A program made the position numbers and the translations under genes. A DNA stretch of 62,983 bases, taken from contig MHWW01000009.1 of assembly GCA_001824275.1 (NCBI GenBank), forward strand, positions 1 to 62,983, read 5' to 3'. The notes under the pieces are model-generated. The model saw only the letters and a list, made by a program, of their open reading frames with translations, was not told the origin of the DNA and made no database searches. Shown one piece after another: positions 1 through 62,983 of this stretch (position 1 is the first letter of the stretch; each line of letters begins with the position of its first letter). This DNA comes from Candidatus Zambryskibacteria bacterium RIFOXYC1_FULL_39_10 (GTDB taxonomy: Bacteria > Patescibacteriota > Minisyncoccia > Phycocordibacterales > WO2-35-19).

Positions 1-95
1 TTACTGAGACGAATTAACCTTTTGTTTATCTCTTCTTTCGAAAGTTCCACCTTGACATTATATCATGAAGCGTGGTGAGGGGTGTGGATAGTTAC

Positions 96-122
96 TAATT
101 ACAATGGCCGTCATTGTAATTT
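96..122. repeat. REP-like hairpin, left flank of RAYT-1
   Basis: TAATTACAATGGCCGTCATTGTAATTT; arms AATTACAATG/CATTGTAATT; identical 27-bp copy at 797-823. Confidence 0.9.
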
Positions 123-145
123 TGAAAGTTTGGTATAATCTATAT

Positions 146-799
146 ATGAATAACAGGGATTACAAAGAATTTGCTAAGGGAGAGATTTATCATATTTACA
201 ACAGGGGTGTTGGGAAAATGAATATATTCAAAGACGAGGAGGATTTTAAGGTATTTTTATTTCGTCTTAAAGAAAACCTATTCCCCGAATTAATAAAAAA
301 AGATAACCGACCAAAACTTTCATACAGAAGAAAAATTCTGCCTCCCAAATCTTTTGATTTAATCGCCTATTGTCTAATGCCAAATCATTTTCATTTATTA
401 ATAAAGCAGAATTCTGATATTTCGATAAGCACACTGGTCTTAAAATTATGTGGTGGATTTTCAAAATACTTTAACAAAAAACATGACAGAATCGGCTCAC
501 TTTTCCAGGATAAATTTAAAGCTGTAAAAATTTATAAAAATGATCAACTATTATGGACATCCTTATATATTCATGAAAATCCAATAAAGGCGGGTTTGAC
601 TGATAATTTGTCTGGTTATAAATGGAGTAGTTATTTAGATTATGCAGGATTGCAAAATAACAATCTCTGTAAAAAGGATATAATTTTAGAACAATTTAAT
701 TCTCCAAAAGCATACTTAAATTATTTCAGAGGAACAGAAAGCAAAAAAATTGAAAATAAAATGATTAGTTGTCTTGATTTATTAATTGATAAAGAATAA
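146..799 (+). mobile_element. REP-associated tyrosine transposase (RAYT, Y1/HUH family)
   Basis: YHIYNRG, CLMPNHFHLL (HUH), YIHENP catalytic Tyr, YKWSSY; flanked by direct-repeat hairpins; start moved to ATG 146. Confidence 0.88.
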
Positions 800-823
800 T
801 TACAATGGCCGTCATTGTAATTT
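797..823. repeat. REP-like hairpin, right flank of RAYT-1
   Basis: Identical to 96-122; overlaps the RAYT stop codon. Confidence 0.9.
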
Positions 824-844
824 GAGTTGTGGTATAATAAATAT

Positions 845-2239
845 ATGGATACAGATGTAAACAACCTACTTTCCCTTTTGACAAAATCATCTCTGGGGGA
901 AAAGGAGCTTGTTAAGAAGGCATACGAATTTGCCCAAAAGGCTCACGAGGGACAAAAGCGTCTAAGTGGTGAGCCTTATTTCAATCACCTTTTTGCTACC
1001 GCTAAAAGCATTGCTGAACTTGGTATGGATGCCATTACAGTTTCTGCAGGCCTTTTGCATGACACTCTGGAAGATACCGAAACGAAATCTGAAACAATAG
1101 AAAAAGAATTTGGAAAAGATGTTTTGTTTATTGTAGAGGGTGTTTCTAAGCTTGGTGCTTTAAAATACAGAGGAGCTGATCGCCACAACGAATCCCTTCG
1201 AAAACTTTTACTTGCAACTTCAAAAGATTTAAGAGTTTTAATTGTAAAATTTTGCGACCGACTTCACAATATGAGAACTCTTTATTTTTTACCGCCAGAG
1301 AAACAGGGAAGAATCGCTCGAGAAACCTTAGAGATTTATGCACCAATTGCTTATCGATTGGGTATTAGAAAATTATCTAAAGAGTTGGAGGATTTGTCTT
1401 TCCCCTTTGTTAATAAAGAAGGTTTTAAAGAAATGTCTTCTCTTTTAAAAATTGGTTATGATGATAGATTAGAAAATTTGGAAAAATTCAGGAAATCAGT
1501 AACAAAGGAATTAGCAAAATCTGGTTTTACTAATTTTCATTCTGATTATAGGGTCAAAGGTTTATATAGCTCCTATAAAAAATATTTAAAATTTAAAAAA
1601 GATATAGAAAAAATTTATGATATTTTGGCGATGCGCTTAATAGTTGAAAAAACAGAAGATTGTTATAGAGCATTAGGCATTATTCATGCTTCTTGGCGAC
1701 CACTACCGGGAAGAATAAAAGATTATATTGCTTTCCCTAAACAAAATGGATATCAAAGCTTACACACAACTGTTTTTACTGGAGAGGGAGATTTGGTCGA
1801 GATTCAGATTCGAACGAAAGACATGCACAAAGAAGCAGAATACGGCATAGCTTCACACGCTTTATATAAAACTGAAGGAGAAAAAAACAATAGTAAAAAA
1901 GATGTTACCTCATGGATAAAAAATATTAGCGACCAGGACCCAGCAGATATAAAGCATGATTTTTTAAGTGAACGAATATTTGTCTTCACGCCAAAAGGTG
2001 ATGTAGTTGATTTACCTGTGGGCTCATCTGCCATTGATTTTGCTTATGTAATTCACTCAGATATTGGAGATAAAATGTCAGGTGTCAAAATAAATGGCAA
2101 ACTTTCGCCCCTTGAAAGTATTCTCAAAGAAGGCGACATAATTCAAATTATTACTAGCAAAAATGCTCGCCCAAAACACAAATGGCTCGAATATGCCAAA
2201 ACCTCATTTGCCAAAAGACATATAAGAAATGCTATCTAG
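845..2239 (+). CDS. rel: RelA/SpoT-family (p)ppGpp synthetase/hydrolase, HD+SYNTH+TGS, no ACT domain
   Basis: RLSGEPYFNH, AGLLHDTLED, NGYQSLHTTV, EIQIRT, VFTPKGDVVDLP (TGS). Confidence 0.92.
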   Translation: MDTDVNNLLSLLTKSSLGEKELVKKAYEFAQKAHEGQKRLSGEPYFNHLFATAKSIAELGMDAITVSAGLLHDTLEDTETKSETIEKEFGKDVLFIVEGVSKLGALKYRGADRHNESLRKLLLATSKDLRVLIVKFCDRLHNMRTLYFLPPEKQGRIARETLEIYAPIAYRLGIRKLSKELEDLSFPFVNKEGFKEMSSLLKIGYDDRLENLEKFRKSVTKELAKSGFTNFHSDYRVKGLYSSYKKYLKFKKDIEKIYDILAMRLIVEKTEDCYRALGIIHASWRPLPGRIKDYIAFPKQNGYQSLHTTVFTGEGDLVEIQIRTKDMHKEAEYGIASHALYKTEGEKNNSKKDVTSWIKNISDQDPADIKHDFLSERIFVFTPKGDVVDLPVGSSAIDFAYVIHSDIGDKMSGVKINGKLSPLESILKEGDIIQIITSKNARPKHKWLEYAKTSFAKRHIRNAI

Positions 2240-3201
2240 ACACTAAAATTTTTAATAGAATACAAATCTTCTTCTTCAATTGGAGTATCATTTGCTATTT
2301 TAACTTCTTCTGGAGTTCTATCATCAATTCCCGCCTCTATTTTTTCATCCCCCTGTCTACTGTTTTGAAGCATCTTTAGAATATCTTCCAAATCGTCATT
2401 AGAGAAAAATTCAATCATTAATTTGCCGCCGTTTTCTTTCTTTTCAATTCTCACTCTAGTTCCTAAACTTTCGGCAAATTTCTCCTCCAAAGCACAAATT
2501 TCTGGGTCTACTGATGCGTTAAATTTCCGCACTCTTTCAATTGCAATTTTGCGAGCCGCTACTTCAGCTTCACGCACATTCATTTTGCGAATCATTATAT
2601 CTTGGAAAAGAACTTTTTGTTCTTCTGGTCTGTCAATGAGCATTAAAAGCGGCCTTGTATGTCCCTCATTTATTTTACCCTCCGAAAGGGCCGTGAGCAT
2701 CTCGTCAGGTAAATCCAAAATGCGCATCGTGTTGGTTACGTAAACTCGACTCTTGCCTATTTTCAGAGCAATCTGGTGATGTTTAAAACCAAACTGATCT
2801 GCTAATTTTTTGAAAGCTTTGGCCCGTTCTACTGGGTTTAAATCTTCTCTTTGGACATTTTCAATAATCGCTAACTCTAATTTCATTAAATCGTCTCGAT
2901 TGTCATCTCCCTCGCCCATACGAATAATCACTGGTACCTGAGAAAGGCCTGCCATTTTAGAAGCGCGCAAGCGACGTTCACCGGCGATAAGCTCATATTC
3001 AACCCCCAGACCATCTTCTTTAATCACCTCTTTGCGAGTAACCACGAGCGCCTGCAATACTCCGTACTGTTTGATTGATTCGGCTAAAGCCTTTAGAGCT
3101 TCTTCGTCAAATTCGCGCCTAGGCTGAAAAGGGTTGGGTTTGATCTTATCCACTTCTACCCAAAATATTGAGTTTTGATAAAAATTTGCAGTATTGGACA
3201 T
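2236..3201 (-). CDS. parB: ParB/Spo0J chromosome partitioning protein
   Basis: IKPNPFQPRREF, ELIAGERRLRAS, IIENVQREDLNP, HTH region. Confidence 0.93.
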   Translation of the reverse strand: MSNTANFYQNSIFWVEVDKIKPNPFQPRREFDEEALKALAESIKQYGVLQALVVTRKEVIKEDGLGVEYELIAGERRLRASKMAGLSQVPVIIRMGEGDDNRDDLMKLELAIIENVQREDLNPVERAKAFKKLADQFGFKHHQIALKIGKSRVYVTNTMRILDLPDEMLTALSEGKINEGHTRPLLMLIDRPEEQKVLFQDIMIRKMNVREAEVAARKIAIERVRKFNASVDPEICALEEKFAESLGTRVRIEKKENGGKLMIEFFSNDDLEDILKMLQNSRQGDEKIEAGIDDRTPEEVKIANDTPIEEEDLYSIKNFSV

Positions 3202-3284
3202 ATGCTTATTTTACATTACAATCTAAATAAATAAAAGATTAAAATTTTGATTTTGGTGGATATTTAGGGTATATTTTACTTATT

Positions 3285-3365
3285 GCCGGAGTGGCGGAAT
3301 GGTAGACGCGCACGACTCAAAATCGTGTCTCGCAAGGGGTGAGAGTTCAAGTCTCTCCTCCGGCA
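3285..3365 (+). tRNA. tRNA-Leu(CAA)
   Basis: GCCGGAG/CTCCGGC acceptor stem, anticodon loop CT-CAA-AA, long variable arm, TTCAAGT loop; CCA not encoded. Confidence 0.93.
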
Positions 3366-3426
3366 CAAATAGATACAAAGGATCGAGATTTATATATATT
3401 AGAGAAAAATAATTTTATTATAAAAT

Positions 3427-4149
3427 ATGCAAAGATTTTTTATAAAAATTTTAGCGGGTTGGCTTATTTTATCCTCTTTTGTAATTACGTTATTAAATTT
3501 TAATAATGAGATTGGTCGAGCAAGACTTTTCATGGCCTGGGGTCTTATTTTGATTTGGGTAGTTTTGGGTGGTTATATTATGTATAAATATAAAGATACT
3601 TTTAAAAGTATTTTTGAAAAAATACCGGGTAAATGGACAATCAAATTTTTTCTATTTTGTGTAGTATTAGCTCTTATTGAAGAAGCCGTTGCGACTCTCC
3701 TAACAAATATGGCTCCAGTTTTTGGAGCTCAAATTGGAGAAGCTTATATTACCGCTAGTACCAATTTTCTCCAAGTAGTATTGCATCATAGCGTAATAAT
3801 TTTCTTGCCTTTTTTTATTGCTTGGGTTTGGCTCCTAAAAAGATACGACTTTTCAGCCAATCAGGCCTTCTGGTTTTTTGGTATCACTGGCACTTTAGCT
3901 GAAGCAGTTTCTTTTGGAAATATAGCAGAATTTGGTTTATGGATATTTGTATATGGATTAATGATTTATTTGCCAACGTATTGTATTCCAAAAGATAGAG
4001 GGGCCAAACCAGTGAGGATATGGCACTATCCGCTTGTAATTGTTGCTCCAATTTTCTTTCTTTTATGTTTGTTCGTTTTGGCTTCTTTGTGGAAAGGAAT
4101 CGGTTTGCCTACTATCCCAAATTTCGGCACAGATTTAATAAATAGATGA
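3427..4149 (+). CDS. Hypothetical multi-pass membrane protein
   Basis: 240 aa, several hydrophobic segments; stop overlaps the ATG of the miaA fragment (ATGA). Confidence 0.7.
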
Positions 4150-4283
4150 ATAATCACAAATTAATAGTAATCCTCGGACCAACAGCAAGTGGTAAAAGTG
4201 ATATCGCAGTTGCTCTTGCTAAAAAATTTGAAGGTGAAATTATATCGGCTGATTCTAGACAAAATAAAAAAGGAAGTTTATAA
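4146..4283 (+). pseudogene. Truncated 5' copy of miaA (45 codons)
   Basis: [39 protein letters not shown] then NKKGSL*; contains the 87-bp repeat. Confidence 0.85.
4176..4262 (+). repeat. 87-bp perfect direct repeat, copy 1
   Basis: GGACCAACAGCAAG...GATTCTAGACAA identical to 5864-5950. Confidence 0.95.
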
Positions 4284-4413
4284 ACACTTCAAAGGAACAG
4301 AGGTTGAAGTAATTGGTATTGCTTTACATAGCGAAACCGAGGAACTCATGGTTGTTTATAATCATCCTGATCCAGTAAAAGGAAAAGAAAAAATAAGCTC
4401 CAAAATATTTTAA
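4263..4413 (+). pseudogene. DUF1653-like gene remnant
   Basis: [28 protein letters not shown] resembles DUF1653; no native start, C-terminus appears cut. Confidence 0.65.
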
Positions 4414-4415
4414 TA

Positions 4416-4443
4416 TTGACAATTAATTCTAAGTGAATAGACT
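4416..4443 (+). promoter_or_regulatory. sigma70-type promoter of the ncRNA-RT unit
   Basis: TTGACA(4416-4421)-N16-TAGACT(4438-4443). Confidence 0.6.
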
Positions 4444-4499
4444 GGTATCAGCTTAGTACGCCGTAGCCTTTGAGCGACCAGTCACAGATTGGTAGCCAC

Positions 4500-4804
4500 G
4501 GTCTAGGGAGAGGCGCCTATAAACGGTGAAAAAATTGGTAACAGTATTAAGCGATTCACAATTCCGTTACTTTGTGGTAACGGAAAGGAATCTGCGAAAG
4601 CAGAATTTCCATTTGGTTCGCAAGAAAATGCGATTCCCAATATCAACAAGAGTAACTCTGAATGTCCGCCACCCATGTGACGGATCGGGATCCAGATTTC
4701 TTTGAAATTTTGGATTCCAAGTAAACCGATCTCGGTTCCCCTCCTTGGGCATCGATGGTCCGAACCTTTCAGACGAACCCCATGTTGCCTCCTCTCCCTA
4801 GACC
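4500..4804 (+). ncRNA. Putative retron-like (msr-msd) structured RNA
   Basis: Perfect 14-bp inverted repeat GGTCTAGGGAGAGG (4500-4513)/CCTCTCCCTAGACC (4791-4804) enclosing hairpins 4562-4585, 4587-4610 (GAAA loop), 4665-4684, 4688-4718, 4724-4737; lies directly upstream of the RT. Confidence 0.75.
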
Positions 4805-4835
4805 CGCTGAAATCAAACGCTAAAGAAAGGTTAGT

Positions 4836-5786
4836 ATGTTCATTGACATTAAGGAATTCCTAGAAATTCACGATGATCCTCGTTTTGATAAGTATACCTT
4901 AAGGGATGTAAATCCAGTGAGTAAACATATTAAAACAAGGGAAATATCAAACCCAAATAAATCGATGAGAGAAATTCATCGAAGGATAATTCAGGCGGTC
5001 AAAGATGTCTACCTTGACTCGTCCAACCACTTTTCATCCACACACCAAAATGCCGATCGTCACAACAGCAGTCGTTTTTTCTATCAGACTGACCTAATGC
5101 ACGCTTATGCGAGTGTGCCACTTGAAGGGCTTGTTACAATTCTCTCTTCACTAAAACCAACGTGGGGAACAAAAAATGTCAGAGAGATCCTTACCACCTA
5201 CTGCTTTGATGAAAGTGGCGCAGGACTCATTGTGGGTGCACCAGCATCACCAATTTTGTTTAATATCTACGCGTGGCAAACGCTAGATATTCCACTTTTG
5301 GAATTTTGGCCTTACATGAATGATGAGGGTCAAATATTTCGCAAGTTCTACACCAGATATTTGGACGATTTAACATTCTCTTCGCCCGAACCAATTACCG
5401 ACAGTATCCGCCGGTCAATTCGACGGGTAGTCGAACAGGCTGGATTTCAGATCAACCATCGAAAATCAACTGTCCGTGATCTGAAAAAAGGTCCAGTTGT
5501 TATTACGGGTGTCGGGTTAGAATATAGACCACGCAGAAGCGCTAGACTTTTTTTGCCCCGCCATTACCTAAAGAGAATGAATGGATTACTTCATCTCGCC
5601 CTGAAGGGAGATCCTCGAGTAAGCCACTCAGAAATCGAAGGTTTGATGGGTGTTTTTTATGGAGTATTGGGTCGTAAACACCGACAATCACACCAATCCA
5701 CCAAACTCAATGCAACCGAAAGTAGATTTCTTGAAATGTATGGAGCTTATAGAGCTCAATACGAACGCGCCACCAATCGTAAATGA
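4836..5786 (+). CDS. Retron-type reverse transcriptase
   Basis: YLDD (5358-5369), NADRH (NAxxH region X), DLMHAYASV, VGAPASPILFN, GFQINHRKS, ITG (VTG-like region Y); AAGAAAGG RBS upstream; no maturase/endonuclease domain recognisable. Confidence 0.88.
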   Translation: MFIDIKEFLEIHDDPRFDKYTLRDVNPVSKHIKTREISNPNKSMREIHRRIIQAVKDVYLDSSNHFSSTHQNADRHNSSRFFYQTDLMHAYASVPLEGLVTILSSLKPTWGTKNVREILTTYCFDESGAGLIVGAPASPILFNIYAWQTLDIPLLEFWPYMNDEGQIFRKFYTRYLDDLTFSSPEPITDSIRRSIRRVVEQAGFQINHRKSTVRDLKKGPVVITGVGLEYRPRRSARLFLPRHYLKRMNGLLHLALKGDPRVSHSEIEGLMGVFYGVLGRKHRQSHQSTKLNATESRFLEMYGAYRAQYERATNRK

Positions 5787-5804
5787 TAGGTGGCGTTTCT
5801 TTTT
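5768..5804 (+). terminator. Intrinsic terminator ending the RT unit
   Basis: CGCCACC/GGTGGCG stem spanning the stop codon, followed by TTTCTTTTT. Confidence 0.7.
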
Positions 5805-5839
5805 ATATCAATATTTTTATTTATGGTATATTTGACATT

Positions 5840-6769
5840 ATGCAAAAATTAATTGTCATATTAGGACCAACAGCAAGTGGTAAAAGTGATATCGCAGTTG
5901 CTCTTGCTAAAAAATTTGAAGGTGAAATTATATCGGCTGATTCTAGACAAGTTTATAAGGGTCTCAATATTGGTACTGGCAAAATTACAAAAAAAGAAAT
6001 GAAGGGTGTGAAGCATCACCTACTTGATGTCGTCAATCCAAAAAAACGTTTTACTGCTTCTGATTTTGTCAGACTAACAAATTTGACGGTCGTCCAAATT
6101 GTTAGCCGAGGTAAGGTGCCGATTGTTTGCGGTGGTACCGGATTTTATATTGATGCTTTACTTGGCGACAAACAAATCCCTGAAGTGCCCCCAAATCCTA
6201 AACTTCGGGGAAAATTAGAGAAGAAAAGTGCATCAGAACTCTTTGAAATTTTGAAAAAACTTGATCCAGTGAGAGCTTCAAACATTGACGCTAAAAATCC
6301 GAGAAGGCTAGTGAGAGCGATTGAAATATGCAGAGCACTTGGTAGAGTACCCAAGTTGCAAATCGAAAATTCTAAATCCGAAATACGAAACAAATTCGAA
6401 ATAATAAAAATAGGAGTAAAAATTTCGAATGAAGAGTTAAAAAAGAGGGTAAATAAAAGGATAGAAAAATGGTTTAGGATGGGGCTTTTAAAAGAAGTTC
6501 AGAATTTACATAAAAATGGTTTGTCTTGGAAAAGAATGGGAGAAATCGGTTTGGAATATAAAATTGTTTCCCTTTTTCTTCAGAACAAAATATCAAAATC
6601 TGAGATGATTGAGAGAATGCAAATCGAAACTTATCAATACGCCAAACGCCAAATTACATGGTTTAAACGCGACAAAAATATTGTTTGGCGGGCCCACTCC
6701 GACTCGAACGGAGAACTTCCCTTTTGGAGAGGGAAATTATACCATTTAACTATAGGCCCATTTTCATAA
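5840..6769 (+). CDS. miaA: tRNA (adenosine(37)-N6)-dimethylallyltransferase
   Basis: [38 protein letters not shown]; C-terminus runs antisense through tRNA-Trp. Confidence 0.95.
   Translation: MQKLIVILGPTASGKSDIAVALAKKFEGEIISADSRQVYKGLNIGTGKITKKEMKGVKHHLLDVVNPKKRFTASDFVRLTNLTVVQIVSRGKVPIVCGGTGFYIDALLGDKQIPEVPPNPKLRGKLEKKSASELFEILKKLDPVRASNIDAKNPRRLVRAIEICRALGRVPKLQIENSKSEIRNKFEIIKIGVKISNEELKKRVNKRIEKWFRMGLLKEVQNLHKNGLSWKRMGEIGLEYKIVSLFLQNKISKSEMIERMQIETYQYAKRQITWFKRDKNIVWRAHSDSNGELPFWRGKLYHLTIGPFS
5864..5950 (+). repeat. 87-bp perfect direct repeat, copy 2 (in miaA)
   Basis: Identical to 4176-4262. Confidence 0.95.
6686..6759 (-). tRNA. tRNA-Trp(CCA)
   Basis: GGGCCTA/TGGGCCC acceptor stem, TCCCT-CTCCAAA-AGGGA anticodon arm, TTCGAGT loop, G73, CCA encoded. 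Confidence 0.9.
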
Positions 6770-7406
6770 ATTGGACAGCTACTGCTTTCAATTCTCTAGC
6801 AATCTTTGCGCTTCCATATCTAACACTTACACACCCCGGATATCCTTCTTTTTTGTATAAACCAGAGGTGGGTTTAAGATATGGCTTAATAAATTGCTCT
6901 ACTGGAATATTAGTTGTTTTTGACCAAAATTTCAACTGTTTCTTGGGGTTATGATAAGAATGTAAATGAACACCAACACTAAATTTTTTTTCATTTAAAT
7001 CAAAAGATTTTCTAAATATAGACAAGAAAAAGCGCACTAAATCTGGATCAGAATTTGTAAAAGATAAACCCTTTCTCACGTCTTTACTACCTTCACAATA
7101 ATAAATAAAAGCGCACAATATTTGTGCCACATTCTTGTTATAGACAAGCTTGGAAATTATTTCATCAGCAATATCAATTGCATTGCTTTCTTTGATCACC
7201 GTTTGAGCTCTTTTTGCTTTCTGTGAAGCCAACTGCCCAATCGTTATTCTGGTTAACAATCTCTTTTCTGCAGTTTTAGAAAGTGAAATATTCCTCACCC
7301 ATACTGAAGCTGAACCTTTTGCAATATGCAAAATTTCCACTATTTCATTCAATGAATAACCTTTTTTGCGTAATTCAACTGCTGCAAACCGTTCTTTTAA
7401 TTTCAT
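6750..7406 (-). CDS. N-terminal HTH + LAGLIDADG-like nuclease-fold protein
   Basis: LRKKGYSLNEIVEIL (HTH), YYCEGSK..FTNSDP, LHSYH, FWSKTTNIP pattern; stop codon lies inside the tRNA-Trp 5' end. Confidence 0.6.
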   Translation of the reverse strand: MKLKERFAAVELRKKGYSLNEIVEILHIAKGSASVWVRNISLSKTAEKRLLTRITIGQLASQKAKRAQTVIKESNAIDIADEIISKLVYNKNVAQILCAFIYYCEGSKDVRKGLSFTNSDPDLVRFFLSIFRKSFDLNEKKFSVGVHLHSYHNPKKQLKFWSKTTNIPVEQFIKPYLKPTSGLYKKEGYPGCVSVRYGSAKIARELKAVAVQFMKMGL

Positions 7407-7514
7407 ATTTGAACCATCAAAATATCTTATGGTAAGTACTTATTATATACCAAATTAATAAATATTTTCTGATTCTATGTGTATAACAAAATAGCCGATG
7501 AGGCTATTTTTGTT

Positions 7515-7670
7515 TTATTTCTTTGCTTCTTTGAAAACTACTCTTTTGCGGAGCTTTTTTGAGTATTTTTTGAGTTCAATTTTGCGTTCAACTTTGCGTT
7601 TGTTTTTACGTGTAAAATAAACCTCTCCGGTTCCTTTGTTGACTAGTCTAATTAATTGATCTTGTGACAT
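7515..7670 (-). CDS. rpmG: 50S ribosomal protein L33 (no zinc cysteines)
   Basis: YFTRKNKRK..RKIELKKYSKKLRKRVVFKE. Confidence 0.9.
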   Translation of the reverse strand: MSQDQLIRLVNKGTGEVYFTRKNKRKVERKIELKKYSKKLRKRVVFKEAKK

Positions 7671-7707
7671 AGGCAAAATACTAACATAAAAGAAAATCTG
7701 AGGCAAG

Positions 7708-8544
7708 CTACTCAGGTACTGCAATATAAGCCTTAAATTTAGCTATTAAATCTTTAGTTACTGGCCCAACTTCCCCACCACCAACCTCAAAATCGTCTAT
7801 TTTAACAATCGGCACAATATCCTTAAAAGAAGATGTGATAAACACTTCGTCAGCAGTCTTCAATTCTTCTTCTGCCACTGGCCTTTCTTCAATCTTATAT
7901 TTTCCATCACAGAGTTCCATTATAACTTTGCGAGTAATACCTTTTAAAATATTTTCAGATGGAGTAATCAGATTTTTATTTTTTACTATAAAAAAATTTG
8001 AAGTGGCACATTCTAAAACTTCACCATCAAAAGTATAAAGTATTTCTACCGCCTTTTCCTCTTTACGAAAATTTTGTAAGACAGTAGCTCTAATATAATT
8101 TGTGGTCTTATACTCAGCCAATTCCCTTTTGTGAGTGTAGGTGACAAGTTTGGCACCATTTTGATAATAATCTGGAGGCAAAGATTCCCATTTTTCGGTC
8201 AAAATATAAAATGTTGGATTTTCAAAATCATATTCAATACCGCCCAAAGTCTCTCCGCCAGTTAATATCATTCTGATATTGGCTCGCTCCATTAGTCCAT
8301 TTTTTTCTAAAAGTTCCATAATTATTTTCTCCGCTTTTTCTTCAGTAATTGGAATATTTAAATTGAGAATATGAGCGCCAGAAACAAAACGATTCCAATG
8401 GTCTACAAAACGAAATGGCCTACCTTTAAAAGCAGCCATGCCATCGTAAATACCGTAACCACGCAAAAGCCCTATGTCCGATAGTGACACTTTTGCTTCC
8501 TCAGCCGGCAACACCTTCCCGTTTAAAAAACAATATTGAGTCAT
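7708..8544 (-). CDS. Class IV PLP aminotransferase (D-amino acid/branched-chain type)
   Basis: DIGLLRGYGIY, KTTNY, ECATSNFF, ILKGITR, DEVFITSS. Confidence 0.88.
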   Translation of the reverse strand: MTQYCFLNGKVLPAEEAKVSLSDIGLLRGYGIYDGMAAFKGRPFRFVDHWNRFVSGAHILNLNIPITEEKAEKIIMELLEKNGLMERANIRMILTGGETLGGIEYDFENPTFYILTEKWESLPPDYYQNGAKLVTYTHKRELAEYKTTNYIRATVLQNFRKEEKAVEILYTFDGEVLECATSNFFIVKNKNLITPSENILKGITRKVIMELCDGKYKIEERPVAEEELKTADEVFITSSFKDIVPIVKIDDFEVGGGEVGPVTKDLIAKFKAYIAVPE

Positions 8545-8582
8545 AAGTTTATATTATATTAAAAAATCATAAATCGCTATTA

Positions 8583-10100
8583 CTAAATACCAGTGATCTT
8601 TTCAATTGAGGCCCCAATACTATTTAACCTCTCTACCACATCTTCATATCCACGGTTAATTGAGTAAACATTCCTGAGAATTGACGTGCCTGGGGCAGCT
8701 AGCATAGCAATCAAAATTATCATCGCTGGCCTCAGTGCTGGTGGGCAAACTACTTGAGCTGATTTAAGAGGAGTAGGCCCATTTACAAAAACTCTATGCG
8801 GATCGGCCAATGATATATTGGCCCCCAATCGATTTAGCTCAGTAAAATAAATTGCTCTGTTTTCCCACATCCAATCGTGTATGAGTGTCGTCCCATCTGC
8901 TTGGGTAGCTATTGGCACAAAAAATGGCAGATTATCTGAATTTATTCCTGGATATGGTTGAGCATGGATCTTATCATTTAATGATTTTAGCTTTGACGGG
9001 AAGACTGATATATCAACTAATTTCGTTTTTTCATTTAACGCCAAATACTCTTTTGATAATTTAAATTTAAGCCCCATAACCTTGAGTTTAGTTAATTCTA
9101 GAGCAATGAAATCCATAGGGCATCTCTCAATTTTTAAAGTGGAGCCAGTAACAATGGCGGCACTTAAAAACATCATTGACTCAATTGGGTCCTCGCTATT
9201 GTAATATTCAATTTTTTGATTTATTTCACTAAGTCCATAAATTTTTAAGTTGGTTGTTCCAATTCCTTCTATTTTGACTCCAAGTTTTTGGAGAAAAAAA
9301 CAAACTTCCTGAACTTGATAATTTGGCGGAGCAAAAGATATTTCTGTAGATCCAGGAATTAAAGCGGCCATCATAATAGCGTTTTCTGCCGCTGTATCAC
9401 TGGCTTCATACATTATAATTTTTGCTGGTTTTATTTTTTTGTATGAAATACTGTATTTATCGTTAAGAGTTTTTATTGAAATACCAAAATCGCTAAAGGC
9501 ATATTTGTGGGCAGCGATGGTGCGCTCTCCCATTTTACAACCACCGGCGTGAAGTAATGAGAAACTTTTATATTGGTGAGTGATGGCAGGTATAAGCATC
9601 AAGCTTGACCTGACATTGGCAACAGACGAATGGAGTAGTCCACTTTTTTCAAACTTTTTAGGTGGCGTAATTTCAATAGTCTGCTTTTCTAGCCACTTAG
9701 TCTTAACTCCCAGAGCAGAAAAGATTTCAAGCATTCTATTGACCTCTTCAATTCTTGGAATGCCGTGGAGTGTAGTTGTGTTTTTGTTTAGTAGCGAAGC
9801 ACACAAGAGACCCATAGCTCCATTTTTGGAAGAATTTGTTTTTATACTTCCTTTCAATTTCCTACCGCCATTAATTTTAAAATCAATAGAATCAGATAAT
9901 GAGACAATTTTATGCTCCAAGGCATCACTGATTTTAAGAAGTTCCCCAGCAGTTAGATTTTGCCTGCCGTTCTCCATTCGGGCAACAGCACTTTGAGAGG
10001 TGTTTAAAATCAAAGCTAATTCCCCTTGAGTAAGAGAGCGCTTCTCTCTGAGCTTCTTGATAAAATTGCCTATTGCTTTTTGGTTGTCCACATTATTCAT
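8583..10100 (-). CDS. murA: UDP-N-acetylglucosamine 1-carboxyvinyltransferase with N-terminal XRE HTH
   Basis: TQGELALILNTSQSAVARMENG (XRE), SKNGA, GGCKMGER (catalytic Cys), YPGINSD, RGYE. Confidence 0.9.
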   Translation of the reverse strand: MNNVDNQKAIGNFIKKLREKRSLTQGELALILNTSQSAVARMENGRQNLTAGELLKISDALEHKIVSLSDSIDFKINGGRKLKGSIKTNSSKNGAMGLLCASLLNKNTTTLHGIPRIEEVNRMLEIFSALGVKTKWLEKQTIEITPPKKFEKSGLLHSSVANVRSSLMLIPAITHQYKSFSLLHAGGCKMGERTIAAHKYAFSDFGISIKTLNDKYSISYKKIKPAKIIMYEASDTAAENAIMMAALIPGSTEISFAPPNYQVQEVCFFLQKLGVKIEGIGTTNLKIYGLSEINQKIEYYNSEDPIESMMFLSAAIVTGSTLKIERCPMDFIALELTKLKVMGLKFKLSKEYLALNEKTKLVDISVFPSKLKSLNDKIHAQPYPGINSDNLPFFVPIATQADGTTLIHDWMWENRAIYFTELNRLGANISLADPHRVFVNGPTPLKSAQVVCPPALRPAMIILIAMLAAPGTSILRNVYSINRGYEDVVERLNSIGASIEKITGI

Positions 10101-10109
10101 ATAGATACA

Positions 10110-10129
10110 ATATATCATATATGGTATAT
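10110..10129. promoter_or_regulatory. 20-bp near-perfect palindrome between divergent murA and murB
   Basis: ATATATCATATATGGTATAT with one mismatched pair; fills most of the 30-bp gap. Confidence 0.45.
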
Positions 10130-10130
10130 A

Positions 10131-11129
10131 ATGAAAAATATGATTGTGGATAAAAATGCTCGCATTACTAATTCCCTTTCCCTACCTTCAACGGCCAGTT
10201 TTGTTATAAACTGCAAATCAAGAAAGGGTGTGATAGATGCAAATAATTTTGCCAAAAAAGAGGGCTTGCCACTCATCGCTCTTGGAGGAGGGACAAATAT
10301 AATTCCAAACAATCGTATAAATGGAGTGGTCCTCATTCTAGATTTTGATACTCTAAAAATTGAAAATGAAACAGTCATAGCCGAGGCGGGAAATGAGTGG
10401 GACAGTATTGTTCAATTTGCAGTGAGCAATCACCTTTCCGGGATTGAGGCTCTCTCATGGATTCCAGGCAGAGCAGGAGCCGCCCCTGTGCAAAATATCG
10501 GAGCTTACGGCAGAGAAATATCAAATGTAATAGAGGAAGTTGAGGCTTATGATAGAGAGAATGAAGAGTTTGTAATGCTTTCAAACAAAGAGTGTCAATT
10601 TAGTTACAGAAATAGTATTTTCAAAGAATATCCAAACAAATTTATAATTGTCTCAATGACACTAAAACTATCAAAAGAAAAACCCAAAATACCCACATAT
10701 AAAGATATAGAAAATTATTTTAGCGAAAGAGGAAACGATGAGCCTAGTTTAAGAGAAATTAGAGAAGCAATAATAAAGGTAAGAAAAGGTAAGTTGCCAG
10801 ATCCAGAGATAATTCCAAATGTTGGTTCATATTTTACAAATCCAGTTTTAGAAAATGAAGAAGCATTAAGCCTTAAAAACAATTTCCCTGATTTGCCGAT
10901 ATTCCCTTTTGAAGACAAATCAAAAATTCCTGCCGCCTGGCTTATAGAGCAAGCTGGGTTAAAAGGTAAAAAAATTGGAAAAGTGGAAATATATTCAAAA
11001 AACGCCTTAATTTTGATTAACCCCAACCAAGCTAATTTTGCTGATATTATGGAGGCAGAAAAATTTATTCAAAATAAAGTGTTCCAGAAATTTAATATTT
11101 TACTTAAAAGAGAACCTGTAATAATTTAG
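10131..11129 (+). CDS. murB: UDP-N-acetylmuramate dehydrogenase
   Basis: LGGGTN, GIEALSWIPGRAGAAPVQNIGAYG, FSYRNSIFK, NVGSYFTNP. Confidence 0.93.
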   Translation: MKNMIVDKNARITNSLSLPSTASFVINCKSRKGVIDANNFAKKEGLPLIALGGGTNIIPNNRINGVVLILDFDTLKIENETVIAEAGNEWDSIVQFAVSNHLSGIEALSWIPGRAGAAPVQNIGAYGREISNVIEEVEAYDRENEEFVMLSNKECQFSYRNSIFKEYPNKFIIVSMTLKLSKEKPKIPTYKDIENYFSERGNDEPSLREIREAIIKVRKGKLPDPEIIPNVGSYFTNPVLENEEALSLKNNFPDLPIFPFEDKSKIPAAWLIEQAGLKGKKIGKVEIYSKNALILINPNQANFADIMEAEKFIQNKVFQKFNILLKREPVII

Positions 11130-11155
11130 TAATTCTGTATTGACACTAAAATAAA

Positions 11156-11180
11156 TCGCCGGGGGTTACCCACCCGGCGA
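11156..11180. terminator. Terminator-like hairpin between murB and the small ORF pair
   Basis: TCGCCGGG/CCCGGCGA stem. Confidence 0.55.
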
Positions 11181-11207
11181 AATGATTGAGAGTAGTTTTT
11201 CTACACC

Positions 11208-11513
11208 TCAATAAACCTTAACAACGAACTGTCGTACATGACCGACACTCAACGAAGGGTCAACGGTCGAGCCAAAATGAATGTCATTTTTGCCCGGGTT
11301 ATCGGGGTCAATCGGATCTCTTGGATCAACAAGAACCACATGATTGCCAATTCTTATCCGAACCTTGAGAAGGCCGTACCGGCGATATCTTATGTCCTGC
11401 CACTCTCTGTCAGCAGGATGCCCGCTAAATCTTGAGTCATCAGGTGATCTAAAAACCACCAAGGAACCCTCCTTGATTTCAGGACTCTCTAGGAGAGTAT
11501 CTGTTTCAGGCAT
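11208..11513 (-). CDS. Hypothetical protein
   Basis: 101 aa; ATG overlaps the stop of the upstream ORF (ATGCCTGA). Confidence 0.5.
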   Translation of the reverse strand: MPETDTLLESPEIKEGSLVVFRSPDDSRFSGHPADREWQDIRYRRYGLLKVRIRIGNHVVLVDPRDPIDPDNPGKNDIHFGSTVDPSLSVGHVRQFVVKVY

Positions 11514-11697
11514 TTGAATCTCCTTTCGTATGTTCGTTCCCCTCTTCGCTCATTTCCTTCTTTGGAGTCTCGGCTAAGAGACTAAACAAAAGAGCAGTAA
11601 CAAAAAGAAAAACGATTAAACCACCCATGAGTTTTCCCTCATACCCACAGGCTTTCATGCTGAGCAATTTTTGCAGTAACTCTTGCATAAACCCCAT
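11506..11697 (-). CDS. Small hypothetical membrane protein
   Basis: One hydrophobic segment GGLIVFLFVTALLFSLL; coupled to 11208-11513. Confidence 0.45.
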   Translation of the reverse strand: MGFMQELLQKLLSMKACGYEGKLMGGLIVFLFVTALLFSLLAETPKKEMSEEGNEHTKGDSNA

Positions 11698-11812
11698 TTC
11701 TATATACATACTACAATAAACAAACTCTAATGCAAAATCGTACACCCAGAATGAAATTTGAGTATTGTTAAAAATTGAAAATATGTTAGAATGCTATACG
11801 AATGGAATTAAC

Positions 11813-11895
11813 GCGTCGGTGGTAGAGTGGTCAATTACAACAGACTGTAAATCTGTCGGCTTCGGCCTACGGAGGTTCGAATCCTCCCCGGCGCA
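11813..11895 (+). tRNA. tRNA-Tyr(GTA)
   Basis: GCGTCGG/CCGGCGC, ACAGA-CTGTAAA-TCTGT, long variable arm, TTCGAAT. Confidence 0.94.
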
Positions 11896-12069
11896 CAAAA
11901 AGAAAAACCCTGAAAAGGGCTTTTTTCTTTTTGTGCGCCGAGCAAGCAAACTGCTTTGCTTGCGTGGGAGGATGAGAAAAGGTTCTCCCATATTTTTGAG
12001 AATTTTATTCGAAAAAATGGGAAACCTGTACTGACCCTGTAAGGGTCGAAATTCCTCCCCGGCGCACAA
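11896..12069 (+). repeat. Structured tRNA-trailer element (copy after tRNA-Tyr)
   Basis: Antisense of the tRNA 3' end (11931-11940), AAA-CTGC-TTT hairpin (11942-11963), ends in a duplicate of the tRNA 3' end (CCTCCCCGGCGCACAA). Confidence 0.75.
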
Positions 12070-12072
12070 TTT

Positions 12073-14766
12073 TTAAGAAACCGTTTCAGAGGAAATAGCA
12101 TCGAGGATTGAAGCTTCGATGATAGAGCCCCGACGGCCTTTTTTGATTTCAAAAGCTAGTTCGCCTGCTTTGACAGTAATATAAACAACACCACCCTTTA
12201 AAATACTTTTAGAAATAATCATAGAGGCAATAGGATTTAATATTTTATTTTGAATAACCCTTTTTAGTGGTCTAGCACCGTATTGCGGATTGTATCCCTC
12301 CTTGGCTAAATATTCGAAAGCCTCATCACTAAGTTCAAGTGAAATTTCTTTTATAACTAATCTTTCTCGAACCAAATCAATTTGGATTTTAACAATCTCT
12401 CTAATCGCCTCGAGTGGCAAAACATCGAAGATGACAATATCATCAACACGGTTTAAAAATTCTGGGCGGAAGAAGTCTTTCATTGCCTCCATTACTTTTT
12501 CTTTTATATCAGTGTAAGCGCCACCTTTTTGTTCTCTATCACCAAATCCCATCTTTTCCATCTTATCTATATAGTTTGCTCCAATGTTTGAGGTCATCAC
12601 AATGATTGTGTTTTTGAAGTTTACGGTGCGCCCTTTTGAGTCAGTCAGTCGCCCATTGTCCAAAACTTGTAGGAGCACATTGAAAACTTCAGGGTGAGCC
12701 TTTTCAATTTCATCAAAAAGTACGATGGAGTACGGTCGGTGACGCACCATTTCGGTAAGTCCCCCGCCTTCATCAAAACCAACATAACCAGGGGGAGAGC
12801 CTATGAGTTTAGAGACTGAATGCTTTTCCATAAATTCGGACATATCAACCCTGATCAATGCCTTATCGTCATTGAACATAAATTCAGCCAAAGCTTTGGT
12901 AAGTTCGGTTTTACCAACTCCGGTAGGCCCCAAGAAAATGAAAGAGCCGATTGGTTTGTTTGGGTCAGAAATGCCGGCGCGAGAACGCTTGATGGTGTCT
13001 GAAATTTTTTGCACCGCTTCATCTTGACCGACAATCCTTTTTTTCAATTCGTCTTCCATACGACCGAGCTTTTCGGCCTCTTCTTCAAGCATTCGAGAAA
13101 CTGGGATGCCGGTCCATTTGGCGACAATATTGGCAATATCATTTTCGGTAATTTCTTCAGTCAAAATACGCCTTGAGCTTTGCAATTTTTTGAGTTTTTT
13201 GACATTGCTGTCAAGCTCTTTCTCAAGAGTAGGGATAACGCCATATCGCACTTCAGCGGCTCGTCCAAGATCTGCTTGCACTTCGGCAGCTTCCGCTTCT
13301 TGACGCGATCCTTCTAATTCCTTTTTTATTCTTTTGATTTCGCCCACTACCTCTTTTTCGTTTTTCCATTTCAAATCAATCTCTGAAGTTTTTTCTTTCA
13401 AATCAGCAATTTCTTTTTCAATATCTAGCAAACGAGTTTTTAGTTTTGTATTTTTGCCGTTCACCTCTTTTTTGAGCGCCTCCCTTTCAATTTCCAATTT
13501 CATTATTTTGGAATTGGTCTCTTGCAAAATTACTGGCATATTTTCCAAAGAAATTTTGAGGTGACTTGCCGCTTCATCAATGAGGTCAACGGCCTTGTCA
13601 GGCAAAAATCTATCAGCAATATAGCGTGCCGAAAGATTGACCGAAGCTTTGATGGCATCGTCAGTAATATGGACGCCGTGATAAAGCTCATACTTTTCCT
13701 TCAATCCACGAAGGATGGTGATGGCATCATCAAGTGAAGGTTCGTTGACAAAAACCGGCTGGAATCTGCGAGTAAGCGCTGGGTCCTTTTCAATATATTT
13801 TTGATACTCTTTGATGGTAGTTGCGCCTATTGCTCTGAGTTCGCCTCGTGCAAGCGGAGGCTTAAGCATATTGGAAGCATCGAGTGACCCTTCGGCCGAA
13901 CCTGCGCCAACCAATGTATGAATCTCGTCAATAAAGAGAATTATTTTGCCATCTGACTTTTCAATTTCTTTAATTATATTTTTGAGTCTTTCTTCAAATT
14001 CTCCACGATATTTGGTACCAGCCACCAAAAGCCCCAAATCAAGAGAAACGATTTCCTTGTCTTTCAAAGATTCGGGTGCATTGCCCGAAATCATCCTGAT
14101 AGCGAGACCTTCAGCGATAGCAGTTTTACCCACACCCGCTTCTCCAATAAGAATAGGATTGTTTTTAGTGCGTCTGGAAAGTATTTGAATGATACGAGAA
14201 ATTTCTTCATCTCTTCCGATGACAGGGTCAAGTTTATTTTCGCGAGCAAGTTTGGTAAGTGAGCGAGTAAATTTAATTAAATTTTTATTTTTATGTGCAC
14301 CTTTATTGTCAGTCATGCGACCTTGTTTTATCTCTTGAATTAGAAACAGAACTTTTTCTTTATCAATTTTAAATCGAGCCAAAATGTCTCTGGCCTGACT
14401 TGGTACGTCTAGACATGCCAAAAACAAATGTTCGGTAGATACAAATTCATCGCTCATTCCTGCTGCCACCTTGGCTGATTGTTCAATCACGTGAGCGAGC
14501 TCAGGAGTGAGGAAAATTTGATAAGAAGGTGAGACAGTATTACTACCAACTCCGCCCTCCATGGCCTCAAAAAGCGAGTCGGTGAGGAGGATGGTATCAA
14601 CCTCCATTTTGTCTAAAATCGAAGCGACAATACTCTCTTCCTGAAGAATCAGAGCTGACAATAGGTGAAGCGGGCCAACATGATTTTGACCACGTTCAAT
14701 AACCAGCTCATGAGCTTTCCTGATCACCTCTTTGGCTTTGGTTGTAAAATTATTAAATGGCGTCAT
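12073..14766 (-). CDS. clpB: ATP-dependent chaperone ClpB
   Basis: [19 protein letters not shown], long coiled-coil middle domain, [23 protein letters not shown]. Confidence 0.92.
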
Positions 14767-14843
14767 ATGGCACTATTATAGCAGAATTTCACTCAAAATC
14801 AAAACAAAATTCGACCCCACCCCGTCCCGCTAAAGCGAGACTG

Positions 14844-14868
14844 CCCCTCACCTTGCGAAGGTGAGGGG
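14844..14868. repeat. Palindrome related to the miniature-element family
   Basis: CCCCTCACCTTGCGAAGGTGAGGGG perfect hairpin. Confidence 0.6.
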
Positions 14869-14884
14869 GAAAATAAAATAAAAA

Positions 14885-15186
14885 AGAAAGACCGCGTCCT
14901 CGGAGAGGCGCGGTCTGGGGGTGGGATTTGTCAGAGCGTTCTAGTTTTTCGCTCTCAAGCCTATGGTGGCGTCCCCTGGTTTTGGAAAAAAATGAGAGTT
15001 CGGACTCTCCTTGAAGCATGTGGCTACTAGAGGAGCCACACACCCACAGGATTTTCACCTGTTACGGATTAAGTTAAAGAGCTGTTTGCTGGGGATAAAT
15101 TCAAGTCCACACCCCAGCTTGTGGACAATTAGTATAACAGTAATAGTGTTCTGATTTAAGTATAGCATAACCACAAACTTTGTCAA
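14885..15186 (-). other. Promoter- and terminator-bounded structured region without a convincing ORF (candidate sRNA)
   Basis: TTGACA(15186-15181)-N16-TATACT(15164-15159) with TG; terminator stem 14889-14916 plus T-run on the minus strand; internal hairpins. Confidence 0.4.
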
Positions 15187-15273
15187 GCAAAATTGCATTT
15201 TGTAAAGGCAAATTACAAAAAATGGCTCTGTTGAGCCATTTTTTGAATACTGATTATTTTTTGAAAACCTAAA

Positions 15274-16092
15274 TCACTTTACCAATTCTTCGAGAGCTTT
15301 GGGAACAGCTGATTTTATGAGATTTGAAGGAATGTAAGAATATTCAGTGTCAGTATCAATTAGCGCCGCCTCAAGACCAATCACCTCTCCCGAAAGATTG
15401 AGAGCAGGACTGCCCAAATGAGCTTTGGAAACTTTTATATCGGAATAAATAACTGAGACTGAAACTTTGTCTTCACCATATTTAAGCTGATATACTCTGC
15501 CAATTGACGCCGCATTGGAATCTCGGCCACTTATTGCTACGAGAGTCTGCCCTATCTTCACCCCATCTGAATTACCAAATACTGCGGGGTAGAAAACTGG
15601 CTTAGGATTTTCAGTTTTAGGAAAATCGGTTTTTATAAATATCAAACCATTTTCTTTATCTACAAAAGTTTTTCCAGAAGAATAAATTCGGCCATCAGAA
15701 AAAGAAATTTTAAAAGAAGAAGCTGCACTATAAGTTCGGAGGTCAGCAACCACAGTACCATCAGCTGAGACCACTAACCCTAACCCTGCAAAAATTTCTG
15801 AGCCGTCACTGCCAATAGTTTTAAGCCTTACTATAGACTTTTCATTCTTGGCGATTGATTCAAGCACCCGATCTTCTTCGTTTACAACCACCGTGGTAGT
15901 GATTCTCTCTGGCTCACCAGGCTCAGTCACTACTCGTTCAATAGTTTTTTCTACTACTCGATTTATTTGCTGAGTCACCTCTACCGGCGCTTCAGAAAGT
16001 AAAGTAAAAGTAATAATGCCGGTGGCAATCGATGTCACAAAAGTGATGAGCAAAACCAGAAGTATGAGTTGATGTTTTGATAGATCTTCCAT
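15274..16092 (-). CDS. Membrane-anchored trypsin-like (HtrA-type) domain protein, probably catalytically inactive
   Basis: N-terminal TM helix; GSPALNLSGEVIGL without the GNSGG Ser motif; no His motif. Confidence 0.65.
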   Translation of the reverse strand: MEDLSKHQLILLVLLITFVTSIATGIITFTLLSEAPVEVTQQINRVVEKTIERVVTEPGEPERITTTVVVNEEDRVLESIAKNEKSIVRLKTIGSDGSEIFAGLGLVVSADGTVVADLRTYSAASSFKISFSDGRIYSSGKTFVDKENGLIFIKTDFPKTENPKPVFYPAVFGNSDGVKIGQTLVAISGRDSNAASIGRVYQLKYGEDKVSVSVIYSDIKVSKAHLGSPALNLSGEVIGLEAALIDTDTEYSYIPSNLIKSAVPKALEELVK

Positions 16093-16128
16093 TAATTATA
16101 TTTTACTAAAATTAAAAATAAAAAACAA

Positions 16129-17361
16129 TCATCGGTGGACAATTTTTTTAAGAGCAGAAATGAATTTATCTAGGTCAGATTTTTTGGTAGAGCGACCAAG
16201 AGTGATGCGCAGGGATGACGAACCACAATTTTTATTACCCAAACTTTCAATAACATAGGAACCATTTTCCAATGAAAGTGTGTGGCAGGCTGAAGCGGCC
16301 GAAACAGCGAAACCAAGTGTGTCTAGCTTAATAACTAAAAATTCTGAGTCTAATTTATTAGACTCATCCCGCGAAGCTTTAGCGAAGTGGGAAAGGCAAA
16401 TATTAATATTATTTGGAAGGCGATTTTCCAAACCACCATTTAGAGACAGCTGGGAAATTTCCCCGCCCGCAACGCTCTCGCTTGCGAGGCGGGCGGGTTT
16501 TAAAATTTTGGCAATAGCATAATCACGCAATTTTGTTAAACGAGCTGACTCCTTCTCTCTCATCTCAGTTGCAATTTCCAAAGCTTTGGCAAGCCCCACT
16601 GCCCCTGGCACATTTTCGGTGCCAGATCTTAAACCCCCTTCTTGCCCACCACCGAAAACAATTGATTCAATAGGAACTGAGTGTCTGACTGCCAAGATCC
16701 CCACCCCTCTCGGCCCATACATTTTAATACCGTCAAGAACCAATAGATCCGCTCCCAAACTTTCTAAAGAAATATTTTCATAGAGGACACTTTGACAGGC
16801 ATCTACCAGCAGGTATGCCCTGCTGGAATTTTCAATTTTCAATTTAAAATTTTCAATTACTTCTTTAATTTTCCGGATCGGCTGGATGGTACCAATTTCG
16901 TTGTTCCCATGTTGGATGACAACCAAAACTGTATTTTCTTTTATTTCTTTTTTTATTGATTCTGGACTGATCAAGCCCTTTTCGTTTGGCGAAATAAACG
17001 AGACTTCAACTTCTTTATTTTTTAGCAAATGTTTAATGGGTTCTAGTACTGCCGGATGTTCAATGGTTGAAGTTATAATGTGAGGAATTTTGGAATTACT
17101 TTTTTTGTATTTAAAAACTACTCCAAAAATTGCCAGATTCAATGATTCGGTGCCACCACTGGTAAAAAATATTTCATTTGCTTTGCAATGCAAAATCCGA
17201 GCAATTTTAATTCTCGCCTCTTCTAAAACTCTTTTTGCTATTTCTCCTTCTTGATGCAAAGAAGATGGGTTGGCCCAAAATTTTTGAGCTTTTTCCATCT
17301 CTTGTGCGACTTTCTTATCAATCGGAGTAATAGCGGCATAATCCAAAAACACCCTTGACAT
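16129..17361 (-). CDS. Cysteine desulfurase (IscS/NifS family)
   Basis: FLDYAAIT, FTSGGTES, EHPAV, NNEIGTIQ, KMYGPRG (PLP Lys), SAASAC (catalytic Cys). Confidence 0.88.
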   Translation of the reverse strand: MSRVFLDYAAITPIDKKVAQEMEKAQKFWANPSSLHQEGEIAKRVLEEARIKIARILHCKANEIFFTSGGTESLNLAIFGVVFKYKKSNSKIPHIITSTIEHPAVLEPIKHLLKNKEVEVSFISPNEKGLISPESIKKEIKENTVLVVIQHGNNEIGTIQPIRKIKEVIENFKLKIENSSRAYLLVDACQSVLYENISLESLGADLLVLDGIKMYGPRGVGILAVRHSVPIESIVFGGGQEGGLRSGTENVPGAVGLAKALEIATEMREKESARLTKLRDYAIAKILKPARLASESVAGGEISQLSLNGGLENRLPNNINICLSHFAKASRDESNKLDSEFLVIKLDTLGFAVSAASACHTLSLENGSYVIESLGNKNCGSSSLRITLGRSTKKSDLDKFISALKKIVHR

Positions 17362-17389
17362 ACTTGGATAATACCATATTTAGTGTATA

Positions 17390-17884
17390 ATGTTCCATAT
17401 GTTTATAGATTGGAACTTAGTTGTTTTTTTGTTGCCTTTTATTGGCCTTTTGATTTCGCTTGTAGCTCTCGGCTTTGCTATTGCAATGCATATGAGAGTG
17501 ACAAAGATATTTAGGAGCGCCAACTCTGCTGATATTGAAAAGCTTCTTAAACTTCATTCTAAAACTTTAGAGGACTTCGTCAGGTTTGAGGCCCAATCAA
17601 CTTTATATATGAAGTCCCTTGATGAAAGGATAAAGAAAAAAATGATGAGCGCAGAGACACTCCGGTTCAACCCATTTCAAGGTGAGGGCGCAGGTGGCAA
17701 TCAAAGTTTTTCATCAGTCTTTGCCGATGAAGAAGGTACTGGAGTCGTCATAACCTCTATGCACACACGAGAGAGAACAAATGTTTTTGCTAAACCCTTG
17801 AAAAATTGGCAAAGTGAGTTTGAACTTACCGAAGAAGAAAAAACATCAATAAAAAATTCAAAACTAAATGGAGCAAAAAAATAA
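17390..17884 (+). CDS. DUF4446-family protein
   Basis: N-terminal TM helix; RFNPF..GGNQSFS, GVVITSMHTRE..VFAKP. Confidence 0.75.
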   Translation: MFHMFIDWNLVVFLLPFIGLLISLVALGFAIAMHMRVTKIFRSANSADIEKLLKLHSKTLEDFVRFEAQSTLYMKSLDERIKKKMMSAETLRFNPFQGEGAGGNQSFSSVFADEEGTGVVITSMHTRERTNVFAKPLKNWQSEFELTEEEKTSIKNSKLNGAKK

Positions 17885-19364
17885 AAACATAACAGTCAGG
17901 CCGCCAGTCGTTGTCGTCGTGGGTCATATCGACCACGGCAAATCTACTCTGCTTGATTACATTAGGAAAACCACAACTACCGAAAAAGAGGCGGGTGGCA
18001 TCACTCAGCACATTTCAGCTTATGAGACCGAACTTGAAATCAGCGGTCAAAAGAGAAAAATGACATTTTTGGATACTCCAGGTCACGAAGCATTTTGTTC
18101 AATAAGAGAGCGCGGAACTAGAATAGCCGACATCGCAGTTTTGGTAGTTTCAGCCGAAGACGGAGTCAAGCCACAGACAGTTGAGGCCCTGAATTGTATC
18201 ACCAACGACTCTGTCCCCTACATCGTAGCACTAAACAAAATTGATAGACCAAACGCTGATATCAATCGGGTCAAACAAGACCTTGCAGAAAATGGAGTAC
18301 TGGTTGAAGGTTGGGGCGGAAGTGTGCCAATCGTGCCCCTTTCAGCAAAAAACGGCGAAGGTGTGCCTGAACTTTTGGAAATAATTGCTTTGCAGTCCGA
18401 TCTTGAAGAATTAACTGGTGATCCATCGGTGACCGCCGAAGGTTTTGTAGTTGAAAGCAACCTCAACCCCAAACAAGGTATTGCCGCGACTTTAATTATA
18501 AAAAATGGGGTAATGAAAACAGGCACATTTATCGCTAGCGCTGGCGCTTATGCCCCTATCCGCGCAATCTTAAATTACAAAGGAGAAAATTTGAAAGAAG
18601 CTAGCTTCTCAAGTCCGGTTAAAATAGTGGGTTGGAACACCACTCCAATGGTTGGCCAAGAATTTAAAACTTTCGTAAAAAAGGAAGATGCGATAGCGTT
18701 TGCAGGTGAAAACAAAAATACCCAGACTGATACGACTCATGAGGCCGCATCAGAAGGGCAAGCTCGATTAGAAATTGTTTTAAAGGCTGACACTCTCGGC
18801 TCGTTAGATGCGGTAGAGCACGAGCTCAAAAAACTCTGTAATGAAAAAATAGCTGTGAGAATTATATCAAAAGGTATTGGTTCAATTTCAGAAAAAGATA
18901 TCAAAACAGCAAATATAAAAAGTAGTTTGATTTTAGGATTTAATGTGGACAGTGACAAAATCGCAGAAATGCTTGCATTGAGAGATGGCGCCAATGTCAA
19001 AACATTTAAAATAATCTACGAGCTTGTTGATTATATAAAAGAAAAAGTTAAAGAGGCCACACCGGTTGAAACAATTGAGACAGTCACCGGCTCGGCCAAA
19101 ATACTGCGAGTATTTAGTAAAAATAAAGACAAACAAGTAGCGGGCGGCCACATAGAAGATGGCGAAATAAAATCAGGTAGTTTGATTAAAATTTACCGCC
19201 GAGAGGCAGAAATTGGTGAGGGCAAAATAAAAGAACTTCAGGCTCAAAAAGTTAAGACCGCCATAGTCAAAGATAAGCAGGAATTTGGTATGTTTTTAGA
19301 ATCAAAAATAGAATTAACTGAGGGGGATGTCATAAAGGCGACATCATTAATTAGACAAGAATAA
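17868..19364 (+). CDS. infB: Translation initiation factor IF-2 (short, no N-terminal domain)
   Basis: RPPVVVVVGHIDHGKSTLLD, GGITQHI, FLDTPGHEAF, LNKID. Confidence 0.93.
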   Translation: MEQKNKNITVRPPVVVVVGHIDHGKSTLLDYIRKTTTTEKEAGGITQHISAYETELEISGQKRKMTFLDTPGHEAFCSIRERGTRIADIAVLVVSAEDGVKPQTVEALNCITNDSVPYIVALNKIDRPNADINRVKQDLAENGVLVEGWGGSVPIVPLSAKNGEGVPELLEIIALQSDLEELTGDPSVTAEGFVVESNLNPKQGIAATLIIKNGVMKTGTFIASAGAYAPIRAILNYKGENLKEASFSSPVKIVGWNTTPMVGQEFKTFVKKEDAIAFAGENKNTQTDTTHEAASEGQARLEIVLKADTLGSLDAVEHELKKLCNEKIAVRIISKGIGSISEKDIKTANIKSSLILGFNVDSDKIAEMLALRDGANVKTFKIIYELVDYIKEKVKEATPVETIETVTGSAKILRVFSKNKDKQVAGGHIEDGEIKSGSLIKIYRREAEIGEGKIKELQAQKVKTAIVKDKQEFGMFLESKIELTEGDVIKATSLIRQE

Positions 19365-19371
19365 CTTATCA

Positions 19372-19413
19372 ATAACTCACCCCACGGCCCCTCTCTTACA
19401 TTAAGAGAGGGGG
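19372..19413. repeat. Partial copy of the miniature palindromic element
   Basis: ATAACTCACCC end plus CCCCTCTCTTA-CAT-TAAGAGAGGGG hairpin. Confidence 0.7.
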
Positions 19414-19423
19414 TAAAAACAAA

Positions 19424-19810
19424 ATGAAGACGCCAACAAAATATAAAGACGAAAAATACGCTTCTTTGATTTCCAAATTTGCAGCAGAATATTTTGAACT
19501 TGAGTCAAATACTAATTCACTTATTACAGTGACGAGAGTTGATGTATTAGATCGAGGCAAAAGAGCGCTTGTGTTTTTCACTACTTTGCCAAGAGAACAA
19601 GAAACCCTAGCATTAGAGTTTGCTAAGCGTAGGAGAAATGATTTCCGCCGTTTCATAATGTCTAAAAAATCTTTTGGCTTCGCGCCCAGGATAGATTTTG
19701 AAATTGACTTAGGAGAACACAATCGCCAAAGAATCGATGAACTTTCAAACGAATATCCCGTCCCGACGCCAAGTCGGGAAGTCGACCAAAGCGTCGACTT
19801 TGAAAATTAA
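19424..19810 (+). CDS. rbfA: Ribosome-binding factor A
   Basis: LITVTRVDV, APRIDFEIDLG; follows infB; tail encoded by two palindromes (19761-19800). Confidence 0.82.
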   Translation: MKTPTKYKDEKYASLISKFAAEYFELESNTNSLITVTRVDVLDRGKRALVFFTTLPREQETLALEFAKRRRNDFRRFIMSKKSFGFAPRIDFEIDLGEHNRQRIDELSNEYPVPTPSREVDQSVDFEN

Positions 19811-19838
19811 GCAAAAAATTGCTAATCTTAAAATGTTC

Positions 19839-19910
19839 GGCCTGGTCGTCAAGCAGTAAGACAAGAGTCTGCAAAACTCTCATACGCGGGTGCAATTCCC
19901 GCCCAGGCCT
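19839..19910 (+). tRNA. tRNA-Cys(GCA)
   Basis: GGCCTGG/CCAGGCC, AGAGT-CTGCAAA-ACTCT, U73. Confidence 0.92.
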
Positions 19911-19979
19911 CAATTTTAGAATCTATAGGTATACACAGTATACAACTAATTACTGTGCGTATACTGTATAATTAATTAT

Positions 19980-20450
19980 ATGAAAAGGAGTTGGTCCCAG
20001 AAACAATTAATTGAGGCTGTAAAGATTTCAAAAAGCTATAGACAAGTAATTCATCTGCTTGGGTTGAAACCTGCTGGCGGAAATTATGACCAAATTAAAA
20101 AGTATATAAAGGAATACTCTCTAAGCACAAAACATTTTACAGGAAAGATTTGGAACAAAGGATTAAAATTTGAATTTAAACCTCATATTCCTCTTAAAAA
20201 AATTTTAGTAGCGAATAGCACTTATCAAAGTTTCAAGTTGAAAAAAAGGTTATTTTTAGCTAAACTGAAAGAACCAAAATGTGAAGAGTGCGGTTGGGCT
20301 AAAATGTCTGTTGATGGTAGAGTTCCTTTGGAACTAGATCATGTTAATGGAAATAGGCATGATAATCAAATAGATAATTTGAGAATCCTTTGCCCAAATT
20401 GCCATAGTCTGCAGTCAACACACAGAGGAAAGAATATAAGAAAAAAATAA
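19980..20450 (+). CDS. HNH endonuclease
   Basis: CEECG..LELDHVNG..NLRILCPNCH; between tRNA-Cys and tRNA-Leu. Confidence 0.88.
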   Translation: MKRSWSQKQLIEAVKISKSYRQVIHLLGLKPAGGNYDQIKKYIKEYSLSTKHFTGKIWNKGLKFEFKPHIPLKKILVANSTYQSFKLKKRLFLAKLKEPKCEECGWAKMSVDGRVPLELDHVNGNRHDNQIDNLRILCPNCHSLQSTHRGKNIRKK

Positions 20451-20451
20451 G

Positions 20452-20536
20452 GCTCGAATGGCGGAATTGGTATACGCGCAACACTTAAAATGTTGTCCCG
20501 CAAGGGTTGTGGGTTCGACTCCCACTTCGAGCACCA
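20452..20536 (+). tRNA. tRNA-Leu(TAA)
   Basis: GCTCGAA/TTCGAGC, CAACA-CTTAAAA-TGTTG, variable arm, CCA encoded. Confidence 0.92.
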
Positions 20537-20561
20537 AATTATTGTAGAATAATTTGAAGAT

Positions 20562-20634
20562 CCGCTCATAGCTCAGCTGGTAGAGCAGCTCCCTCTTAAG
20601 GAGATGGTCCCAGGTTCGATTCCTGGTGAGCGGA
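20562..20634 (+). tRNA. tRNA-Lys(CTT)
   Basis: CCGCTCA/TGAGCGG, loop CT-CTT-AA, CCAGG-TTCGATT-CCTGG. Confidence 0.9.
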
Positions 20635-20772
20635 CAAGCCAAAAAATTCAAACTGCTTTGAATTTTTTCGGACTTGTCCGAGACGGAGTCATGTTTTTCC
20701 AGCAGGAAAAACAGACGAGTCGGGGTCGCGGAAATTTTGTTTTGACGAAAACAAAATTATCCGTGACGACAA
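20635..20772 (+). repeat. Structured tRNA-trailer element (copy after tRNA-Lys)
   Basis: AAA-CTGC-TTT hairpin 20641-20668, TTGTCCG antisense to the tRNA end, TGTTTTT/AAAAACA hairpin, GACG-loop hairpin 20733-20758. Confidence 0.75.
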
Positions 20773-20788
20773 GTTTGGCTTAAAGTAT

Positions 20789-20869
20789 GCCGGGGTGGCG
20801 TAATGGTAGCCGCGCTGGTTTTAGGAACCAGTTCCGTAAGGAGTGGAGGTTCAAGTCCTCTCCCCGGCA
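20789..20869 (+). tRNA. tRNA-Leu(TAG)
   Basis: GCCGGGG/CCCCGGC, CTGGT-TTTAGGA-ACCAG, variable arm. Confidence 0.92.
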
Positions 20870-20909
20870 CAAAATTTGAAAAAATATTTTATTATGTTAT
20901 AATGGAAAC

Positions 20910-21247
20910 AGGTTTTCATTCCGACAACTACTCCGACGTAAAGTCGGAGAGGAAAGTCCGAACACATGCTCATTTAATTGAGGAAGGTAGCGGGTAACGC
21001 CCGTCGTCCGCGAGGATAGAGGTGCGAACAGTGACGCCAAAGCCGAAAGGCTGAGGGTCCCTTATTTATGAAAATATATAAGGGATAATCTGATAGAAAT
21101 ATCAGGGTGCAACGGTTAAATCCTTACTTATGTGCAAGGCCGTACTCTAGCAGAAATGTTAGTTTGTGCCGCTTGAGTCTTTGAGCAATTTAAGACCTAG
21201 ATAAATTGTTGTTTAAACCAGAATTCGGCTTATGAGAATGAAAATCT
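20910..21247 (+). ncRNA. rnpB: RNase P RNA
   Basis: GAGGAAAGTCC and CAGAATTCGGCTTAT conserved elements; terminal P1 pairing AGGTTTTCATTC/GAATGAAAATCT. Confidence 0.92.
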
Positions 21248-21254
21248 AACAAAT

Positions 21255-21284
21255 GCAAAAACCGTCCGCAAGGTCGGTTTTTGC
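21255..21284 (+). terminator. Terminator after rnpB
   Basis: GCAAAAACCG/CGGTTTTTGC. Confidence 0.7.
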
Positions 21285-21351
21285 TTGCATTTTATATTCA
21301 AGTATGCTATAATTAAAGGTGGAAGTTTGATATTTGACAAGGAGAAAAACC

Positions 21352-22611
21352 ATGGGAACAACCCCAAACCTACTCACGGGTCAGGTTACACCAAAACGTC
21401 CTGGGCAATCCCCCGGTAAAAGTCTCAGGACAATCTTGAAAAATCAACAGTGGGGGCAAATCTTTGCCGCTATTGTGATGTATGTGATAATCATCGTGAT
21501 TGGAACATTCATCAGCGACGAGAAAGGAGAAAAATGGTGGCTTGTCGCTCTTGCAATCTCGATCTGCCACATTTATCTGTCAGCCGAAGACATCAACGAG
21601 AGACAGCTCGGCGCAATGTTCACTCTCGGTCAACCAGCCGGAGATCTTGAGTCAGGTCCCTACTTCGCTTTTTGGCCTTTTTGCTACATTCGCAAAGAAA
21701 CCAAAAATGTAGTGCAATTGGAAATTGGAGTTCTGACTCCCGAAGAGAAGAAGAAGGCTGCAGGATTGGAGAATTCGGCCTCTGTCTTTTTGTTGGAGGA
21801 CCCATTCTATTTGAATTGGGGAGACCTTCAATCGGCCGATTATAAGGATATTCTGGATGAAAGTGGGAAAATAGTTGTTAAGTCTGTGGCAGAGCAAAAA
21901 AAAGAGGAAGGTGCCAGATTTAAGAATAATCCTCTTGCAAAGCCGCTTGTCACCGCAACACACCTGACAATTCGGTTTGAGATTTGGAGCCTGACCCACC
22001 TGATCCAGAAGGCTGGGAGTCTGTTAGAAGCTAACGAGTTGATTCAAAAGGCCGCAATAGCCGCCTTGATCAGCTACGCAGGAAAATCATTTGTTGCAAG
22101 AGCCATAGCTGACATGGAAAGTGTTGATGCGTGGCTCAAAACAACAATTGAGAATTTTGTGGCTGACCCAGGCAGTGAACGGTACAAGGAGGAACCTTCA
22201 AGATCATGGGGGGTCAACATCCGCAAAACTCAAATTACCAGAATGGGCACCGCAAAGAGAATCAGCGAGGCCCAGGCAGATCAAGGTGTTGAAATATACA
22301 AAGCGCAAGCTGAGAAATTCAAACTAACCGAAACTGCCGCTGGTAGAGCAGAGGCTACGAAATTGCAGGCAGATGCTGACTTGATCAGATTGAAAAAGGA
22401 GGGTAAAGGCACTGCTGAAGCGGCAATGCTACTGCTATTCGCTAGGAGAAAAGGTATCACAGAACTAGCGAAAATTGCGAAAAAACCAGAGGGTCAGCTC
22501 ATTCTCCAGCTGGAAGCCCTTGAAAGGGCTCTGGCGCAAGGGAAGGCGGTCATCGTCCCAATGGAGCTTTCGAAGATTGTGGGAGCCCTTGGGAGTAAGT
22601 TAATTCCCTAA
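21352..22611 (+). CDS. SPFH/band-7-like membrane protein
   Basis: Two N-terminal TM helices, INERQLGAMFTLG..LESGPYF, WGVNI, Ala/Glu-rich coiled-coil tail. Confidence 0.65.
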   Translation: MGTTPNLLTGQVTPKRPGQSPGKSLRTILKNQQWGQIFAAIVMYVIIIVIGTFISDEKGEKWWLVALAISICHIYLSAEDINERQLGAMFTLGQPAGDLESGPYFAFWPFCYIRKETKNVVQLEIGVLTPEEKKKAAGLENSASVFLLEDPFYLNWGDLQSADYKDILDESGKIVVKSVAEQKKEEGARFKNNPLAKPLVTATHLTIRFEIWSLTHLIQKAGSLLEANELIQKAAIAALISYAGKSFVARAIADMESVDAWLKTTIENFVADPGSERYKEEPSRSWGVNIRKTQITRMGTAKRISEAQADQGVEIYKAQAEKFKLTETAAGRAEATKLQADADLIRLKKEGKGTAEAAMLLLFARRKGITELAKIAKKPEGQLILQLEALERALAQGKAVIVPMELSKIVGALGSKLIP

Positions 22612-22622
22612 TGGGAGATAAT

Positions 22623-22653
22623 AAGCCGCTATCTGCAATGCAGATAGCGGCTT
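22623..22653 (+). terminator. Terminator
   Basis: AAGCCGCTATCTGCA/TGCAGATAGCGGCTT perfect stem then T-run. Confidence 0.8.
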
Positions 22654-22715
22654 GCTTTTTTTATACGAGTATGCTATAATAGAGTTGGAATTGTAATCTT
22701 GAAAGGAGCAAGGAA

Positions 22716-23573
22716 ATGGAAGAAAATGGGATATGGATCTTGGTTGTAGCGGTGATTGTGGCTGCGACAGTTTTGAAAAAGCACCCTGAGCTGCTCAAGA
22801 AAATGAGTGGAGGGTCGGATAAGATTGGGCTAACTAGCCCTGGAGTTCGCATCGCCACCGTGATATTTGTCTTCAACCTCGTCATTATGGCAATGATACC
22901 CTGGTTGTGGGACATCCTCACCTACACTTGGTACACATTGCTACTCTTCAACCTGGGGTTCTGGACGGTCTTTTATCTTCGCACCATCAAAGTGAAGGAC
23001 GCGGCCGGAAAGGAAACCAAAGAAGATGACCCAGTGGCAATGAAGCTGGCGAGCATCCTTGCGATGATACTTGCAGCGGGTCTCATCACCACCTCTTGGC
23101 TCTACTTCAAGACCGGTGATCTGACCCACAAGGAGTACACTGACAAGCAAGAAGCTGAGAAGACAATTCGAAGACTTCTCATCAAGGAGCCGGCGCTAGC
23201 GGTGATTGCTCAATGCAACCCCAAGGAATTTGACACACCAAAGAAAATGGAGGATGCAATCAAACTATACGGTGAAAAAGGGCTCTTGCCGTGGACCAAA
23301 TCTTCTGACTGTTGGGGACTCAAAATGACAGAGGAGGAATACACTCTAGCCATTATCACAGTCAATAAGGAATTCGGGGAAATGATCACAACCCCGACAA
23401 CAAAAGGGTACAAAATCTTTTGGGATTCACCTCAAAAGTACGAGGTGATGGTCAATGAATTCCCAGAATTCTTTGTTTGGAAGGGAGAAGAGGTCCAGGG
23501 AACCATAAACTCCACTCGTTTCAAAGGAATCGGTGGACCAGCCAAAATTCGTGTTTGGCTAACCAAACACTAA
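22716..23573 (+). CDS. Hypothetical membrane protein
   Basis: 285 aa, several TM segments and a soluble C-terminus; own promoter (TTGCTT-N17-TATAAT) and AAAGGAG RBS. Confidence 0.7.
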   Translation: MEENGIWILVVAVIVAATVLKKHPELLKKMSGGSDKIGLTSPGVRIATVIFVFNLVIMAMIPWLWDILTYTWYTLLLFNLGFWTVFYLRTIKVKDAAGKETKEDDPVAMKLASILAMILAAGLITTSWLYFKTGDLTHKEYTDKQEAEKTIRRLLIKEPALAVIAQCNPKEFDTPKKMEDAIKLYGEKGLLPWTKSSDCWGLKMTEEEYTLAIITVNKEFGEMITTPTTKGYKIFWDSPQKYEVMVNEFPEFFVWKGEEVQGTINSTRFKGIGGPAKIRVWLTKH

Positions 23574-23595
23574 AGGGGAGCACATGCTCCCCTTT
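23572..23595. terminator. Bidirectional terminator-like hairpin
   Basis: AAAGGGGAGCA/TGCTCCCCTTT. Confidence 0.65.
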
Positions 23596-23617
23596 TCCAA
23601 TATATTTTTTATATAAA

Positions 23618-23902
23618 TTAACTGCAGAAAAATCGGCCGTTGCAAGCTATGCCAAAAGTCTCTAGAGTAATACGCAAAATGCCATAGACTGAAAACATTA
23701 TGAAAAGCCCTATCACACCATATTTAACATTAGTTCTATTTTTTTCCAAATCACTACTGTCAGACTTCCAAATCATTTCGGCAATTCCATAAAACAGGAA
23801 TATGGTGGCCACAGTAAAGCCAAGAATAATTAATGGGTTTAAAATATAGGTTGCTATTTTACCCAGTAGGTCTGTTACCGCTGTAACTTTTGTTGCGGGC
23901 AT
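23618..23902 (-). CDS. TrbC/VirB2-like pilin 7
   Basis: Two TM helices with a KYGVIGLFIMFSVYGI pattern. Confidence 0.7.
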   Translation of the reverse strand: MPATKVTAVTDLLGKIATYILNPLIILGFTVATIFLFYGIAEMIWKSDSSDLEKNRTNVKYGVIGLFIMFSVYGILRITLETFGIACNGRFFCS

Positions 23903-23982
23903 GTATATATAATAACAAACCAAAACAAAAATGCGAAGCTGTTATTAACAACCTCGCATTTTTAGAATTTTAGAGTTGCGGA

Positions 23983-24324
23983 TTATCGAGGAATAAGAGG
24001 GTTGACTACCGGTGCAGGATCTTGATCTACACCAACCGATTCACCAAGGAATCTCACCAAACCCCAGACTGAAGCCATCACGAACAAAGCGACCACGCCC
24101 CAGATCATAGTCTTCTTGGCCTGATCTTTGTTTTGCTCTGCACCAAAGATATATGTCACCAAACCGTAGAAGAATCCGAGAAGCGCAATAGCAAACAAAA
24201 TTGGAATTATTAGGTCTACGATTTCGCCAATTGATCCTACCAAAGTCTTAAGATTGCTCAAATCTTGAGCAAAAGTGACGACAGGAAGAGCCAAGACTCC
24301 GAGAGTTAAAGCTAATTTTTTCAT
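23983..24324 (-). CDS. TrbC/VirB2-like pilin 6
   Basis: Signal peptide ending TFAQ; AKKTMIWGVVALFVMASVWGLV. Confidence 0.78.
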   Translation of the reverse strand: MKKLALTLGVLALPVVTFAQDLSNLKTLVGSIGEIVDLIIPILFAIALLGFFYGLVTYIFGAEQNKDQAKKTMIWGVVALFVMASVWGLVRFLGESVGVDQDPAPVVNPLIPR

Positions 24325-24415
24325 ATAATTTTATTTTTATTAATAATTTTAACGACCATTTTTTATACTTATAATATGTTTATTATACTACAAACTCAAC
24401 AGATAAGCCACAGAT

Positions 24416-24814
24416 TTAACATTCGCCCGTTGCGGCGCATCCATTTCCACTTCCTCCAGAGCCACTACCTCCAATAGTTGGAATTGGGATAGCAGAATCA
24501 TTTTCAATACCTATTTCTGTTCTAACAAAATAAATAATCCCCCAGATTGATGACATAACAAATAGAGCTACTACGCCCCAAATCATTATTTTTTTACCAT
24601 CATCTTTTCCTTGGCCTTCAGCCCAAATGTATTTAGCAACACCATAAAAGAAAAAAAGTAATGCCAAAGTAAACGCAAGAGGAATAAGTATGTTTGACAC
24701 AATATCTCTTGCTGCCGTGAGAAAATTCCTCGTTTCAGTTAATTGAGCGTATGTAAATATTGGTAATATTAGAAGAATTAAAAAAGGGACAGCTTTATAA
24801 ATCTTATTCAACAT
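24416..24814 (-). CDS. TrbC/VirB2-like pilin 5
   Basis: Signal peptide ending TYAQ; GKKIMIWGVVALFVMSSIWGII; Gly/Ser tail with two Cys. Confidence 0.78.
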   Translation of the reverse strand: MLNKIYKAVPFLILLILPIFTYAQLTETRNFLTAARDIVSNILIPLAFTLALLFFFYGVAKYIWAEGQGKDDGKKIMIWGVVALFVMSSIWGIIYFVRTEIGIENDSAIPIPTIGGSGSGGSGNGCAATGEC

Positions 24815-24833
24815 AAATTTTGATTATTAATAA

Positions 24834-25109
24834 TTAATTTTGTAAAGTTGTTTTTTGTAGGGGTGATATTTGAAGTTCACTTTGTATAAAGCTAATTATA
24901 CCCCAAACAGAAAAAGCTACAAATAACCCAACAATGCCCCAACCCATTATCCTTTTACCCTCCGCGGCAGCCTGATCGCTCCCAGCACCATCTTTTATAT
25001 ACTTAGCCACTCCCCAGAAGAAATAAAGTAAACACAAGGCAAAAGCCAAAGGTATGAGTACACTGGTTACCAAATTTGTTGCCGCTAGTATTATACCTTT
25101 TATTCCCAT
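24834..25109 (-). CDS. TrbC/VirB2-like pilin 4
   Basis: GKRIMGWGIVGLFVAFSVWGII. Confidence 0.75.
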   Translation of the reverse strand: MGIKGIILAATNLVTSVLIPLAFALCLLYFFWGVAKYIKDGAGSDQAAAEGKRIMGWGIVGLFVAFSVWGIISFIQSELQISPLQKTTLQN

Positions 25110-25131
25110 AAGTTTTTGCTAATTGAATTAA

Positions 25132-25425
25132 TTAAAATTTTATCTGGGGGATTCCAACGCCCCCCGTAAAACCAAATTCACCTTTCAAAAAAATTATGAT
25201 ACCCCAAATAGTCACCATGACAAAAAGGCCGATTATCCCCCAAATCAGCAAATTTTTGCTATCCTTTACTTCTTTTTCGTTACCAGACGCTTTGATAAAT
25301 CTAGCCACTCCCAAAACAAAAACCAAGAATGCTACTGTGCCCAAAAATGGAATAATCACTAGCCCAATATCTATAAACCATTCGATTATTCCTTTTAGAC
25401 CTTGAGTTTTTGCTACTGCCTCCAT
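25132..25425 (-). CDS. TrbC/VirB2-like pilin 3
   Basis: SKNLLIWGIIGLFVMVTIWGII. Confidence 0.75.
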   Translation of the reverse strand: MEAVAKTQGLKGIIEWFIDIGLVIIPFLGTVAFLVFVLGVARFIKASGNEKEVKDSKNLLIWGIIGLFVMVTIWGIIIFLKGEFGFTGGVGIPQIKF

Positions 25426-25435
25426 TTTATTTTAA

Positions 25436-25870
25436 TTATTTCTTTAATTGGCTGATAGTTGTGGTAATGGCTTGTGAGATAACCCAAGCGCCGAGGAGTA
25501 TTGCCGCCCCGATAACGGCCCAAAGCAAGGCATCGTGAGCCTTCTTAATTTGACCTGGGTCGCCTTTGGCAGTTACATATAAGAACCCGGCCCACATTAT
25601 CATAAGTACAGCAACCACTCCGCCAATAGGCAACAAAATATCATTAACAATAGTATTGATTAGTCCTTCGATGGTATTTTCCTTGAAAGGATTTTCAATT
25701 ATTATTTTTTGAGAAACGGGAGCGGGAGCTGGGGTTGGAGTTGTTCCCCCTCCTCCAGGTTTAGGCGTAACTCCTCCTCCCCCTTGAGCAAAAGAAAATA
25801 ACGGCACCACAAAAACCATCATTATTATTCCTAAAATAAACAAACTTAAAATATTTTTTTTGTTTTTCAT
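25436..25870 (-). CDS. TrbC/VirB2-like pilin 2
   Basis: Signal peptide, Pro/Gly linker, AGFLYVTAKGDPGQIKKAHDALLWAVIG. Confidence 0.78.
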   Translation of the reverse strand: MKNKKNILSLFILGIIMMVFVVPLFSFAQGGGGVTPKPGGGGTTPTPAPAPVSQKIIIENPFKENTIEGLINTIVNDILLPIGGVVAVLMIMWAGFLYVTAKGDPGQIKKAHDALLWAVIGAAILLGAWVISQAITTTISQLKK

Positions 25871-25874
25871 AAAA

Positions 25875-26315
25875 TTATGGTTTTTTGTTATTAACCGTAC
25901 TACCTGTTCCCTCAACAGGCACTGCATCCTTAAATTTAGGACTTAAAAGCGTATTAGTAATAGTATTTACAATAATCCAAGCGGAGAGTATTACGGCAAA
26001 ACCTATAAAAACTTTTTGTATCATGTCTTTGGCATAGCTTTTTTGATCAGAAATACCGGTAGTCATATAAGTAAACCCTGCCCAAGCGAAAACTCCAGCC
26101 GCTACAGGCATTGAAATAATTATAATCCAATTTATTATGTTGTTCACCAATTTCATCAGCATATTAAAGTCACAAGGTGGTTGAGGAGTTTTCCCATCCT
26201 CTGCATAACCTCCACACGGAATTATAGGCTCAGCATTTACAAAAATTGGAACTAAAATAACAAACAAAATAATCAAAGGGAGGAGTATTTTTATTTTGTT
26301 GTTTGTGTTTTTCAT
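25875..26315 (-). CDS. TrbC/VirB2-like pilin 1
   Basis: Signal peptide, IIPCGG..PCDFN Cys pair, AGFTYMT..AKDMI. Confidence 0.78.
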   Translation of the reverse strand: MKNTNNKIKILLPLIILFVILVPIFVNAEPIIPCGGYAEDGKTPQPPCDFNMLMKLVNNIINWIIIISMPVAAGVFAWAGFTYMTTGISDQKSYAKDMIQKVFIGFAVILSAWIIVNTITNTLLSPKFKDAVPVEGTGSTVNNKKP

Positions 26316-26337
26316 GCTAGTTATTTTTTCTTTTTTT

Positions 26338-26377
26338 CTCCCCCCTCCTTCGCAAGGAGAGGGGTGGGGGTGAGGTC
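26338..26377. repeat. Miniature palindromic element fragment
   Basis: CCCCCTCCTTCGCAAGGAGAGGGG..GGGGGTGAGG. Confidence 0.55.
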
Positions 26378-26383
26378 GCTCTT

Positions 26384-27667
26384 TTATTGCGGCAACAAAG
26401 CCGAAAGTTCGTTTTGGGACCGCATTATTGCTTCGCCCGTCCTAGCCCTGCCACTTGTTATTGATTCTATCATATTCTTAAATATTGAATTGGTCTCAGT
26501 GGGTGATGGATCAAGCCAACCCTTGGCCCTTATCGCGCTGTCGTTAAAAATAACTTCGTAGGCATTGATTGATCTTTGACTGAGCAAATCACGCCTAACC
26601 GGAGGCAGTTTGAGGGTGCTACTTATAGCTTTGGCTCCTGCAGTGCCGGACAAAATGGCCGCAACTCCAAAAGCGCCGTTTGGATTTTTGGATGATTTCG
26701 TGACAGCAAAGGCATTGAATTTGGCGATAGAGACATTGGTTCCGCCTTCGCGGGAAACCGGCACCATCGCTACATCAAAATTTAGATTAGGATTTTTTAG
26801 CTGTAGAGTAGATATTTCACTGGCAAAACCAAAATACAAGGCCAAATCGCCACTTAGAAAATAATTAGTTGAGTTGGACAGTGAGCGATTCCAAGAATAT
26901 GAAGTTTTGGATGGATTACCAAATTCGGTATAAAAGTTGACCGCCGCCTCAGCTGGCACAGTAGGTTTGTTAAATGTACCTGTAAAAACTACTGCCACTT
27001 TGGAGCCATTCCAAGTGGTCACCGGTGTACCAGCCTGCATTGCCAGGTTCAAAACAATCTCTTTAGCGTGAGAGATGTTGGCATACTCTCCAAACGCAAC
27101 CGCGCTTCTTGATATATTTAGTGCTCCATCTTTTTTAGTTATAGTGGTAGCTAGATTATAAAATTCATCCCAATATTTTGGCGGTTCAGTAAGTTTGGCG
27201 TCAGTGAAAATAGAGCGATTCCAATACATGACAAGTGGATCGGCCAATACTGGCAAAGCTAGTACCCCATCAGGAGAGAGATAAATTTCTGCTCCTTCAA
27301 TAAATGAATCCCTAAATTGTCTTACGGTGTAAACATTGTAAGGTATAGCAAATATTTTATTTTGGTGTTTTATTATTTTGTCCGATGGCAACATAAAGAG
27401 GTCTGGTCCGCTACCCGAAGCAAGCGCCTCTATAAAATCTGTATCGAAATTTGCTTCGGTTTTTTCGACATACTCCACAGTAAGCTCTTTGCTTTGATAC
27501 AAAGTGGTCTCTTTTATAATATTATCAAAACTGCTTTTAGGAATAGTGCCCCAGACCACGACCGACACCGCGTTTTGTGAGCTACCTTTATAAGCTGAGA
27601 AAACAATTACACCAACAATTAAAAATAGAACAAAAACTCCTATAAGGATTACTTGAAATCTTGTCAT
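26384..27667 (-). CDS. Membrane-anchored extracellular solute-binding protein (carbohydrate SBP-like)
   Basis: N-terminal TM helix, VVVWG, LASGSGPDLF, LVMYWNRSIF, WDEF. Confidence 0.78.
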   Translation of the reverse strand: MTRFQVILIGVFVLFLIVGVIVFSAYKGSSQNAVSVVVWGTIPKSSFDNIIKETTLYQSKELTVEYVEKTEANFDTDFIEALASGSGPDLFMLPSDKIIKHQNKIFAIPYNVYTVRQFRDSFIEGAEIYLSPDGVLALPVLADPLVMYWNRSIFTDAKLTEPPKYWDEFYNLATTITKKDGALNISRSAVAFGEYANISHAKEIVLNLAMQAGTPVTTWNGSKVAVVFTGTFNKPTVPAEAAVNFYTEFGNPSKTSYSWNRSLSNSTNYFLSGDLALYFGFASEISTLQLKNPNLNFDVAMVPVSREGGTNVSIAKFNAFAVTKSSKNPNGAFGVAAILSGTAGAKAISSTLKLPPVRRDLLSQRSINAYEVIFNDSAIRAKGWLDPSPTETNSIFKNMIESITSGRARTGEAIMRSQNELSALLPQ

Positions 27668-27731
27668 ACTTATATTATACAACATAACGGAAACAGCTCT
27701 ATCAAAACCTGTGGACTGCCATTGATTTTGA

Positions 27732-27757
27732 TTGCCGAGATGGGCATCTTCTCGGCA
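27732..27757. repeat. REP-like hairpin, left flank of RAYT-2
   Basis: TTGCCGAGATGGGCATCTTCTCGGCA; exact reverse complement at 28464-28489. Confidence 0.9.
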
Positions 27758-27776
27758 ATTTGTTATAATTTATTTT

Positions 27777-28460
27777 ATGAACAATAGAGATTATAGAAAA
27801 TCTGGACCAAATTCCTTTCACCATATCTATAATAGAGGAAATGATAAAATGAATATATTTTTAGATAAAAATGATTATTATTCCTTTCTTGGATTATTAG
27901 AAGAAAATATATTAGGCGAAAAAGAACATTTTTCTTCAAAAATCTTTGAGCCCCTACCCAAATCTTCTCATCTGATAGGTAAAAAATACGTCCGAAAACT
28001 ACTACCATCAGGAAGTTTTGAAATTATATGCTTTTGTCTAATGCCCAATCATTTCCATTTATTAGTAAGACAGGTTAAGGAATTAGAAATAGGAAAATTG
28101 TTAAGCAAAGTTTGCACAAGTTATTCTAAAAGATTTAACAAAAAATATGAGCATATTGGTCATATATTCCAAGATCAATTTAAATCTGTTCTTGTAGAAG
28201 ATAATAATCAATTACTTTATCTATCCGCATATATACATTCAAATCCAAAAGTTAGTGCACTTGTTAAAAATATTGAGGACTGGAAATTTAGTAGTTATTT
28301 AAATTTTATAGAAAAGGAACAATACAAGCTGTGTAGTAAAAATATTGTTTTAGACCAATTTAACGATATTAAAAATTATAAAAAATTTGTTGAAGATGGT
28401 GTGGAAAAGATAAAATCAATAAAAGACTTAAACTACGCACTTCTTGACCAAGAATCCTAA
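27777..28460 (+). mobile_element. REP-associated tyrosine transposase (second)
   Basis: HHIYNRG, CLMPNHFHLL, YIHSNP, WKFSSY. Confidence 0.88.
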
Positions 28461-28463
28461 AAC

Positions 28464-28489
28464 TGCCGAGAAGATGCCCATCTCGGCAA
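28464..28489. repeat. REP-like hairpin, right flank of RAYT-2
   Basis: Inverted copy of 27732-27757. Confidence 0.9.
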
Positions 28490-28501
28490 ATTACTTTTTA
28501 A

Positions 28502-30976
28502 TTACAAGCAGATGAATGAGGCGATGGAGTCGCCGTCGCGAAGCTTCATAATTCGGACGCCTTGAGTAGAGCGGCCGAGAGATGGGATTTCGGAAAGACC
28601 TAAGCGGATGACTTGACTCTTTTTGGACATTGCGACCGCCTCTTCTTCCTCGCCAGTTATAACCGCTGAAGCGATGATTTCACCGGTTTTAGCCGTTACA
28701 TTGCTCGTCTTTATGCCCGAACCGCCACGATTTTGGATTTTGTATTCTTTAATCCCTGTCTTTTTGCCATAACCGTTGGCCCCCATAGTAAGCAGAGCGG
28801 CATCCTTTTCCACTTCTTTTGGAACTGGGTGAGCGCCTATTACCCTATCGCCTTTTTTGATTTTGATGAGTCTCACTCCACCAGCAGTACGGCCCATTTC
28901 ACGCACATCTGATTCTTTAAATCTGATTGATTGACCTTTGGTTGAAACCACAATACACGAATCGCCCTTGACTACTGCCGATACTGAAATCAATCTGTCG
29001 CCTTCGGAAAGTTTGATGGCGATGATACCACTTGTCCTCACATCGTGAAAACTTGATGCCGAAACTTTTTTGCCTGTGCCGTCGGCCGTCACCATCATAA
29101 GAGAGAGCTCGTTGTCGTCTTTCAAATTTTTTGGCATTGGCAAGATTGAAGTCACTTTTTCACCTTCGGAAAGAGAAATGAAATTCATAATAGACTTGCC
29201 TCGAGTCGCTCTTTTACCTTCAGGTAATTCATACATTTTGATTTGATAAGCCTTGCCTCGATCGGTAAAGAAAAGTAAATCAGAATGTGTGCTGGCAGTG
29301 AGAAAATTGGTGACAAAATCTTCTTCTTTGGTATCCAAATCAACCACACCGACTCCACCTCTCTTTTGTTTGCGATATTCATCTGGACTTGTCCTTTTGA
29401 CATAACCTCCGGCAGTCAAAATCAAAGTATTTTCTTCATCAGCAATCAAATCCTCCATCGACAAAACTTTGACTCCCCCTTTTATCACTTTGGTCCTTCT
29501 GTCATCACCATATTTTTCTGAAATATCAGAAAGCTCTTTTTTAATTATAGAAAGAATTTTCTTGGGATTGGCCAAAATTTCTCGGAGTTCGCCTATAAGT
29601 TTTTGGACTTCACGAAGCTCATCTTCAATCTTTTGTCTCTCTAGACCTGCCAATTTTTGCAAGCGCATCTCCAAAATAGCATTGGCCTGCAACTCAGAAA
29701 ACTTAAACTCCTTCATCAAATTGGCCCGAGCGGTATCAACATCTTTAGATTTTTTGATGAGTTTAATTATTTCATCAATATGGTCAAGGGCCTTTTTGAG
29801 CCCGAGCAAAATGTGCTCTCTGGCCTCCGCCTCTCTCAAGTCAAACTCGGTTCGTCTTTTAACCACAATCTGACGATGTTTAATAAATTCCTCTAAAATA
29901 GTTTTTAGTGAAAGTGTCTGCGGTACGCCGTCAACTAGGGCCACGAGGTTTAAGTGAAATGTGTCTTCAAGTTGAGTATGCTTGTAAATAAAATTCAAAA
30001 CTTTTTGTGGATAACTACCATTTTTCAAATCAATCACCACTCTGATATCTTTGGTTGATTCATCCCTGATGCCTTTGATGCCGTCAATCTTTTTTTCGCG
30101 CACGAGCTCAGCGATTTTCATTATCAAATCTGCTTTGTTTACTCGGTAAGGAATAGAAGTAATAATAATTTGAGAATTATTTTTGTCTTCAACTATCTCA
30201 GCTACTCCTCGTGCTACGATACCGCCGCGTCCGGTGGCATAAGCATGACTGATATCTTTAGAATTAAAAATAATGCCACCGAGCGGAAAGTCTGGCCCTT
30301 GAACAAACTGCAATAAATCTTCGGTCGTCGCGTCTTTGTTGTCTATGAGATAAGCAGTAGCGTCTATCACTTCGCGCAAATTGTGAGGTGGAATATTGGT
30401 AGCCATACCAACCGCAATACCCAAAGTTCCATTTAATAAAAGTTGAGGGGCAGTAGCCGGCAAAACTGAAGGCTCTTTTTTGGTGGCGTCGTAGTTTGGT
30501 ACCCAATCAACTGTTTCTTTATTTATATCACGCAAAAGCTCTGAAGCGACTTTGCTCATCTTGGCTTCGGTATAACGCATAGCGGCGGCACTGTCACCAT
30601 CAACTGAACCGAAGTTTCCTTGGCCGATAACCAAGGGGTATCGCATACTGAAGTCTTGAGCCATTTTGACCATAGCTTCATAGGCGGCACTGTCACCGTG
30701 AGGGTGATAATTTCCTAAAACCTCTCCCACTACCGCTGCTGACTTACGCGTCTTGGCTGAGGCTGAGAGGCCCATAGTGTGCATAGCATAGAGGATACGG
30801 CGGTGGACAGGCTTCATGCCGTCTCGCACGTCAGGGAGCGCTCTGTCAGTAATGACAGACATAGCATAGTCAATGAAGGACTTCTTCATCTCACTCACAA
30901 TTGAGCGCGAAATAACGCCCACATGAGTGTTTATTTCCCCTTTTTCATCCTGATTTTTATCTTCTTTCTTAGGCAT
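28502..30976 (-). CDS. gyrA: DNA gyrase subunit A
   Basis: [30 protein letters not shown], GyrA-box QKRGGVG, C-terminal blades. Confidence 0.96.
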
Positions 30977-31019
30977 TTACATCTTAATTATAGCAAATTT
31001 TAGCTTTCTATACAAGCGG

Positions 31020-31113
31020 ATAACTCACCCTAAATCCCTCTCTTACAACAAGAGAGGGACTTCTGAAGCCCCCTTCCCTTGTTGTAAGGGAAGGGGGTGG
31101 GGGGATGAGTTAT
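31020..31113. mobile_element. MITE-like palindromic element (intergenic copy)
   Basis: ATAACTCACCC...GGATGAGTTAT imperfect terminal inverted repeats, two internal hairpins; near-copy at 38631-38727. Confidence 0.8.
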
Positions 31114-31430
31114 TTTCTCTCGTAAACTTCAATACTACTTATGAAAGGCACAAAAACTGAGGAGAATGAATCTTTGAGTTCTTGATATTGCTTGCCTATC
31201 TCATCAAAAGCGGCTCCAAAAACCTGTTTGGTATTTTCAATTGGCGAAGGTACGGCATCGGCAGAAACAACATTTGCCACCTGACTAGATGATTTTTGTG
31301 ACGCTAGATTAGCTTCACCACCAAAACTCAAATAACCTTTGTAAAAAGCGAAGCTAAACAATATTAAAATTGAAAGAGTAGTTGCCAAACCAAATGCCCA
31401 TTTGCCTCTATAACTCTCGTCCCTCTCCAT
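31110..31430 (-). CDS. Hypothetical membrane-anchored protein
   Basis: N-terminal TM helix; stop codon coincides with the element end. Confidence 0.6.
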   Translation of the reverse strand: MERDESYRGKWAFGLATTLSILILFSFAFYKGYLSFGGEANLASQKSSSQVANVVSADAVPSPIENTKQVFGAAFDEIGKQYQELKDSFSSVFVPFISSIEVYERK

Positions 31431-31467
31431 TATTGAATTATATTTTTTGATAAGCATTTATTTAAAT

Positions 31468-32112
31468 TTATTGAGTATCAAGAACAATAATTTCGCCCTC
31501 TTTACCCTCCAAATCTTTTTTCTTGACGGTCAACTTTTCTACTGATTTTAAACCCTCGCTACTACCCTCTTTCAAAAAGGCTTTGAGGGATTTATCATCA
31601 TAATTCATAGGTATAATAATAGAAGGTTCCAAAGAAACCGCAAATTTATAAGCATCACTTGGGCTGAGTGTACCCTCACCACCAATCGGCACAAAGAGTA
31701 TGTCTACTCCATCAATTCCTTCTTTAGTTTCTTTTGGAATATTTGCTTCTCCTAACGCACCCAAAAAACACAAATTCATATTTTCAAAATTGACTGTATA
31801 TATAGTATTGATTTTGTTGGTTGCCACTTGCTCTGAGGAATTCGAAGGGTAATTTGAGACACTAGAAAGCCCTTTTATAAAAACCCCCTGAATCTCATAC
31901 TCGCCCGGCCCGTTTATAATGAAAGCTTCTTTGTCGCCACGGTTAACTTGGTCTACCCCGTTCATATCGGGGTGGTTTAAGGAAATCAAGGCAATATCAG
32001 CCCCAAAATTATTGGCTTTAAATTGTGACTTTTTGGATACAGGGTCAAAAGCCAAAACAGTGTCCCCAAATTGGACCTTAAAAGATTGTGCTCCCTGATA
32101 TGAAATTATCAT
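31468..32112 (-). CDS. MBL-fold hydrolase-like protein with degenerate metal motif
   Basis: GPGEYEIQGV, CFLGALG, DILFVPIGG, IIIPMNY; SLNHPDMN replaces the HxHxDH-like motif. Confidence 0.7.
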   Translation of the reverse strand: MIISYQGAQSFKVQFGDTVLAFDPVSKKSQFKANNFGADIALISLNHPDMNGVDQVNRGDKEAFIINGPGEYEIQGVFIKGLSSVSNYPSNSSEQVATNKINTIYTVNFENMNLCFLGALGEANIPKETKEGIDGVDILFVPIGGEGTLSPSDAYKFAVSLEPSIIIPMNYDDKSLKAFLKEGSSEGLKSVEKLTVKKKDLEGKEGEIIVLDTQ

Positions 32113-32212
32113 CCCGTTAGAGTTTTAAATTAATTAATTGGCTCGCATATAACAAGCATGCAGACATGATATCATTTTTTTAGCAATCGGTAAATATAAA
32201 ACTCTAACGGGA

Positions 32213-32614
32213 TCATTCGGTAGTCACACCATCAAAATCGGCCTCATTTGCCATAGCTTCATCACGAGTAGCTCGTACTATGCCATCTTTGTGGTGAGCT
32301 GGTGAATAAATAGTGTAAAGTTTTAGATCCTCACTTTCGGAAACATTCATCACATTATGCTCGGCTCCAGCTGGCACAATAACTGTGTCTCCATCTGAAA
32401 CTTCATACTCGGTGCCATTTACCACTACTTTACCCTGACCTGCTTCAAAACGGAAAAATTGGTCATTATCTTCATGAATTTCCATCCCGATTTCGCCACC
32501 AACTGGTAGTGACATCAAAACCAATTGCATGTGGAGGCCGGTATAAAGCACTTTGCGGAAATTGGTATTTTCGGTTGTTAAATTTTCAATATTTGAATGA
32601 TATCCTTTTTTCAT
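32213..32614 (-). CDS. Cupin domain protein
   Basis: QLVLMSL..GEIGMEIH..DQFFRFEAG, VPAGAEHNV, LYTIYSPAHH. Confidence 0.85.
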   Translation of the reverse strand: MKKGYHSNIENLTTENTNFRKVLYTGLHMQLVLMSLPVGGEIGMEIHEDNDQFFRFEAGQGKVVVNGTEYEVSDGDTVIVPAGAEHNVMNVSESEDLKLYTIYSPAHHKDGIVRATRDEAMANEADFDGVTTE

Positions 32615-32659
32615 ATTATATAAGTTAATATTAATTTAATAATCTTATCACACTTTTGA

Positions 32660-33193
32660 TTATTTAAAATCAAAAGTTTCTATAATTGTTTTATAAAACA
32701 AATCGGCGTCAAAAGGTGGTTCACCGAACATGTTTCTAGCTATTCTCACATTAGAATCTTTGCCATAAAAAACCAGCCAGTCCCAATCACCCTCTGCAAA
32801 TTTGTGACCATCTATATATAAAGAAGGATCTTGAATATATTCATAAGAAATATTTTGAGGATTTTGTTTTTTAGTCTGTGAAATGTTTTCCAAGTCAACT
32901 TTTTTCACTTCGATTGCTGGCGGCACCTCATATTCAATATCATCCGGCCAATTAAAATATATTACGCATAAATTATCATCAATTTTTTCAACATATTTAA
33001 ATTCCCAATCTTTAAAATCTGGAAATTTAAAAGAAAATTCAAAGCCTTGGCATTCAAAAGTTTTGTATTCTAAAACTTCGTTAACATTATTTTTATCAGA
33101 ATCCATATTGTTATTTTTAAAATTATTTAAATCATTTTTAAAGGCAAAAATCAAAATTAACCCCAGAATTAAAGCTCCCCAAAACCATTTCAT
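32660..33193 (-). CDS. Hypothetical membrane-anchored protein
   Basis: Start moved to MKWFWG because the ORF-track extension lies inside tRNA-Ser. Confidence 0.6.
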   Translation of the reverse strand: MKWFWGALILGLILIFAFKNDLNNFKNNNMDSDKNNVNEVLEYKTFECQGFEFSFKFPDFKDWEFKYVEKIDDNLCVIYFNWPDDIEYEVPPAIEVKKVDLENISQTKKQNPQNISYEYIQDPSLYIDGHKFAEGDWDWLVFYGKDSNVRIARNMFGEPPFDADLFYKTIIETFDFK

Positions 33194-33214
33194 ATATAGT
33201 GATTTTAACATATT

Positions 33215-33304
33215 TGGCGGAAGTGGGAGGATTCGAACCTCCGATAAGGTTTCCCCTATACCGCTTTTCGAGAGCGGCGCTTTCGACCACTCAGCCACAC
33301 TTCC
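33215..33304 (-). tRNA. tRNA-Ser(CGA)
   Basis: GGAAGTG/CACTTCC, CCGCT-CTCGAAA-AGCGG, long variable arm, G73, CCA encoded. Confidence 0.93.
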
Positions 33305-33365
33305 AATTGTCTAAAACTATCATTTTTTTGCATTATTATCAAAAAATGTTATATTTTATGAGCGG

Positions 33366-33389
33366 CTTGCCATGAGCGAAGTCGAATGG
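33366..33389. repeat. Short repeat abutting tRNA-Glu
   Basis: CTTGCCATGAGCGAAGTCGAATGG; related copy CTTGCTCTGAGGAATTCGAAGGG at 31827-31849. Confidence 0.55.
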
Positions 33390-33459
33390 CCCTATCGTCT
33401 ATCGGTTAGGACGGCTGCTTTTCAAGCAGCAAAGCGCGGTCCGACTCCGCGTAGGGTCA
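33388..33459 (+). tRNA. tRNA-Glu(TTC)
   Basis: GGCCCTA/TAGGGTC, GCTGC-TTTTCAA-GCAGC, T-loop TCCGACT (C instead of the usual T55). Confidence 0.88.
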
Positions 33460-33600
33460 CAAATTATGTAATACAAATAAACTGCTTTATTTGCGGATAA
33501 TTCGTGAAGATAGAAGCATGTTTTTCTGAGCCCAGAAAAACAGCTGAGTCCGGGGCTGGAAATTTCATTTTTGACGAAAAATGAAATATTGTGGCTCACA
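33460..33600 (+). repeat. Structured tRNA-trailer element (copy after tRNA-Glu)
   Basis: AAA-CTGC-TTT hairpin 33474-33493, TGTTTTT/AAAAACA hairpin, GACG-loop hairpin 33562-33587. Confidence 0.75.
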
Positions 33601-33605
33601 TATTT

Positions 33606-36557
33606 TTAATTTTCTTCTTCTATAGAATCTGTGCTTGTCGCTGAATTACTTTGACTAGTATCGTCAAATACTGGAGTTGTGGAAGCTGTATTTTGTTCTT
33701 GTGTAGATGGAGTACTTGTAGAAATTTCGGGAGTCGTTGTTGAAGTATTGTCAGTTGAACTTGCGTTACTCTGATTATTATTTTCTGAATTTCCTCCACT
33801 TACAACTTGTATCGCTCCAACTCCGCTTCGCAACATCATTTCTTTAAATTGTTCTTTTGTTAAACACGTGTCGTCAACACATACTTTACCCTCGACATTT
33901 ATATCACCTCCAAAATTTGTATTTCTCTGTACATTTAAACTGCCAACATTTGCATCTCGTATATACACTTCGTGACTAGCTAAATATTTATCAAAAGTTT
34001 CTGTCAAAGTCGTCATAATGTCGTCAAATTTTTTGTTTAATTCTTGTATGGCTTTAGCTAAAACTGCGGTAAATTTAGGATAATCCAAACCTTGTATTTC
34101 TCCACTGCTATCGCGAGAAACTACTTCAGGAATAACAGGAGCAACTTCTTCAGCAATAAAACCAATTTGTCTGCCAGCATTTTTTATATAACCATTTTTA
34201 TAATCGAAAGAGACTGGTTTTAGTTTGAGCACTTCGTTTAGACCATATGAAATATCTGCTATATTCTCCTTGTATTTTATTGACGACGCTCCGCAAATTC
34301 CTGTAGATGTAGCAAGCTGTCCTGTAGTGGTATTTAGACAAACATAGTAGCCGGTGGAGTCATTTGGAAGTGCTGGCATAGCTACTCCTCCGTTTACCGA
34401 TAGTGCTTTCCATGGGGTAGTCGTTCCGATGCCGACGTTGCCGTGAAAAATGTTGGTCGTTACCGAAGCATTCCCGAACATCATCTGATTGCTTGCCAAT
34501 GCTACCGCTTGATATCCCAGGGCGGTGGTATTAGTGAGATTATTGACTGACACGTCCGCCGACTCCCCGACAAACGTATTCTGCGATCCAGTTGTTAGGG
34601 TAGCCCCGGCTATAGTACCAAGTCCAGTATTATTACCCCCCGACGTGACATTTGAGAGAGAACCTTCACCAAGTCCAGTATTCTCCGCCCCGTTTGTGAG
34701 AGAGCCAAGAGCGCTCGTTCCAAACGCTGAGTTGAATGCACCCGAAGAGTTGCTGCCCATCGCACCATATCCAACTGCAGTTGAGTATGCACCAGTGCCT
34801 TGCCCAGCAGCATATCCAACAAATGTATTTTGGACCGATGTAGTTCTGATTCCAGCCGTCCAGCCTACAGCGGTATTCCCGGCACTAGTAGTATTCGCCT
34901 GAAGTGCATTGTACCCAATTGCTGTTTGGCCTGTCCCTGTAAAAACTAGATTACTATTTGAACCTATTCCGATATTTTGATTAGTAGTAGAAATAAGATG
35001 CCCAGATGATACTCCTATACCAATATTATCCGAGCCTGTTGTGACTGCATTCAACGCGCCATGCCCAAACGCCTGATTATCATTTCCAGAAGTCACAAAA
35101 GCGAGTGCATCGGTCCCAAAAGCATTGTCTCCATTGCCAGATTGGAAATTTTGGCCAGCGTATAATCCGATAAAATTGCTATAAAGACCAGAAGTTAAAG
35201 CATGGAGAGGTCCCCGACCAATCCCAATGTTTCCAAGTGCAGTCGTGACCGTGGTTGTATTCAAACCACCCGCACCAAGTCCAATATTTTCTTGTACGGT
35301 TGAAGGACTACAGACTCCGTTGCATGCGGGTAATACCGTAAGTGATAACATTTCCGAGTCATCTGTGTTAGTAATTTTCAGCGGTGTTGGACTTTTGATC
35401 GTTAGGGGTGCAGTCGGATCTGCTGTCCCAATACCAACATAGCCAGAATTTTGTTGTACCACAAATTGTGAACCACCGATTGCAAAGCCGCCAGTTGAAA
35501 GAGTTGAAGTAGCTGTAGTTGATGTAGCGTTAAAATTGCCAAATGTCGGAGTGGAAGTGGCCGTGATAACTCCACTTGCATTTGTTGAAAGAATAGAATT
35601 GATTGCCATTGATCCAAGAGTCAATGTTCCGTTAAATGTGTTTGCTCCTGCAAATATGTTGTTTGTATAAAGTTTTGGAATTGTTGATGATGCGTGAATA
35701 TATGTATTGATAGCAGAGGTATCAAGAGTGAGCACACCGCCAGTGTTTTGCAAACCGCTTCCTAATAAATTATTAAACGATTGCCCATTGATAATTAAGT
35801 TAGTGGTAGAAGCAGTAGCAAACGAAGAATAAACGGTTGAGGAAGAATACAAAAAACTAACATTGCCACCAGCTCGCCAAACACTCGTTCCATCACTTGT
35901 CCAATTTCCAGTACTTGCCCCACCGATCAAATTACCAGCCCAATATAAATTACCGCCTGTATTATATATACGATTGGAAGTATCGGATGGAGCAGAAATT
36001 TGAGAAAGTAAAAGTGAAGAAGCAAAGCTGGCTTCGCCGGTGATTGATGGAGCAGTTAGAATACTGCTCACACTGGTACTTAAGTTATCTATATTAGTTT
36101 GCAGAGTTGCAGATGTTCTGCCAAGCGCATCAGCCACACCCTGAGTGGAGCCCGAACTGCCTCCGCCTGTAATATAAGTCGAAGGGTAGTAGTTTTGGAT
36201 AGGTGTGGGTAATCCAGAAATCGCACCCGTAATCATTCTTGAAACTTCTTCTCTAGAAACTCCTGAATAATTTATAATGAGAGGAGTCTTCGCTGAAGCT
36301 TCGGCTTCCTGAGGGGAGCTTGTTGAAACATTTTCTGTTTTTATAATTACCGTATTTGTATTTTCTCTGGGTGAAAACCAGGGCAAGAAAATCTGTGAAA
36401 TTGGATTTATTAAATATTTTTGAAATATATTTTCTTTTTGTATGCCGGAATCAGCTGCATAAATGTTTACTGGTAATAATAAAAAGACCGCAAAAATTAA
36501 AACAAAAATCTTTTGAGTTTGAAAATATTTCTTTTTTAATTTTATTTCTGTTTTCAT
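33606..36557 (-). CDS. Large surface/fibre protein with Gly/Thr/Asn repeats and Peptidase S74-like intramolecular chaperone
   Basis: N-terminal hydrophobic leader, NTAVG/ALxxxTxG repeats, SSIKYKENI..LKPVSF..GFIAEEV..LDY..LAKAIQEL. Confidence 0.78.
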   Translation of the reverse strand: MKTEIKLKKKYFQTQKIFVLIFAVFLLLPVNIYAADSGIQKENIFQKYLINPISQIFLPWFSPRENTNTVIIKTENVSTSSPQEAEASAKTPLIINYSGVSREEVSRMITGAISGLPTPIQNYYPSTYITGGGSSGSTQGVADALGRTSATLQTNIDNLSTSVSSILTAPSITGEASFASSLLLSQISAPSDTSNRIYNTGGNLYWAGNLIGGASTGNWTSDGTSVWRAGGNVSFLYSSSTVYSSFATASTTNLIINGQSFNNLLGSGLQNTGGVLTLDTSAINTYIHASSTIPKLYTNNIFAGANTFNGTLTLGSMAINSILSTNASGVITATSTPTFGNFNATSTTATSTLSTGGFAIGGSQFVVQQNSGYVGIGTADPTAPLTIKSPTPLKITNTDDSEMLSLTVLPACNGVCSPSTVQENIGLGAGGLNTTTVTTALGNIGIGRGPLHALTSGLYSNFIGLYAGQNFQSGNGDNAFGTDALAFVTSGNDNQAFGHGALNAVTTGSDNIGIGVSSGHLISTTNQNIGIGSNSNLVFTGTGQTAIGYNALQANTTSAGNTAVGWTAGIRTTSVQNTFVGYAAGQGTGAYSTAVGYGAMGSNSSGAFNSAFGTSALGSLTNGAENTGLGEGSLSNVTSGGNNTGLGTIAGATLTTGSQNTFVGESADVSVNNLTNTTALGYQAVALASNQMMFGNASVTTNIFHGNVGIGTTTPWKALSVNGGVAMPALPNDSTGYYVCLNTTTGQLATSTGICGASSIKYKENIADISYGLNEVLKLKPVSFDYKNGYIKNAGRQIGFIAEEVAPVIPEVVSRDSSGEIQGLDYPKFTAVLAKAIQELNKKFDDIMTTLTETFDKYLASHEVYIRDANVGSLNVQRNTNFGGDINVEGKVCVDDTCLTKEQFKEMMLRSGVGAIQVVSGGNSENNNQSNASSTDNTSTTTPEISTSTPSTQEQNTASTTPVFDDTSQSNSATSTDSIEEEN

Positions 36558-36774
36558 TTTTGGTAAGCAAAAAACACTGTCAAAAGTGCTTTATGTAGAA
36601 ATATTAAATTGCAACCAAAAAACTGGCGAGCGTGTTTTACTCTCTCTCTCGATTTCCGCCAAATAATTTAAACATTTTGTTTGTTAATTCTTTACAATAA
36701 AGTGTATCACATTTTTCTATGTCAAATACACAAACAAGTGGAAATCTAGACCCGTAAAATGCTATACTAAACAT

Positions 36775-37377
36775 ATGAACAATTCGCCTGACACAAGCTA
36801 CAAAAAAGCAACCCAGGCCTTAAATTTTCTGGCACGAAAGAAAGATGGCAATATCATTAACAAAATGAAAGCCATCAAGCTTATATATCTTGCTGACCGC
36901 CTGCATTTGCGAAAATATGGTCGCCCAATAGTTGGCGATGTATATTGGGCTATGAAGCTTGGGCCCGTAGGATCCAAAACAAAAAAAGCTGCGGAATTGG
37001 ATCTCCCAAATACAGCTTTGTCATATACAAAAAAATACATTAAACCGACGGATGAAAAAAAGCATTCTTTCATTTCTATAAAAGAACCGGATCTAGATGT
37101 TTTTTCAAAAACGGATATTGAATGCTTGGAAGCAGTAAACGATACATTTTCCGATAGAGATCAGTTTGAGCTCGCTGAATTGACACATAAATACCCAGAA
37201 TGGCCAAAGTACGGAAAAGAACTTAAATCCGGAAAGAAAAGAGTGTTAATGAGTTATAGTGATCTTTTTGCTGATGGAACACATGGCGGATTGTTTGCTC
37301 AAACCAAAACGGAACTAAATCTGTCCAAAGAGTCATTCAATGAACAACAAGAAGTTTCTGATTTTTTTGCTAAATAA
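36775..37377 (+). CDS. Panacea (DUF4065/SocA-like) antitoxin
   Basis: KAIKLIYLADRLHLRKYGRPI.GDVYWAMKLGPV, LAELTHKYPEW. Confidence 0.8.
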   Translation: MNNSPDTSYKKATQALNFLARKKDGNIINKMKAIKLIYLADRLHLRKYGRPIVGDVYWAMKLGPVGSKTKKAAELDLPNTALSYTKKYIKPTDEKKHSFISIKEPDLDVFSKTDIECLEAVNDTFSDRDQFELAELTHKYPEWPKYGKELKSGKKRVLMSYSDLFADGTHGGLFAQTKTELNLSKESFNEQQEVSDFFAK

Positions 37378-37389
37378 TCGCTATGCAAG

Positions 37390-37833
37390 ATGGATATACC
37401 GTTAAATGTCAGAGTCCCACTATCTATCGAACAAGGATCAGTCTTTAATTTCCACATCGATTTCGATGGGCCTGGAAGAAAATCTGGGAATAGGTATTTT
37501 GTAGTAATGAATCGTAATCCAAGAACAGATAAAATTTTGGTAATGGTTACTTCAACTACACAAATTGAAAAAAGAAGGGAATTCATCAAAAAAGCGAAAA
37601 TCAGTGAAAAAACCATAGTCACTGTTTCGCAAAAAGAATACCCGACTTTCATATCGGAAAGTGCTTTCAATTGCAATGATATACACGAAGTGAGTATGGA
37701 AGATTTAATACGAAAAATTGAAAATAATGGCTCTATGAATTATCCAAAAATTCCAGATGCTATTCTTAAAAAACTAATTTTGGGTGTTAATGAAAGTCCG
37801 ATAGTCAGAGAGGAAATTAAAAAATTAATCTGA
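37390..37833 (+). CDS. Putative toxin, PemK/MazF-like fold
   Basis: NRYFVVMN..LVMVTST..ESAFNCN pattern; 12 bp downstream of the antitoxin. Confidence 0.5.
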   Translation: MDIPLNVRVPLSIEQGSVFNFHIDFDGPGRKSGNRYFVVMNRNPRTDKILVMVTSTTQIEKRREFIKKAKISEKTIVTVSQKEYPTFISESAFNCNDIHEVSMEDLIRKIENNGSMNYPKIPDAILKKLILGVNESPIVREEIKKLI

Positions 37834-37883
37834 TCTAACTAGTGCCCGTGGCAGATTTATATATTGTGTGTAAAATAACTTTA

Positions 37884-39047
37884 ATGATTATTTTAGGCAT
37901 AGAGACAAGTTGTGATGAAACGGCGGTGAGTGTAGTAGAAGCGGAAGGAGGCTTAGAAGACCTTCGCTTTAAGGTACTTGGAAGCGCTGTAAACAGCCAG
38001 ATAGAGATGCATAGGGAATTTGGTGGCGTAGTGCCAAACATAGCCAAGAGAGAGCATTTGAAAAACCTGCCCCTTGTACTCACGGAAGCACTTAAGGAAG
38101 CAGGTTTAATTTTCAATTTTCAATTTTCAATTTTCAATTCCGAAAATCCTAGGATTGATTTGATAGCTGTGACGGTGGGGCCTGGACTGGAACCAGCACT
38201 TTGGGCAGGTATAAAATTTGCAGAAGAACTTGGCCATAAATGGAATATTCCAGTTATTGGAACTAACCACATGGAAGGACATATAGCTTCGGTTTTGTTT
38301 AGCAAAACCGAAGCAAGTTTCGGATTTCCAGCAGTAGCACTGCTGGTCAGCGGGGGGCATACCGAACTTATATATTTAAATAATTGGTTAGAAAAAGAAA
38401 AAATTGGGCACACCCTAGATGATGCTGTCGGCGAGGCTTTTGATAAAGTCGCGAGGATGCTTGGACTCCCCTACCCAGGTGGACCAGAGATCTCTGCATT
38501 AGCAGAGAAAGCACGAAATTCGAATATCGAAATCCGAGACATAAAGTTTCCAAGGCCCATGCTTCATTCAGGGAATTTGAATTTTTCCTTTTCAGGTTTA
38601 AAGACCGCAGTGCTTTATTACATAAGAGGAATAACTCACCCTAAATCCCTCTCTTACCACAAGAGAGGGACTTTCGGAGAGCCCCCTTCTCTTGTTGTAG
38701 GAGAAGGGGGTCTGGGGGATGAGTTATCTGATTTACAAAAAATGGAGATCGCTCGTGAGTTTGAAGATGCAGTTATCGAAACACTTCTGACTAAAACTAA
38801 AAAAGCTATAGATCAATATAACCCCAAAACTTTAATAATTGGTGGTGGAGTGATTGCCAACAAGGCACTCAGAGAAAATTTATTGAATTTAGAAAAAGAT
38901 TATCCGGAATTAAAAATATTAATTCCGGAAAAATCTTTGACTACCGACAATGCAACTATGATAGCCGCCGCCGGATATATTGAATATTTGAGAGAGGGGG
39001 GAAATAAGGAGTTGAAAGCTCAGGGTAATTTGGATATTTCTTCTTAA
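37884..39047 (+). CDS. tsaD: tRNA N6-adenosine threonylcarbamoyltransferase
   Basis: LGIETSCDET, AVTVGPGL, NHMEGH, VSGGHT, DAVGEAFDK, FSFSGLKT, TDNATMIA. Confidence 0.95.
   Translation: MIILGIETSCDETAVSVVEAEGGLEDLRFKVLGSAVNSQIEMHREFGGVVPNIAKREHLKNLPLVLTEALKEAGLIFNFQFSIFNSENPRIDLIAVTVGPGLEPALWAGIKFAEELGHKWNIPVIGTNHMEGHIASVLFSKTEASFGFPAVALLVSGGHTELIYLNNWLEKEKIGHTLDDAVGEAFDKVARMLGLPYPGGPEISALAEKARNSNIEIRDIKFPRPMLHSGNLNFSFSGLKTAVLYYIRGITHPKSLSYHKRGTFGEPPSLVVGEGGLGDELSDLQKMEIAREFEDAVIETLLTKTKKAIDQYNPKTLIIGGGVIANKALRENLLNLEKDYPELKILIPEKSLTTDNATMIAAAGYIEYLREGGNKELKAQGNLDISS
38631..38727. mobile_element. MITE-like element inserted in frame in tsaD
   Basis: Near-copy of 31020-31113; encodes ITHPKSLSYHKRGTFGEPPSLVVGEGGLGDEL (32 codons) without a stop. 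Confidence 0.85.
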
Positions 39048-42000
39048 GACTTTTTGTTTTGATCAGGACGCAAATCTGGAGTATTTACCAACACATCATC
39101 GGGACCTTCTTCAGGATTTTCAATTATTATTTCTTCATCTGGCATTACGCCGGGTAAAATTATAACTGGAGAATCTTTAACAACATTTGCGGTAGTGCTT
39201 GTATTTGGAGTTCCCACCATTGGACTCTTTGGTTCATTACCTCTAACAGAATTTGCAAATAATTTAATTATGATAATTACAAGGGCAATCAGGATTAGAA
39301 ACAAAAGAGTTGGAGTATAACCACAACCATCAAATAGTCGATCAAACATTCTTTGGGGTAATGAGAATAGTGATATGGCGGCGTTTCTTAATGCAGATTT
39401 ACCTGAATCTTTAAGTTCTACTACTGCAGAACCATTAAGGACATTTGATATATTATCAGCTATTGAATCGACGCTATCGCCAAGCAAGGTGCCGAGATTG
39501 CGCCCATTTGTGCCTACATCCACACCCGAGTTAATACCGGTATTACCATTTACACTTGAGACCCCGTCGGAATTTCTGAATATGTCTATTTCATTTTGAT
39601 CACCCTGAGATAATGGATAGATAGTATTACAGTAAATTTCGTTAATTTTCTTTTTAGTTAAGATATAAACAAAGCCCGTAGTAACCTTATCTCCCCAAGG
39701 AGTTAAGATATCGCTAGCATATTTATTCTGGAATCTCACAACTGCGTCAAAGGTAGCTTGATTGTATACTCCCGTCAAGGACAAACTTTCTTTCTCAAAG
39801 ACATTTAGGAAGGACTGTACTTTTAATACCTCAATTGGATCATTGACCCAATCAATTTTTATATAATCTATAAGATATAGACAGCTAGTAGCGCCAAGTA
39901 TTTCACCGACAACCACTGGGTGTCTGCGGCCACCACTAAGGCTACCGCCTCCACCTCCACCGCCTCCACCTGGAGGATTTACTGGAGGTACAGAGGTCAC
40001 AGTAACAGTTGTTGTAGCTGAAACCGTCCCATTAGTACCGGTGCATGATATTGAATATTCTGTAGTTACGCCTGGAGCAACATCTTTTGAACCAGAAGTT
40101 GAGGTAGCCGTCGTCCAAACTGCTGAACATGAATTTGTATTTGTTGATGTCCATGTGAGTGTTGAAGTAGCGCCAACAGTAATACTGCTAGGATTTGCCG
40201 TGAGTGTTACTGCGGGAGAATTTGAATCTCCTACTGGATTTACATTTACCGTTCTGGTTGTTGTTGCATATAGATTACCTGAATCCTTAACAACATAAGT
40301 AAGAACATAAGTGCCAGTAGTAGAAGCGTTAATGCTACCCGTTCTGACAATTTGCGATGTTAAGTTGCCATCTTCAAGATCGTCTGCGGTTGCACCTGGA
40401 TCAGTGAACACAGTACCCACAGTCATATTAAATGGATTGGCTCCGACTAATGTAATGGTTGGGGGAGTATTTACAGGTTTTGGACCAACACATCTCAATA
40501 CAACATTGTCTAACATTGTGCCGAGAGCATTTGGCGTACCAAGGTCTCTAAATTCTACACGAGTAGCAGAATCGTTGGCTACAAAAGAATTAACATATTT
40601 TGTCCACAATACACTTGAAGTTGCATGAGTGTCTATTTGTGAATTATCTACATACACACCAAGAAAATTTTCTGATGCATCATATCCCGGTCTAGCAGTA
40701 AAATAATAACTTAACTCATAAACATAATTTGAATTAGTTTGAACATCTTGGAATATTGCAATTGAAGAAGGTGTACCAGCTGGATCATGCGCGTCAATAT
40801 TACCTTCCCAATCAGCATCTAATTCTGCAGATTGATTGCCTTCAACTGGAGTAACTCCAGCCGCACCAACTTTTTGAAATTCTAGAGTTGTTACAGTTGG
40901 ACGATCGTGCCCATTAAAGGTTGTAAGTGAAGAAACCCATGATGCTTGCCAACCAATATCAGGATTTGTCATCGGGAAGGTTTCCCACTCTTTATCAGAT
41001 GAAATGACTGGTGATTCAAAACTTCCATTTTTAATCAAATTAATATTTGGATCACAAGTTGTTGGTACAACATCTTTTGAACCACAAGCTACAACTTTAA
41101 CTTGCACGACTACATCGTCATAATCACTGTCTCCGCCACCAACCAAATCCTCAAAAGCTAAAATATAAGTGTTAGCAATAAGACCGCTGGAATTTTTGGC
41201 ATCAAAAGCAATTACATGGTCTTTACTATCATTATTTTTGCTTATTTCAGTAGAAAACATTTCTAAACTGTTTGGAGCCTGCGACACTATCGCAAACGAC
41301 AAGTTTGAAGCGTCCAAAACATTTACAGAAATTTTTTGCCCTTTTGAAAATACAGGCAAACCAGCATATGACGGATGTGAATTATTGTTTGTTCTAAACA
41401 AAGGCACGAAGGTTGCCTTATCACCATTTGTATAATATCCAACAAGATTTCCATTAGCAGTATGAGCTCCCTGATCTATAAACTGAATCTCAATGGTAGT
41501 AGAACTATTTGATGTATTCCAAATTTGATATCCGTTTTGATCTGAACCCACAGTATTGGTAAATCCCTCGTCATTCAAAAGTTGCTGTAGTGGTTTTTCA
41601 CCAGATGAAGACGCACCGGGAGTAATGACAACTGAATCACCAAGTGAATCTGGAAGCATGCATGAATAGCTAATGATTTCAGAGTCCACAACAACAACTC
41701 TGTTTACAGAAATAGATGCACCCTGAGAATCAGACACGGAATAAGTAATTGTGTAGCTACCCTCCACAGAAGTATTTACAGATCCGTTTGTTATTATTTG
41801 ACTAGTCAAATCACCATCTTCAGTATCGGCCGCGGTTGCGCCTGGATCAACAAATAGAGTATCAACAGCGATTTCAAGAGGGTTGGCACCGACTAAAGTA
41901 ATAGTTGGTGGTATATTAGGTATATTATTAGATGGATTTTCAGTAGGAACAACAACTTGAATATTGATCTTTAAGGTTCCATCGCGATCAGTATTGTCTG

Positions 42001-42625
42001 CATAATAAGAATCATTTACAGCTACTGCCAAATAATGGGCACCAGTAGGTACTACCACTGTTAGTGGTGATGATTTTAAAATCGAGAAATCTGGTGGTCC
42101 ACCAGCTGTTGATTGATCATCCTGCCAAGTGTTTGGGTAATTATAAGCGGCATTGCTTGCCGGACTTAGTTCGGTTGCAGCAATTGCTCCTGGTAAAGGA
42201 TTGACTGCTCCAACATCTTCAGTGGTATCAACAGTGAAACTACCAAGTATAGCCTCTACTGGTATAAGTTCACACTCTTCAGGTCCACCTTCAGCAAAAT
42301 AACACATGTTACCTTCCACACTCATAATCAAGGTTCGCCCAACAAGAGTATCAAAACCATTTTGGGTAGCTAACTGATCAAGATTTATGAAAGTAGCCGC
42401 ATTCGGATTATCTGGCAAAGGAGGAGCAACATTCGCATATAATATGCTTCCTTTTGGATCAATAGGGAATGAACCTAAATTTAGATTAGTATTAGTGGCA
42501 GTTTCCGAGGATGAGCCATTTTCATCTGCAAAAATAATACCTGCCGGAACAGCCAATGAAAAAATCATGGGTAGAATAACCACGGTAGATACTAACATTC
42601 TGAATTTGCGATTTATTTGAAACAT
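39044..42625 (-). CDS. Large multidomain surface protein (Ig-like DUF5011-type repeats, DUF4114-like, C-terminal peptidoglycan-binding-like region and TM)
   Basis: Two PTITLVGANP..DPGATA.D.EDG.LTSQI repeats, LAFEDLVGGGDSDYDDVVV, VRFQNKYASDILTPW. Confidence 0.75.
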   Translation of the reverse strand: MFQINRKFRMLVSTVVILPMIFSLAVPAGIIFADENGSSSETATNTNLNLGSFPIDPKGSILYANVAPPLPDNPNAATFINLDQLATQNGFDTLVGRTLIMSVEGNMCYFAEGGPEECELIPVEAILGSFTVDTTEDVGAVNPLPGAIAATELSPASNAAYNYPNTWQDDQSTAGGPPDFSILKSSPLTVVVPTGAHYLAVAVNDSYYADNTDRDGTLKINIQVVVPTENPSNNIPNIPPTITLVGANPLEIAVDTLFVDPGATAADTEDGDLTSQIITNGSVNTSVEGSYTITYSVSDSQGASISVNRVVVVDSEIISYSCMLPDSLGDSVVITPGASSSGEKPLQQLLNDEGFTNTVGSDQNGYQIWNTSNSSTTIEIQFIDQGAHTANGNLVGYYTNGDKATFVPLFRTNNNSHPSYAGLPVFSKGQKISVNVLDASNLSFAIVSQAPNSLEMFSTEISKNNDSKDHVIAFDAKNSSGLIANTYILAFEDLVGGGDSDYDDVVVQVKVVACGSKDVVPTTCDPNINLIKNGSFESPVISSDKEWETFPMTNPDIGWQASWVSSLTTFNGHDRPTVTTLEFQKVGAAGVTPVEGNQSAELDADWEGNIDAHDPAGTPSSIAIFQDVQTNSNYVYELSYYFTARPGYDASENFLGVYVDNSQIDTHATSSVLWTKYVNSFVANDSATRVEFRDLGTPNALGTMLDNVVLRCVGPKPVNTPPTITLVGANPFNMTVGTVFTDPGATADDLEDGNLTSQIVRTGSINASTTGTYVLTYVVKDSGNLYATTTRTVNVNPVGDSNSPAVTLTANPSSITVGATSTLTWTSTNTNSCSAVWTTATSTSGSKDVAPGVTTEYSISCTGTNGTVSATTTVTVTSVPPVNPPGGGGGGGGGSLSGGRRHPVVVGEILGATSCLYLIDYIKIDWVNDPIEVLKVQSFLNVFEKESLSLTGVYNQATFDAVVRFQNKYASDILTPWGDKVTTGFVYILTKKKINEIYCNTIYPLSQGDQNEIDIFRNSDGVSSVNGNTGINSGVDVGTNGRNLGTLLGDSVDSIADNISNVLNGSAVVELKDSGKSALRNAAISLFSLPQRMFDRLFDGCGYTPTLLFLILIALVIIIIKLFANSVRGNEPKSPMVGTPNTSTTANVVKDSPVIILPGVMPDEEIIIENPEEGPDDVLVNTPDLRPDQNKKS

Positions 42626-42944
42626 ATGATTAGTTTATTATTAAATACTATAAATTATGATTTTTTAATATTATGCATATCTTTACATAATTGAAGAAAA
42701 ATCTCAATAGAAGTATTTCTTTCTTCATTCAAAATAATCTATATTTTAAGCCATATACTAATTTTTGTCTTTTATATTTCAAACATGTCCTTTAAAAGAC
42801 ATTTTAAATCAACAAAGACAAGGAATATACTAAAGGACAACTTTGTTATCTACTAAATTGTCTTTTTAATCTTCACTATATATGCCGATAGAGCACCCTA
42901 TTTATGACAAACGAACTTTTTGATGTATTATTATAAAAAAGAAT

Positions 42945-45137
42945 ATGCAAGAAAATGAAGAACTAAAAAAACCTTACAATCCAAACGAACACGAGGATTT
43001 AATATATAAAAAATGGGAAGATTCTGGATTTTTCAATCCGGATGTTTGTATTGAAAAAGGAATAGCAGATAAAGATGCAGATTATTTTTCTATCGTCCTA
43101 CCACCACCCAATGTTACCGGTACCTTGCACATGGGAAGCGCTTTTATGTTGGCGATTGAGGACACCATGGTCCGCTACAATCGAATGCTTGGTAAAAAAA
43201 CTTTGTGGGTTCCGGGGACTGATCATGCTGCCATCGCTACTCAATCAAAAGTGGAAAAATTAATACAAAAAGAAGAGGGTAAAAACAGGCACGACTTAGG
43301 TAGAATTGAGTTTTTAAAAATAGTAGAAAAATTTGCCCAAGAAAATCATGACACCATCGTGACTCAAATGAAAAAAATGGGTTGCTCTCTTGATTGGTCT
43401 CGCGAAGCATTTACATTGGACGAAAAAAGGAATTTGGCTGTCAAAACCGTTTTCAAAAAAATGTTTGATGATGAGCTTATATACAAAGGACATAGAGTAG
43501 TGAATTGGGATCCAAAAGGTCAAACTACAATCTCAGATGATGAAATTGTTTATGAGGAAAGAAAAGCTACAATGTACACTTTTAAATATTCTCCTGACTT
43601 CCCTATCGCCATATCCACTACTCGCCCAGAGACCAAAGTCGGTGACACTGCTGTAGCGGTAAACCCAGACGATACACGCTACCAAAAATATATCGGTCAA
43701 ACTTTTGAGATAAAAGATTTTGCAGGAGAGAGACTTTCAATAAAAATTATTGCTGATAAAGAAGTAGATCCTGAATTTGGTACAGGAGCTTTGGGTGTTA
43801 CCCCGGCCCACAGTCAAATAGACGAAGGAATCGCCCAAAGACATGACCTACCACTTAAACCGGTTATAAACGAGTACGCCAGGATGTCAGTTGAATCCTC
43901 CCTGCTCAAAGATAAGAAAGTGACTGAAGCCAGAGAAATTGTAGTTGGCTGGCTGAAAGATAAAAATTTAATGATAAAAGGAGAAGAAGTTTCTCAAAAT
44001 GTTTCTACTGCTGAGCGAACAGGAGGCATCATTGAACCATTACCAAAACTGCAGTGGTTTATAAATGTAAACAAAGAATTTGAAAGAGATGGTAAAAAGT
44101 TAACACTTAAAAAACTAATGCTTGGAGTTATAGAAAAAGAGGAAATCAATATAATACCCGAAAGATTTGAAAAGGAATACACTCATTGGATAGAAAATTT
44201 ACGAGATTGGTGCATCAGTCGACAAATCTGGTACGGTCACCAAATTCCGGTTTATTACAAAGGTGATGAAATATATTGTGGTTTAGAAAAACCAGAAGGA
44301 AATGACTGGATTCAAGACGAAGATACATTAGATACTTGGTTTTCTTCAGGCCTTTGGACATTTTCAACCCTTGGCTGGCCCCACTTCGCAGAAGCTTCGC
44401 GGGGCAAGCCAGGACCAGAGAATGATTTTGTAAATTATCATCCAACTACAGTACTAGAAACTGGTTATGATATCTTGTTTTTTTGGGTAGCTCGAATGAT
44501 TTTGATGTCTACTTACGCCACTGGCCAGATTCCTTTTGAAAATGTTTATCTTCATGGATTGGTTAGGGACAATCAAGGTAAGAAAATAAGCAAGTCCCTT
44601 GGTAATAATATTGACCCATTGGATATGATTTTAAAATACAGCGCTGATAGTGTCAGAATGGCATTAATGGTTGGCACCGGACCAGGCAATGACACCAAAA
44701 TTTCAGAAGAGAAATTGAAGGCCTACAAACATTTTGCCAATAAAATTTGGAACGCATCACGGTTTGTTTTGGAGAACACGGGAAGTTTGCAAACGTCGGA
44801 CGTTGGGAGTTTGACCGAAAAGGATCAGGGAACAATAAAAGAATACAAAGAGATAGTGAAAGATATAACTTCAGATATGGAAAGTTATAGATTTTATTTG
44901 GCGGCAGATAAAATTTATCATTACTTCTGGCACACTTTTGCTGATATAATAATTGAGGACTGCAAAAAGAGAATTAAAGAAAATGACGAAGCAGATTCGG
45001 TTAAAGCCCTACTTTATTACTTACTGCGAGAACAACTTAAACTTTTGCACCCATTTATGCCTTTCATTACTGAGAAAATTTGGTCTCTACTTCCCGATTC
45101 TAAAAATTTACTTATGGTTGAAAAATGGCCCAATTAG
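42945..45137 (+). CDS. valS: Valine--tRNA ligase (short, no C-terminal coiled-coil arm)
   Basis: PPPNVTGTLHMGS, GTDHAAIATQ, WCISRQIWYGH, DTWFSS, KISKS, HPFMPFITE. Confidence 0.94.
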   Translation: MQENEELKKPYNPNEHEDLIYKKWEDSGFFNPDVCIEKGIADKDADYFSIVLPPPNVTGTLHMGSAFMLAIEDTMVRYNRMLGKKTLWVPGTDHAAIATQSKVEKLIQKEEGKNRHDLGRIEFLKIVEKFAQENHDTIVTQMKKMGCSLDWSREAFTLDEKRNLAVKTVFKKMFDDELIYKGHRVVNWDPKGQTTISDDEIVYEERKATMYTFKYSPDFPIAISTTRPETKVGDTAVAVNPDDTRYQKYIGQTFEIKDFAGERLSIKIIADKEVDPEFGTGALGVTPAHSQIDEGIAQRHDLPLKPVINEYARMSVESSLLKDKKVTEAREIVVGWLKDKNLMIKGEEVSQNVSTAERTGGIIEPLPKLQWFINVNKEFERDGKKLTLKKLMLGVIEKEEINIIPERFEKEYTHWIENLRDWCISRQIWYGHQIPVYYKGDEIYCGLEKPEGNDWIQDEDTLDTWFSSGLWTFSTLGWPHFAEASRGKPGPENDFVNYHPTTVLETGYDILFFWVARMILMSTYATGQIPFENVYLHGLVRDNQGKKISKSLGNNIDPLDMILKYSADSVRMALMVGTGPGNDTKISEEKLKAYKHFANKIWNASRFVLENTGSLQTSDVGSLTEKDQGTIKEYKEIVKDITSDMESYRFYLAADKIYHYFWHTFADIIIEDCKKRIKENDEADSVKALLYYLLREQLKLLHPFMPFITEKIWSLLPDSKNLLMVEKWPN

Positions 45138-45167
45138 GTCAATTAGAATAATTAGAATAATTTAATC

Positions 45168-45857
45168 GTGAATTTATCTTTTAACACCATAATTTTCTCA
45201 TTACTCGGAGGCATTCTCCCAGCTTTACTCTGGCTCTGGTTTTGGCTCAAAGAAGACCGTCTACACCCCGAACCCAAATCCCGAATTTTAATTGTATTTT
45301 TAGTTGGTATGGCCTCGGTGTTTTTGGTGCTACCGCTTGAAAAATTTGTATTCCTGGCGACATCTTCAAGCATTTCACTTTTCACCATCATAATGTGGGC
45401 CGGGATTGAGGAGGTCACCAAATATATCGTTGCCTATTTCTCTGTGTTAAGAAAAAAAGTAGTAGACGAACCAATAGATACCATCATCTACATGATCACG
45501 GTAGCTTTGGGATTTTCAGCTTTGGAAAATGCCCTGTTCCTTTTTAACATCATTGATAACGGGCTATTTGTGCAAAGCATAATTACCGGTAATTCCAGAT
45601 TTCTCGGCGCTACCCTGCTCCATGTCGCCTCTTCAGCCTCAATCGGTGTGATGATGGGTCTTTCATACTACAAAAAACCTATTGCGAGGAAAGTGTATAT
45701 ATTTGTGGGCATAGTCATATCAATACTATTGCATACAACCTTCAATTTACTTATAATTGAACTTGAGAATAATCTATTTTTCATTTTTGCAGGAATATGG
45801 GTTTTGATTGTTCTGCTCATAGTTTTGATTGAAAAAGTTAAAAAAATTAATTCTTAA
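45168..45857 (+). CDS. PrsW-family intramembrane metalloprotease
   Basis: EPK, IEEVTKY, GFSALEN, LLH, LLHTTFN. Confidence 0.85.
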   Translation: MNLSFNTIIFSLLGGILPALLWLWFWLKEDRLHPEPKSRILIVFLVGMASVFLVLPLEKFVFLATSSSISLFTIIMWAGIEEVTKYIVAYFSVLRKKVVDEPIDTIIYMITVALGFSALENALFLFNIIDNGLFVQSIITGNSRFLGATLLHVASSASIGVMMGLSYYKKPIARKVYIFVGIVISILLHTTFNLLIIELENNLFFIFAGIWVLIVLLIVLIEKVKKINS

Positions 45858-45862
45858 ATCAC

Positions 45863-46312
45863 ATGACAAAAGATAGAAGATCATTTTTTGAGAGACTCAC
45901 TGGTTCCGTCTCAATATCTGACGAGATGGAAAACAGTCTCCCAGAAGTTAGAGAGGAAAATTGGATAAACAGCACTCCTGAGGAGGGTGAGCTCAATGTT
46001 GATGTCTACCAAAACCAAAATGAAATTGTTATAAAAACGATGGTAGCTGGCGTTAAGCCTGAAGACCTCGATGTCTCCATCTCACGCGATATGGTTACCT
46101 TAAAAGGCAAGAGAGAGAGTGAGAGAACTATCGCTGATGATGATTATTTCCATAAAGAATTATATTGGGGCTCATTTTCTCGTACAATCGTCTTACCCCA
46201 AGAAATTGATGTTGACGCGGCTGAAGCCATCGAAAAGCACGGGCTCCTCATCATCCGCCTCCCCAAACTCGACAAAAACCGTTCCACCAGACTCAAAGTC
46301 AGAGGAAATTAA
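45863..46312 (+). CDS. Hsp20/alpha-crystallin small heat shock protein
   Basis: LNVDVY, AGVKPEDLDV, ELYWGSFSRTIVLP, GLLIIRLPK. Confidence 0.9.
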   Translation: MTKDRRSFFERLTGSVSISDEMENSLPEVREENWINSTPEEGELNVDVYQNQNEIVIKTMVAGVKPEDLDVSISRDMVTLKGKRESERTIADDDYFHKELYWGSFSRTIVLPQEIDVDAAEAIEKHGLLIIRLPKLDKNRSTRLKVRGN

Positions 46313-46532
46313 TTTGTTTCTGTTTGGATTATTTTCCTTTGCAACTTTTGTAAGCAAACTACTTATTGTTGGGATAAATAAAATAACAAAAATAGTCTGT
46401 AATACAATGTTATAAATAACAGCGTTGCAATTTATTTTCCATAAAAAATCAAAATAAACCATGGCTGTTGCACAATCAGAAAAAAATATGGTAATGTTTA
46501 AAAATAATTTAGAAGAGAAATATTTTACAAAT

Positions 46533-49500
46533 ATGACCATTAGTTATACGAACACACACTTTAAAATACTGCGACTTTTCTCAGCTACCCTTTTGTTATC
46601 CTTGTTTGTGAACATTGGGTACTCTACCAAAACTTTTGCTGCTACCAGTACCTGGGATTTTTCTACAAGTGGCGACTATACTTTTGATTCGAGTACCATT
46701 GAAGTAACCAGCGGAAACGGAGCGCTTAAAGCCAAATCGGATTGGTATAATATTTCCTGGCCATACCGAAAAACCCTTACTATTGATGCTGATCAAGTAG
46801 GTACTGGTGGCGTAACTGATTTCCCGGTATACGTAGATCTAGCTACTGATGCTGACATTTCTACCAACGCGCGCGCTGATCGTGGCGACCTGGTGTTTAC
46901 AAGTTCAGACGGCACAACCAAACTAGCTCATGACATTGATCGATTCACTCAAGTCACCGATGACGGCATTTGGACCTGGTACAATGACCCGCGAGCTGTT
47001 CGTAGTGGCAACCGCACATTTATCGGCTACCTTTCCGAAGCAGGTAACGTAACAATTGCACAGTTTGATCACACAAGCAGAGTATGGTCTACCTTTACAC
47101 TCAAAGGTGCGTCGCAGGTAGACGACCACAATAACCCTGCTATTGCTATTTTGCCATCGGGTCGTATTGCCGTATTTTACGCGCAACACAACGGTAACGC
47201 CTATTACCGTGTCAGTACAAATGCAAATGATATTAGCGCATGGGGTTCGGAGATTAACTTACTAACAGCCACCGGCATGTCTGCGTCATGGAGTTATGTG
47301 AACCCACACGTCATGGATGATGGGACCACTTACCTATTCTGGCGCATGGATGTAGCTGGAGGATACTATTCAAAAGCAACCAGCGAGAACGACCTAATAG
47401 CGGGCACATGGCAAGCCGGCAAACAATATATTAGTGCTAACGACAGACCATATATGAAATTTTCGTCAGACGGCACACGAATACACATGATTGCCACTGA
47501 CGGTCACCCGGATGTGAACCCGAGCAATAGTGTGTATTACATGAAGTTAGAAAATGGAAATTTTTATAAAGTTGACGGAACACTTATTATAAGCGAAGCA
47601 ACTGTGTTTGCTGGTTCTCCTGTGACTACTGCAGAGATGGACAAGGTCTATGATGGCAGTGGTGCCAATGGTAGAGGGTGGACATGGGATGTTCATTATG
47701 ATGACAACAACTACCCAGTTATAGCCTATGTGGCATGGCCCGGTAGCACGAACACATCAGCGCCAGATAGCCGATATCGCTATGCGCGATGGGATGGTAG
47801 CGCGTGGGTAGACAACGAGATAACGCCAGGCGGTGGAGCATTTGGTATTACTACTGGCAACTCCCTCTCATATTTGCAACCATTCTACAATGGCGGTGTA
47901 GTGATTGATAGTGATAATCCAAGTATTGTTTACACCAGTCGCCAGCAGAATACTTCAGAATGGATTATTGAAAAGTGGACCACTGCAGACAACGGCTTAA
48001 GCTGGACATCAGAAACAATAAAGAGCAGCGGTTTTAATATTAGACCTTACTCGGTACGCAATGCCACAAGCGGAGCAGAACTTTCGCTATTGTGGGTAAA
48101 CCCAAAACGATATGTTGGCTATGTTGATTTTCGTGGCACCATTGAAACTTTGACAACAGGCGCTGTTCAAACTTTAAATGTAGCGACAGATGTACATGTA
48201 CGCGTACCCACAATCTCAAGTAGCGCGAATACCGCGCTCTATGTCTACTATGGAAATATGGATGCTACGGAACAAGCTTCGCCTCAGTCGGTCCGGAGCG
48301 GAAAATACGCGCATTTAAACCACCAAAGTCATGGCGCTTCAACAAAAGTGGGTACCGCTAAAACATATGTTGGAGGTACAACAAAAGGAGAATCATTTAA
48401 CGGACTTAACATTAGTGGAGATTCAAAGCTCACTATTATGGCATGGGTCAACGCAAGTGGCGGATACATAGTCAACTCCTGGCATTCCATCAGCGTAGTT
48501 TCCGGCGTAATTTTTCGTATTGTTTCTGGTACGTTAAACGGGTTTATACGCACTTCAAGCGGAACCAGCCTGGGTGGAAATTTTCCTGGCGCAACATATA
48601 CAGCAGACACATGGCAACATGTAGCGCTGGTTTACGACAAAGATGATGGTGGACTAAAAGCCTACCATAATGGAGTGATTAGCCCCACTTCATACCCATC
48701 GACCGAAGCATTTAGCAGCAACTCTAGTAGGATTTTCACCATTGGTTATAGCACACACGCGGATACAAATTGGCTAGTTGGATCACTTGATGAAGTGGCA
48801 ATACTATCAGAAACTGCACTGTCGGCAGCAGATATTCTGACTGTTTATAATAACCAAAATTCAACCTCCACTTTTTATTCACTGGCTTCAGAAGAGACGC
48901 TTTATCATTCCTCCCAACCCACCGTGACTCCTTCTTCCGCTCTTTCTGTCACTTCCCTTTCTGGTTTTACTGAAAGCGCTAACACGAATGGCGGAGCAAT
49001 CAAATACCAGCTTTCCAATGACGACGGAACTACCTGGTATTGGTATGACGATGGCTGGACCACCACAAGCTCTGGCTACAGCGAGACCAATACGGCTACC
49101 GAAATTAATAGCAATATTTCTTCTTTTCCTATTGGAAATGGTCAATTTGTATTCAAAGCTTACTTAAATTCTGATGGTACCCAACTTGTACAGCTTAGTG
49201 AAATAAATGTAACATATTCAAATGAGCAACCTTCTTCCGACCCAACTCCAGTTAATACGAGTGTTAATACGAGTGGCGGGCACTCAAGACAAAGAGCTAT
49301 TGATTTGGGTCTAATTCCACAACCGATAGATACCCAAGTTGTCACCCCCACAAATTCAACACCAATTGAAACCTCACAAACCCAAAACCAGCTTAAAGGG
49401 CCTTTTACCAAAACTCTTAGATATAAAATGGTAGATCCCAATGTTAGACGTTTGCAAATATTCCTAAATCAAGATCCAGACACTCGACTTGATGAAAAAC

Positions 49501-49685
49501 GGGCTGGTTCACCAGGCAAAGAAACTGACTTTTTTGGACCTAAAACCCGCGCCGCCGTTATAAGATTTCAAGAAAAATATGGTAAGGATATTTTGTCTCC
49601 TTGGAATTTATTTCGAGGCACTGGATATATCGGTGAGACTACATTAGCCAAAATTAACGAACTAATCAGCAAAACAGCCGAATGA
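46533..49685 (+). CDS. Secreted multidomain protein: split DUF2341-like, BNR/beta-propeller, LamG-like, C-terminal peptidoglycan-binding-like
   Basis: Signal peptide, WPYRKTLTI..GDLVFT, DDHNNPAI, TTADNGLSW, WQHVALVY, GSLDEVAI, FGPKTRAAVIRFQ. Confidence 0.72.
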   Translation: MTISYTNTHFKILRLFSATLLLSLFVNIGYSTKTFAATSTWDFSTSGDYTFDSSTIEVTSGNGALKAKSDWYNISWPYRKTLTIDADQVGTGGVTDFPVYVDLATDADISTNARADRGDLVFTSSDGTTKLAHDIDRFTQVTDDGIWTWYNDPRAVRSGNRTFIGYLSEAGNVTIAQFDHTSRVWSTFTLKGASQVDDHNNPAIAILPSGRIAVFYAQHNGNAYYRVSTNANDISAWGSEINLLTATGMSASWSYVNPHVMDDGTTYLFWRMDVAGGYYSKATSENDLIAGTWQAGKQYISANDRPYMKFSSDGTRIHMIATDGHPDVNPSNSVYYMKLENGNFYKVDGTLIISEATVFAGSPVTTAEMDKVYDGSGANGRGWTWDVHYDDNNYPVIAYVAWPGSTNTSAPDSRYRYARWDGSAWVDNEITPGGGAFGITTGNSLSYLQPFYNGGVVIDSDNPSIVYTSRQQNTSEWIIEKWTTADNGLSWTSETIKSSGFNIRPYSVRNATSGAELSLLWVNPKRYVGYVDFRGTIETLTTGAVQTLNVATDVHVRVPTISSSANTALYVYYGNMDATEQASPQSVRSGKYAHLNHQSHGASTKVGTAKTYVGGTTKGESFNGLNISGDSKLTIMAWVNASGGYIVNSWHSISVVSGVIFRIVSGTLNGFIRTSSGTSLGGNFPGATYTADTWQHVALVYDKDDGGLKAYHNGVISPTSYPSTEAFSSNSSRIFTIGYSTHADTNWLVGSLDEVAILSETALSAADILTVYNNQNSTSTFYSLASEETLYHSSQPTVTPSSALSVTSLSGFTESANTNGGAIKYQLSNDDGTTWYWYDDGWTTTSSGYSETNTATEINSNISSFPIGNGQFVFKAYLNSDGTQLVQLSEINVTYSNEQPSSDPTPVNTSVNTSGGHSRQRAIDLGLIPQPIDTQVVTPTNSTPIETSQTQNQLKGPFTKTLRYKMVDPNVRRLQIFLNQDPDTRLDEKRAGSPGKETDFFGPKTRAAVIRFQEKYGKDILSPWNLFRGTGYIGETTLAKINELISKTAE

Positions 49686-49719
49686 TCAGCCATACACTAA
49701 CGTCACAACCAAAAAAATG

Positions 49720-49792
49720 TGCCGAGGGGCGGGCTCGAACCGCCGACATCTTCCTCTTCAGGGAAGCGCTACTACCACTGAGCTACCTCGGC
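49720..49792 (-). tRNA. tRNA-Phe(GAA)
   Basis: GCCGAGG/CCTCGGC, CTTCC-CTGAAGA-GGAAG. Confidence 0.92.
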
Positions 49793-49885
49793 ATTTAACA
49801 ATTTACCTAACTATAATAGCAAAAATATTAACTTTATCAACAAAATACCTTATTCTGGTATAGCATAGTATGTTATACTGAGTGT

Positions 49886-50272
49886 ATGATAAAAGAGAAA
49901 ACAATTTGCAGATTATGCGGAAATAAGTTTGAAAATTATGAATATAGAAATAGAGCGAGGTGTGGATCGTGTAATACAAAAATTAGAAGATTTAGAGCAA
50001 AGGCGGCAGCCATTAAACTCCTCGGAGGAAAATGTCAAAAATGTGGCTGGCACGGAAATCAGGCCGCTCTTCAATTTCATCACAAAAACACTAAGGAAAA
50101 AGATTTTATTATTGGAAGTGTAGCAAATAAAAGCTGGGACTCAATTAAAAATGAAATGCAAAAATGTATTTTGCTATGTGCAAACTGTCATATGATTGAA
50201 CACAGCACAAAAAATGATGAGAAATTTATGAAAGAAGCATTGAATTACAAAGGGAGAACCTTAAAATTTTAA
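49886..50272 (+). CDS. HNH endonuclease with N-terminal Cys pairs
   Basis: CRLC, CGSC, LGGKCQKCG..ALQFHH..KCILLCANCH. Confidence 0.85.
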   Translation: MIKEKTICRLCGNKFENYEYRNRARCGSCNTKIRRFRAKAAAIKLLGGKCQKCGWHGNQAALQFHHKNTKEKDFIIGSVANKSWDSIKNEMQKCILLCANCHMIEHSTKNDEKFMKEALNYKGRTLKF

Positions 50273-50277
50273 AATTT

Positions 50278-50529
50278 TCAATTCGGTTTGAACATATCAC
50301 CAAAACTCTTGAGGTCACCCTTTACGTTGCCATAAGCATTAACCGCGCTGTCTAAATAAGGTTCAATGTAGTAATAGATACCCACCGCAGCGCCCAATAA
50401 AATCACCCAGTAAATCCCTCTGAATATCCTACCCCAAAACATACTGCGACGAAGTGAATGCAGCATTTTATTGTTCTCTTGAGCGAGCTCAAGGGTCTTT
50501 TTAAGCATTTCTTTTTCTTCGGGTTGCAT
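50278..50529 (-). CDS. Small hypothetical membrane protein
   Basis: ENNKML..RRS, one TM helix. Confidence 0.7.
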   Translation of the reverse strand: MQPEEKEMLKKTLELAQENNKMLHSLRRSMFWGRIFRGIYWVILLGAAVGIYYYIEPYLDSAVNAYGNVKGDLKSFGDMFKPN

Positions 50530-50569
50530 TGGTTAATTATATCACCTCATTAAATATCTACCATCATTT

Positions 50570-50768
50570 CTAACCTCACCCTTTCCCTCTCCTTACTTTA
50601 AGGAGAGGGAAACACATATTTACAACTCTCAGATTTATTTATGTTGCGCGATTTCCCCCTTAAGGTAAGGGGTGAGAATGCGGAGCATTTGCAAGACTTT
50701 TTGAGATATTTTTATATAATTAAAATATCCAAAAAGTATACAGTCCCTGTAAGGGATTAAGGGGGTTA
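50570..50768. mobile_element. Longer degenerate member of the palindromic element family
   Basis: CTAACCTCACCC left end, CCCTCTCCTTA-CTT-TAAGGAGAGGG hairpin, GGGGGTTA right end providing the glutaredoxin stop. Confidence 0.55.
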
Positions 50769-50999
50769 GACACCAAGAAGTGAAGAAATTTGAGGTTGAT
50801 CAAAACCGATGATAACTTGACCATCTATCATAATAACCGGCACACCCATTTGACCAGTTTTATCAAACATTTCTTGCCTTTTTTCCACATCTGCCAAAAC
50901 GTCATACTCAGTGTAGGCTATCCCTTTTTCCTTCAAAAAATCTTTGGCCAAGTGGCAGAAGTGACAAGTCGGCGTTGAATATATTTTTACATCTTTCAT
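50766..50999 (-). CDS. Glutaredoxin/NrdH-like protein
   Basis: YSTPTCHFC, GQMGVPVI, IIGFD. Confidence 0.9.
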   Translation of the reverse strand: MKDVKIYSTPTCHFCHLAKDFLKEKGIAYTEYDVLADVEKRQEMFDKTGQMGVPVIMIDGQVIIGFDQPQISSLLGV

Positions 51000-51115
51000 A
51001 TTATTTAAATTAATTTATAATTTTTTTACAACTTACAAGAGGTTCATTCTAGCATAAGTATCAAATGCGTCAAAACAGAAACGAACCCGCCAAGTTTTGA
51101 CGGGTTCTTATTTTT

Positions 51116-51607
51116 CTAGTGACGCTTCCACTCGTACTTTTCACCTTTGCGCAGTGCGTCAGCCATCTTAAGTTCATCAAGAATACCGTCAATAAGATCA
51201 TAGTTTTCGGCCTCAGTGGCACTAACCCATTCACATTTATCGGTCTCATCTTCTTGCAGTTTTACTTCACCACTTTTAAAATCAGCAAGACAAGAGATAA
51301 CTACTGAAGCCGCACCGTCTTTGTGTTCAGTCGCCAAGGATGTCACATAACGCACATGCTCAATCTCAAGCCCAACCTCCTCTTTGATTTCCCTAGTTAG
51401 GGCCTTTTCCAAAACATTGTACCAGTAATGCTCAGTCTCTTTGGGATAGCCCATAAAGTCTTCGGGGTCCAGATGCCCTCCTGGGACTGTCCACATCCCT
51501 GGAAATCGCTTTTTGTTTGGAGAACGACGAGTAATAAGGTATTTGCCCTCCTTATTAGCAATTATCGCCGTTATTACTACTTCAAATGGAACATATTCTT
51601 TTGCCAT
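51116..51607 (-). CDS. NUDIX hydrolase
   Basis: PGG..ALTREIKEEVGL Nudix box. Confidence 0.85.
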   Translation of the reverse strand: MAKEYVPFEVVITAIIANKEGKYLITRRSPNKKRFPGMWTVPGGHLDPEDFMGYPKETEHYWYNVLEKALTREIKEEVGLEIEHVRYVTSLATEHKDGAASVVISCLADFKSGEVKLQEDETDKCEWVSATEAENYDLIDGILDELKMADALRKGEKYEWKRH

Positions 51608-51658
51608 ATGATTTTGCGAAATCATGTCGCACGATACCGTCCTTTGGAGTGCGACTTT
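51605..51658 (-). repeat. Double-hairpin leader repeat, copy before NUDIX
   Basis: About 53-bp near-identical to 52223-52275; GTCGCAC/GTGCGAC and ATGATTT/AAATCAT stems. Confidence 0.8.
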
Positions 51659-51667
51659 AATTAAAAA

Positions 51668-52225
51668 TTAAAACTGAACTTTAACTGGTTCACGAGCCGC
51701 TTCATTGCCTTCCAAATCAAAAAATTCCATTTTAGAAAAACTAAATGTCTTGGCGACAAAGTTTGATGGAAAGGTGTCGGTCGCAATATTTAGGTCACGA
51801 ACATTGGTATTGTAAAATCTTCGAGCGGCTTGGATTTTATTTTCTGTATCAGCAAGTTCTCTTTGTAATTCCAAAAAATTTTGATTAGCTTTCAAATCAG
51901 GATAAGCTTCAGCCACCGCAAAAAGGGATTTGAGTGCATTGCCGAGCATATTTTCCGCTCCAGCTTTTTCGGCGAGTGAGCCAGCGCCCATCGCCATCGC
52001 TCGAGCTTTGGTCACATTTTCAAAAGCCGTTGATTCGTGAGTAGCATAACCTTTGACAGTGCTAACAAGATTTGGAATGAGGTCATAACGGCGCTTCATT
52101 TGAACTTCAATATCACTCCAAGCCTCTTTGGCTCTGGTGATGAGACGGATAAATTTGTTATAAGCAAAAATAAACCAAAAAACGGCAATGGCTACAAGTA
52201 TTAAAACAACGGTTGAAAATGTCAT
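51668..52225 (-). CDS. lemA: LemA family protein
   Basis: AWSDIEVQMKRRYDLIPNLV, AEAYPDLKANQNF, ARRFYN. Confidence 0.93.
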   Translation of the reverse strand: MTFSTVVLILVAIAVFWFIFAYNKFIRLITRAKEAWSDIEVQMKRRYDLIPNLVSTVKGYATHESTAFENVTKARAMAMGAGSLAEKAGAENMLGNALKSLFAVAEAYPDLKANQNFLELQRELADTENKIQAARRFYNTNVRDLNIATDTFPSNFVAKTFSFSKMEFFDLEGNEAAREPVKVQF

Positions 52226-52275
52226 ATGATTTTGCGAAATCATGTCGCACGATACGTCAATTGGAGTGCGACTTT
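52223..52275 (-). repeat. Double-hairpin leader repeat, copy before lemA
   Basis: See 51605-51658. Confidence 0.8.
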
Positions 52276-52337
52276 TTTCACTATTAATTATAATTAGAAG
52301 TATCATAGCATAAAAAATTAATTATGGAAAAAAGAAG

Positions 52338-52514
52338 AGCCCCTCAAATTTATGGTTTGAGGGGCTTAGCTTAACGGAACACGGTCTTCATTATACACTG
52401 ACCAGCGCGTCGGGGGTTTGTTGTCCCCCCGGCGGCTGGGGCTCTTGCTGTAGCGCGGACATCTGATAACGCGCCATCTACCTACTATTATAGCAAATCC
52501 ACAGAATCTGTCAA
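52338..52514 (-). other. Small promoter/terminator-bounded unit (GC-rich sRNA or 28-aa ORF 52391-52477)
   Basis: TTGACA(52514-52509)-N16-TATAAT(52492-52487); terminator stem 52338-52366 plus T-run. Confidence 0.5.
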
Positions 52515-52611
52515 CCCCTTTTTGCATTTTCTTTTTTTAAGCACCAAAAAATGGCTTTGTTGAGCCATTTTTTGATTTATGATTATAATTAATCTCCTGC
52601 CAGCTTCTTAT

Positions 52612-52760
52612 TCTAACCTTCCCCCTTCCCCTTCCTTACCTTAAGGAAGGGGTGACTGTTATTTATTATTCTCTCTGAACTATAGAACTAGTTGCACGGT
52701 ACCCTCCTTAAAGTAAGGAGGGTCGACACGAAGTGCGGGGAGGTTAGGTTTAGGGAGGCT
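52612..52760. repeat. Palindromic element-family remnants downstream of groEL
   Basis: CCCCTTCCTTA-CCT-TAAGGAAGGGG and CCCTCCTTA-AAG-TAAGGAGGG hairpins, CTAACC/GGTTAG ends. Confidence 0.55.
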
Positions 52761-52771
52761 GTTCGAGTTTT

Positions 52772-54421
<1,650 letters not shown>

Positions 54422-54440
54422 TTATTCGTTAATAAATTCG

Positions 54441-54821
54441 CTACTTCGTATTAATTATCGCTAATATATTTTCTTCTTTTAAAATATAATATTCTTCTCC
54501 ATCAAGCTTAACTTCATCATAACCGTATCTGGAAAATACTACTTTGTCGCCCACTTTGACTGAAAGAGGAATCTTCACTCCATCGTCCCACTTGCCATCA
54601 CCGACCGCCACAACAATACCTTGCTCGGGTTTCTCTTTGCTAACTGTATCAGGAATAATGATTCCCGAAGAAGTAGTGTTTAAATCTTCTGCCAAAATTG
54701 GTTTAAGCAGAATCTTATCAGCTAACGGCTTGATACCGAAATCCTGTTTAGGACTAACTTTTTTGACTGTTTTTTTGCTTTTCTTTACGATTTTTGCCTT
54801 CTTTTTCATTATTTTTTTCAT
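54441..54821 (-). CDS. groS: Co-chaperonin GroES with Lys-rich N-terminal extension
   Basis: IKPLADKIL, SGIIIPD, VAVGDG, VKVGDKV, ILAII. Confidence 0.93.
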   Translation of the reverse strand: MKKIMKKKAKIVKKSKKTVKKVSPKQDFGIKPLADKILLKPILAEDLNTTSSGIIIPDTVSKEKPEQGIVVAVGDGKWDDGVKIPLSVKVGDKVVFSRYGYDEVKLDGEEYYILKEENILAIINTK

Positions 54822-54948
54822 ATTTTAATATAATTATTAGATCTGATAAGCGTCAGTATTATAGTATATTTTCATACTATTGCAAGAGTTTGAAGCAAAA
54901 AATATTTGCAAGAAATTGCCAATATGCTACACTATCCTCAACAAAGAA

Positions 54949-55161
54949 ATGCTGTCATACATCCAAATAATACTGGCGGTTGTGCTCACTGTACTTATAT
55001 TGATTCAGCAATCTGAAGGCTCTTTGGGAGCCGCTTTTGGCGGTAGTGGGATGGATAGCGTCTCACGAACTAGACGCGGTCCGGAACTTTGGATTTTTAG
55101 AGGTACTATCATCGTCGCTTGTCTTTTTGTTGCTTCAACTCTCTTGAATTTGATATACTAA
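54949..55161 (+). CDS. secG: Preprotein translocase subunit SecG
   Basis: LILIQQSEGSLGAAFGG..TRRG, two TM helices. Confidence 0.85.
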   Translation: MLSYIQIILAVVLTVLILIQQSEGSLGAAFGGSGMDSVSRTRRGPELWIFRGTIIVACLFVASTLLNLIY

Positions 55162-55267
55162 AATTTCACTAAACATATCTACCTAAAATCCCGTTAGAAG
55201 TCGCGGAAATAAAAAACGGGATAATTTATGAAAAATTCTATTAATTAATAAACTTCGAATTACGATA

Positions 55268-57031
55268 ATGAAATTTCCTACTTCTAACGGGAAAAACAAA
55301 ATAGTATCCTTTTTTAGTGCCCTTTTTGTCGACCTACGACATTTTAATTTGTTAACAAAAATTGAAAAGGTAGTAGCAAAAATGAGTATTTCAGAAAAAA
55401 TATTTTTTTATATTGTTTCTTTTGTTGTGGTTATAAGTAGTTTGATTCTATTGTTTCGCCTTAACAACACATTTCTAGTTGAGGTTCCAAGCTATGGCGG
55501 TAATTTTACTGAGGGTCTTATCGGCTCACCCCGCTTCATCAACCCCATTTTAGCTATTTCTGATACCGACAAAGACCTCTCTTCTATAATTTATTCTGGC
55601 CTGTTAAAAAATGGTGAAAATGGCGATTACGAACTTGACCTTGCTGAGCACTTTGAAGTAAGCGACGGCACTGTTTATAATTTTACTATTAAAGACAATG
55701 CCTACTTTCATGATGGCAGACGAGTGACGGCTGACGATATCATTTTCACAATTAACAAAATCTTAGACCCAGTTATTAAAAGTCCCAAAAAATCCACTTG
55801 GGAAGGTGTGTTGGTAGAAAAAATAAATGATAAAGAAATTAGGTTTACACTTAGCAAGCCTTATACTCCTTTTCTAAACGCTCTCACCATCGGTATATTA
55901 CCAAAACATATTTGGGAAAATGCTTCTTCTGAAGAATTCCCTTTCAGTCAATTTAACATTGACCCGATTGGTTCTGGTCCATACAAGATTGAAAAAATCA
56001 CTAGAAATTCTGGGTGTATACCCACCACAATCACCCTTGGTGCATGGAACAAATACGCTCTCGGTCGCCCAAATATCAAATCAATTAATTTCAAATTTTT
56101 CCAAAATGAAACTGCTCTCTTGAAGGCTTTTAACAATAAAGAGGTTCAGAGTATGGCCGGGTTAAGCCAAGTGGCGGCCCAACAAATCATTGCTGATAAA
56201 AAGTTGGTCAAAGAGACGACTTTACCAAGAGTTTTTGGAGTATTTTTCAATCAAAATGTGGCGCCAGTATTTTTGAACAAAGAAGTTAGAGAGGCTCTGA
56301 GTATCGCTACTCCCAAAAACAGAATTGTGGACGAAGCTCTGTCAGGTTTTGGTCGGGTCATCAACGGTCCGACACCTGATTCAACCGAAACAGATTTAGC
56401 AAAGGCAAACGGCAATATTGAAGAAGCCAAAACAATCCTCCTAGATGCTGGATGGAAACAAAACGAAAACGGTATTTTGGAAAAAAAGACCAAAACAGAA
56501 ACCATTGTCCTACGATTTTCGATTACGACCTCAGACACACCCGAGCTTAAAAAAACAGCTGAAATTTTGAAAGAAAGTTGGGGTCAAATCGGCGCCGATG
56601 TTGAAATAAAAGTTTTTGAGGCTGGCGATTTGAGTCAGAATGTTATAAAATCAAGAAAATACGACGCTCTCCTTTTCGGAGAAGTTGTTGGATCTCATAG
56701 CGACCTTTATCCATTTTGGCATTCATCGGAGAGGAATGACCCCGGGCTCAATATCTCCCTTTATACCAACATCACCGTTGATAAGATGCTTGAAGAAATC
56801 CAAAAAGAAACTGATCTTGAGCAAAAAAAAGCCAAAACAGCGACAATACTAAGTGAGATCAAAGATGATGTCCCTGCTATATTCTTATTTTCTCCATATT
56901 CTCTTTACGCCTCGGCTCCAAATGTAAAAAATATTCTAACAAAAGATGTCGCTTTTCAAAATGAAAGATTCTTATTTATTAGCAAATGGTATATAGAAAC
57001 AGACAAAGTCTGGAAAATTTTCTCAAATTAA
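55268..57031 (+). CDS. Peptide ABC-type substrate-binding protein (family 5) with N-terminal anchor
   Basis: YSGLL, FHDGRRVTADDIIFT, PIGSGPY, YDALLFG. Confidence 0.85.
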   Translation: MKFPTSNGKNKIVSFFSALFVDLRHFNLLTKIEKVVAKMSISEKIFFYIVSFVVVISSLILLFRLNNTFLVEVPSYGGNFTEGLIGSPRFINPILAISDTDKDLSSIIYSGLLKNGENGDYELDLAEHFEVSDGTVYNFTIKDNAYFHDGRRVTADDIIFTINKILDPVIKSPKKSTWEGVLVEKINDKEIRFTLSKPYTPFLNALTIGILPKHIWENASSEEFPFSQFNIDPIGSGPYKIEKITRNSGCIPTTITLGAWNKYALGRPNIKSINFKFFQNETALLKAFNNKEVQSMAGLSQVAAQQIIADKKLVKETTLPRVFGVFFNQNVAPVFLNKEVREALSIATPKNRIVDEALSGFGRVINGPTPDSTETDLAKANGNIEEAKTILLDAGWKQNENGILEKKTKTETIVLRFSITTSDTPELKKTAEILKESWGQIGADVEIKVFEAGDLSQNVIKSRKYDALLFGEVVGSHSDLYPFWHSSERNDPGLNISLYTNITVDKMLEEIQKETDLEQKKAKTATILSEIKDDVPAIFLFSPYSLYASAPNVKNILTKDVAFQNERFLFISKWYIETDKVWKIFSN

Positions 57032-57033
57032 AT

Positions 57034-58959
57034 ATGACGGAACAAAATAAAAATAGAAACAGAATTAGGAGTTTCCACGCTCCTCTAAAGACAAGGGCAT
57101 TGCCCAGCCAAACAAGGACACCTGTCCAAAGCAGTAGCCAATCACCTGCTCCGAAGGCTCGGAGGAGTACTGGCTCATCATTTTCTCGAAAACGCTTTGT
57201 AAATTCCAATTCCAGGTTTGGTCATGCTGAAAACCAAAAAATAGCCAAAGAGACCACTGAAACCTTATCTCTGCCAAAGGTGCTTGGAAATATAAGAATA
57301 ATTCCACTGGGCGGCGTAGAAGAAATTGGTAAAAACATGACCGCTGTTGAAATTGGAGACGATATTTTGATTATTGATGCTGGTTTCCAATTTAAAGATG
57401 AAGACACTCCAGGAGTGGATTACATCTTGCCCAACACTAAATATTTGGAGGAGAGAAAAGAAAAAATAAGAGGGGTGGTCATCACCCACGGCCACTTAGA
57501 CCATATCGGGGGTATACCTTACATAATGTACCGCATAGGCAACCCACCTATTTATTCCAGAGCTCTAACCACCATCATGATTAAAAAGAGGCAGGAAGAG
57601 TTTCCGCACTTACCACCGCTTGATATTAAAGTGGTTGAAAAAGAAGATGTGATTATTTTGGGTAAATTAAAAGTTAGATTTTTTAATGTTACTCACACTA
57701 TCCCGGATGCCATGGGTATTATAATAGAAACTCCTTATGGAGATATAATTACTCCCGGAGACATAAAACTAGAACACGAAAACGGTATCCCAACAGAAAG
57801 AGAGGTAGAGGAATACAAAAGATTTGAGAAAGAAAAAGTTCTTTTGCTTATGATGGACTCGACCAATGTAGACAACCCAGGATTTTCAACTCCCGAAAAA
57901 TTGGTTTGTCAAAATCTAGAGGAAATTATAAGAAATACCAAACGTCGATTAATTATCGGGACTTTTGCTTCTCAACTGGAAAGAGTAATCGCTATTATTG
58001 AAGCGGCTGAAAGGTGCGGCAAAAAAGTGGTAGTCGAAGGTAGGAGCATGAAGCAAAATATTGAAATTGTAATGTCACTCGGTCGACTCAAAGTAAAAAA
58101 GGATACGATTGTTACTGTAGAGAATATGGACATTTATCCGCCAGACAGAGTGGTGATCTTGGCCACAGGTGCTCAAGGGGATGAATTTGCAGCCTTAATG
58201 CGCATATCTAACAAAAGTCATAAATACGTAAAAATAGGTAAAAGAGATACTGTTCTACTTTCTTCCTCCATTATCCCCGGCAATGAAAGAGCGGTGCAAA
58301 AACTCAAAGACAACTTGGCCAGACAAGGAGCTAAAATAATTCACTACCGAACATCTGACGTGTATATTCACTCTACCGGACACGGGAACCGCGGTGAATT
58401 AGAGTGGCTTCACAAAAAAATAAAACCAAAGTTTTTCATACCGATTCACGGTAATCATTATATGCTAAGAGTTCACGAGGAATTGGCTCAAACTATCGGG
58501 ATGTCGGATAAAAATATTGTCGTCCCAAATAACGGAAGTATTATTGAGATTCAAGACAACGGCGAAAAAATTGTGCTGTTAAAACAAACGGCACCATCCT
58601 CCCCTGTTATGGTAGATGGTTTTGCTGTCTCTGATGTGCAAGAGGTTGTGATGCGAGACAGAAAGATGCTCGCTGATGATGGTATGTTTGTCATCGTTGC
58701 TATTATTGATTTGAAATCTGGAAGACTTAAAAAATCTCCTGACCTTATTTCTCGCGGTTTTGTTTACCTACGAGAATCTCAAGAACTGCTTGGACAGACT
58801 CGCTTAATCATTAAGAAATCGATTGAAGATGATACTCGGGGCATGCGCCCAATCAACTTTGACTTCATCAAAAACAACGTGACCGATGCCGTCGCTCGCT
58901 TCCTCTTCCAAAAAACCGCCAAAAAACCAATCGTCATCCCCGTCATACTTGGAGTTTAA
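57034..58959 (+). CDS. rnj: Ribonuclease J
   Basis: PLGGVEEIGKNMT, THGHLDHIGG, THTIPD, STGH, PIHG. Confidence 0.94.
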   Translation: MTEQNKNRNRIRSFHAPLKTRALPSQTRTPVQSSSQSPAPKARRSTGSSFSRKRFVNSNSRFGHAENQKIAKETTETLSLPKVLGNIRIIPLGGVEEIGKNMTAVEIGDDILIIDAGFQFKDEDTPGVDYILPNTKYLEERKEKIRGVVITHGHLDHIGGIPYIMYRIGNPPIYSRALTTIMIKKRQEEFPHLPPLDIKVVEKEDVIILGKLKVRFFNVTHTIPDAMGIIIETPYGDIITPGDIKLEHENGIPTEREVEEYKRFEKEKVLLLMMDSTNVDNPGFSTPEKLVCQNLEEIIRNTKRRLIIGTFASQLERVIAIIEAAERCGKKVVVEGRSMKQNIEIVMSLGRLKVKKDTIVTVENMDIYPPDRVVILATGAQGDEFAALMRISNKSHKYVKIGKRDTVLLSSSIIPGNERAVQKLKDNLARQGAKIIHYRTSDVYIHSTGHGNRGELEWLHKKIKPKFFIPIHGNHYMLRVHEELAQTIGMSDKNIVVPNNGSIIEIQDNGEKIVLLKQTAPSSPVMVDGFAVSDVQEVVMRDRKMLADDGMFVIVAIIDLKSGRLKKSPDLISRGFVYLRESQELLGQTRLIIKKSIEDDTRGMRPINFDFIKNNVTDAVARFLFQKTAKKPIVIPVILGV

Positions 58960-58999
58960 ACAACTCAATTAGGGGTGGGGTTTGTGGTACAATTATTTT

Positions 59000-60154
59000 A
59001 TGAATTCAAAAGGGAGATTGAGGACTGTTTATTTAATGGGATTCCTCATGTCTGCCCATTTTGCCCTAATCTCTTATGTTAACTCTTCCCTTTTGGGACA
59101 ATTTGTCAGTATCGGAACATTAAATGTTTTATACATTGTCGGTGCTTTACTGGATATCTGCCTTCTTCTTTTAGCACCTTATCTTTTAAGACGCTATGGC
59201 AATATTACATCTTTTCTTTTTTTCATTGTGATTGAAATACTGGTGATTATTAGTATGGGATTTTTTGATTCTGCCTCACTCATTATCCCCCTCTTCATTA
59301 TCCAACTTGGACTAGGTTCAGTATTATATTTTTGGCTTGACCTATGTCTCGAACAGGAAACAAAGGTTGAAAGCACCACTGGCAATAAACGAGGCGCTCT
59401 TTTAACCTTCTCAAATATTGCCTGGGTAATATCACCCCTAGCTTTAGCATTGCTCATAAGTCAAAATAATTTTAGTCCTGTCTACTTCTTAGCTGGACTC
59501 TTTATGATTGTTTTGTTGCCAATAGTTGGCCTATCATTTAAAAATATGAAAAATCCTGACCTTACCAAAACAAAAATGTTTTCTGGTTTTAAACTTTTGT
59601 GGAAAAACAAGGACCAACTCAGAATCGCACTCGTTCAGTTTGTACTTAATTTTTTTTATTCCTGGATGGTTATTTACTTGCCTCTCCTCCTCAGTAAACA
59701 AATAGGTTTCGGCTGGGACAAAATCGGTTTAATGCTTACCCTAATGCTTTTGCCTTTTTTGATTTTCCAGTGGCCCGCAGGTTACTTAGCAGACAAAAAA
59801 ATTGGTGAAAAGGAAATACTCGTAGTCGGCATCCTTATAATGTCTGCCGCGACCTTCATCATCCCCTCTCTTTCTCATCCTGTATTTTGGATTTGGGCCA
59901 CAGTCTTATTTGCCACTCGTGTTGGTGCTAGTTTAGCGGAGGTTGCGACCGAAACTTACTTTTTCAAACATGTTAAAGAAAGAGACGTAAGCGAAATAAG
60001 CGTCTTCAGGATGGTTCGTTCGTTTGCTTATGTTTTAGCCCCGCTTATCTCTTGGCCAGTTGTTTACTTTTTTTCATATTCCATCTCATTCTATTTCCTC
60101 GCCACCTTCATTCTCCTCGGTTTGCTTTTTATCCCTAAAGTTGATACAAAATAA
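59000..60154 (+). CDS. MFS transporter
   Basis: About 12 hydrophobic segments; AGYLADKKIGEK loop motif. Confidence 0.82.
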   Translation: MNSKGRLRTVYLMGFLMSAHFALISYVNSSLLGQFVSIGTLNVLYIVGALLDICLLLLAPYLLRRYGNITSFLFFIVIEILVIISMGFFDSASLIIPLFIIQLGLGSVLYFWLDLCLEQETKVESTTGNKRGALLTFSNIAWVISPLALALLISQNNFSPVYFLAGLFMIVLLPIVGLSFKNMKNPDLTKTKMFSGFKLLWKNKDQLRIALVQFVLNFFYSWMVIYLPLLLSKQIGFGWDKIGLMLTLMLLPFLIFQWPAGYLADKKIGEKEILVVGILIMSAATFIIPSLSHPVFWIWATVLFATRVGASLAEVATETYFFKHVKERDVSEISVFRMVRSFAYVLAPLISWPVVYFFSYSISFYFLATFILLGLLFIPKVDTK

Positions 60155-60156
60155 AT

Positions 60157-61341
60157 ATGGAAGGAATACAAAATAGTTTTCAAGAAAGTCCAAACAAAAA
60201 AATTGAGGATTTGGATAATTTTTTTGAACAAATGCTACACACCTCACCTGTGGTAGCTAGCGGTAGAGATGGAATCATCCTACAAGTAAATATATCTAAC
60301 TTCGGCCCAGAAGATACAGAAACAATGAGACAGAACGGTATAGAAATAACTGCCGATGAATACGCTCTTAAAATGCTCAAAATATACCGCCCCGGAGATG
60401 GAGCAAAAGAATACCAAATACAAAAAGAGGCTTATGAAATTTTAGCTGGCCATGATGATATGGCTCATGTTCCCAAGCCGATCGTTATGAAATTGCAACA
60501 ATTAAGTGAGCACGATAGAGAATATCTGAGAAGTTACGCCCCATTTATTGATAACGAAGCAGAGTTGATACTGATGGATTTTATAGAAGGAACAGATCTA
60601 GCCACTTATATTTATAATTTTATTCTTTCGAGAAACGGCTATGACGAGCAGATGGTTGCAAATATGAGTTTTGAACAAAAACATTCCTTGATAGGGGGTA
60701 TATTAAATTTTGAGAAAGCAAAAAATGCTGACAGTGGAGATTTCAGAGAACTTTATGCGTTAAGGGAAAATATGAGGAAATTGATGATATATTTAAAGAA
60801 AAAAGATTTTCATATTGACCAAAATTTTCTTGATAAAATTAAAAATGCCGTTGAATTGCTTGAAGCAAAGGGAATTTTTCACAATGATTTGCACGATAGA
60901 AATGTGATGATAGGTAAAGATGGAAATCCATACATTATAGATTTTGGCCGATCTGTAAGAGACAAAAGTGATCAAGAAAGTGACGATATTGCAATTGTCA
61001 GAAGATATGAAGAATTAAATAAGACAGAAAAGATTGATGGCGCAAAGGAGTGGTTGGATATTGAAAATAAAATACTCAAATCTGAGCGGTGGCTAAAGAT
61101 TCTAGAAAAAATGGAATCATACTTATTAAATGGAGAAAAAAATAAAGTAGTTAATTGCGTCATTTCTGAGTCAGCTGATGATAACAAGTTTTTGAATTAT
61201 TTAGGTGTTCTTATTATTCTATTTAAGAAAACAGATCAAAAAAATGATGTTTTGGATATCATAGAACAATTAGGATTAGTGCTCAAAAGAGAATTTTTGA
61301 AGGCAAAGCTTTCGGATTTGAAAAAATACTTATCAAATTAA
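60157..61341 (+). CDS. Protein kinase-like (PKL-fold) protein
   Basis: ASGRDG, ALKMLK, LILMDFIEG, HNDLHDRNVMI, IIDFG. Confidence 0.75.
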   Translation: MEGIQNSFQESPNKKIEDLDNFFEQMLHTSPVVASGRDGIILQVNISNFGPEDTETMRQNGIEITADEYALKMLKIYRPGDGAKEYQIQKEAYEILAGHDDMAHVPKPIVMKLQQLSEHDREYLRSYAPFIDNEAELILMDFIEGTDLATYIYNFILSRNGYDEQMVANMSFEQKHSLIGGILNFEKAKNADSGDFRELYALRENMRKLMIYLKKKDFHIDQNFLDKIKNAVELLEAKGIFHNDLHDRNVMIGKDGNPYIIDFGRSVRDKSDQESDDIAIVRRYEELNKTEKIDGAKEWLDIENKILKSERWLKILEKMESYLLNGEKNKVVNCVISESADDNKFLNYLGVLIILFKKTDQKNDVLDIIEQLGLVLKREFLKAKLSDLKKYLSN

Positions 61342-61347
61342 TCTTAA

Positions 61348-61851
61348 TTATGGCTCTAGGATTCCTTCAGTTTCGCCATTTACTGAGATTACAACTGAAT
61401 CAATGTCTGGCAAAGCGTTTAGTGTAGCCTCTATTTGTGACCTTATCGCCTGCACCCTACAGGACCCACCCATTCCCTCACTAAATCGAGAGTCAAAATC
61501 TACATGAGCAACCTTCTCCAGTATTTCAAATCTTTGGACTAAAATATTATCGTTTATTGTCGTACTGTAACCATCTGCCACTTCTTCGAAAGTCGGACCC
61601 TTAAGTAGAGCTTCAAGAGCCCCCGGACCAAAAGTTTCAGCATTTATAATTTTACGAGCCACTGGAAAAACTTTTGTGCAATCATCATTTGAGCCCATCT
61701 TACTATTGCTCAAATAAATATTGACTTCCTTTTCCCACTCAAAAGCATTTGCCGAATTGTTTGAAACCGAATCATTAAATGTTTTAAATACTATCAAAAT
61801 CACCGCTACTCCGGCTAAAACGTATAAAAAATATTTTAATAATTTTGGCAT
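61348..61851 (-). CDS. GerMN domain protein
   Basis: ALEALLKGPT, AHVDF, GSCRVQAIRSQIEATL. Confidence 0.82.
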   Translation of the reverse strand: MPKLLKYFLYVLAGVAVILIVFKTFNDSVSNNSANAFEWEKEVNIYLSNSKMGSNDDCTKVFPVARKIINAETFGPGALEALLKGPTFEEVADGYSTTINDNILVQRFEILEKVAHVDFDSRFSEGMGGSCRVQAIRSQIEATLNALPDIDSVVISVNGETEGILEP

Positions 61852-61858
61852 ATTTATA

Positions 61859-62161
61859 TTATAAATTTGGAATCTTCTCCTTCTTTGCTCTTGTATTTTT
61901 GGGTTTTACAAATTGAGAAATTAGAAGAGTGAAAAGGGTTCTGACGAAACCGGCTGCCTCACTAGAAAGTTCATTACCTAAAATACTAGCGCCCTTAGCA
62001 AAACTTCTGGCAATAAATTCGGACTCTTTTCTTGCCAGTTTAGAGAGTTTTTTGATATCTCTGAGTATAGCCAAAACATACATAAGTGCGAGGAGTAACA
62101 AGCCGGCCACAACAATAGTAGAAACTGAGGCAATAGCGAAATAAATTTCAGAATAGTTCAT
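61859..62161 (-). CDS. Small membrane protein
   Basis: N-terminal TM helix followed by an amphipathic helix. Confidence 0.6.
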   Translation of the reverse strand: MNYSEIYFAIASVSTIVVAGLLLLALMYVLAILRDIKKLSKLARKESEFIARSFAKGASILGNELSSEAAGFVRTLFTLLISQFVKPKNTRAKKEKIPNL

Positions 62162-62215
62162 ATCTATATTTTACAGGTAAGGGGGAAAAACCCAAGCCAA
62201 AATTGTGAATAATAA

Positions 62216-62845
62216 TTAGTTGCCTTGTAGAGCCGCCTGGATGATTGACCTAAACTGTTCAGCCGATGATGGGTTTTGAATCTTCTCACTATTAACAAAA
62301 AATGTCGGTGTTCCCTGCAAGCCTATTTGTATAGAATGAACCCTTTGAGATTTAACAAAATCTTTAACTTCCCCCGATGTCCAATCAACCCTAAACTGCT
62401 CTATCGAAATACCAAGGAGATTGGCATAAGATTCAAAAAGTGTTTGGACATTTGCCACCTTGGCCCACTCGTCTTGCTTTTCAAATAACAAGTCATGCAT
62501 CTCCCAAAACTTGCCTTGCTTGCCGGCAGCCTGCGCTGCTCTGGCGGCCAATTCGGCATTGGCGTGAATACCGTTGAGAGGAAAATGGCGGTAAACGAAT
62601 GCGACTTCTCCACCAAATTCAGCCATCATTTGTCTCATTACCGAATAATATGTGCGGCAAGCCGGACACTGGAAATCGCTGTATTCAATCACTGTCACAG
62701 TTGAGCTGGCATTGCCTTTAACATTGTCCACTGGACTAACCTTGCCCACTTCAAAATTAGTGTCAATACTAGACCCCTTTACTCCCCAAATCATTAAACC
62801 TACTAATATTATTATAATTGCCCCTATCCAAATAAATGTTTTCAT
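62216..62845 (-). CDS. DsbA-family thiol-disulfide oxidoreductase
   Basis: EYSDFQCPAC, YRHFPL, KFWEMHDLLF, GTPTFFVN. Confidence 0.92.
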   Translation of the reverse strand: MKTFIWIGAIIIILVGLMIWGVKGSSIDTNFEVGKVSPVDNVKGNASSTVTVIEYSDFQCPACRTYYSVMRQMMAEFGGEVAFVYRHFPLNGIHANAELAARAAQAAGKQGKFWEMHDLLFEKQDEWAKVANVQTLFESYANLLGISIEQFRVDWTSGEVKDFVKSQRVHSIQIGLQGTPTFFVNSEKIQNPSSAEQFRSIIQAALQGN

Positions 62846-62983
62846 TTGGAAATTATAGCATTTTATTGAGTTAAATCCAAATAATTTTATACAAAATGAC
62901 CTCCTCCCCGGGCTCCGCTATGCTGCGCCCGGGGTTTCCTTTTTTGGGCATGAGGATTCTAAGTGAACAATCTAGAGTTCTGT

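Follow-up and report, generated by a model that had tools for sequence, protein, structure and literature searches.

The window, a stretch of 62,983 nucleotides from Candidatus Zambryskibacteria bacterium RIFOXYC1_FULL_39_10, a groundwater CPR/Patescibacteria bacterium with a tiny genome, carries a self-contained unit of 1.4 kb in which a promoter-like site, an inverted repeat, a reverse transcriptase (RT) open reading frame (ORF) and a terminator are combined into a single unit (Table 1). An earlier note on this DNA had listed a promoter, a non-coding segment of about 305 nt bounded by a perfect 14-bp inverted repeat, a ribosome-binding site (RBS), an RT of 316 aa with YLDD, NADRH and ITG, and a terminator over the stop codon; all of these were recovered, and the length of the RNA was corrected. 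The -35-like box and the TAnACT -10 box are conserved, at the same place, in an upstream alignment with four homologues (L170, L173, L169 and L168). Upstream conservation, promoter boxes included, begins about 50 nt 5' of the a1 arm of the closing stem, so that the RNA is taken to be about 360 nt long and not 305 nt; the transcript probably starts about 50 nt upstream of a1. A GAAAGG RBS is located 7 nt ahead of the ATG of the RT, whose TGA stop codon lies in the loop of the terminator hairpin (5763-5799; -19.1 kcal/mol, z = -5.1), which is followed by UUUCUUUUU. The arrangement of these elements predicts a transcript of about 1.35 kb from one promoter, with the structured ncRNA of about 360 nt first, the RT mRNA second, and its end at the intrinsic terminator.

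Table 1. Features of the retron-like unit and of the inserted block that carries it (positions counted from the first letter of the window)
Feature	Position	Strand	Evidence or remark
Inserted block carrying the unit, 1,688 bp	4263-5950	+	direct repeats, empty site
Direct repeats	4176-4262 and 5864-5950		duplicate miaA 5' end
Sigma70-like promoter, TTGACA-16-TAGACT	4416-4443	+	10/12 match
Promoter -35 box, TTGACA	4416-4421	+	
Promoter -10 box, TAGACT	4438-4443	+	
Conserved 5' leader of the ncRNA (UCAGCUnUAG..CAGCCUUUnAGCG block)	4446-4499	+	alignment of five upstream regions
a1 arm of closing stem P1 (GGUCUAGGGAGAGG, purine-rich)	4500-4513	+	inverted repeat, covariation
P2 hairpin directly after a1 (CGCC-UAUAAAC-GGUG)	4514-4528	+	fold, alignment
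Conserved A-run following P2	4529-4534	+	
P3 hairpin	4536-4549	+	two pairs with double changes, 96.7% paired
Inner long-range helix GCGAU/GUUGC	4551-4555/4784-4788	+	93% paired, one double change; weak support
P4 hairpin (UCCGUUACU/GGUAACGGA)	4563-4584	+	double changes in 5/9 pairs
P5 hairpin (GGAAUCUGC-GAAA-GCAGAAUUUCC)	4587-4610	+	double changes in 4/9 pairs
Variable region, holds CGATTCCCAA at 4631-4640	4611-4663	+	poorly alignable
Signature hairpin, with GCCAC-N-CAUGUGAC at 4668-4681	4664-4685	+	100% paired, four double changes
Hairpin adjoining the signature hairpin	4687-4718	+	covariation helix
Highly conserved, mostly unpaired 3' block UCCGAACCUUUCAGACGAACCCCAUGUUGCCU	4759-4790	+	presumed template start
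UUUCAG box within the 3' block	4767-4772	+	
GUUGC within the 3' block	4784-4788	+	
a2 arm of closing stem P1	4791-4804	+	inverted repeat, covariation
Conserved tail CGCUGAAA	4805-4812	+	can pair with the UUUCAG(C) box (box/tail pairing)
Reverse transcriptase, retron-like, 316 aa, RVT_1	4836-5786	+	motifs, profile, fold matches
RT motif NADRH	5049-5063	+	aa 72-76
RT motif RYLDDLTFSS	5356-5385	+	YLDD at aa 175-178
RT motif VITGVGL	5497-5517	+	ITG at aa 222-224
RT residue D86			listed residue of the reverse transcriptase 4836-5786
Intrinsic terminator over the RT stop codon	5763-5808	+	hairpin 5763-5799 and U-run

The unit was found to be an acquisition of the strain. In a contig of a sister strain (L184) the 240-aa ORF that precedes the block is followed directly by miaA, with no cassette between the two, and this empty site identifies the block as an insertion into the 5' end of miaA. 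The inserted block contains a DUF1653 gene fragment, the ncRNA, the RT, a foreign miaA upstream region with the first 24 nt, and then 87 bp of homology; the direct repeat measures 119 nt, of which 87 nt are identical, and the native start of miaA is the left copy. As the block also contains DNA from ahead of the promoter of the element, recombination and not retrotransposition brought it in, either by a single crossover of a circle or by homology-facilitated illegitimate recombination. The donor arrangement DUF1653-RT-miaA was not found among the homologous loci. The repeat unitig occurs at double depth, and all copies of the cassette are 100% identical. Among public reads the locus was found in Logan assembled contigs of DNA runs and in no RNA run; these contigs give a single unitig for the cassette, with no joints. 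The cassette is accessory DNA, being present or absent between close strains, and adjoins recombinases elsewhere.

Folding of the RNA between positions 4440 and 4840 gave a free energy of -138.2 kcal/mol, compared with -102 ± 5.8 kcal/mol for dinucleotide shuffles (z = -6.2), and none of 100 shuffles was as stable. The inverted repeat, whose 5' arm reads GGTCTAGGGAGAGG, is perfect over 14 bp and encloses 277 nt. Among 15 homologous upstream regions, nine have a perfect inverted repeat of 11-14 bp which differs in sequence from one to the next, encloses 228-327 nt and ends 34-105 nt before the inferred start of the RT, and a tenth has a 9-bp match only. Eight more distant homologues had enough upstream sequence, and six of them showed long-range stems of 12-15 bp ahead of the RT; 17 related RNAs have equivalent arms of 9-16 bp with other sequences. 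Most of the homologues examined therefore keep the closing stem with a different sequence, and the purine-rich character of the a1 arm is a trait of the whole family. The a1 arm ends in a G-rich run, followed by the CGC that opens hairpin P2; no invariant unpaired G was seen there.

Covariation was assessed in the set of the six closest RNAs, with the consensus structure computed by RNAalifold. Of the 62 consensus pairs, 28 show compensatory double changes. A direct count in the same number of RNAs found 94.6% of the cells paired, whereas 36-50% were paired when the partner was slid; the corresponding numbers of pairs with double changes were 28 observed and 1-6 slid, and none of 500 shuffles reached the observed values. 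The helices supported by covariation are P1, with double compensatory changes in eight of 13 pairs, and the hairpins at 4536-4549, 4563-4584, 4587-4610, 4664-4685 and 4687-4718. Judged from these alignments, the RNA upstream of the RT is genuine, structured and conserved. The last two of these hairpins jointly have a z-score of -3.2; the local hairpin predicted in the 5' leader has a z-score of -1.0, which is not significant alone. Each close homologue has a hairpin at the position of P2, formed by a stem that differs in sequence.

Where the earlier note had counted at least five short hairpins between the arms, at least seven were found, five of them with covariation support. The long-range stem that it had also drawn (4631-4640 with 4745-4754) was not supported: nine of its ten positions are complementary, but the stem is absent from the minimum free energy, centroid and consensus structures and falls where the RNA varies most. 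RNAduplex found some pairing of the variable region with 4725-4766 in every homologue, with no positional covariation. Short forms of the RNA also exist in the family, with an inner part of 184-195 nt; they are multibranched as well, and the subfamily of the window carries expansions. A single long msd hairpin is absent from the long and the short forms. The RNA can thus still be called unusually complex, being multibranched, devoid of a single long msd hairpin, and conserved with strong covariation. No Rfam family matched the locus at E <= 1, or five homologous loci at the gathering threshold.

Two sequence signatures characterize the RNA across the family. Of 23 family loci, 11 have the motif of the signature hairpin in their RT-proximal ncRNA; it lies upstream of the RT in ten of them and downstream, on the minus strand, in L174. 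The background is four matches in 2.4 Mb of unrelated loci. L168 and L174 each have an additional copy of the RNA without an RT, and the one in L168 carries the motif. A covariance model (R1), which was built on the 3' domain of the RNA, matched the region of this hairpin upstream of the RT in the distant members L081, L177, L089 and L002. The other signature is a box, (A)ACCU(U)UCAGC, located 20-35 nt 5' of a2, which can pair with GCUGA directly 3' of a2. GCUG follows just after a2 in most of 19 RNAs, and the five core box/tail pairs are kept in 14-19 of the 19; L174 and L001 show double changes from C:G to U:A. This UCAGC/GCUGA pairing would form a pseudoknot with P1; its support is moderate, since the register of the pairing was picked by the analyst.

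The RT has sequence motifs of a retron enzyme, namely NAxxH of region X, VTG of region Y and an intact YxDD. NAxxH, YxDD and xTG are conserved over 32 homologues, none of which departs from H76, D177, D178 or G225, and N72 is almost as constant. By its sequence the RT is catalytically intact, and it is retron-like. The 24 best matches of the RT in PADLOC were exclusively retron RT models, all of them weak and about equal, with an overall range of 45-78 bits (RT_VI 78, III-A 76, II-A 72, Ec107-like 57). In a PDB search with a profile of the 32 homologues, Ec83 (5.6e-30), Ec86 (9e-29) and Ec78 (about 1e-21) ranked first, against 5e-9 for group II RT and 4e-8 for DRT2. The AlphaFold (AF2) model of the RT has a pLDDT of 90.8, and its best 17 Foldseek matches were all retron RTs. 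Among the NCBIfam models, retron_St85_RT yielded 80.9 bits against a cutoff of 235 and the Drt2 model NF041746 yielded 27.9 bits against a cutoff of 390. The relationship to retrons proposed at the outset is borne out by the best sequence and fold matches, which are all retron RTs, and by the family-wide occurrence of NAxxH and VTG. The Val at the Gln position (GLIVGAPASP) was considered as a DGR-like oddity and rejected, as Ec83 has SVGAPSSP; at this position T, I or Q occurs in other retron-like RTs of the outgroup, of which PADLOC typed two.

In a tree of 198 RTs the 53 rows of the family, which include three Saccharibacteria loci, form one side of a branch with an SH-like support of 99. 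Even the closest outsiders are 2.5 or more substitutions per site away from the family clade, the outgroup being composed mostly of distant typed retrons from family-pattern scans of genome and metagenome contigs. An exhaustive profile search at E <= 1e-30 yielded at least 522 clusters (50% identity); the best 150 of these mostly have a length of about 260-350 aa, and the named sources among the matches listed are Parcubacteria, Campbellbacteria and Saccharibacteria, all of them Patescibacteria. For calibration, four ordinary retron-like RTs from other phyla were scored on the PADLOC type models and reached 267-362 bits on the best type model and about 130-320 bits on most others. In comparison, all 32 members of the family reached at most about 110 bits on any type (best 2.4e-33) and matched all types about equally and weakly, so that they were placed in none of the 13 described retron types and typed RT clades. 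Retron motifs and fold, together with weak type scores and a separate clade, describe a deep retron-like clade outside the 13 types. As the RT lies far outside every typed clade, retron biochemistry cannot be assumed outright. PADLOC, NCBIfam and Rfam yielded no entry for the clade or for its RNA, and the searchable literature yielded neither a description of them nor a paper connecting retrons with CPR bacteria; likewise, no described clade and no RNA model was found to cover the unit. The family is apparently an undescribed, large and deep branch of the retron family.

In the window the unit is neighboured by the 240-aa ORF, which is of unknown family, a truncated miaA' with the DUF1653 fragment, and miaA. 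Neighbours of the homologues are rpsI, groES/EL, SpoU methylase, MraZ, RNase Y, HxlR, PPIase and DoxX, and also tyrosine recombinases/integrases and an AbiEii/Rep_O/resolvase island; the homologue in L175/L176 adjoins a divergent PRTase and a PLD-family gene. No recurrent neighbour or effector gene was found among about 14 genomic contexts of the family, and the absence of an effector is thus a property of the family. The earlier note had seen no effector in the transcription unit, which agrees with these results; an effector lost from this locus and retained by its relatives was looked for, and none was found at the homologous loci. A non-coding gap of 390-580 nt upstream of the RT is kept at every family locus. 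The sole fused domain noted is a DnaG-type Zn ribbon, which is joined to the RT in two family members.

As a variant of the retron kind the unit is real and conserved, and both its RT clade and the architecture of its RNA are new. On balance, it is probably a stand-alone, two-component retron-type retroelement, and it is most likely a two-component retron variant that would make RT-DNA. Against this reading stand the lack of a single long msd hairpin, the distance of the RT from the typed clades and the fact that no invariant unpaired G was seen right after a1. According to the proposed mechanism, the RT would bind its own RNA, probably via the GCCAC-N-CAUGUGAC hairpin. A G of a1, at the inner end of that arm, would be positioned by the a1/a2 duplex so that its 2'-OH comes to lie beside the template just 5' of a2; the UCAGC/GCUGA pseudoknot may lock this duplex. 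The conserved 3' region would then be copied in part by the RT, giving a small, msDNA-like RT-DNA that would remain bound to the enzyme. Since no effector gene is linked in any member of the family, the RT-RNA-DNA particle would be either the output itself or the partner of an unlinked host factor. The most likely role of the cassette, as suggested by context alone (accessory DNA, acquired by recombination, near recombinases elsewhere), is defence against phages or other mobile genetic elements. A wider proposal is that self-sufficient retron-like ribonucleoproteins (RNPs), each an RT with a multibranched, pseudoknotted RNA, form a deep class that spans the Patescibacteria, never use a protein effector and have their RT-DNA or the RNP itself as output; it is tentative and has the odds somewhat against it. 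If true, it would add a new mode of action for retron-type RTs, which may take the form of a decoy or sensor, of a trigger-dependent toxic DNA, or of a non-defence cellular role.

An unlinked partner would make the unit a classical retron toxin-antitoxin system with its effector elsewhere in the genome, or an RT-msDNA complex that guards a housekeeping protein of the host. Retron modules exchange effectors, stand-alone cassettes are found in clades 2 and 11 (PMC7736814), and the PRTase and PLD-family genes beside the L175/L176 homologue are in line with such a system; this explanation is nevertheless unlikely, because the cassette moved as a 1.7-kb block without a partner and the about 14 contexts of the family have nothing in common.

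Unlikely as well is a retron-clade enzyme which works by the logic of DRT2, DRT9 or AbiK. Here the ncRNA would act as both scaffold and template, and the cDNA copied from it would be of an unusual sort, such as a homopolymer, a concatemer made by rolling circle or a long stretch of repetitive DNA; this cDNA would be the toxic or antiviral effector in its own right, which would explain the missing effector gene. A single-gene RT with an upstream ncRNA and no effector is the architecture of the DRT2 type, the RNA contains an A-run and a largely single-stranded 3' block that are both conserved, and the DnaG-type Zn ribbon fused to some members is an ssDNA-binding module. On the other hand, the RT is far nearer to retrons, as the Drt2 score and the DRT2 match in the PDB search given above indicate, and the a1/a2 closing stem is a hallmark of retrons. 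Stop-free frames on either strand do not exceed those of dinucleotide shuffles and are not conserved between close homologues; long minus-strand frames, which mononucleotide shuffles had hinted at, were considered as a hidden ORF in the style of the 'neo' gene of DRT2 and were rejected on these grounds.

It is very improbable that the unit is the decaying remnant of a retron that was formerly tripartite, or a retroelement of another sort, such as a DGR or a self-mobile retrotransposon: the unit does lie in a recombination scar with the truncated miaA' and the DUF1653 fragment, and DGRs are the dominant RTs of CPR bacteria (PMC8632793), but purifying and compensatory selection acts on catalytic residues and RNA pairing across the at least 522 clusters, no VR-like repeat of the RNA and no second copy of any part of 4416-4840 was found in the 63-kb window, and the inserted block extends upstream of the promoter, so that it was not reverse-transcribed from its own transcript.

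The two-component retron variant belongs to a clade that has no effector and in which enzyme and RNA are under clear selection, which raises the question of what an RT-RNA(-DNA) particle does alone. The unit is compact and self-contained and can therefore be expressed unaltered; for mutagenesis, its RNA has clear handles in the a1/a2 stem, in the signature hairpin and in the box/tail pairing. The family may supply new small RTs for genome engineering based on RT-DNA. To our knowledge, few defence systems are known in the ultra-small CPR bacteria, to which a candidate immune or retroelement function would be added.

Retrons are viewed as tripartite, toxin-antitoxin-like defence systems in which the complex of RT and msDNA restrains the effector. 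Canonical tripartite retrons, for example Retron-Eco1/Ec86 (type II-A) and Ec83 and Ec78 (type I-A), supply the RTs that match the one of the unit best in sequence and fold. In the msr of Ec86 a hairpin starts directly after a1, as P2 does in the unit. The order of the canonical tripartite retrons is also the same, with the ncRNA upstream of the RT and, as predicted here, co-transcribed with it. The unit differs from them in that it has no effector, its RT branch is at least 2.5 substitutions per site from typed RTs, no Rfam or known retron RNA model matches it, and its msDNA is putative. A canonical retron RNA consists of one to three short msr hairpins and one long msd stem-loop, in contrast to the at least seven short hairpins of the unit. 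DRT2 (UG2) shares with the unit the two components, ncRNA and RT, and the absence of a separate effector gene; it differs in the lineage of its RT, and the unit has no conserved stop-free frame and an RNA closed by a long a1/a2 stem.

Stand-alone msr-msd-RT cassettes have been described for the Retron-Eco5/Ec107 branch of RT clade 2 and for clade 11 of the Actinobacteria (Mestre et al. 2020, PMC7736814), and the lack of an effector is therefore not new in itself. Unusual ncRNAs and rare metagenomic retron types were anticipated in the same study. Like the unit, these cassettes combine a promoter, an ncRNA closed by a1 and a2, and an RT with NAxxH and VTG, and have no effector. The RT of the unit falls outside both groups, with 56.8 bits on the RT_Ec107-like model compared with cross-scores of 180-210 bits for typed RTs, and the hosts of its family are Patescibacteria. 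The RNA of the unit is about twice as long as that of the two groups and multibranched; where those have one long msd hairpin, it has a signature hairpin of its own and the box/tail pairing.

The cassette, a structured non-coding RNA followed by a reverse transcriptase (RT) gene, is polymorphic in presence among close strains, as shown by the empty site of L184, a scaffold on which miaA directly follows the same 240-aa ORF as in the window, with no RT cassette between them. The left-hand scar of the 1,688-bp insertion in the window consists of a truncated native miaA' fused to what remains of a DUF1653 gene; the truncated frame has 45 codons (ATG at 4146, stop at 4281-4283). The working miaA extends from 5840 to 6769, and both its upstream region and its N-terminus are now foreign, the latter reading MQKLIVIL in place of the original 10 residues. 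A tRNA-Trp(CCA) gene lies within this ORF and also overlaps the end of a minus-strand ORF (6750-7406). The Y1 transposase gene, located 3.6 kb upstream, adjoins RelA/SpoT and ParB genes. The features are summarized below.

Features of the window and of related loci
Feature	Location	Strand	Remarks
Empty-site allele	L184 2530-2741 (ERZ28564009 scaffold_14238)		240-aa ORF, then miaA
Truncated native miaA' + DUF1653 remnant	window 4146-4413		Pfam DUF1653, 3.7e-10
tRNA-Trp(CCA) gene	window 6686-6759	-	inside 3' end of miaA ORF
IS200/IS605-type Y1 transposase gene	window 146-799		PF01797 in matching contig L161
Second short-form ncRNA, RT-less	L168 7320-7535	+	downstream of RT gene
Second short-form ncRNA, RT-less	L174 5279-5069	-	downstream of RT gene

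Regarding sequencing depth, the cassette unitig (window 4233-5893) reached 10.1 in the groundwater run X3, versus 5.8-5.9 on both flanks; in run X1 cassette and flank depths were all approximately 8. The higher depth in X3 may reflect other strains carrying the cassette in different flanks, or extra copies.

The second ncRNA copies of the related loci L168 and L174 have their own a1/a2 arms (16 bp and 11 bp, respectively), and both retain the signature hairpin, the UCAGC box and the GCUGA tail. The L174 copy has an a1 sequence matching the one in the ncRNA that precedes the RT gene. A single RT may thus serve both RNAs.

A DnaG-type zinc ribbon (PF01807), without the Toprim domain, is fused to the RT C-terminus in the RT-family members P0052 / P0059 and L180 3593-4849; this may point to an enzyme, or an enzyme product, that handles single-stranded DNA. 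At L175, an RT homologue is separated by 580 nt from a phosphoribosyltransferase gene in divergent orientation and a gene of the PLD family (2780-3421 and 1282-2388); this arrangement, which recalls the PRTase effectors of type III retrons, occurred in a single context.

Follow-up and report, generated by a model that had tools for sequence, protein, structure and literature searches.

The window analysed here, a stretch of 62,983 nt from Candidatus Zambryskibacteria bacterium RIFOXYC1_FULL_39_10, contains a folded non-coding element of 135-171 nt on the 3' side of each of three tRNA genes, tRNA-Tyr, tRNA-Lys and tRNA-Glu. These three trailers, together with a further copy at 50.7 kb, are probably non-autonomous, protein-free insertion cassettes of ~100-200 nt that move as a folded single strand. 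All three tRNA-linked elements appear as insertions when compared with close relatives, in which the same tRNA genes lack them, and their length leaves no room for a gene inside.

Folded elements downstream of tRNA genes

Folding against shuffled sequences confirmed a structured element behind each of the three tRNA genes (z = -9.4 for Tyr, -7.2 for Lys and -5.0 for Glu), the plus strand folding better than the minus strand in every case; the genes themselves are as the initial annotation had named them (Table 1). The AAA-CTGC-TTT hairpin reported there (hp1, AAACTGCTTT) was also found at its coordinates in all three elements, with outer stems that differ yet stay paired. Our results contradict, however, the proposal of a single family of three copies, as this small AAACUGCUUU hairpin is the sole part common to all, and beyond it the Tyr element is not homologous to the other two. 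The elements comprise two core types, type A (Lys, Glu) and type B (Tyr). The type A layout is a three-way junction composed of the guide, GACGGAG, a hairpin, CGAGUCGGGG, a hairpin ending in GUGAC, and the target, whereas the type B core differs from it and ends in CUGUAAG. The Lys and Glu elements do share, as previously noticed, a TGTTTTT/AAAAACA hairpin, a GAGTC(C)GGGG segment and a GACG-loop hairpin, and a 21-nt pattern common to them occurs twice against 0.04 expected occurrences. The absence of a named family was upheld by a search of the three elements against Rfam, in which no family was matched; models of self-cleaving ribozymes and of group I/II introns gave no match in them either, and the sole hit to a ribozyme family, drz-agam-1, was antisense and weak (13 bits).

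In the Tyr element S and S' are identical, so that the annotated duplicate of the tRNA end is an exact 17-nt repeat. The apex hairpin together with S and A1 makes up a 51-nt near-perfect palindrome, and hp1 splits the antisense arm into two parts; an identical hp1 occupies the same position in the tRNA-Tyr element of a relative (L123). The 3' arm of the small hairpin GACCC-UGUAA-GGGUC continues into a T-loop-like GGGTCGAAAT. A contig of a close relative provides the exact empty site, joining 11881 to 12053, with the joint ambiguous over the 17-nt repeat, and in the Tyr copy the sequence 3' of S is unlike the native flank 3' of S'.

The Lys copy is situated in the tRNA run Leu(TAA)-Lys-element-Leu(TAG). 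As part of a tRNA operon it must be transcribed, and the interval that separates it from tRNA-Leu(TAG) showed no promoter-like site. Like the Tyr element, it contains the previously described reverse complement of its own tRNA 3' end (GGACTTGTC in Lys, TTGTGCGCCG plus GGGAGGA in Tyr). One relative (X14) lacks at least 127 nt of the Lys element (20636-20762), and in three syntenic relatives (L119, L121 and L125) the Lys-Leu spacers measure only 6-16 nt; the relatives compared also have other copies behind tRNA-Leu(TAG), a site that is empty in this window, and tandem copies behind tRNA-Tyr. The Glu element scores 63 bits with the type A covariance model against 98 bits for Lys and is a degenerate, decaying copy: GATAGAA stands where Lys has GACGGAG, GTGAC is changed to GTGGC, and the closing helix is weak; two relatives (L374 and L376) have tRNA-Glu with no element 3' of it. 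Occupancy of orthologous tRNA genes is polymorphic. A single polymorphism gives no direction, since deletion between S and S' could also make an empty site, and spread among close relatives could reflect homologous recombination of the flanks instead of active insertion. The element at 50.7 kb, which adjoins the stop codon of a minus-strand glutaredoxin-like ORF, is probably a fourth, weaker copy of type B.

Table 1. Features of the four copies and their target genes in the window
Feature	Position	Strand	Remarks
tRNA-Tyr(GTA)	11813..11896	+	target gene of type B copy; promoter-like site of its own at 11765-11792
Tyr S	11882..11898	+	first 17-nt repeat copy, TCCTCCCCGGCGCACAA: last T-loop base, T-stem 3' strand, acceptor 3' strand and 2-3 nt
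Tyr element, type B	11899..12069	+	171 nt including one repeat copy; equivalently 11882-12052
Tyr apex hairpin	11899..11930	+	terminator-like, AAAGAAAAACCC TGAAAA GGGCTTTTTTCTTT
Tyr A1	11931..11940	+	antisense arm part 1, TTGTGCGCCG, complement of CGGCGCACAA
Tyr hp1	11941..11965	+	GCAAGCAAA-CUGC-UUUGCUUGC, inserted into antisense arm
Tyr A2	11966..11972	+	antisense arm part 2, GGGAGGA, complement of TCCTCCC; then TGAGAA
Tyr type B core	11973..12052	+	long hairpin (..AUUUUUGAG..GAAAAAAU..), UGUACUGA, small hairpin GACCC-UGUAA-GGGUC
Tyr S'	12053..12069	+	second 17-nt repeat copy, TCCTCCCCGGCGCACAA; contiguous with native downstream flank
tRNA-Lys(CTT)	20562..20635	+	target gene of type A copy
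Lys element, type A	20633..20767	+	135 nt, GCG/GACAAG ... GTGAC/GACAAG
Lys hp1	20641..20668	+	AAAAAAUUCAAA-CUGC-UUUGAAUUUUUU
Lys guide (A)	20670..20678	+	GGACTTGTC; antisense to tRNA end and first element bases (GACAAG) and to S' (GACAAGT)
Lys type A core	20682..20767	+	GACGGAG 20682-88; hairpin A 20689-715; CGAGTCGGGG 20716-25
Lys hairpin B	20726-67	+	in core; GACG loop, end GTGAC
Lys S'	20768..20774	+	GACAAGT; continues into native spacer before tRNA-Leu(TAG)
tRNA-Glu(TTC)	33388..33460	+	target gene of degenerate type A copy
Glu element, degenerate type A	about 33461-33595	+	to 33603 with echo
Glu parts	33474-33603		hp1 33474-93; GATAGAA 33509-15; hairpin A 33516-43; CTGAGTCCGGGG 33544-55; hairpin B ending GTGGC 33556-95; echo TCACATAT 33596-603
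Fourth copy, type B core	50655..50775	+	no hp1, not tRNA-linked; 42.6 bits, E = 6e-7
Fourth copy parts	50655-50765	+	antisense CCCCCTTAA 50655-63; core 50672-756; sense TTAAGGGGG 50757-65

Distribution and fold of the family

Pattern scans and covariance models recovered both cores more than 200 times across the Patescibacteria. A 20-base pattern for type A, run against species genomes, gave at least 123 matches, mostly in Patescibacteria; among the matches listed, 59 of 123 have a same-strand tRNA gene ending at most 400 nt upstream, mostly at 45-85 nt, and at least 17 tRNA species occur as upstream neighbours. The type B pattern is tRNA-linked in 63 of 122 matches, and the covariance model R1 matched 104 times in one set of 100 loci and 52 times in another. 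Strict tRNA linkage fails, because the family also enters protein-gene ends (e.g. the 3' end of a topoisomerase-like gene) and other non-tRNA sites. The earlier reading of a non-autonomous tRNA-targeting element therefore holds in part: empty sites, hundreds of copies, many tRNAs, strong covariation and the lack of an Rfam match speak for it, but it is too narrow, given two cores, the non-tRNA sites, and insertion into the 3' part of the tRNA gene with supply of a replacement end.

The covariation anticipated for the fold was borne out by the type A model, in which 90.6% of pair cells are paired (a value somewhat inflated, as the structural alignments were fitted to the model), against 66% in shuffled alignments and 35-41% with the partners slid, and 33 of the 34 pairs exhibit changes on both sides. 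The helices of type B are 93-98% paired. There are 201 G.U pairs but 41 A.C mismatches, and 94 of 103 sequences retain one particular G.U; the folding strand is accordingly the sense strand. The junction bases GACGGAG, CGAGUCGGGG and GUGAC are invariant across the phylum. The G.U excess and the conserved unpaired junction bases fit RNA and single-stranded DNA equally well. In most copies across the phylum, a hairpin resembling a terminator separates the core from the tRNA.

Cassette anatomy

The cassettes are located within the 3' part of the gene, in tRNA genes usually at the T loop or the last acceptor bases. On the sense strand, the order is S, a hairpin (usually terminator-like), in some cassettes hp1 (consensus AGCAAAC-NN-CUUUGCU), the antisense arm A, a core of one of at least two conserved folded types, and S', where S is the replacement copy of the interrupted gene end and S' is the displaced original end. 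The gene is restored, and its 3' part occurs as direct repeats, which range from 4 to 28 nt across the family depending on the position in the gene, and those of Lys and Glu are only 6-8 nt long because entry took place at the very end of the tRNA. The arm, of 6 to >17 nt, pairs with S and equally with S', and the cut point (GNN/S) lies exactly where the last helix of the core stacks on the A:S helix. It always matches the sequence adjoining the insertion point and varies with the target (T loops, acceptor ends, CAAAAAC in the topoisomerase-like gene), giving target-specific paired segments such as CGAWTCC, GACAAG, CAAAAAC and CGCCA. With the sequence directly 3' of the core it forms on average 3.55 contiguous pairs, a value reached in 0 of 500 shuffles; with partners swapped the average is 1.6. 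In copies within protein genes, the in-frame and displaced C-termini differ mainly at synonymous sites: among the first 13 codons, read directly at locus L164, all 8 differences are synonymous (0 non-synonymous), and the termini at L160 show 8 synonymous and 6 non-synonymous ones. These sequences, and the differing sequence 3' of S in the Tyr copy, suggest that the replacement gene end was brought in from elsewhere.

Proposed mechanism and alternative explanations

We propose a small folded single strand, most likely of sense-strand DNA, as the mobile form of the cassette. In it, S:A would pair into a single long hairpin based on the core, a mimic of the target in duplex form. An enzyme acting in trans would cut after GNN in both cassette and target, strand exchange would follow, and the free target strand would be checked by pairing with A, which would therefore serve as the address. 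With a gene end and a terminator of its own, the cassette would insert harmlessly, and old copies, e.g. Glu, would decay. Such use of a folded strand would resemble that of attC sites and the CTX phage attP hairpin by tyrosine recombinases, and the use of the guide would resemble that of IS200/IS605 guides by Y1 HUH transposases. The window contains two Y1_Tnp (IS200-like) genes, 45% identical to each other; about 240 element loci from other genomes contained no Y1 homologue. The window ORFs tested included neither a tyrosine recombinase nor a DEDD recombinase, no DEDD recombinase gene was seen in or beside the copies read, and no circular or junction form of the cassette was observed. The ORFs neighbouring the elements correspond to ClpB, a fibre-like protein, HNH, infB and rbfA, and the co-occurrence with an integrase, HNH or RAYT gene that had been envisaged was not found at the locus level.

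Mobility might instead operate at the RNA level, with a core that either is itself a small catalytic RNA or scaffolds an RNA-guided enzyme, an arm that serves as internal guide, cutting and joining at GNN/S in transcripts or DNA and return to DNA via a reverse transcriptase. Much of the above would fit: a folding sense strand with its conserved G.U pair and preference for G.U over A.C, junction bases invariant throughout the phylum, a cut site at a helix junction, and a Lys copy that is necessarily transcribed; a stand-alone RT gene is also present in the window (4836-5786). We nevertheless consider this unlikely, since most copies place a terminator-like hairpin ahead of the core and lack a promoter of their own, no known ribozyme family was matched at E <= 10, and the window RT is not linked to the copies. 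As weak evidence in the same direction, metatranscriptome contigs from the same study contain the RNase P RNA of the organism but nothing over the element.

The initial annotation had also considered a conserved RNA regulating pre-tRNA processing, i.e. an immobile trailer of benefit to the host that folds onto the pre-tRNA end and controls processing, stability or CCA addition, or, in a variant, acts as a tRNA-like minihelix decoy. The arm can indeed sequester the acceptor 3' strand, the Tyr palindrome being an example, the A1-hp1-A2-core-S' topology recalls a tRNA-like acceptor/T minihelix, and rrA/B/F, which belong to the E. coli tRNA-linked repeats, are processed sRNAs with Hfq and CsrA as binding partners (PMC8144298). 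Such a role is very unlikely here, as orthologous sites in close relatives are empty and occupancy is patchy, the Glu copy is degenerate, the same cores occur in protein-gene ends and non-tRNA sites, the terminator-like hairpin separates tRNA from core in most copies, and replacement gene ends of foreign origin would make no sense for a local regulator. That the duplicated tRNA ends are ordinary attL/attR remnants of decayed or deleted phages or islands seems barely credible to us. Integrase-mediated integration does classically leave a tRNA 3' end directly repeated at the T-loop sublocation, and variable genes concentrate in the tRNA cluster of this window. The interior of the copies, however, is a conserved fold of 85-110 nt that recurs hundreds of times with almost the same layout, neither a complete integrase gene nor a fragment of one occurs within the copies or next to them, the sole 2.7-kb interior found consists of two nested IS3 elements, and an antisense arm is foreign to att scars.

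Comparison with known systems

Islands and phages with tyrosine integrases insert at the T loops of tRNA and tmRNA genes, and also at protein-gene 3' ends, supplying a replacement 3' end and leaving the displaced end as a direct repeat. Sublocation, replacement end and protein-gene targets are the same here, but our elements are 100-200 nt long, have no integrase, and possess a conserved fold and an antisense arm. The structured non-coding bridge RNA/seekRNA of IS110/IS1111 contains short programmable segments matching the target; the cassettes have such a segment too, but as a single arm, not as two loops with paired guides. An origin as MITEs (derivatives of DDE transposons) was rejected, as on direct reading the ends are not inverted copies (GACAAGCC... 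vs ...CCGTGAC) and the repeat of 4-28 nt is not a target-site duplication of fixed length.

IS200/IS605 elements, their non-autonomous derivatives (PATEs) and REP/RAYT are single-strand hairpin elements without terminal inverted repeats, whose cleavage sites and target are read by pairing with an internal guide beside the hairpin, and which are mobilised in trans by Y1 HUH enzymes. The cassettes have hairpins, a putative internal guide and no inverted ends; they differ, also from IS608, in the length of the guide (6 to >17 nt vs 4-5 nt), in pairing 3' of the cut instead of 5' of it, and in duplicating and rebuilding the gene end. In other genomes, moreover, no Y1 gene is linked to the copies. 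In attC cassettes and the CTX-phage attP hairpin, substrates of tyrosine recombinases, the inverse core pairs with a core of the same sequence as the target, and the site acts as a folded single strand that has bulges and a central structure of variable form; insertion gives direct repeats and tandem arrays, and gene-less cassettes exist. Inverse-core/core pairing, direct repeats with tandem arrays and absence of genes recur in our elements, and a folded single-strand site probably does as well. However, the conserved GTTRRRY core (R''/R' boxes RYYYAAC / GTTRRRY) is missing, the targets are gene ends and not attI or dif, and the paired segment changes with the target and so behaves as a programmable address, unlike attC.

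The cassettes have the same layout as the tRNA-linked repeats of E. coli (TLRs; RtT RNA, Rfam RF00391; Egan & Landy 1978 and Rudd 1999, as cited in PMC8144298). TLRs directly follow tRNA or 5S rRNA genes, as single units or as tandem arrays, and the last 18-19 nt of a unit are identical to the 3' end of the upstream gene; in the literature consulted they are not described as mobile or address-bearing, and their function is stated to be unknown except for rrA/B/F (PMC8144298). In sequence, the cores show no relationship: R1 and R2 reach at most 9 bits on the E. coli locus, while RF00391, which scores 133-137 bits on the four units of E. coli tyrT/tyrV (positive control), has no match in the three trailers of the window at E <= 10. 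The lysV antisense segment also differs in matching the T arm left of the junction and not S'. On the side of likeness, the window Tyr copy lies directly 3' of its tRNA and ends in an exact repeat of the gene end; in all tyrT/tyrV units an antisense GGGGAAGG(A/G), followed by TGAGAA, is located exactly 102 nt ahead of the repeat, and the Tyr copy shows the same arrangement (GGGAGGA-TGAGAAAA). The argV unit has GGGAGGAT vs ATCCTCCC, and therefore the E. coli arm covaries with its target. The lysV unit supplies both a gene-end copy and a terminator, is present in 2,286 of 5,426 complete genomes when query coverage of at least 80% is required, and has an exact empty site in strain ST361.

Organization of the three copies

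The stretches 3' of tRNA-Tyr, tRNA-Lys and tRNA-Glu hold no plausible genes, and they fold more stably than shuffled sequence (z = -9.4, -7.2 and -5.0, respectively), with the + strand surpassing the - strand. All the sequence features listed in the initial annotation are present, their coordinates having been re-read exactly, and the search of Rfam that it recommended returned no family at threshold in the three trailers, with only noise in permissive scans (E <= 10). The grouping of the three copies into one family held in part: a small hairpin, termed here hp1, is common to all of them, but their folded cores are of two types, type A behind tRNA-Lys and tRNA-Glu and type B behind tRNA-Tyr. 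As a defining module hp1 was rejected, since only about 5-9% of the tRNA-linked copies elsewhere possess it, and we regard it as optional; a AAACTGCTTT match at 27528 lacks the flanking stems and was taken as a chance occurrence.

Features of the window considered in the analysis (S, replacement gene end carried by the cassette; arm, antisense segment)
Feature	Position	Strand	Parts or context	Source
Y1 (IS200-like/RAYT-like) Y1_Tnp gene 1	104-799			
Stand-alone reverse transcriptase (RVT_1)	4836-5786		downstream of tRNA-Leu(CAA), upstream of miaA	
tRNA-Tyr	11813-11896	+		ARAGORN, Rfam
Tyr copy, 5' half			17-nt S (TCCTCCCCGGCGCACAA), terminator-like hairpin, reverse complement of S split by hp1 into TTGTGCGCCG and GGGAGGA	
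Tyr copy, 3' half			TGAGAA, long hairpin, UGUACUGA, small hairpin closed by CUGUAAG, second exact S	
HNH endonuclease ORF 1	19980-20450		ends 1 nt before tRNA-Leu(TAA)	
tRNA-Lys	20562-20635	+		ARAGORN, Rfam
Lys copy	20633-20767		GACAAG (rebuilt last tRNA bases), hp1 (20641-68), arm GGACTTGTC (20670-78), CGA, GACGGAG, hairpin A, CGAGTCGGGG, hairpin B (GACG loop, end GTGAC), second GACAAGT into native spacer	
RNase P RNA (rnpB)	20912-21249			ARAGORN/Rfam
Y1_Tnp gene 2	27732-28460		between SBP gene and gyrA, place conserved in relatives	
tRNA-Glu	33388-33460	+		ARAGORN, Rfam
HNH endonuclease ORF 2	49886-50272		flush against and divergent from tRNA-Phe	

The Glu copy follows the part order of the Lys copy, with degenerate motifs (GATAGAA, CTGAGTCCGGGG and GTGGC) and a weak closing helix. 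In the Tyr copy, a near-perfect palindrome of 51 nt extends over S, the terminator hairpin and the first arm; by fold prediction the arm can equally well pair with the second S, closing a three-way junction. Three of the ten tRNA genes in the window bear a cassette, and different subsets do so in relatives. The lowest tRNA score in the window (52.5 bits) belongs to tRNA-Glu(TTC), whose T loop reads GGTCCGACTCC, with C at position 55, compared to GGTTCGACTCC in relatives; T55 of the tRNA T loop is universal.

Distribution and covariation of the family

The type A pattern GACGGAG-N8-38-CGAGTCGGGGTCG was found at at least 120 loci of the species-genome collection. Those listed belong mostly to Patescibacteria (Saccharibacteria, Nomura-, Kaiser-, Taylor-, Yonath- and Lloydbacteria, Paceibacterota, Minisyncoccia), the remaining ones being G+C-rich chance matches. 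On viral contigs almost all matches to a 16-base pattern (GACGGAG..GAGTCGGGG) are due to chance, hence the longer pattern for large scans. Among the matches listed, a same-strand tRNA ends at most 400 nt upstream of the type A core in 59 of 123 cases, mostly at a distance of 45-85 nt, and at least 17 tRNA species are represented; for the type B pattern in metagenomes the corresponding figures are 63 of 122, with 15 tRNA species. Our literature searches found no description of the Patescibacteria family.

The covariance modeling and scan proposed in the initial annotation were carried out with one model per core type, R1 for type A and R2 for type B. R1 yielded 104 matches in one set of 100 loci and 52 in a second; the latter, also of 100 loci, took in loci fetched for type B, therefore both cores occur in the same genomes. 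In the window R1 recovers only the Lys and Glu copies, both of them seed members, while R2 recovers the Tyr copy, also a seed member, and a new copy at 50672-50773 (42.6 bits). The alignment of the 104 sequences, which was fitted to the model and so favors pairing, albeit with large margins, has standard pairs in 90.6% of pair cells, as compared to 66% in shuffled alignments (none of 500 shuffles reached the observed level) and 35-41% with slid partners. Both sides have changed in 33 of the 34 pairs, and 94 of 103 sequences retain the same G.U pair. There are 201 G.U pairs as against 41 A.C mismatches, therefore the folded strand is the tRNA-sense strand. In type B, pairing reaches 93-98% in the long hairpin and the small one, and double changes are numerous; a first column assignment of the type B closing helix was only 52% paired owing to indels and was dropped.

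Type A cores were also detected in two Elusimicrobia-binned contigs of 55-66% G+C (L128, 6751-6846, 58.5 bits; L187, 2872-2969, 51.7 bits), where they stand behind non-tRNA sequence; either the family extends past Patescibacteria or these contigs are mis-binned. The groundwater contig L265 (1955-2310 and 3082-3200) contains two tandem type B units after tRNA-Lys and another one after tRNA-Cys, all with the AAACTGCTTT hairpin, followed at about 2345-2400 by a tRNA-like 5' fragment broken by a G+C hairpin.

Occupancy among relatives

Filled and empty sites differ among contigs of a close relative in a 2025 metagenome run (X14), syntenic loci of four Zambryskibacteria relatives reached via RbfA homologues (within L119-L125) and the contigs L374 and L376; occupancy is therefore patchy among close relatives. 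One X14 contig has an empty Tyr site: it matches 11813-11881 of the window with 0 mismatches and continues directly with 12053-12137, skipping 171 nt, and the ambiguity at the joint spans exactly 17 nt. At the Lys site, a second X14 contig is colinear with the window over 20528-20635 and again from 20763 on, with 10 other letters in between; where precisely the gap ends on the right is uncertain, as the spacer of the relative has diverged. tRNA-Tyr has no element in L119 (where the tRNA is identical), L121 and L125; in L123 and L124 it is followed by the hp1 seen in the window and then by two type A units in tandem. The spacer between tRNA-Lys and tRNA-Leu(TAG) measures 6 nt in L119, 16 nt in L121, 15 nt in L125, 95 nt in L123 and 153 nt in the window; that of L123 holds a truncated copy with hp1 and arm kept and the core missing. 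tRNA-Leu(TAG) itself is empty in the window; in L119, L123 and L125 it is followed by copies of type B or type A. tRNA-Glu lacks the element in L374 and L376.

Two rearrangements were noted at these loci. tRNA-Tyr and clpB are convergent in the element-bearing genomes (the window, L123 and L124) and co-oriented in those with empty sites (L119, L121 and L125), therefore the tRNA-Tyr gene has been inverted between relatives. Between tRNA-Glu and tsaD the window (33606-37833, vs 15313-15462 in L374) contains genes missing from the relative L119/L374, namely a 983-aa protein with a Peptidase_S74 chaperone domain, a SocA/Panacea-domain protein and a 147-aa ORF, which read as an inserted block beside the tRNA pair.

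Proposed address arm and replacement gene ends

In type A copies GACGGAG is preceded by a 3-nt spacer, and the bases immediately 5' of this spacer are complementary to those that directly follow GTGAC. This pairing averages 3.55 contiguous pairs, as compared to 1.6 with partners swapped between elements (none of 500 swaps reaches 3.55), in a set that includes about one third of chance matches, the signal holding regardless. In T-loop targets the paired sequence is CGAWTCC.., with the junction GGTT/CGA (slash, cut); in Lys and Trp targets it corresponds to the acceptor ends; and in a topoisomerase-like ORF, assigned by reading the translation of the ORF end, CAAAAAC.. falls within the last zinc-ribbon. 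Judged from these sequences, the paired arm segment varies with the target and would serve as the address. In a handful of copies G-N precedes the base before the cut (GTT/, GCC/, GCG/, GCA/), and the element end is GAC/.

In copies located at protein genes, the reading frame runs through the element-borne last ~25 codons, a stop codon and a hairpin, followed by the arm and core and, finally, by the displaced second C-terminus. The in-frame and displaced C-termini differ mostly by synonymous changes (8 synonymous and 0 non-synonymous in the first 13 codons of L164, counted from the printed codons; 8 and 6 in L160); therefore one of the copies evolved as coding sequence in another lineage, and thus the cassette brings its own gene end.

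Expression context and candidate enzymes

tRNA-Tyr has its own promoter-like site, and a strong one (20876-20903) precedes rnpB. None was found between the Lys element and tRNA-Leu(TAG), therefore the Lys copy must be transcribed within a Leu-Lys-Leu precursor. In most copies elsewhere a terminator-like hairpin separates the gene from the core. No element was found in RNA runs, and the metatranscriptome contigs of the same study contain rnpB of this organism without a mismatch and nothing across the element; as contigs of this kind miss tRNAs, this carries little weight. The suggestion that the elements are a conserved RNA acting on the 3' end of the pre-tRNA is not supported, and mobility by an RNA route appears improbable.

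No enzyme moving the cassettes was found among the window ORFs tested. The two Y1 genes of the window, encoding IS200-like HUH transposases, are paralogous (45% identical, within 28 kb), and a palindrome with 10-bp arms (ATTGCCGAGA..TCTCGGCAAT) just upstream of the second one is unlike the element hairpins; tblastn revealed no Y1 homologues in the ~240 element loci of other genomes, and Y1 enzymes are not supported as movers, though they stay candidates. No tyrosine recombinase was seen among the window ORFs tested. The HNH genes beside tRNAs were rejected: a homologue of ORF 1, 60% identical, again lies just before tRNA-Leu(TAA) in L265, where the tRNA order is rearranged, and it is independent of the elements, hence we interpret it as a free-standing endonuclease in its own right. 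The only kilobase-sized interior found, that of a 2.7-kb "full-length" element in L156, was likewise dismissed, since it comprises two nested IS3 transposase sets without a dedicated enzyme.

Proposed mode of insertion

The interpretation as a non-autonomous mobile element finds support and is widened: patchy occupancy attests to insertion, but the restriction to tRNA genes does not stand, as ends of protein genes are targeted too. The cassettes have a modular part order and occur in tandem arrays, the arm has two alternative pairings, the junction is positioned at the helix stack and the sense strand is the one that folds; the replacement gene ends are foreign and an old copy has decayed. Given the marked stiffness expected of a duplex circle of 110-200 bp, the cassettes most likely move as a folded single strand. 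Upon circular permutation, S and the arm would form one long hairpin with the "terminator" at the tip and the core at the base. Where a tRNA gene is co-oriented with replication, its sense strand would be the lagging-strand template and transiently single-stranded.

As to the chemistry, in attC and CTX phage the tyrosine-recombinase-type exchange tests the free 5'-OH strand by pairing, whereas the guides of IS608, a Y1 HUH element, read the 5' side. The complementarity in the cassettes lies 3' of the cut, where the former exchange would apply its pairing test, and we therefore rank tyrosine-recombinase-type chemistry slightly above Y1 HUH. A spare gene end would allow even essential single-copy genes to tolerate a cassette. 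If this reading holds, a large share of Patescibacteria tRNA genes bear tiny insertion cassettes whose site is set by base pairing and which restore the gene that they interrupt, an insertion principle not found in the literature searched. It would also explain the "structured trailers", duplicated tRNA ends, dual terminators and pseudo-C-termini in these genomes, for the annotation of which R1 and R2 now provide recognition models. We consider the family to be TLR-like cassettes, of a known but unexplained sort; that it represents a new mechanism of address-directed insertion is a tentative proposal, which we hold to be rather unlikely.

Comparison with E. coli tRNA-linked repeats

The tRNA-linked repeats (TLRs; Rfam RtT, RF00391) have been known since 1978 and have no known function, with the exception of three rRNA-linked members that bind Hfq and CsrA and sit between two terminators behind 5S rRNA (PMC8144298). 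Of the 22 TLRs of E. coli, our comparison covered those at the Tyr, Arg and Lys loci of K-12 and ST361 (L367-L373). In K-12, RtT matches four units at tyrT/tyrV, a locus where R1 and R2 find no match; the core sequences of TLRs and Patescibacteria cassettes are unrelated, yet the two kinds of element share one layout. In every Tyr unit an antisense GGGGAAGG(A/G), followed by TGAGAA, stands exactly 102 nt ahead of the unit's own 17-nt repeat; the argV unit has an antisense GGGAGGAT vs ATCCTCCC, the argZ and argQ units an arm with one mismatch each, and the lysV unit an antisense T arm. By sequence comparison, the tyrT/tyrV and argV repeats contain an antisense segment matching their own terminal repeat, and fold prediction for the E. 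coli units has the arm close a junction of several hairpins.

Complete E. coli genomes differ in the presence or absence of the lysV repeat: in 2,286 of 5,426 of them a match spans at least 80% of the query, and the partial matches among those listed join the flanks in two pieces. ST361 has an exact empty site; K-12 is longer by 156 nt, of which ~62 nt duplicate the tRNA end plus terminator with one mismatch. The placement of the rRNA-linked TLRs between terminators corresponds to the order S-terminator-core-S'-terminator (S', displaced original gene end) of the window-type cassettes.

It is conceivable, though we would not expect it, that the cassettes and the E. coli TLRs constitute one previously unrecognised class of mobile elements, ~100-200 nt of single-stranded nucleic acid with arm-programmed insertion, in which an exchangeable antisense arm would set the site and a trans-acting enzyme or the fold itself would perform the insertion. 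If true, this would provide a natural compact system for address-directed DNA insertion. The link to TLRs makes an observation from uncultured bacteria testable in a laboratory strain, and a common class would account for the dual terminators that follow rRNA and tRNA operons in E. coli.

Follow-up and report, generated by a model that had tools for sequence, protein, structure and literature searches.

New protein sequence arising from selfish palindromic DNA is known mainly in Rickettsia, where RPE-1 to RPE-10 (Ogata et al., as summarised in PMC10969869) are, in the terms of that summary, in-frame palindromic repeats that add fold-compatible peptide segments. Repeats of the BoxC/PIT/TMECO type, which are intrastrand-triplex-motif repeats found in E. 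coli and elsewhere, have the motif C-block, N3, C-block, N3-6, G-block, or its complement (Holder et al., 2015, PMC4666352), a triplex being possible where the third block matches the hairpin, and TMECO was described as always intergenic and never tied to mobility genes (PMC4666352). In REP/REPIN-RAYT systems the base of the repeat hairpin bears a conserved tag, GTAG or CGTC (PMC3733652). Bacterial MITEs, such as QMITE of Coxiella (PMC5896051) and ERIC, Correia and MIRU (PMC10969869), are small non-coding derivatives with terminal inverted repeats.

The genome studied here is that of a groundwater bacterium belonging to the ultra-small Patescibacteria. Its repeats point to the creation of protein sequence from palindromic DNA on a large scale, affecting the core enzymes TsaD, PolA, UvrB, UvrC, Fmt and MnmA. 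In literature searches on Patescibacteria with palindromic elements or MITEs, and on DUF559, no paper was found that describes either such insertions or the association with DUF559 genes reported below.

A palindromic repeat within tsaD

In the stretch of 62,983 nucleotides that was analysed (the window), a sequence-only reading had recognised a palindromic element in frame in tsaD and a near-identical copy at 31020-31113. Coordinates and sequences of both were found as described, with 91% identity (90.7% between the 97-nt tsaD copy and the 94-nt intergenic copy, with three 1-nt indels). The parts of the tsaD locus are as follows.

37884-39047, forward strand: tsaD, the host gene, with ATG at 37884 (TIGR03723, E 4e-102, 341 bits against a cut-off of 296)
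38631-38727, forward strand: A-family palindromic element, 97 nt, TsaD residues 250-281, in-frame reading ITHPKSLSYHKRGTFGEPPSLVVGEGGLGDEL
38631-38641, forward strand: left terminal inverted repeat ATAACTCACCC, found in every copy of the family; its boundaries are sharp and the flanks unrelated
38647-38669, forward strand: hairpin 1, CCCTCTCTT-ACCAC-AAGAGAGGG, 5' arm pyrimidine and 3' arm purine
38682-38710, forward strand: hairpin 2, CCCCCTTCTCTT-GTTGT-AGGAGAAGGGGG, which is hairpin 1 inverted, its loop being the reverse complement of ACAAC
38714-38727, forward strand: right terminal inverted repeat GGGGGATGAGTTAT, from the alignment of family copies

The element is thus laid out as terminal inverted repeats ATAACTCACCC/GGGTGAGTTAT around two inverted hairpins. 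Matches to a 23-nt pattern of its ends were confined, within the window, to the tsaD copy and the copy at 31020 (0 expected from 100 shuffles). The two copies share one fold, a three-way junction (-53.1 and -54.2 kcal/mol, z ~ -6), the stability of which was equalled by none of 200 shuffles, and a closing stem of 12 bp juxtaposes the two flanks. The tsaD element is free of stop codons in one of the six frames, which is the frame used by tsaD; the flanking peptides FSGLKTAVLYY and EIAREFEDA were borne out. The same frame is open in the untranslated copy at 31020. An assembly artefact is excluded, because Logan contigs obtained independently from groundwater or soil, at least three samples in all, cover 38300-39000 with no differences. 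The words sampled were all absent from metatranscriptomes of the same studies.

We consider it probable (about 0.8) that the 97-nt stretch is a non-autonomous mobile folded palindromic repeat in a surface loop of TsaD, transcribed and translated as a disordered extension of 28-31 residues. The data show directly the insertion, the repeat family to which it belongs, the empty sites, the frame, the conserved fold and the recurrence of such insertions in other genes. Its translation we infer from the frame statistics, and the mode of its movement is likewise an inference. In an AlphaFold2 model of TsaD (mean pLDDT 83) residues 255-278 score below 50, and the insert is predicted to be a disordered loop between the helices 237-251 and 283-312. 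The element would have entered between these two helices, of which one ends at residue 251 and the other starts at 283. It would be tolerated there because the site is the permissive tip of a helical hairpin, because the copy occupies the sole stop-free frame and because the hairpin arms lack stop codons, which are impossible in arms that are all-pyrimidine or all-purine. These arms encode Pro/Ser/Leu and Gly/Glu/Arg/Lys. Stop-free arms together with one open frame through the whole element may explain why the repeat can live in genes.

The longest tsaD ORF starts at GTG 37842; the orthologues start at MIILGIETSCDET. That this tsaD is non-functional is not suggested by the gene itself: it is intact, it is the sole TsaD match in a genome that is 98% complete, and the metal-binding HxxxH and the C-terminal TDNA motifs are invariant in all 21 aligned TsaD sequences. 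In bacteria the partners of TsaD in t6A synthesis are TsaC/Sua5, TsaB and TsaE. Profile searches with TIGR03725, TIGR00057 and PF01300 found no match in the genome itself, and PF01300 found none in 17 of 17 genomes of the genus; controls matched in 13-14 of 14 genomes. The description of tsaD as essential therefore needs care, since no TsaC/Sua5 or TsaB gene is detectable by profile in the genus, although the gene is, as noted, single-copy and intact.

The insertion site in related genomes

Alignment of the orthologues defined an empty site, and a loop of this length is not conserved among them: in 12 of 20 orthologues of the same family the position is taken by a linker of 12-18 residues. Three of these (G011, G016 and G001) read YYIKKIG.L.EKEKMEIAREF without interruption, and the other nine have a linker in the same range of length. 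E. coli TsaD has 4 residues where this TsaD has 33 (residue 223 aligns to query residue 248 and residue 228 to 282), and the segment is absent from E. coli and from all solved TsaD, Kae1 and Qri7 structures. The element does span 32 codons, as the sequence-only reading implied, but the residues added are fewer, the net gain being 28 codons (84 nt) when the nearest empty orthologues are the reference and 31 codons (93 nt) when it is the commonest linker (12 residues). An element of 97 nt with a net gain of 84 nt does not fit a simple cut-and-paste insertion. In the nearest empty orthologues ATTGGTGAATTAG stands at exactly the position of the right repeat and resembles AT plus that repeat; it may be a pseudo-target, may have been left behind by a loss, or may be a chance likeness (~1e-3 to 2.5e-2 by our own estimate). 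At the empty site of fmt no convincing repeat-like native sequence was seen, so that the resemblance in tsaD is a single case. A TA or ATAT target with duplication was considered and rejected, as no such sequence occurs in register at the empty tsaD sites and no direct repeats flank 15 copies.

One relative, G006, carries the same element at the tsaD site, with compensatory changes in the stems and a like fold, and at least seven other relatives have different palindromic inserts at the same position. Permissive loops that are struck repeatedly by unrelated elements may aid the modelling and annotation of the 'extra loops' of CPR proteins. In the TsaD tree 2 of 18 inner branches are supported, and this genome and G006 are not sisters. 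One gain, two gains, or a gain followed by loss are all compatible with the tree and cannot be told apart; mapping of gains and losses was dropped, the resolution being too poor.

Between this genome and G006 the insert is 53% identical in amino acids and the rest of the protein 79%, whereas nucleotide identity is 72% in the insert and 73% in the rest of tsaD. Synonymous changes make up 26% of the changed codons in the insert and 64% elsewhere. The constraint on the insert is one on the nucleic acid and not on the peptide, because amino-acid identity falls in the insert while nucleotide identity is about equal and both copies fold alike. Stem pairing is maintained by CG<->UA double changes across the copies and in the orthologous G006 copy. 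The alignment of copies shows two-sided changes in 7 pairs and 19 cells. Of 500 shuffles, none attained as many as 19 such cells, as high a covariation score or as large a share of paired cells; as many as 7 such pairs were reached by 2.

Compensatory changes that keep both stems, here and in G006, would also suit hairpins that have been co-opted, with selection keeping the stems for an RNA function (ribosome pausing between the TsaD subdomains or mRNA stabilisation) or keeping a protein interaction loop. The intergenic copies, placed exactly at gene ends, suggest in addition a role at the 3' end of mRNAs. We nevertheless think co-option unlikely, given close relatives that lack the insert or have unrelated ones, and a peptide that is poorly conserved and predicted to be disordered. 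Moreover, quasi-palindrome-templated repair or gene conversion from other copies can preserve stem pairing without selection, and could have maintained the stems in this family. On the reading preferred here, the hairpins would stay paired either because the enzyme of the element, the DUF559 nuclease discussed below, recognises the fold or by way of palindrome-templated repair.

The repeat family in the genome and its relatives

The 744-kb genome contains ~100 hairpins in which one arm is pyrimidine and the other purine. Among GC-rich perfect hairpins the 5' arm is all-pyrimidine in 77 and all-purine in 1. The A-family has five full copies and partial ones in its own genome; the elements are 50-102 nt long and without coding capacity. 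Two copies (C6:3688-3773 and C14:5885-5970) are identical at 85 of 86 positions and have unrelated flanks, which indicates recent copying. In the flanks of 15 aligned copies no target-site duplication was found. Further members in the window are as follows.

14844-14868, unstranded: superfamily hairpin CCCCTCACC-TTGCGAA-GGTGAGGGG, in which the terminal-repeat motif itself is paired, a TMECO-like layout; ~10 copies in the genome
19372-19412, forward strand: half element made up of left repeat ATAACTCACCCC and a single hairpin, CCCCTCTCTTACATTAAGAGAGGGG; the right repeat is missing
31020-31113, forward strand: intergenic A-family copy, 94 nt, hairpins at 31036-31058 and 31069-31097
50585-50609, unstranded: C-rich superfamily hairpin, intergenic, from the hairpin search
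52628-52722, unstranded: two-hairpin superfamily member (CCCCTTCCTTACCTTAAGGAAGGGG ... CCCTCCTTAAAGTAAGGAGGG), from the hairpin search; both hairpins recur at C5:26348-26441 and C5:90303-90395

The search for further coding copies yielded ~17 related hairpins in frame in 13 genes, the host ORF being open in every case. NCBIfam gave a name to eight of the hosts (polA, an rluA-family gene, fmt, a beta-CASP RNase, mnmA, uvrC, uvrB and an ADP-forming acetate-CoA ligase). The analogy with the Rickettsia elements, proposed for tsaD by the sequence-only reading, therefore holds more widely than was claimed. Genic copies are apparently selected against: 17-28 of 100 hairpins lie in ORFs, though ORFs make up ~86% of the genome.

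The intergenic copy at 31020 is bordered on one side by the start of the minus-strand gene gyrA (30976) and on the other by the end of an ORF of 115 aa, and its terminal TTA (31110-31112) is the TAA stop of that ORF. In 12-13 of 18 intergenic copies the terminal TAA is at the same time the stop codon of the adjoining gene. MIRU-type units behave similarly, overlapping stop and start codons of adjacent genes. The 31020 copy had been taken to show the donor family. It is a member of the family but not a recent donor, since G016 has a copy at the orthologous place (93% identity, against an average of 85% over the whole aligned stretch).

A-family matches were present in 23 of 41 related genomes, all of them among the 25 genomes of family f1, and no match was found in 16 other families of the order. 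The hairpin CCCCTCTCC-N3-8-GGAGAGGGG, with 21 copies here, occurs elsewhere at most twice per genome and in 5 of 200 other genomes of the class. A class-wide spread of this hairpin was accordingly rejected, and its near-absence across the class argues for a lineage-specific expansion.

The family is a genuine parallel to the Rickettsia palindromic elements, with a build like that of BoxC/TMECO repeats. Like RPE, as these are presented in PMC10969869, it consists of short palindromic repeats in a small genome, placed in frame in unrelated housekeeping genes as well as between genes. Its host, however, is a member of the Patescibacteria, and the element works like an RPE with no claim to membership by sequence. 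It measures 50-100 nt, against the ~150 bp given for RPE in that summary (PMC10969869), has strict pyrimidine/purine arms and is bounded by defined terminal inverted repeats, which provide neighbouring genes with stop codons. It also has full-length relatives with DUF559, whereas the account of RPE in PMC10969869 names no enzyme partner.

With the BoxC/TMECO repeats it shares the order of C-block, short spacer, C-block, loop and G-block, for example AACCTCACCCC-CTA-CCCCCTCTCC-TTAGCTAA-GGAGAGGGG at C2:78263-78304. It shares as well the inverted doublets and a copy number that differs between close relatives. The terminal block CCTCACCC equals positions 2-9 of the TMECO block CCCTCNCCC, and hairpins such as CCCCTCACC-TTGCGAA-GGTGAGGGG are TMECO-like. 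It differs in that ~17% of the hairpins are in frame in genes and that DUF559 genes are flanked by repeats. In the aligned copies the terminal block is constant while the stems change CG<->TA, and as it does not covary with the arms, triplex pairing is unsupported by these data. The terminal inverted repeats, small size and lack of coding capacity are those of bacterial MITEs, with which it also shares the possibility of in-frame fusion with host ORFs; in contrast to these, no target-site duplication was found here, and the candidate parent carries a nuclease, DUF559 being no known transposase.

DUF559 nuclease genes and their proposed role in the spread of the repeat

Hairpins of the repeat superfamily flank all seven DUF559 nuclease loci of the genome, with 14 hairpins within 400 nt of these loci against 1.04 expected (0 of 20,000 permutations). 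An adjoining hairpin of this kind was present in nine of nine DUF559 loci sampled from relatives. In G024:C49 a unit of 462 nt is composed of ATAACTCACCC, a hairpin, the DUF559 gene, a hairpin and GGGGGTGAGTTAT, its ends being the same as those of the A element. A DUF559 cassette of the genome itself (C5:65754-66595) has the ends ATAACCTCACCCC and GGGGTGAGGTTAT, near-identical to the element ends. Two of the DUF559 genes lie at C2:78354-78701 and C5:66069-66356. Copy numbers of DUF559 and of the element correlate across 41 genomes (Spearman 0.85) and within family f1 (0.70), the correlation across genomes being confounded by relatedness. The E. coli control genome had no match to the PF04480 profile. 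The element is still present in G024, which has one DUF559 gene, and in G003 and G022, which have none.

Because the DUF559 gene of G024 sits between the hairpins of a same-ended element, the short copies look like MITE-type derivatives of DUF559-bearing elements. We suggest, tentatively and at less than even odds, that the A-family and its C-rich relatives are non-autonomous offspring of ~0.46-0.84-kb selfish elements of which the sole enzyme is a DUF559 (Vsr-fold, PD-(D/E)xK) nuclease. A transposase-bearing parent element was not found; the candidate parent carries the nuclease only. The short elements would be internal-deletion (MITE-like) derivatives of the 0.46-0.84-kb elements, their spread being driven by the DUF559 nuclease. 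This enzyme would recognise the folded end (terminal block plus hairpin), and breaks at true or look-alike ends would be repaired by copying the element from elsewhere. Such breaking and copying would explain why target duplications are absent, why the element landed in tsaD beside a native sequence like its terminal repeat with a net gain of element minus repeat, and why copies are placed at gene ends with the TAA of the element serving as stop codon. If true, the system would correspond to the REPIN-RAYT partnership with a nuclease alone as partner, and would give a shared function to two orphans, the BoxC/TMECO-type repeats and the DUF559 family. The link offers a testable candidate partner for BoxC/PIT/TMECO-type repeats, the origin and spread of which have been debated since the 1990s.

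The likeness to REP/REPIN lies in the high-copy GC-rich hairpins, in the inverted doublets and in the proposed partnership of a repeat with one nuclease gene, domesticated or selfish, that has the repeats on its own flanks. The GTAG/CGTC tag was absent in the alignment of 15 copies. The flanked gene here is a PD-(D/E)xK (Vsr-fold) DUF559 gene and not one for an HUH Y1 enzyme, whereas the Y1 genes are flanked by other hairpins. Mobilisation by RAYT-like Y1 (HUH) transposases, as for REP/REPIN, was nonetheless weighed. Three RAYT-like Y1_Tnp genes are present in the genome, two of them in the window (104-799 and 27732-28460) and one at C3:30320-30949, along with two tnpA genes of the IS200 type; the two-hairpin form is a REPIN-like inverted doublet, and Y1 counts follow element counts with a Spearman coefficient of 0.57 (0.49 within family f1). 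Yet the hairpins that flank both Y1 genes of the window are of another, non-C-rich kind, and no C-rich hairpin lies near the third (C3). Y1 genes are also common in sister families that lack the element, and G024 has 7 element matches with zero Y1 genes. With flanking hairpins that differ, a weak correlation and a much tighter association of DUF559, mobilisation by RAYT was downgraded and seems to us improbable.

Two explanations of the tsaD segment would do without insertion into the gene or without translation. If the loop were an old lineage-specific part of TsaD, lost in the orthologues with short linkers, the repeat would have spread from a piece of tsaD; ATTGGTGAATTAG at the nearest empty sites does look like a remnant of the right repeat, and the gene tree is poorly resolved. 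That origin is very doubtful, however, as copies of this unit, with the same sharp ends, occur at many unrelated loci across 23 genomes and the segment is missing, as described above, from E. coli TsaD and from all solved TsaD, Kae1 and Qri7 structures. The unrelated inserts (at least eight) at the same site fit repeated entry and not one old loop. Removal before translation, by excision at the closing 12-bp stem with re-joining of the RNA or by ribosome bypass, is least credible of all: the terminal stem does join both flanks, but no selection for frame would then be expected, whereas the one open frame of six is used, the net length is a multiple of three, the ~17 genic hairpins in 13 genes are likewise open, and an Rfam search found no intron or ribozyme family (a mir-5470 match at E 0.12 was at chance level). 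The tryptic peptides expected from the insert include SLSYHK and GTFGEPPSLVVGEGGLGDELSDLQK.

The element in tsaD and its insertion site

The source genome, of a groundwater Patescibacteria member (744 kb, 25 contigs, 98% complete, ~39% G+C), carries a single tsaD gene, the product of which matched TsaD (TIGR03723, E 4e-102). The features concerned are:

37884-39047, + strand: tsaD open reading frame
38631-38727: 97-nt element in frame in tsaD, ATAACTCACCCTAAAT-CCCTCTCTTACCACAAGAGAGGG-ACTTTCGGAGAG-CCCCCTTCTCTTGTTGTAGGAGAAGGGGG-TCTGGGGGATGAGTTAT
31020-31113: lone copy of the element

The lone copy was built on the same plan as the tsaD copy and was 90.7% identical to it, and a 23-nt end pattern had no match in the window besides these two, none being expected by chance. 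For both copies the predicted fold was a three-way junction, in which the terminal inverted repeats form a 12-bp closing stem and enclose two hairpins (-53.1 and -54.2 kcal/mol for the tsaD and the lone copy; z ~ -6). The hairpin loops ACAAC and GTTGT are mutual reverse complements, which makes the element an inverted doublet. Logan contigs from independent samples spanned the insert with 0 differences. The sequence-only reading had described a palindromic element in frame in tsaD with a near-identical lone copy, and both were borne out by sequence, fold, profile match and these contigs.

TsaD was fetched from 40 related genomes (numbered from G001) and 20 were aligned with our sequence. The alignment defined the empty site: E. 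coli has four residues (224-227) versus 33 in this protein, nine of the 20 relatives have a 12-residue linker from LYY to AREFED, G011, G016 and G001 have 15 residues (IKKIG.L.EKEKMEI) and one relative has 18. G006 shared both the element and its position, and in seven relatives the site held inserts of 26-99 residues unrelated to it. By sequence comparison, the segment in tsaD is an insertion. It had been said to add 32 residues; the 97-nt element stands, but the net gain is only 84 nt relative to the 15-residue linkers and 93 nt relative to the 12-residue ones. The HxxxH and TDNA motifs were invariant in all 21 sequences. As modelled by AlphaFold2 (mean pLDDT 83), the insert is a low-confidence loop (pLDDT <50 at residues 255-278) between helices 237-251 and 283-312.

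The 97-nt element, with its net gain of 84 nt, stands in place of 13 native bases (ATTGGTGAATTAG in G016). These resemble AT plus the right terminal repeat (GGTGAGTTAT in G006) at 8/10 positions in exact register, for which we estimate a chance of ~1e-3 for the register and of 2.5e-2 over ~60 positions/strands. Three readings are possible: the element entered beside a pseudo-end through homology-guided copying and so displaced no native sequence; the bases are a footprint left when G011, G016 and G001 lost the element; or they reflect coincidence and selection for the Glu-Leu that opens the next helix. A comparable terminal-repeat signature was looked for at the fmt insertion site and none was found.

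Two further variable sites were seen in TsaD. At one, a tandem heptamer AATTTTC (38108-38139, ~4.5 units) encodes IFNFQFSIFNS; it is absent from E. coli and several relatives, and such arrays also occur at 16827-16858 and 53218-53249. At the other (alignment columns 440-457) a 17-residue segment, GTFWDRGSSKVPFDT, is patchily present in G006, G013, G019 and G005 (L002, L005, L006, L010) and partly in G011 (L008), this genome being without it. TsaC/Sua5 (TIGR00057, PF01300) and TsaB (TIGR03725) were not detectable in this genome and 16 others of the genus, with profiles that matched in 13-14 of 14 known genomes; TsaD is conserved in 39/41 relatives despite this absence in the genus. A 2023 survey lists sua5/tsaC absence for obligate ectosymbiotic DPANN archaea only (PMC10321239).

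Conservation of the fold and the open frame

Five copies with both ends (90, 94, 97, 102 and 166 nt) were found in this genome, together with one-hairpin and half forms. Matches occurred in 23/41 related genomes, all of the same taxonomic family (8/9 of its genera), and none in 16 other families of the order. Fifteen aligned copies had sharp ends (ATAAC...GTTAT) and unrelated flanks, and no target duplication was seen around them. Their three helices were paired in 95% of cells, with two-sided changes at seven pairs (19 cells, all CG<->UA). In 500 shuffles, 19 cells, the covariation score and the paired share were never reached, and seven pairs were reached twice; slid controls gave 1-5 two-sided cells. 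Two 86-nt copies on other contigs (C6:3688-3773 and C14:5885-5970) differed by one base and had unrelated flanks, which points to recent copying.

The tsaD copies of this genome and G006 differed by paired changes in both stems. Amino-acid identity was 53% in the insert versus 79% in the remainder of TsaD, nucleotide identity in the protein-guided alignment was 72% versus 73%, and only 26% of changed codons were synonymous versus 64% elsewhere. Taken together, these patterns are those of a folded nucleic acid whose translation is incidental, not of a selected peptide. The stems may stay paired through selection, through conversion from other copies or through palindrome-templated repair.

The whole element is stop-free in one of six frames, which is the one used by tsaD. 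The untranslated copy at 31020-31113 is open in the same frame, and the open frame is therefore a property of the family. The hairpin arms are made up of C/T alone (5') or G/A alone (3'), a composition that rules out TAA, TAG and TGA in every frame of both strands. An unbiased scan for perfect hairpins (stem >=9, loop 3-9) found among GC-rich ones 77 with an all-pyrimidine 5' arm and 1 with an all-purine 5' arm.

Copies within genes and at gene ends

This genome contained 100 C-rich perfect hairpins. The commonest core, CCCCTCTCC-N3-8-GGAGAGGGG, occurred 21 times, and elsewhere in 5/200 other genomes of the class, at most twice in each. The search for further coding copies that had been proposed found ~17 hairpins well inside 13 long ORFs, eight of which were named by NCBIfam:

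DNA polymerase I
RluA-family pseudouridine synthase
Fmt (two hairpins)
beta-CASP ribonuclease
MnmA
UvrC
UvrB (two hairpins)
ADP-forming acetate-CoA ligase

The encoded peptides are alike (e.g. TSP..PLPSP..GEG..GEV) because the terminal block ACC-TCA-CCC and its partner GGT-GAG-GT are read in one frame. ORFs make up ~86% of the genome but hold 17-28% of the hairpins, so most genic insertions are evidently lost. The proposal that protein sequence is created here as by Rickettsia palindromic elements (RPEs) is supported, and the process extends across the lineage, the tsaD insertion being one case of it.

Other occupants of the tsaD site in relatives
G004, G020, G021, G008: other C-rich hairpin elements (ends ACCTCACCCC and GGGGTGAGGT in G004)
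G013, G018: common three-hairpin insert of a different type
G015, G008: common 72-residue insert, with 81 nt added in G008
G019: yet another element

In Fmt, the loop at residues 153-196 of this genome's protein (two hairpins) was empty in G003, G007, G014, G006 and G016 and half-filled in G010; in others it was occupied by at least three element types. The two loops are either exceptionally permissive or insertion-attracting. The tsaD element of G019 (L006) and the fmt insert of G011/G009 (L044/L046) were ~85% identical over ~100 nt; this second repeat (core AAATGCACGGATATTTTCTTGCTAGAAAATTCCT), unrelated to the present family, is carried in frame by tsaD in one genus and by fmt in another. 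In G002 the fmt loop is filled by a CAACTTT array similar to the tsaD heptamers.

In 6/8 copies of this genome outside ORFs, the TAA of the terminal ATAA/TTAT was the stop codon of the neighbouring gene:

C1:3836-4001
C2:46921-46970
C9 (the window):31020-31113, 115-aa ORF upstream of gyrA
C11:29962-30047
C11:55216-55305
C22:17601-17702

In a seventh, the gene stop lay 14 nt within the element, and in 6/10 copies from relatives the terminal TAA closed an open frame of >120 codons. Such placement points either to entry at the ends of genes or to a function immediately after the stop codon. The copy at 31020-31113 had been taken to show the donor family. It is a family member; however, G016 has an orthologous copy, with 93% identity in the element versus a mean of 85% over the whole aligned stretch, so that the copy is old and conserved and no recent donor.

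Known systems and the DUF559 genes

RPEs were singled out in a 2024 review of MITEs for frequent in-frame fusions (PMC10969869), and the present element behaves alike. It also matches the build of the BoxC/PIT/TMECO motif (CCCTCNCCC-N3-6-GGGNGAGGG-N3-GGGNGAGGG), which in E. coli is described as always intergenic and never tied to mobility genes (PMC4666352); triplex pairing had no covariation support among the aligned copies of our family. A textbook MITE was rejected because neither a target duplication nor a parent with a transposase was seen, and a canonical REP because the GTAG/CGTC tag is missing and the RAYT-like genes bear other hairpins. No published description of in-frame palindromic elements in Patescibacteria, nor a published link between DUF559 and repeats, was found in the literature searched. 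New here are the stop-codon placement of intergenic copies and the DUF559 association; the former and the DUF559-bearing full-length relatives are the most valuable leads.

A search for terminal-repeat pairs 0.3-4 kb apart yielded C2:78263-78790 and C5:65754-66595, each with one DUF559 protein of 116-123 residues (PF04480, E 5e-32 and 4e-34; also REase_MTES_1575). All seven DUF559 loci of this genome had C-rich hairpins within 400 nt (14 hairpins versus 1.04 expected; 0/20,000 permutations), and a hairpin stood beside the gene at 9/9 loci sampled from relatives. In G024 (contig C49) an element with the family's ends, 462 nt in total, encloses the gene precisely between its two hairpins, in the order ATAACTCACCC...CCCTCCCTTACTACAAGGGAGGG (gene) CCCCTCCCTTGTAGTAAGGGAGGGG TGGGGGTGAGTTAT. 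Its left spacer CACTTCGTGT is shared with C22:17601-17702, and the two would have the relationship expected of a parent and its MITE. DUF559 was present in 21/25 genomes of the family, with one strong match across the 16 other families of the order. Its copy number correlated with that of the element (Spearman 0.85 overall, 0.70 within the family), as did that of Y1 transposase (0.57 and 0.49), all values being confounded by relatedness. DUF559 is a candidate partner enzyme of the element, in a mechanism of spread that we infer.

Strong DUF559 matches (E ~1e-34 to 1e-36) also lay inside open frames of 542-1180 residues in relatives:

G019:C28:1013-1324
G004:C9:70370-70681
G001:C21:32849-33160
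G021:C17:67913-68227
G004:C13:59198-59509

Through their stop-free hairpin ends, nuclease cassettes may be translated in frame as part of large host genes. Besides DUF559, the C5 cassette has an extra stretch with three tandem AACCTCACCCC blocks (65715-65766) and a terminator-like hairpin (65823-65845); this stretch may contain a small ORF. Three RAYT-like Y1_Tnp genes (231-242 residues) were present (window 104-799 and 27732-28460; C3:30320-30949), those in the window being flanked by their own non-C-rich hairpins (87-122/788-823; 27732-27761/28460-28489), together with two canonical IS200-type tnpA genes (C16:8126-8488; C7:33-395).
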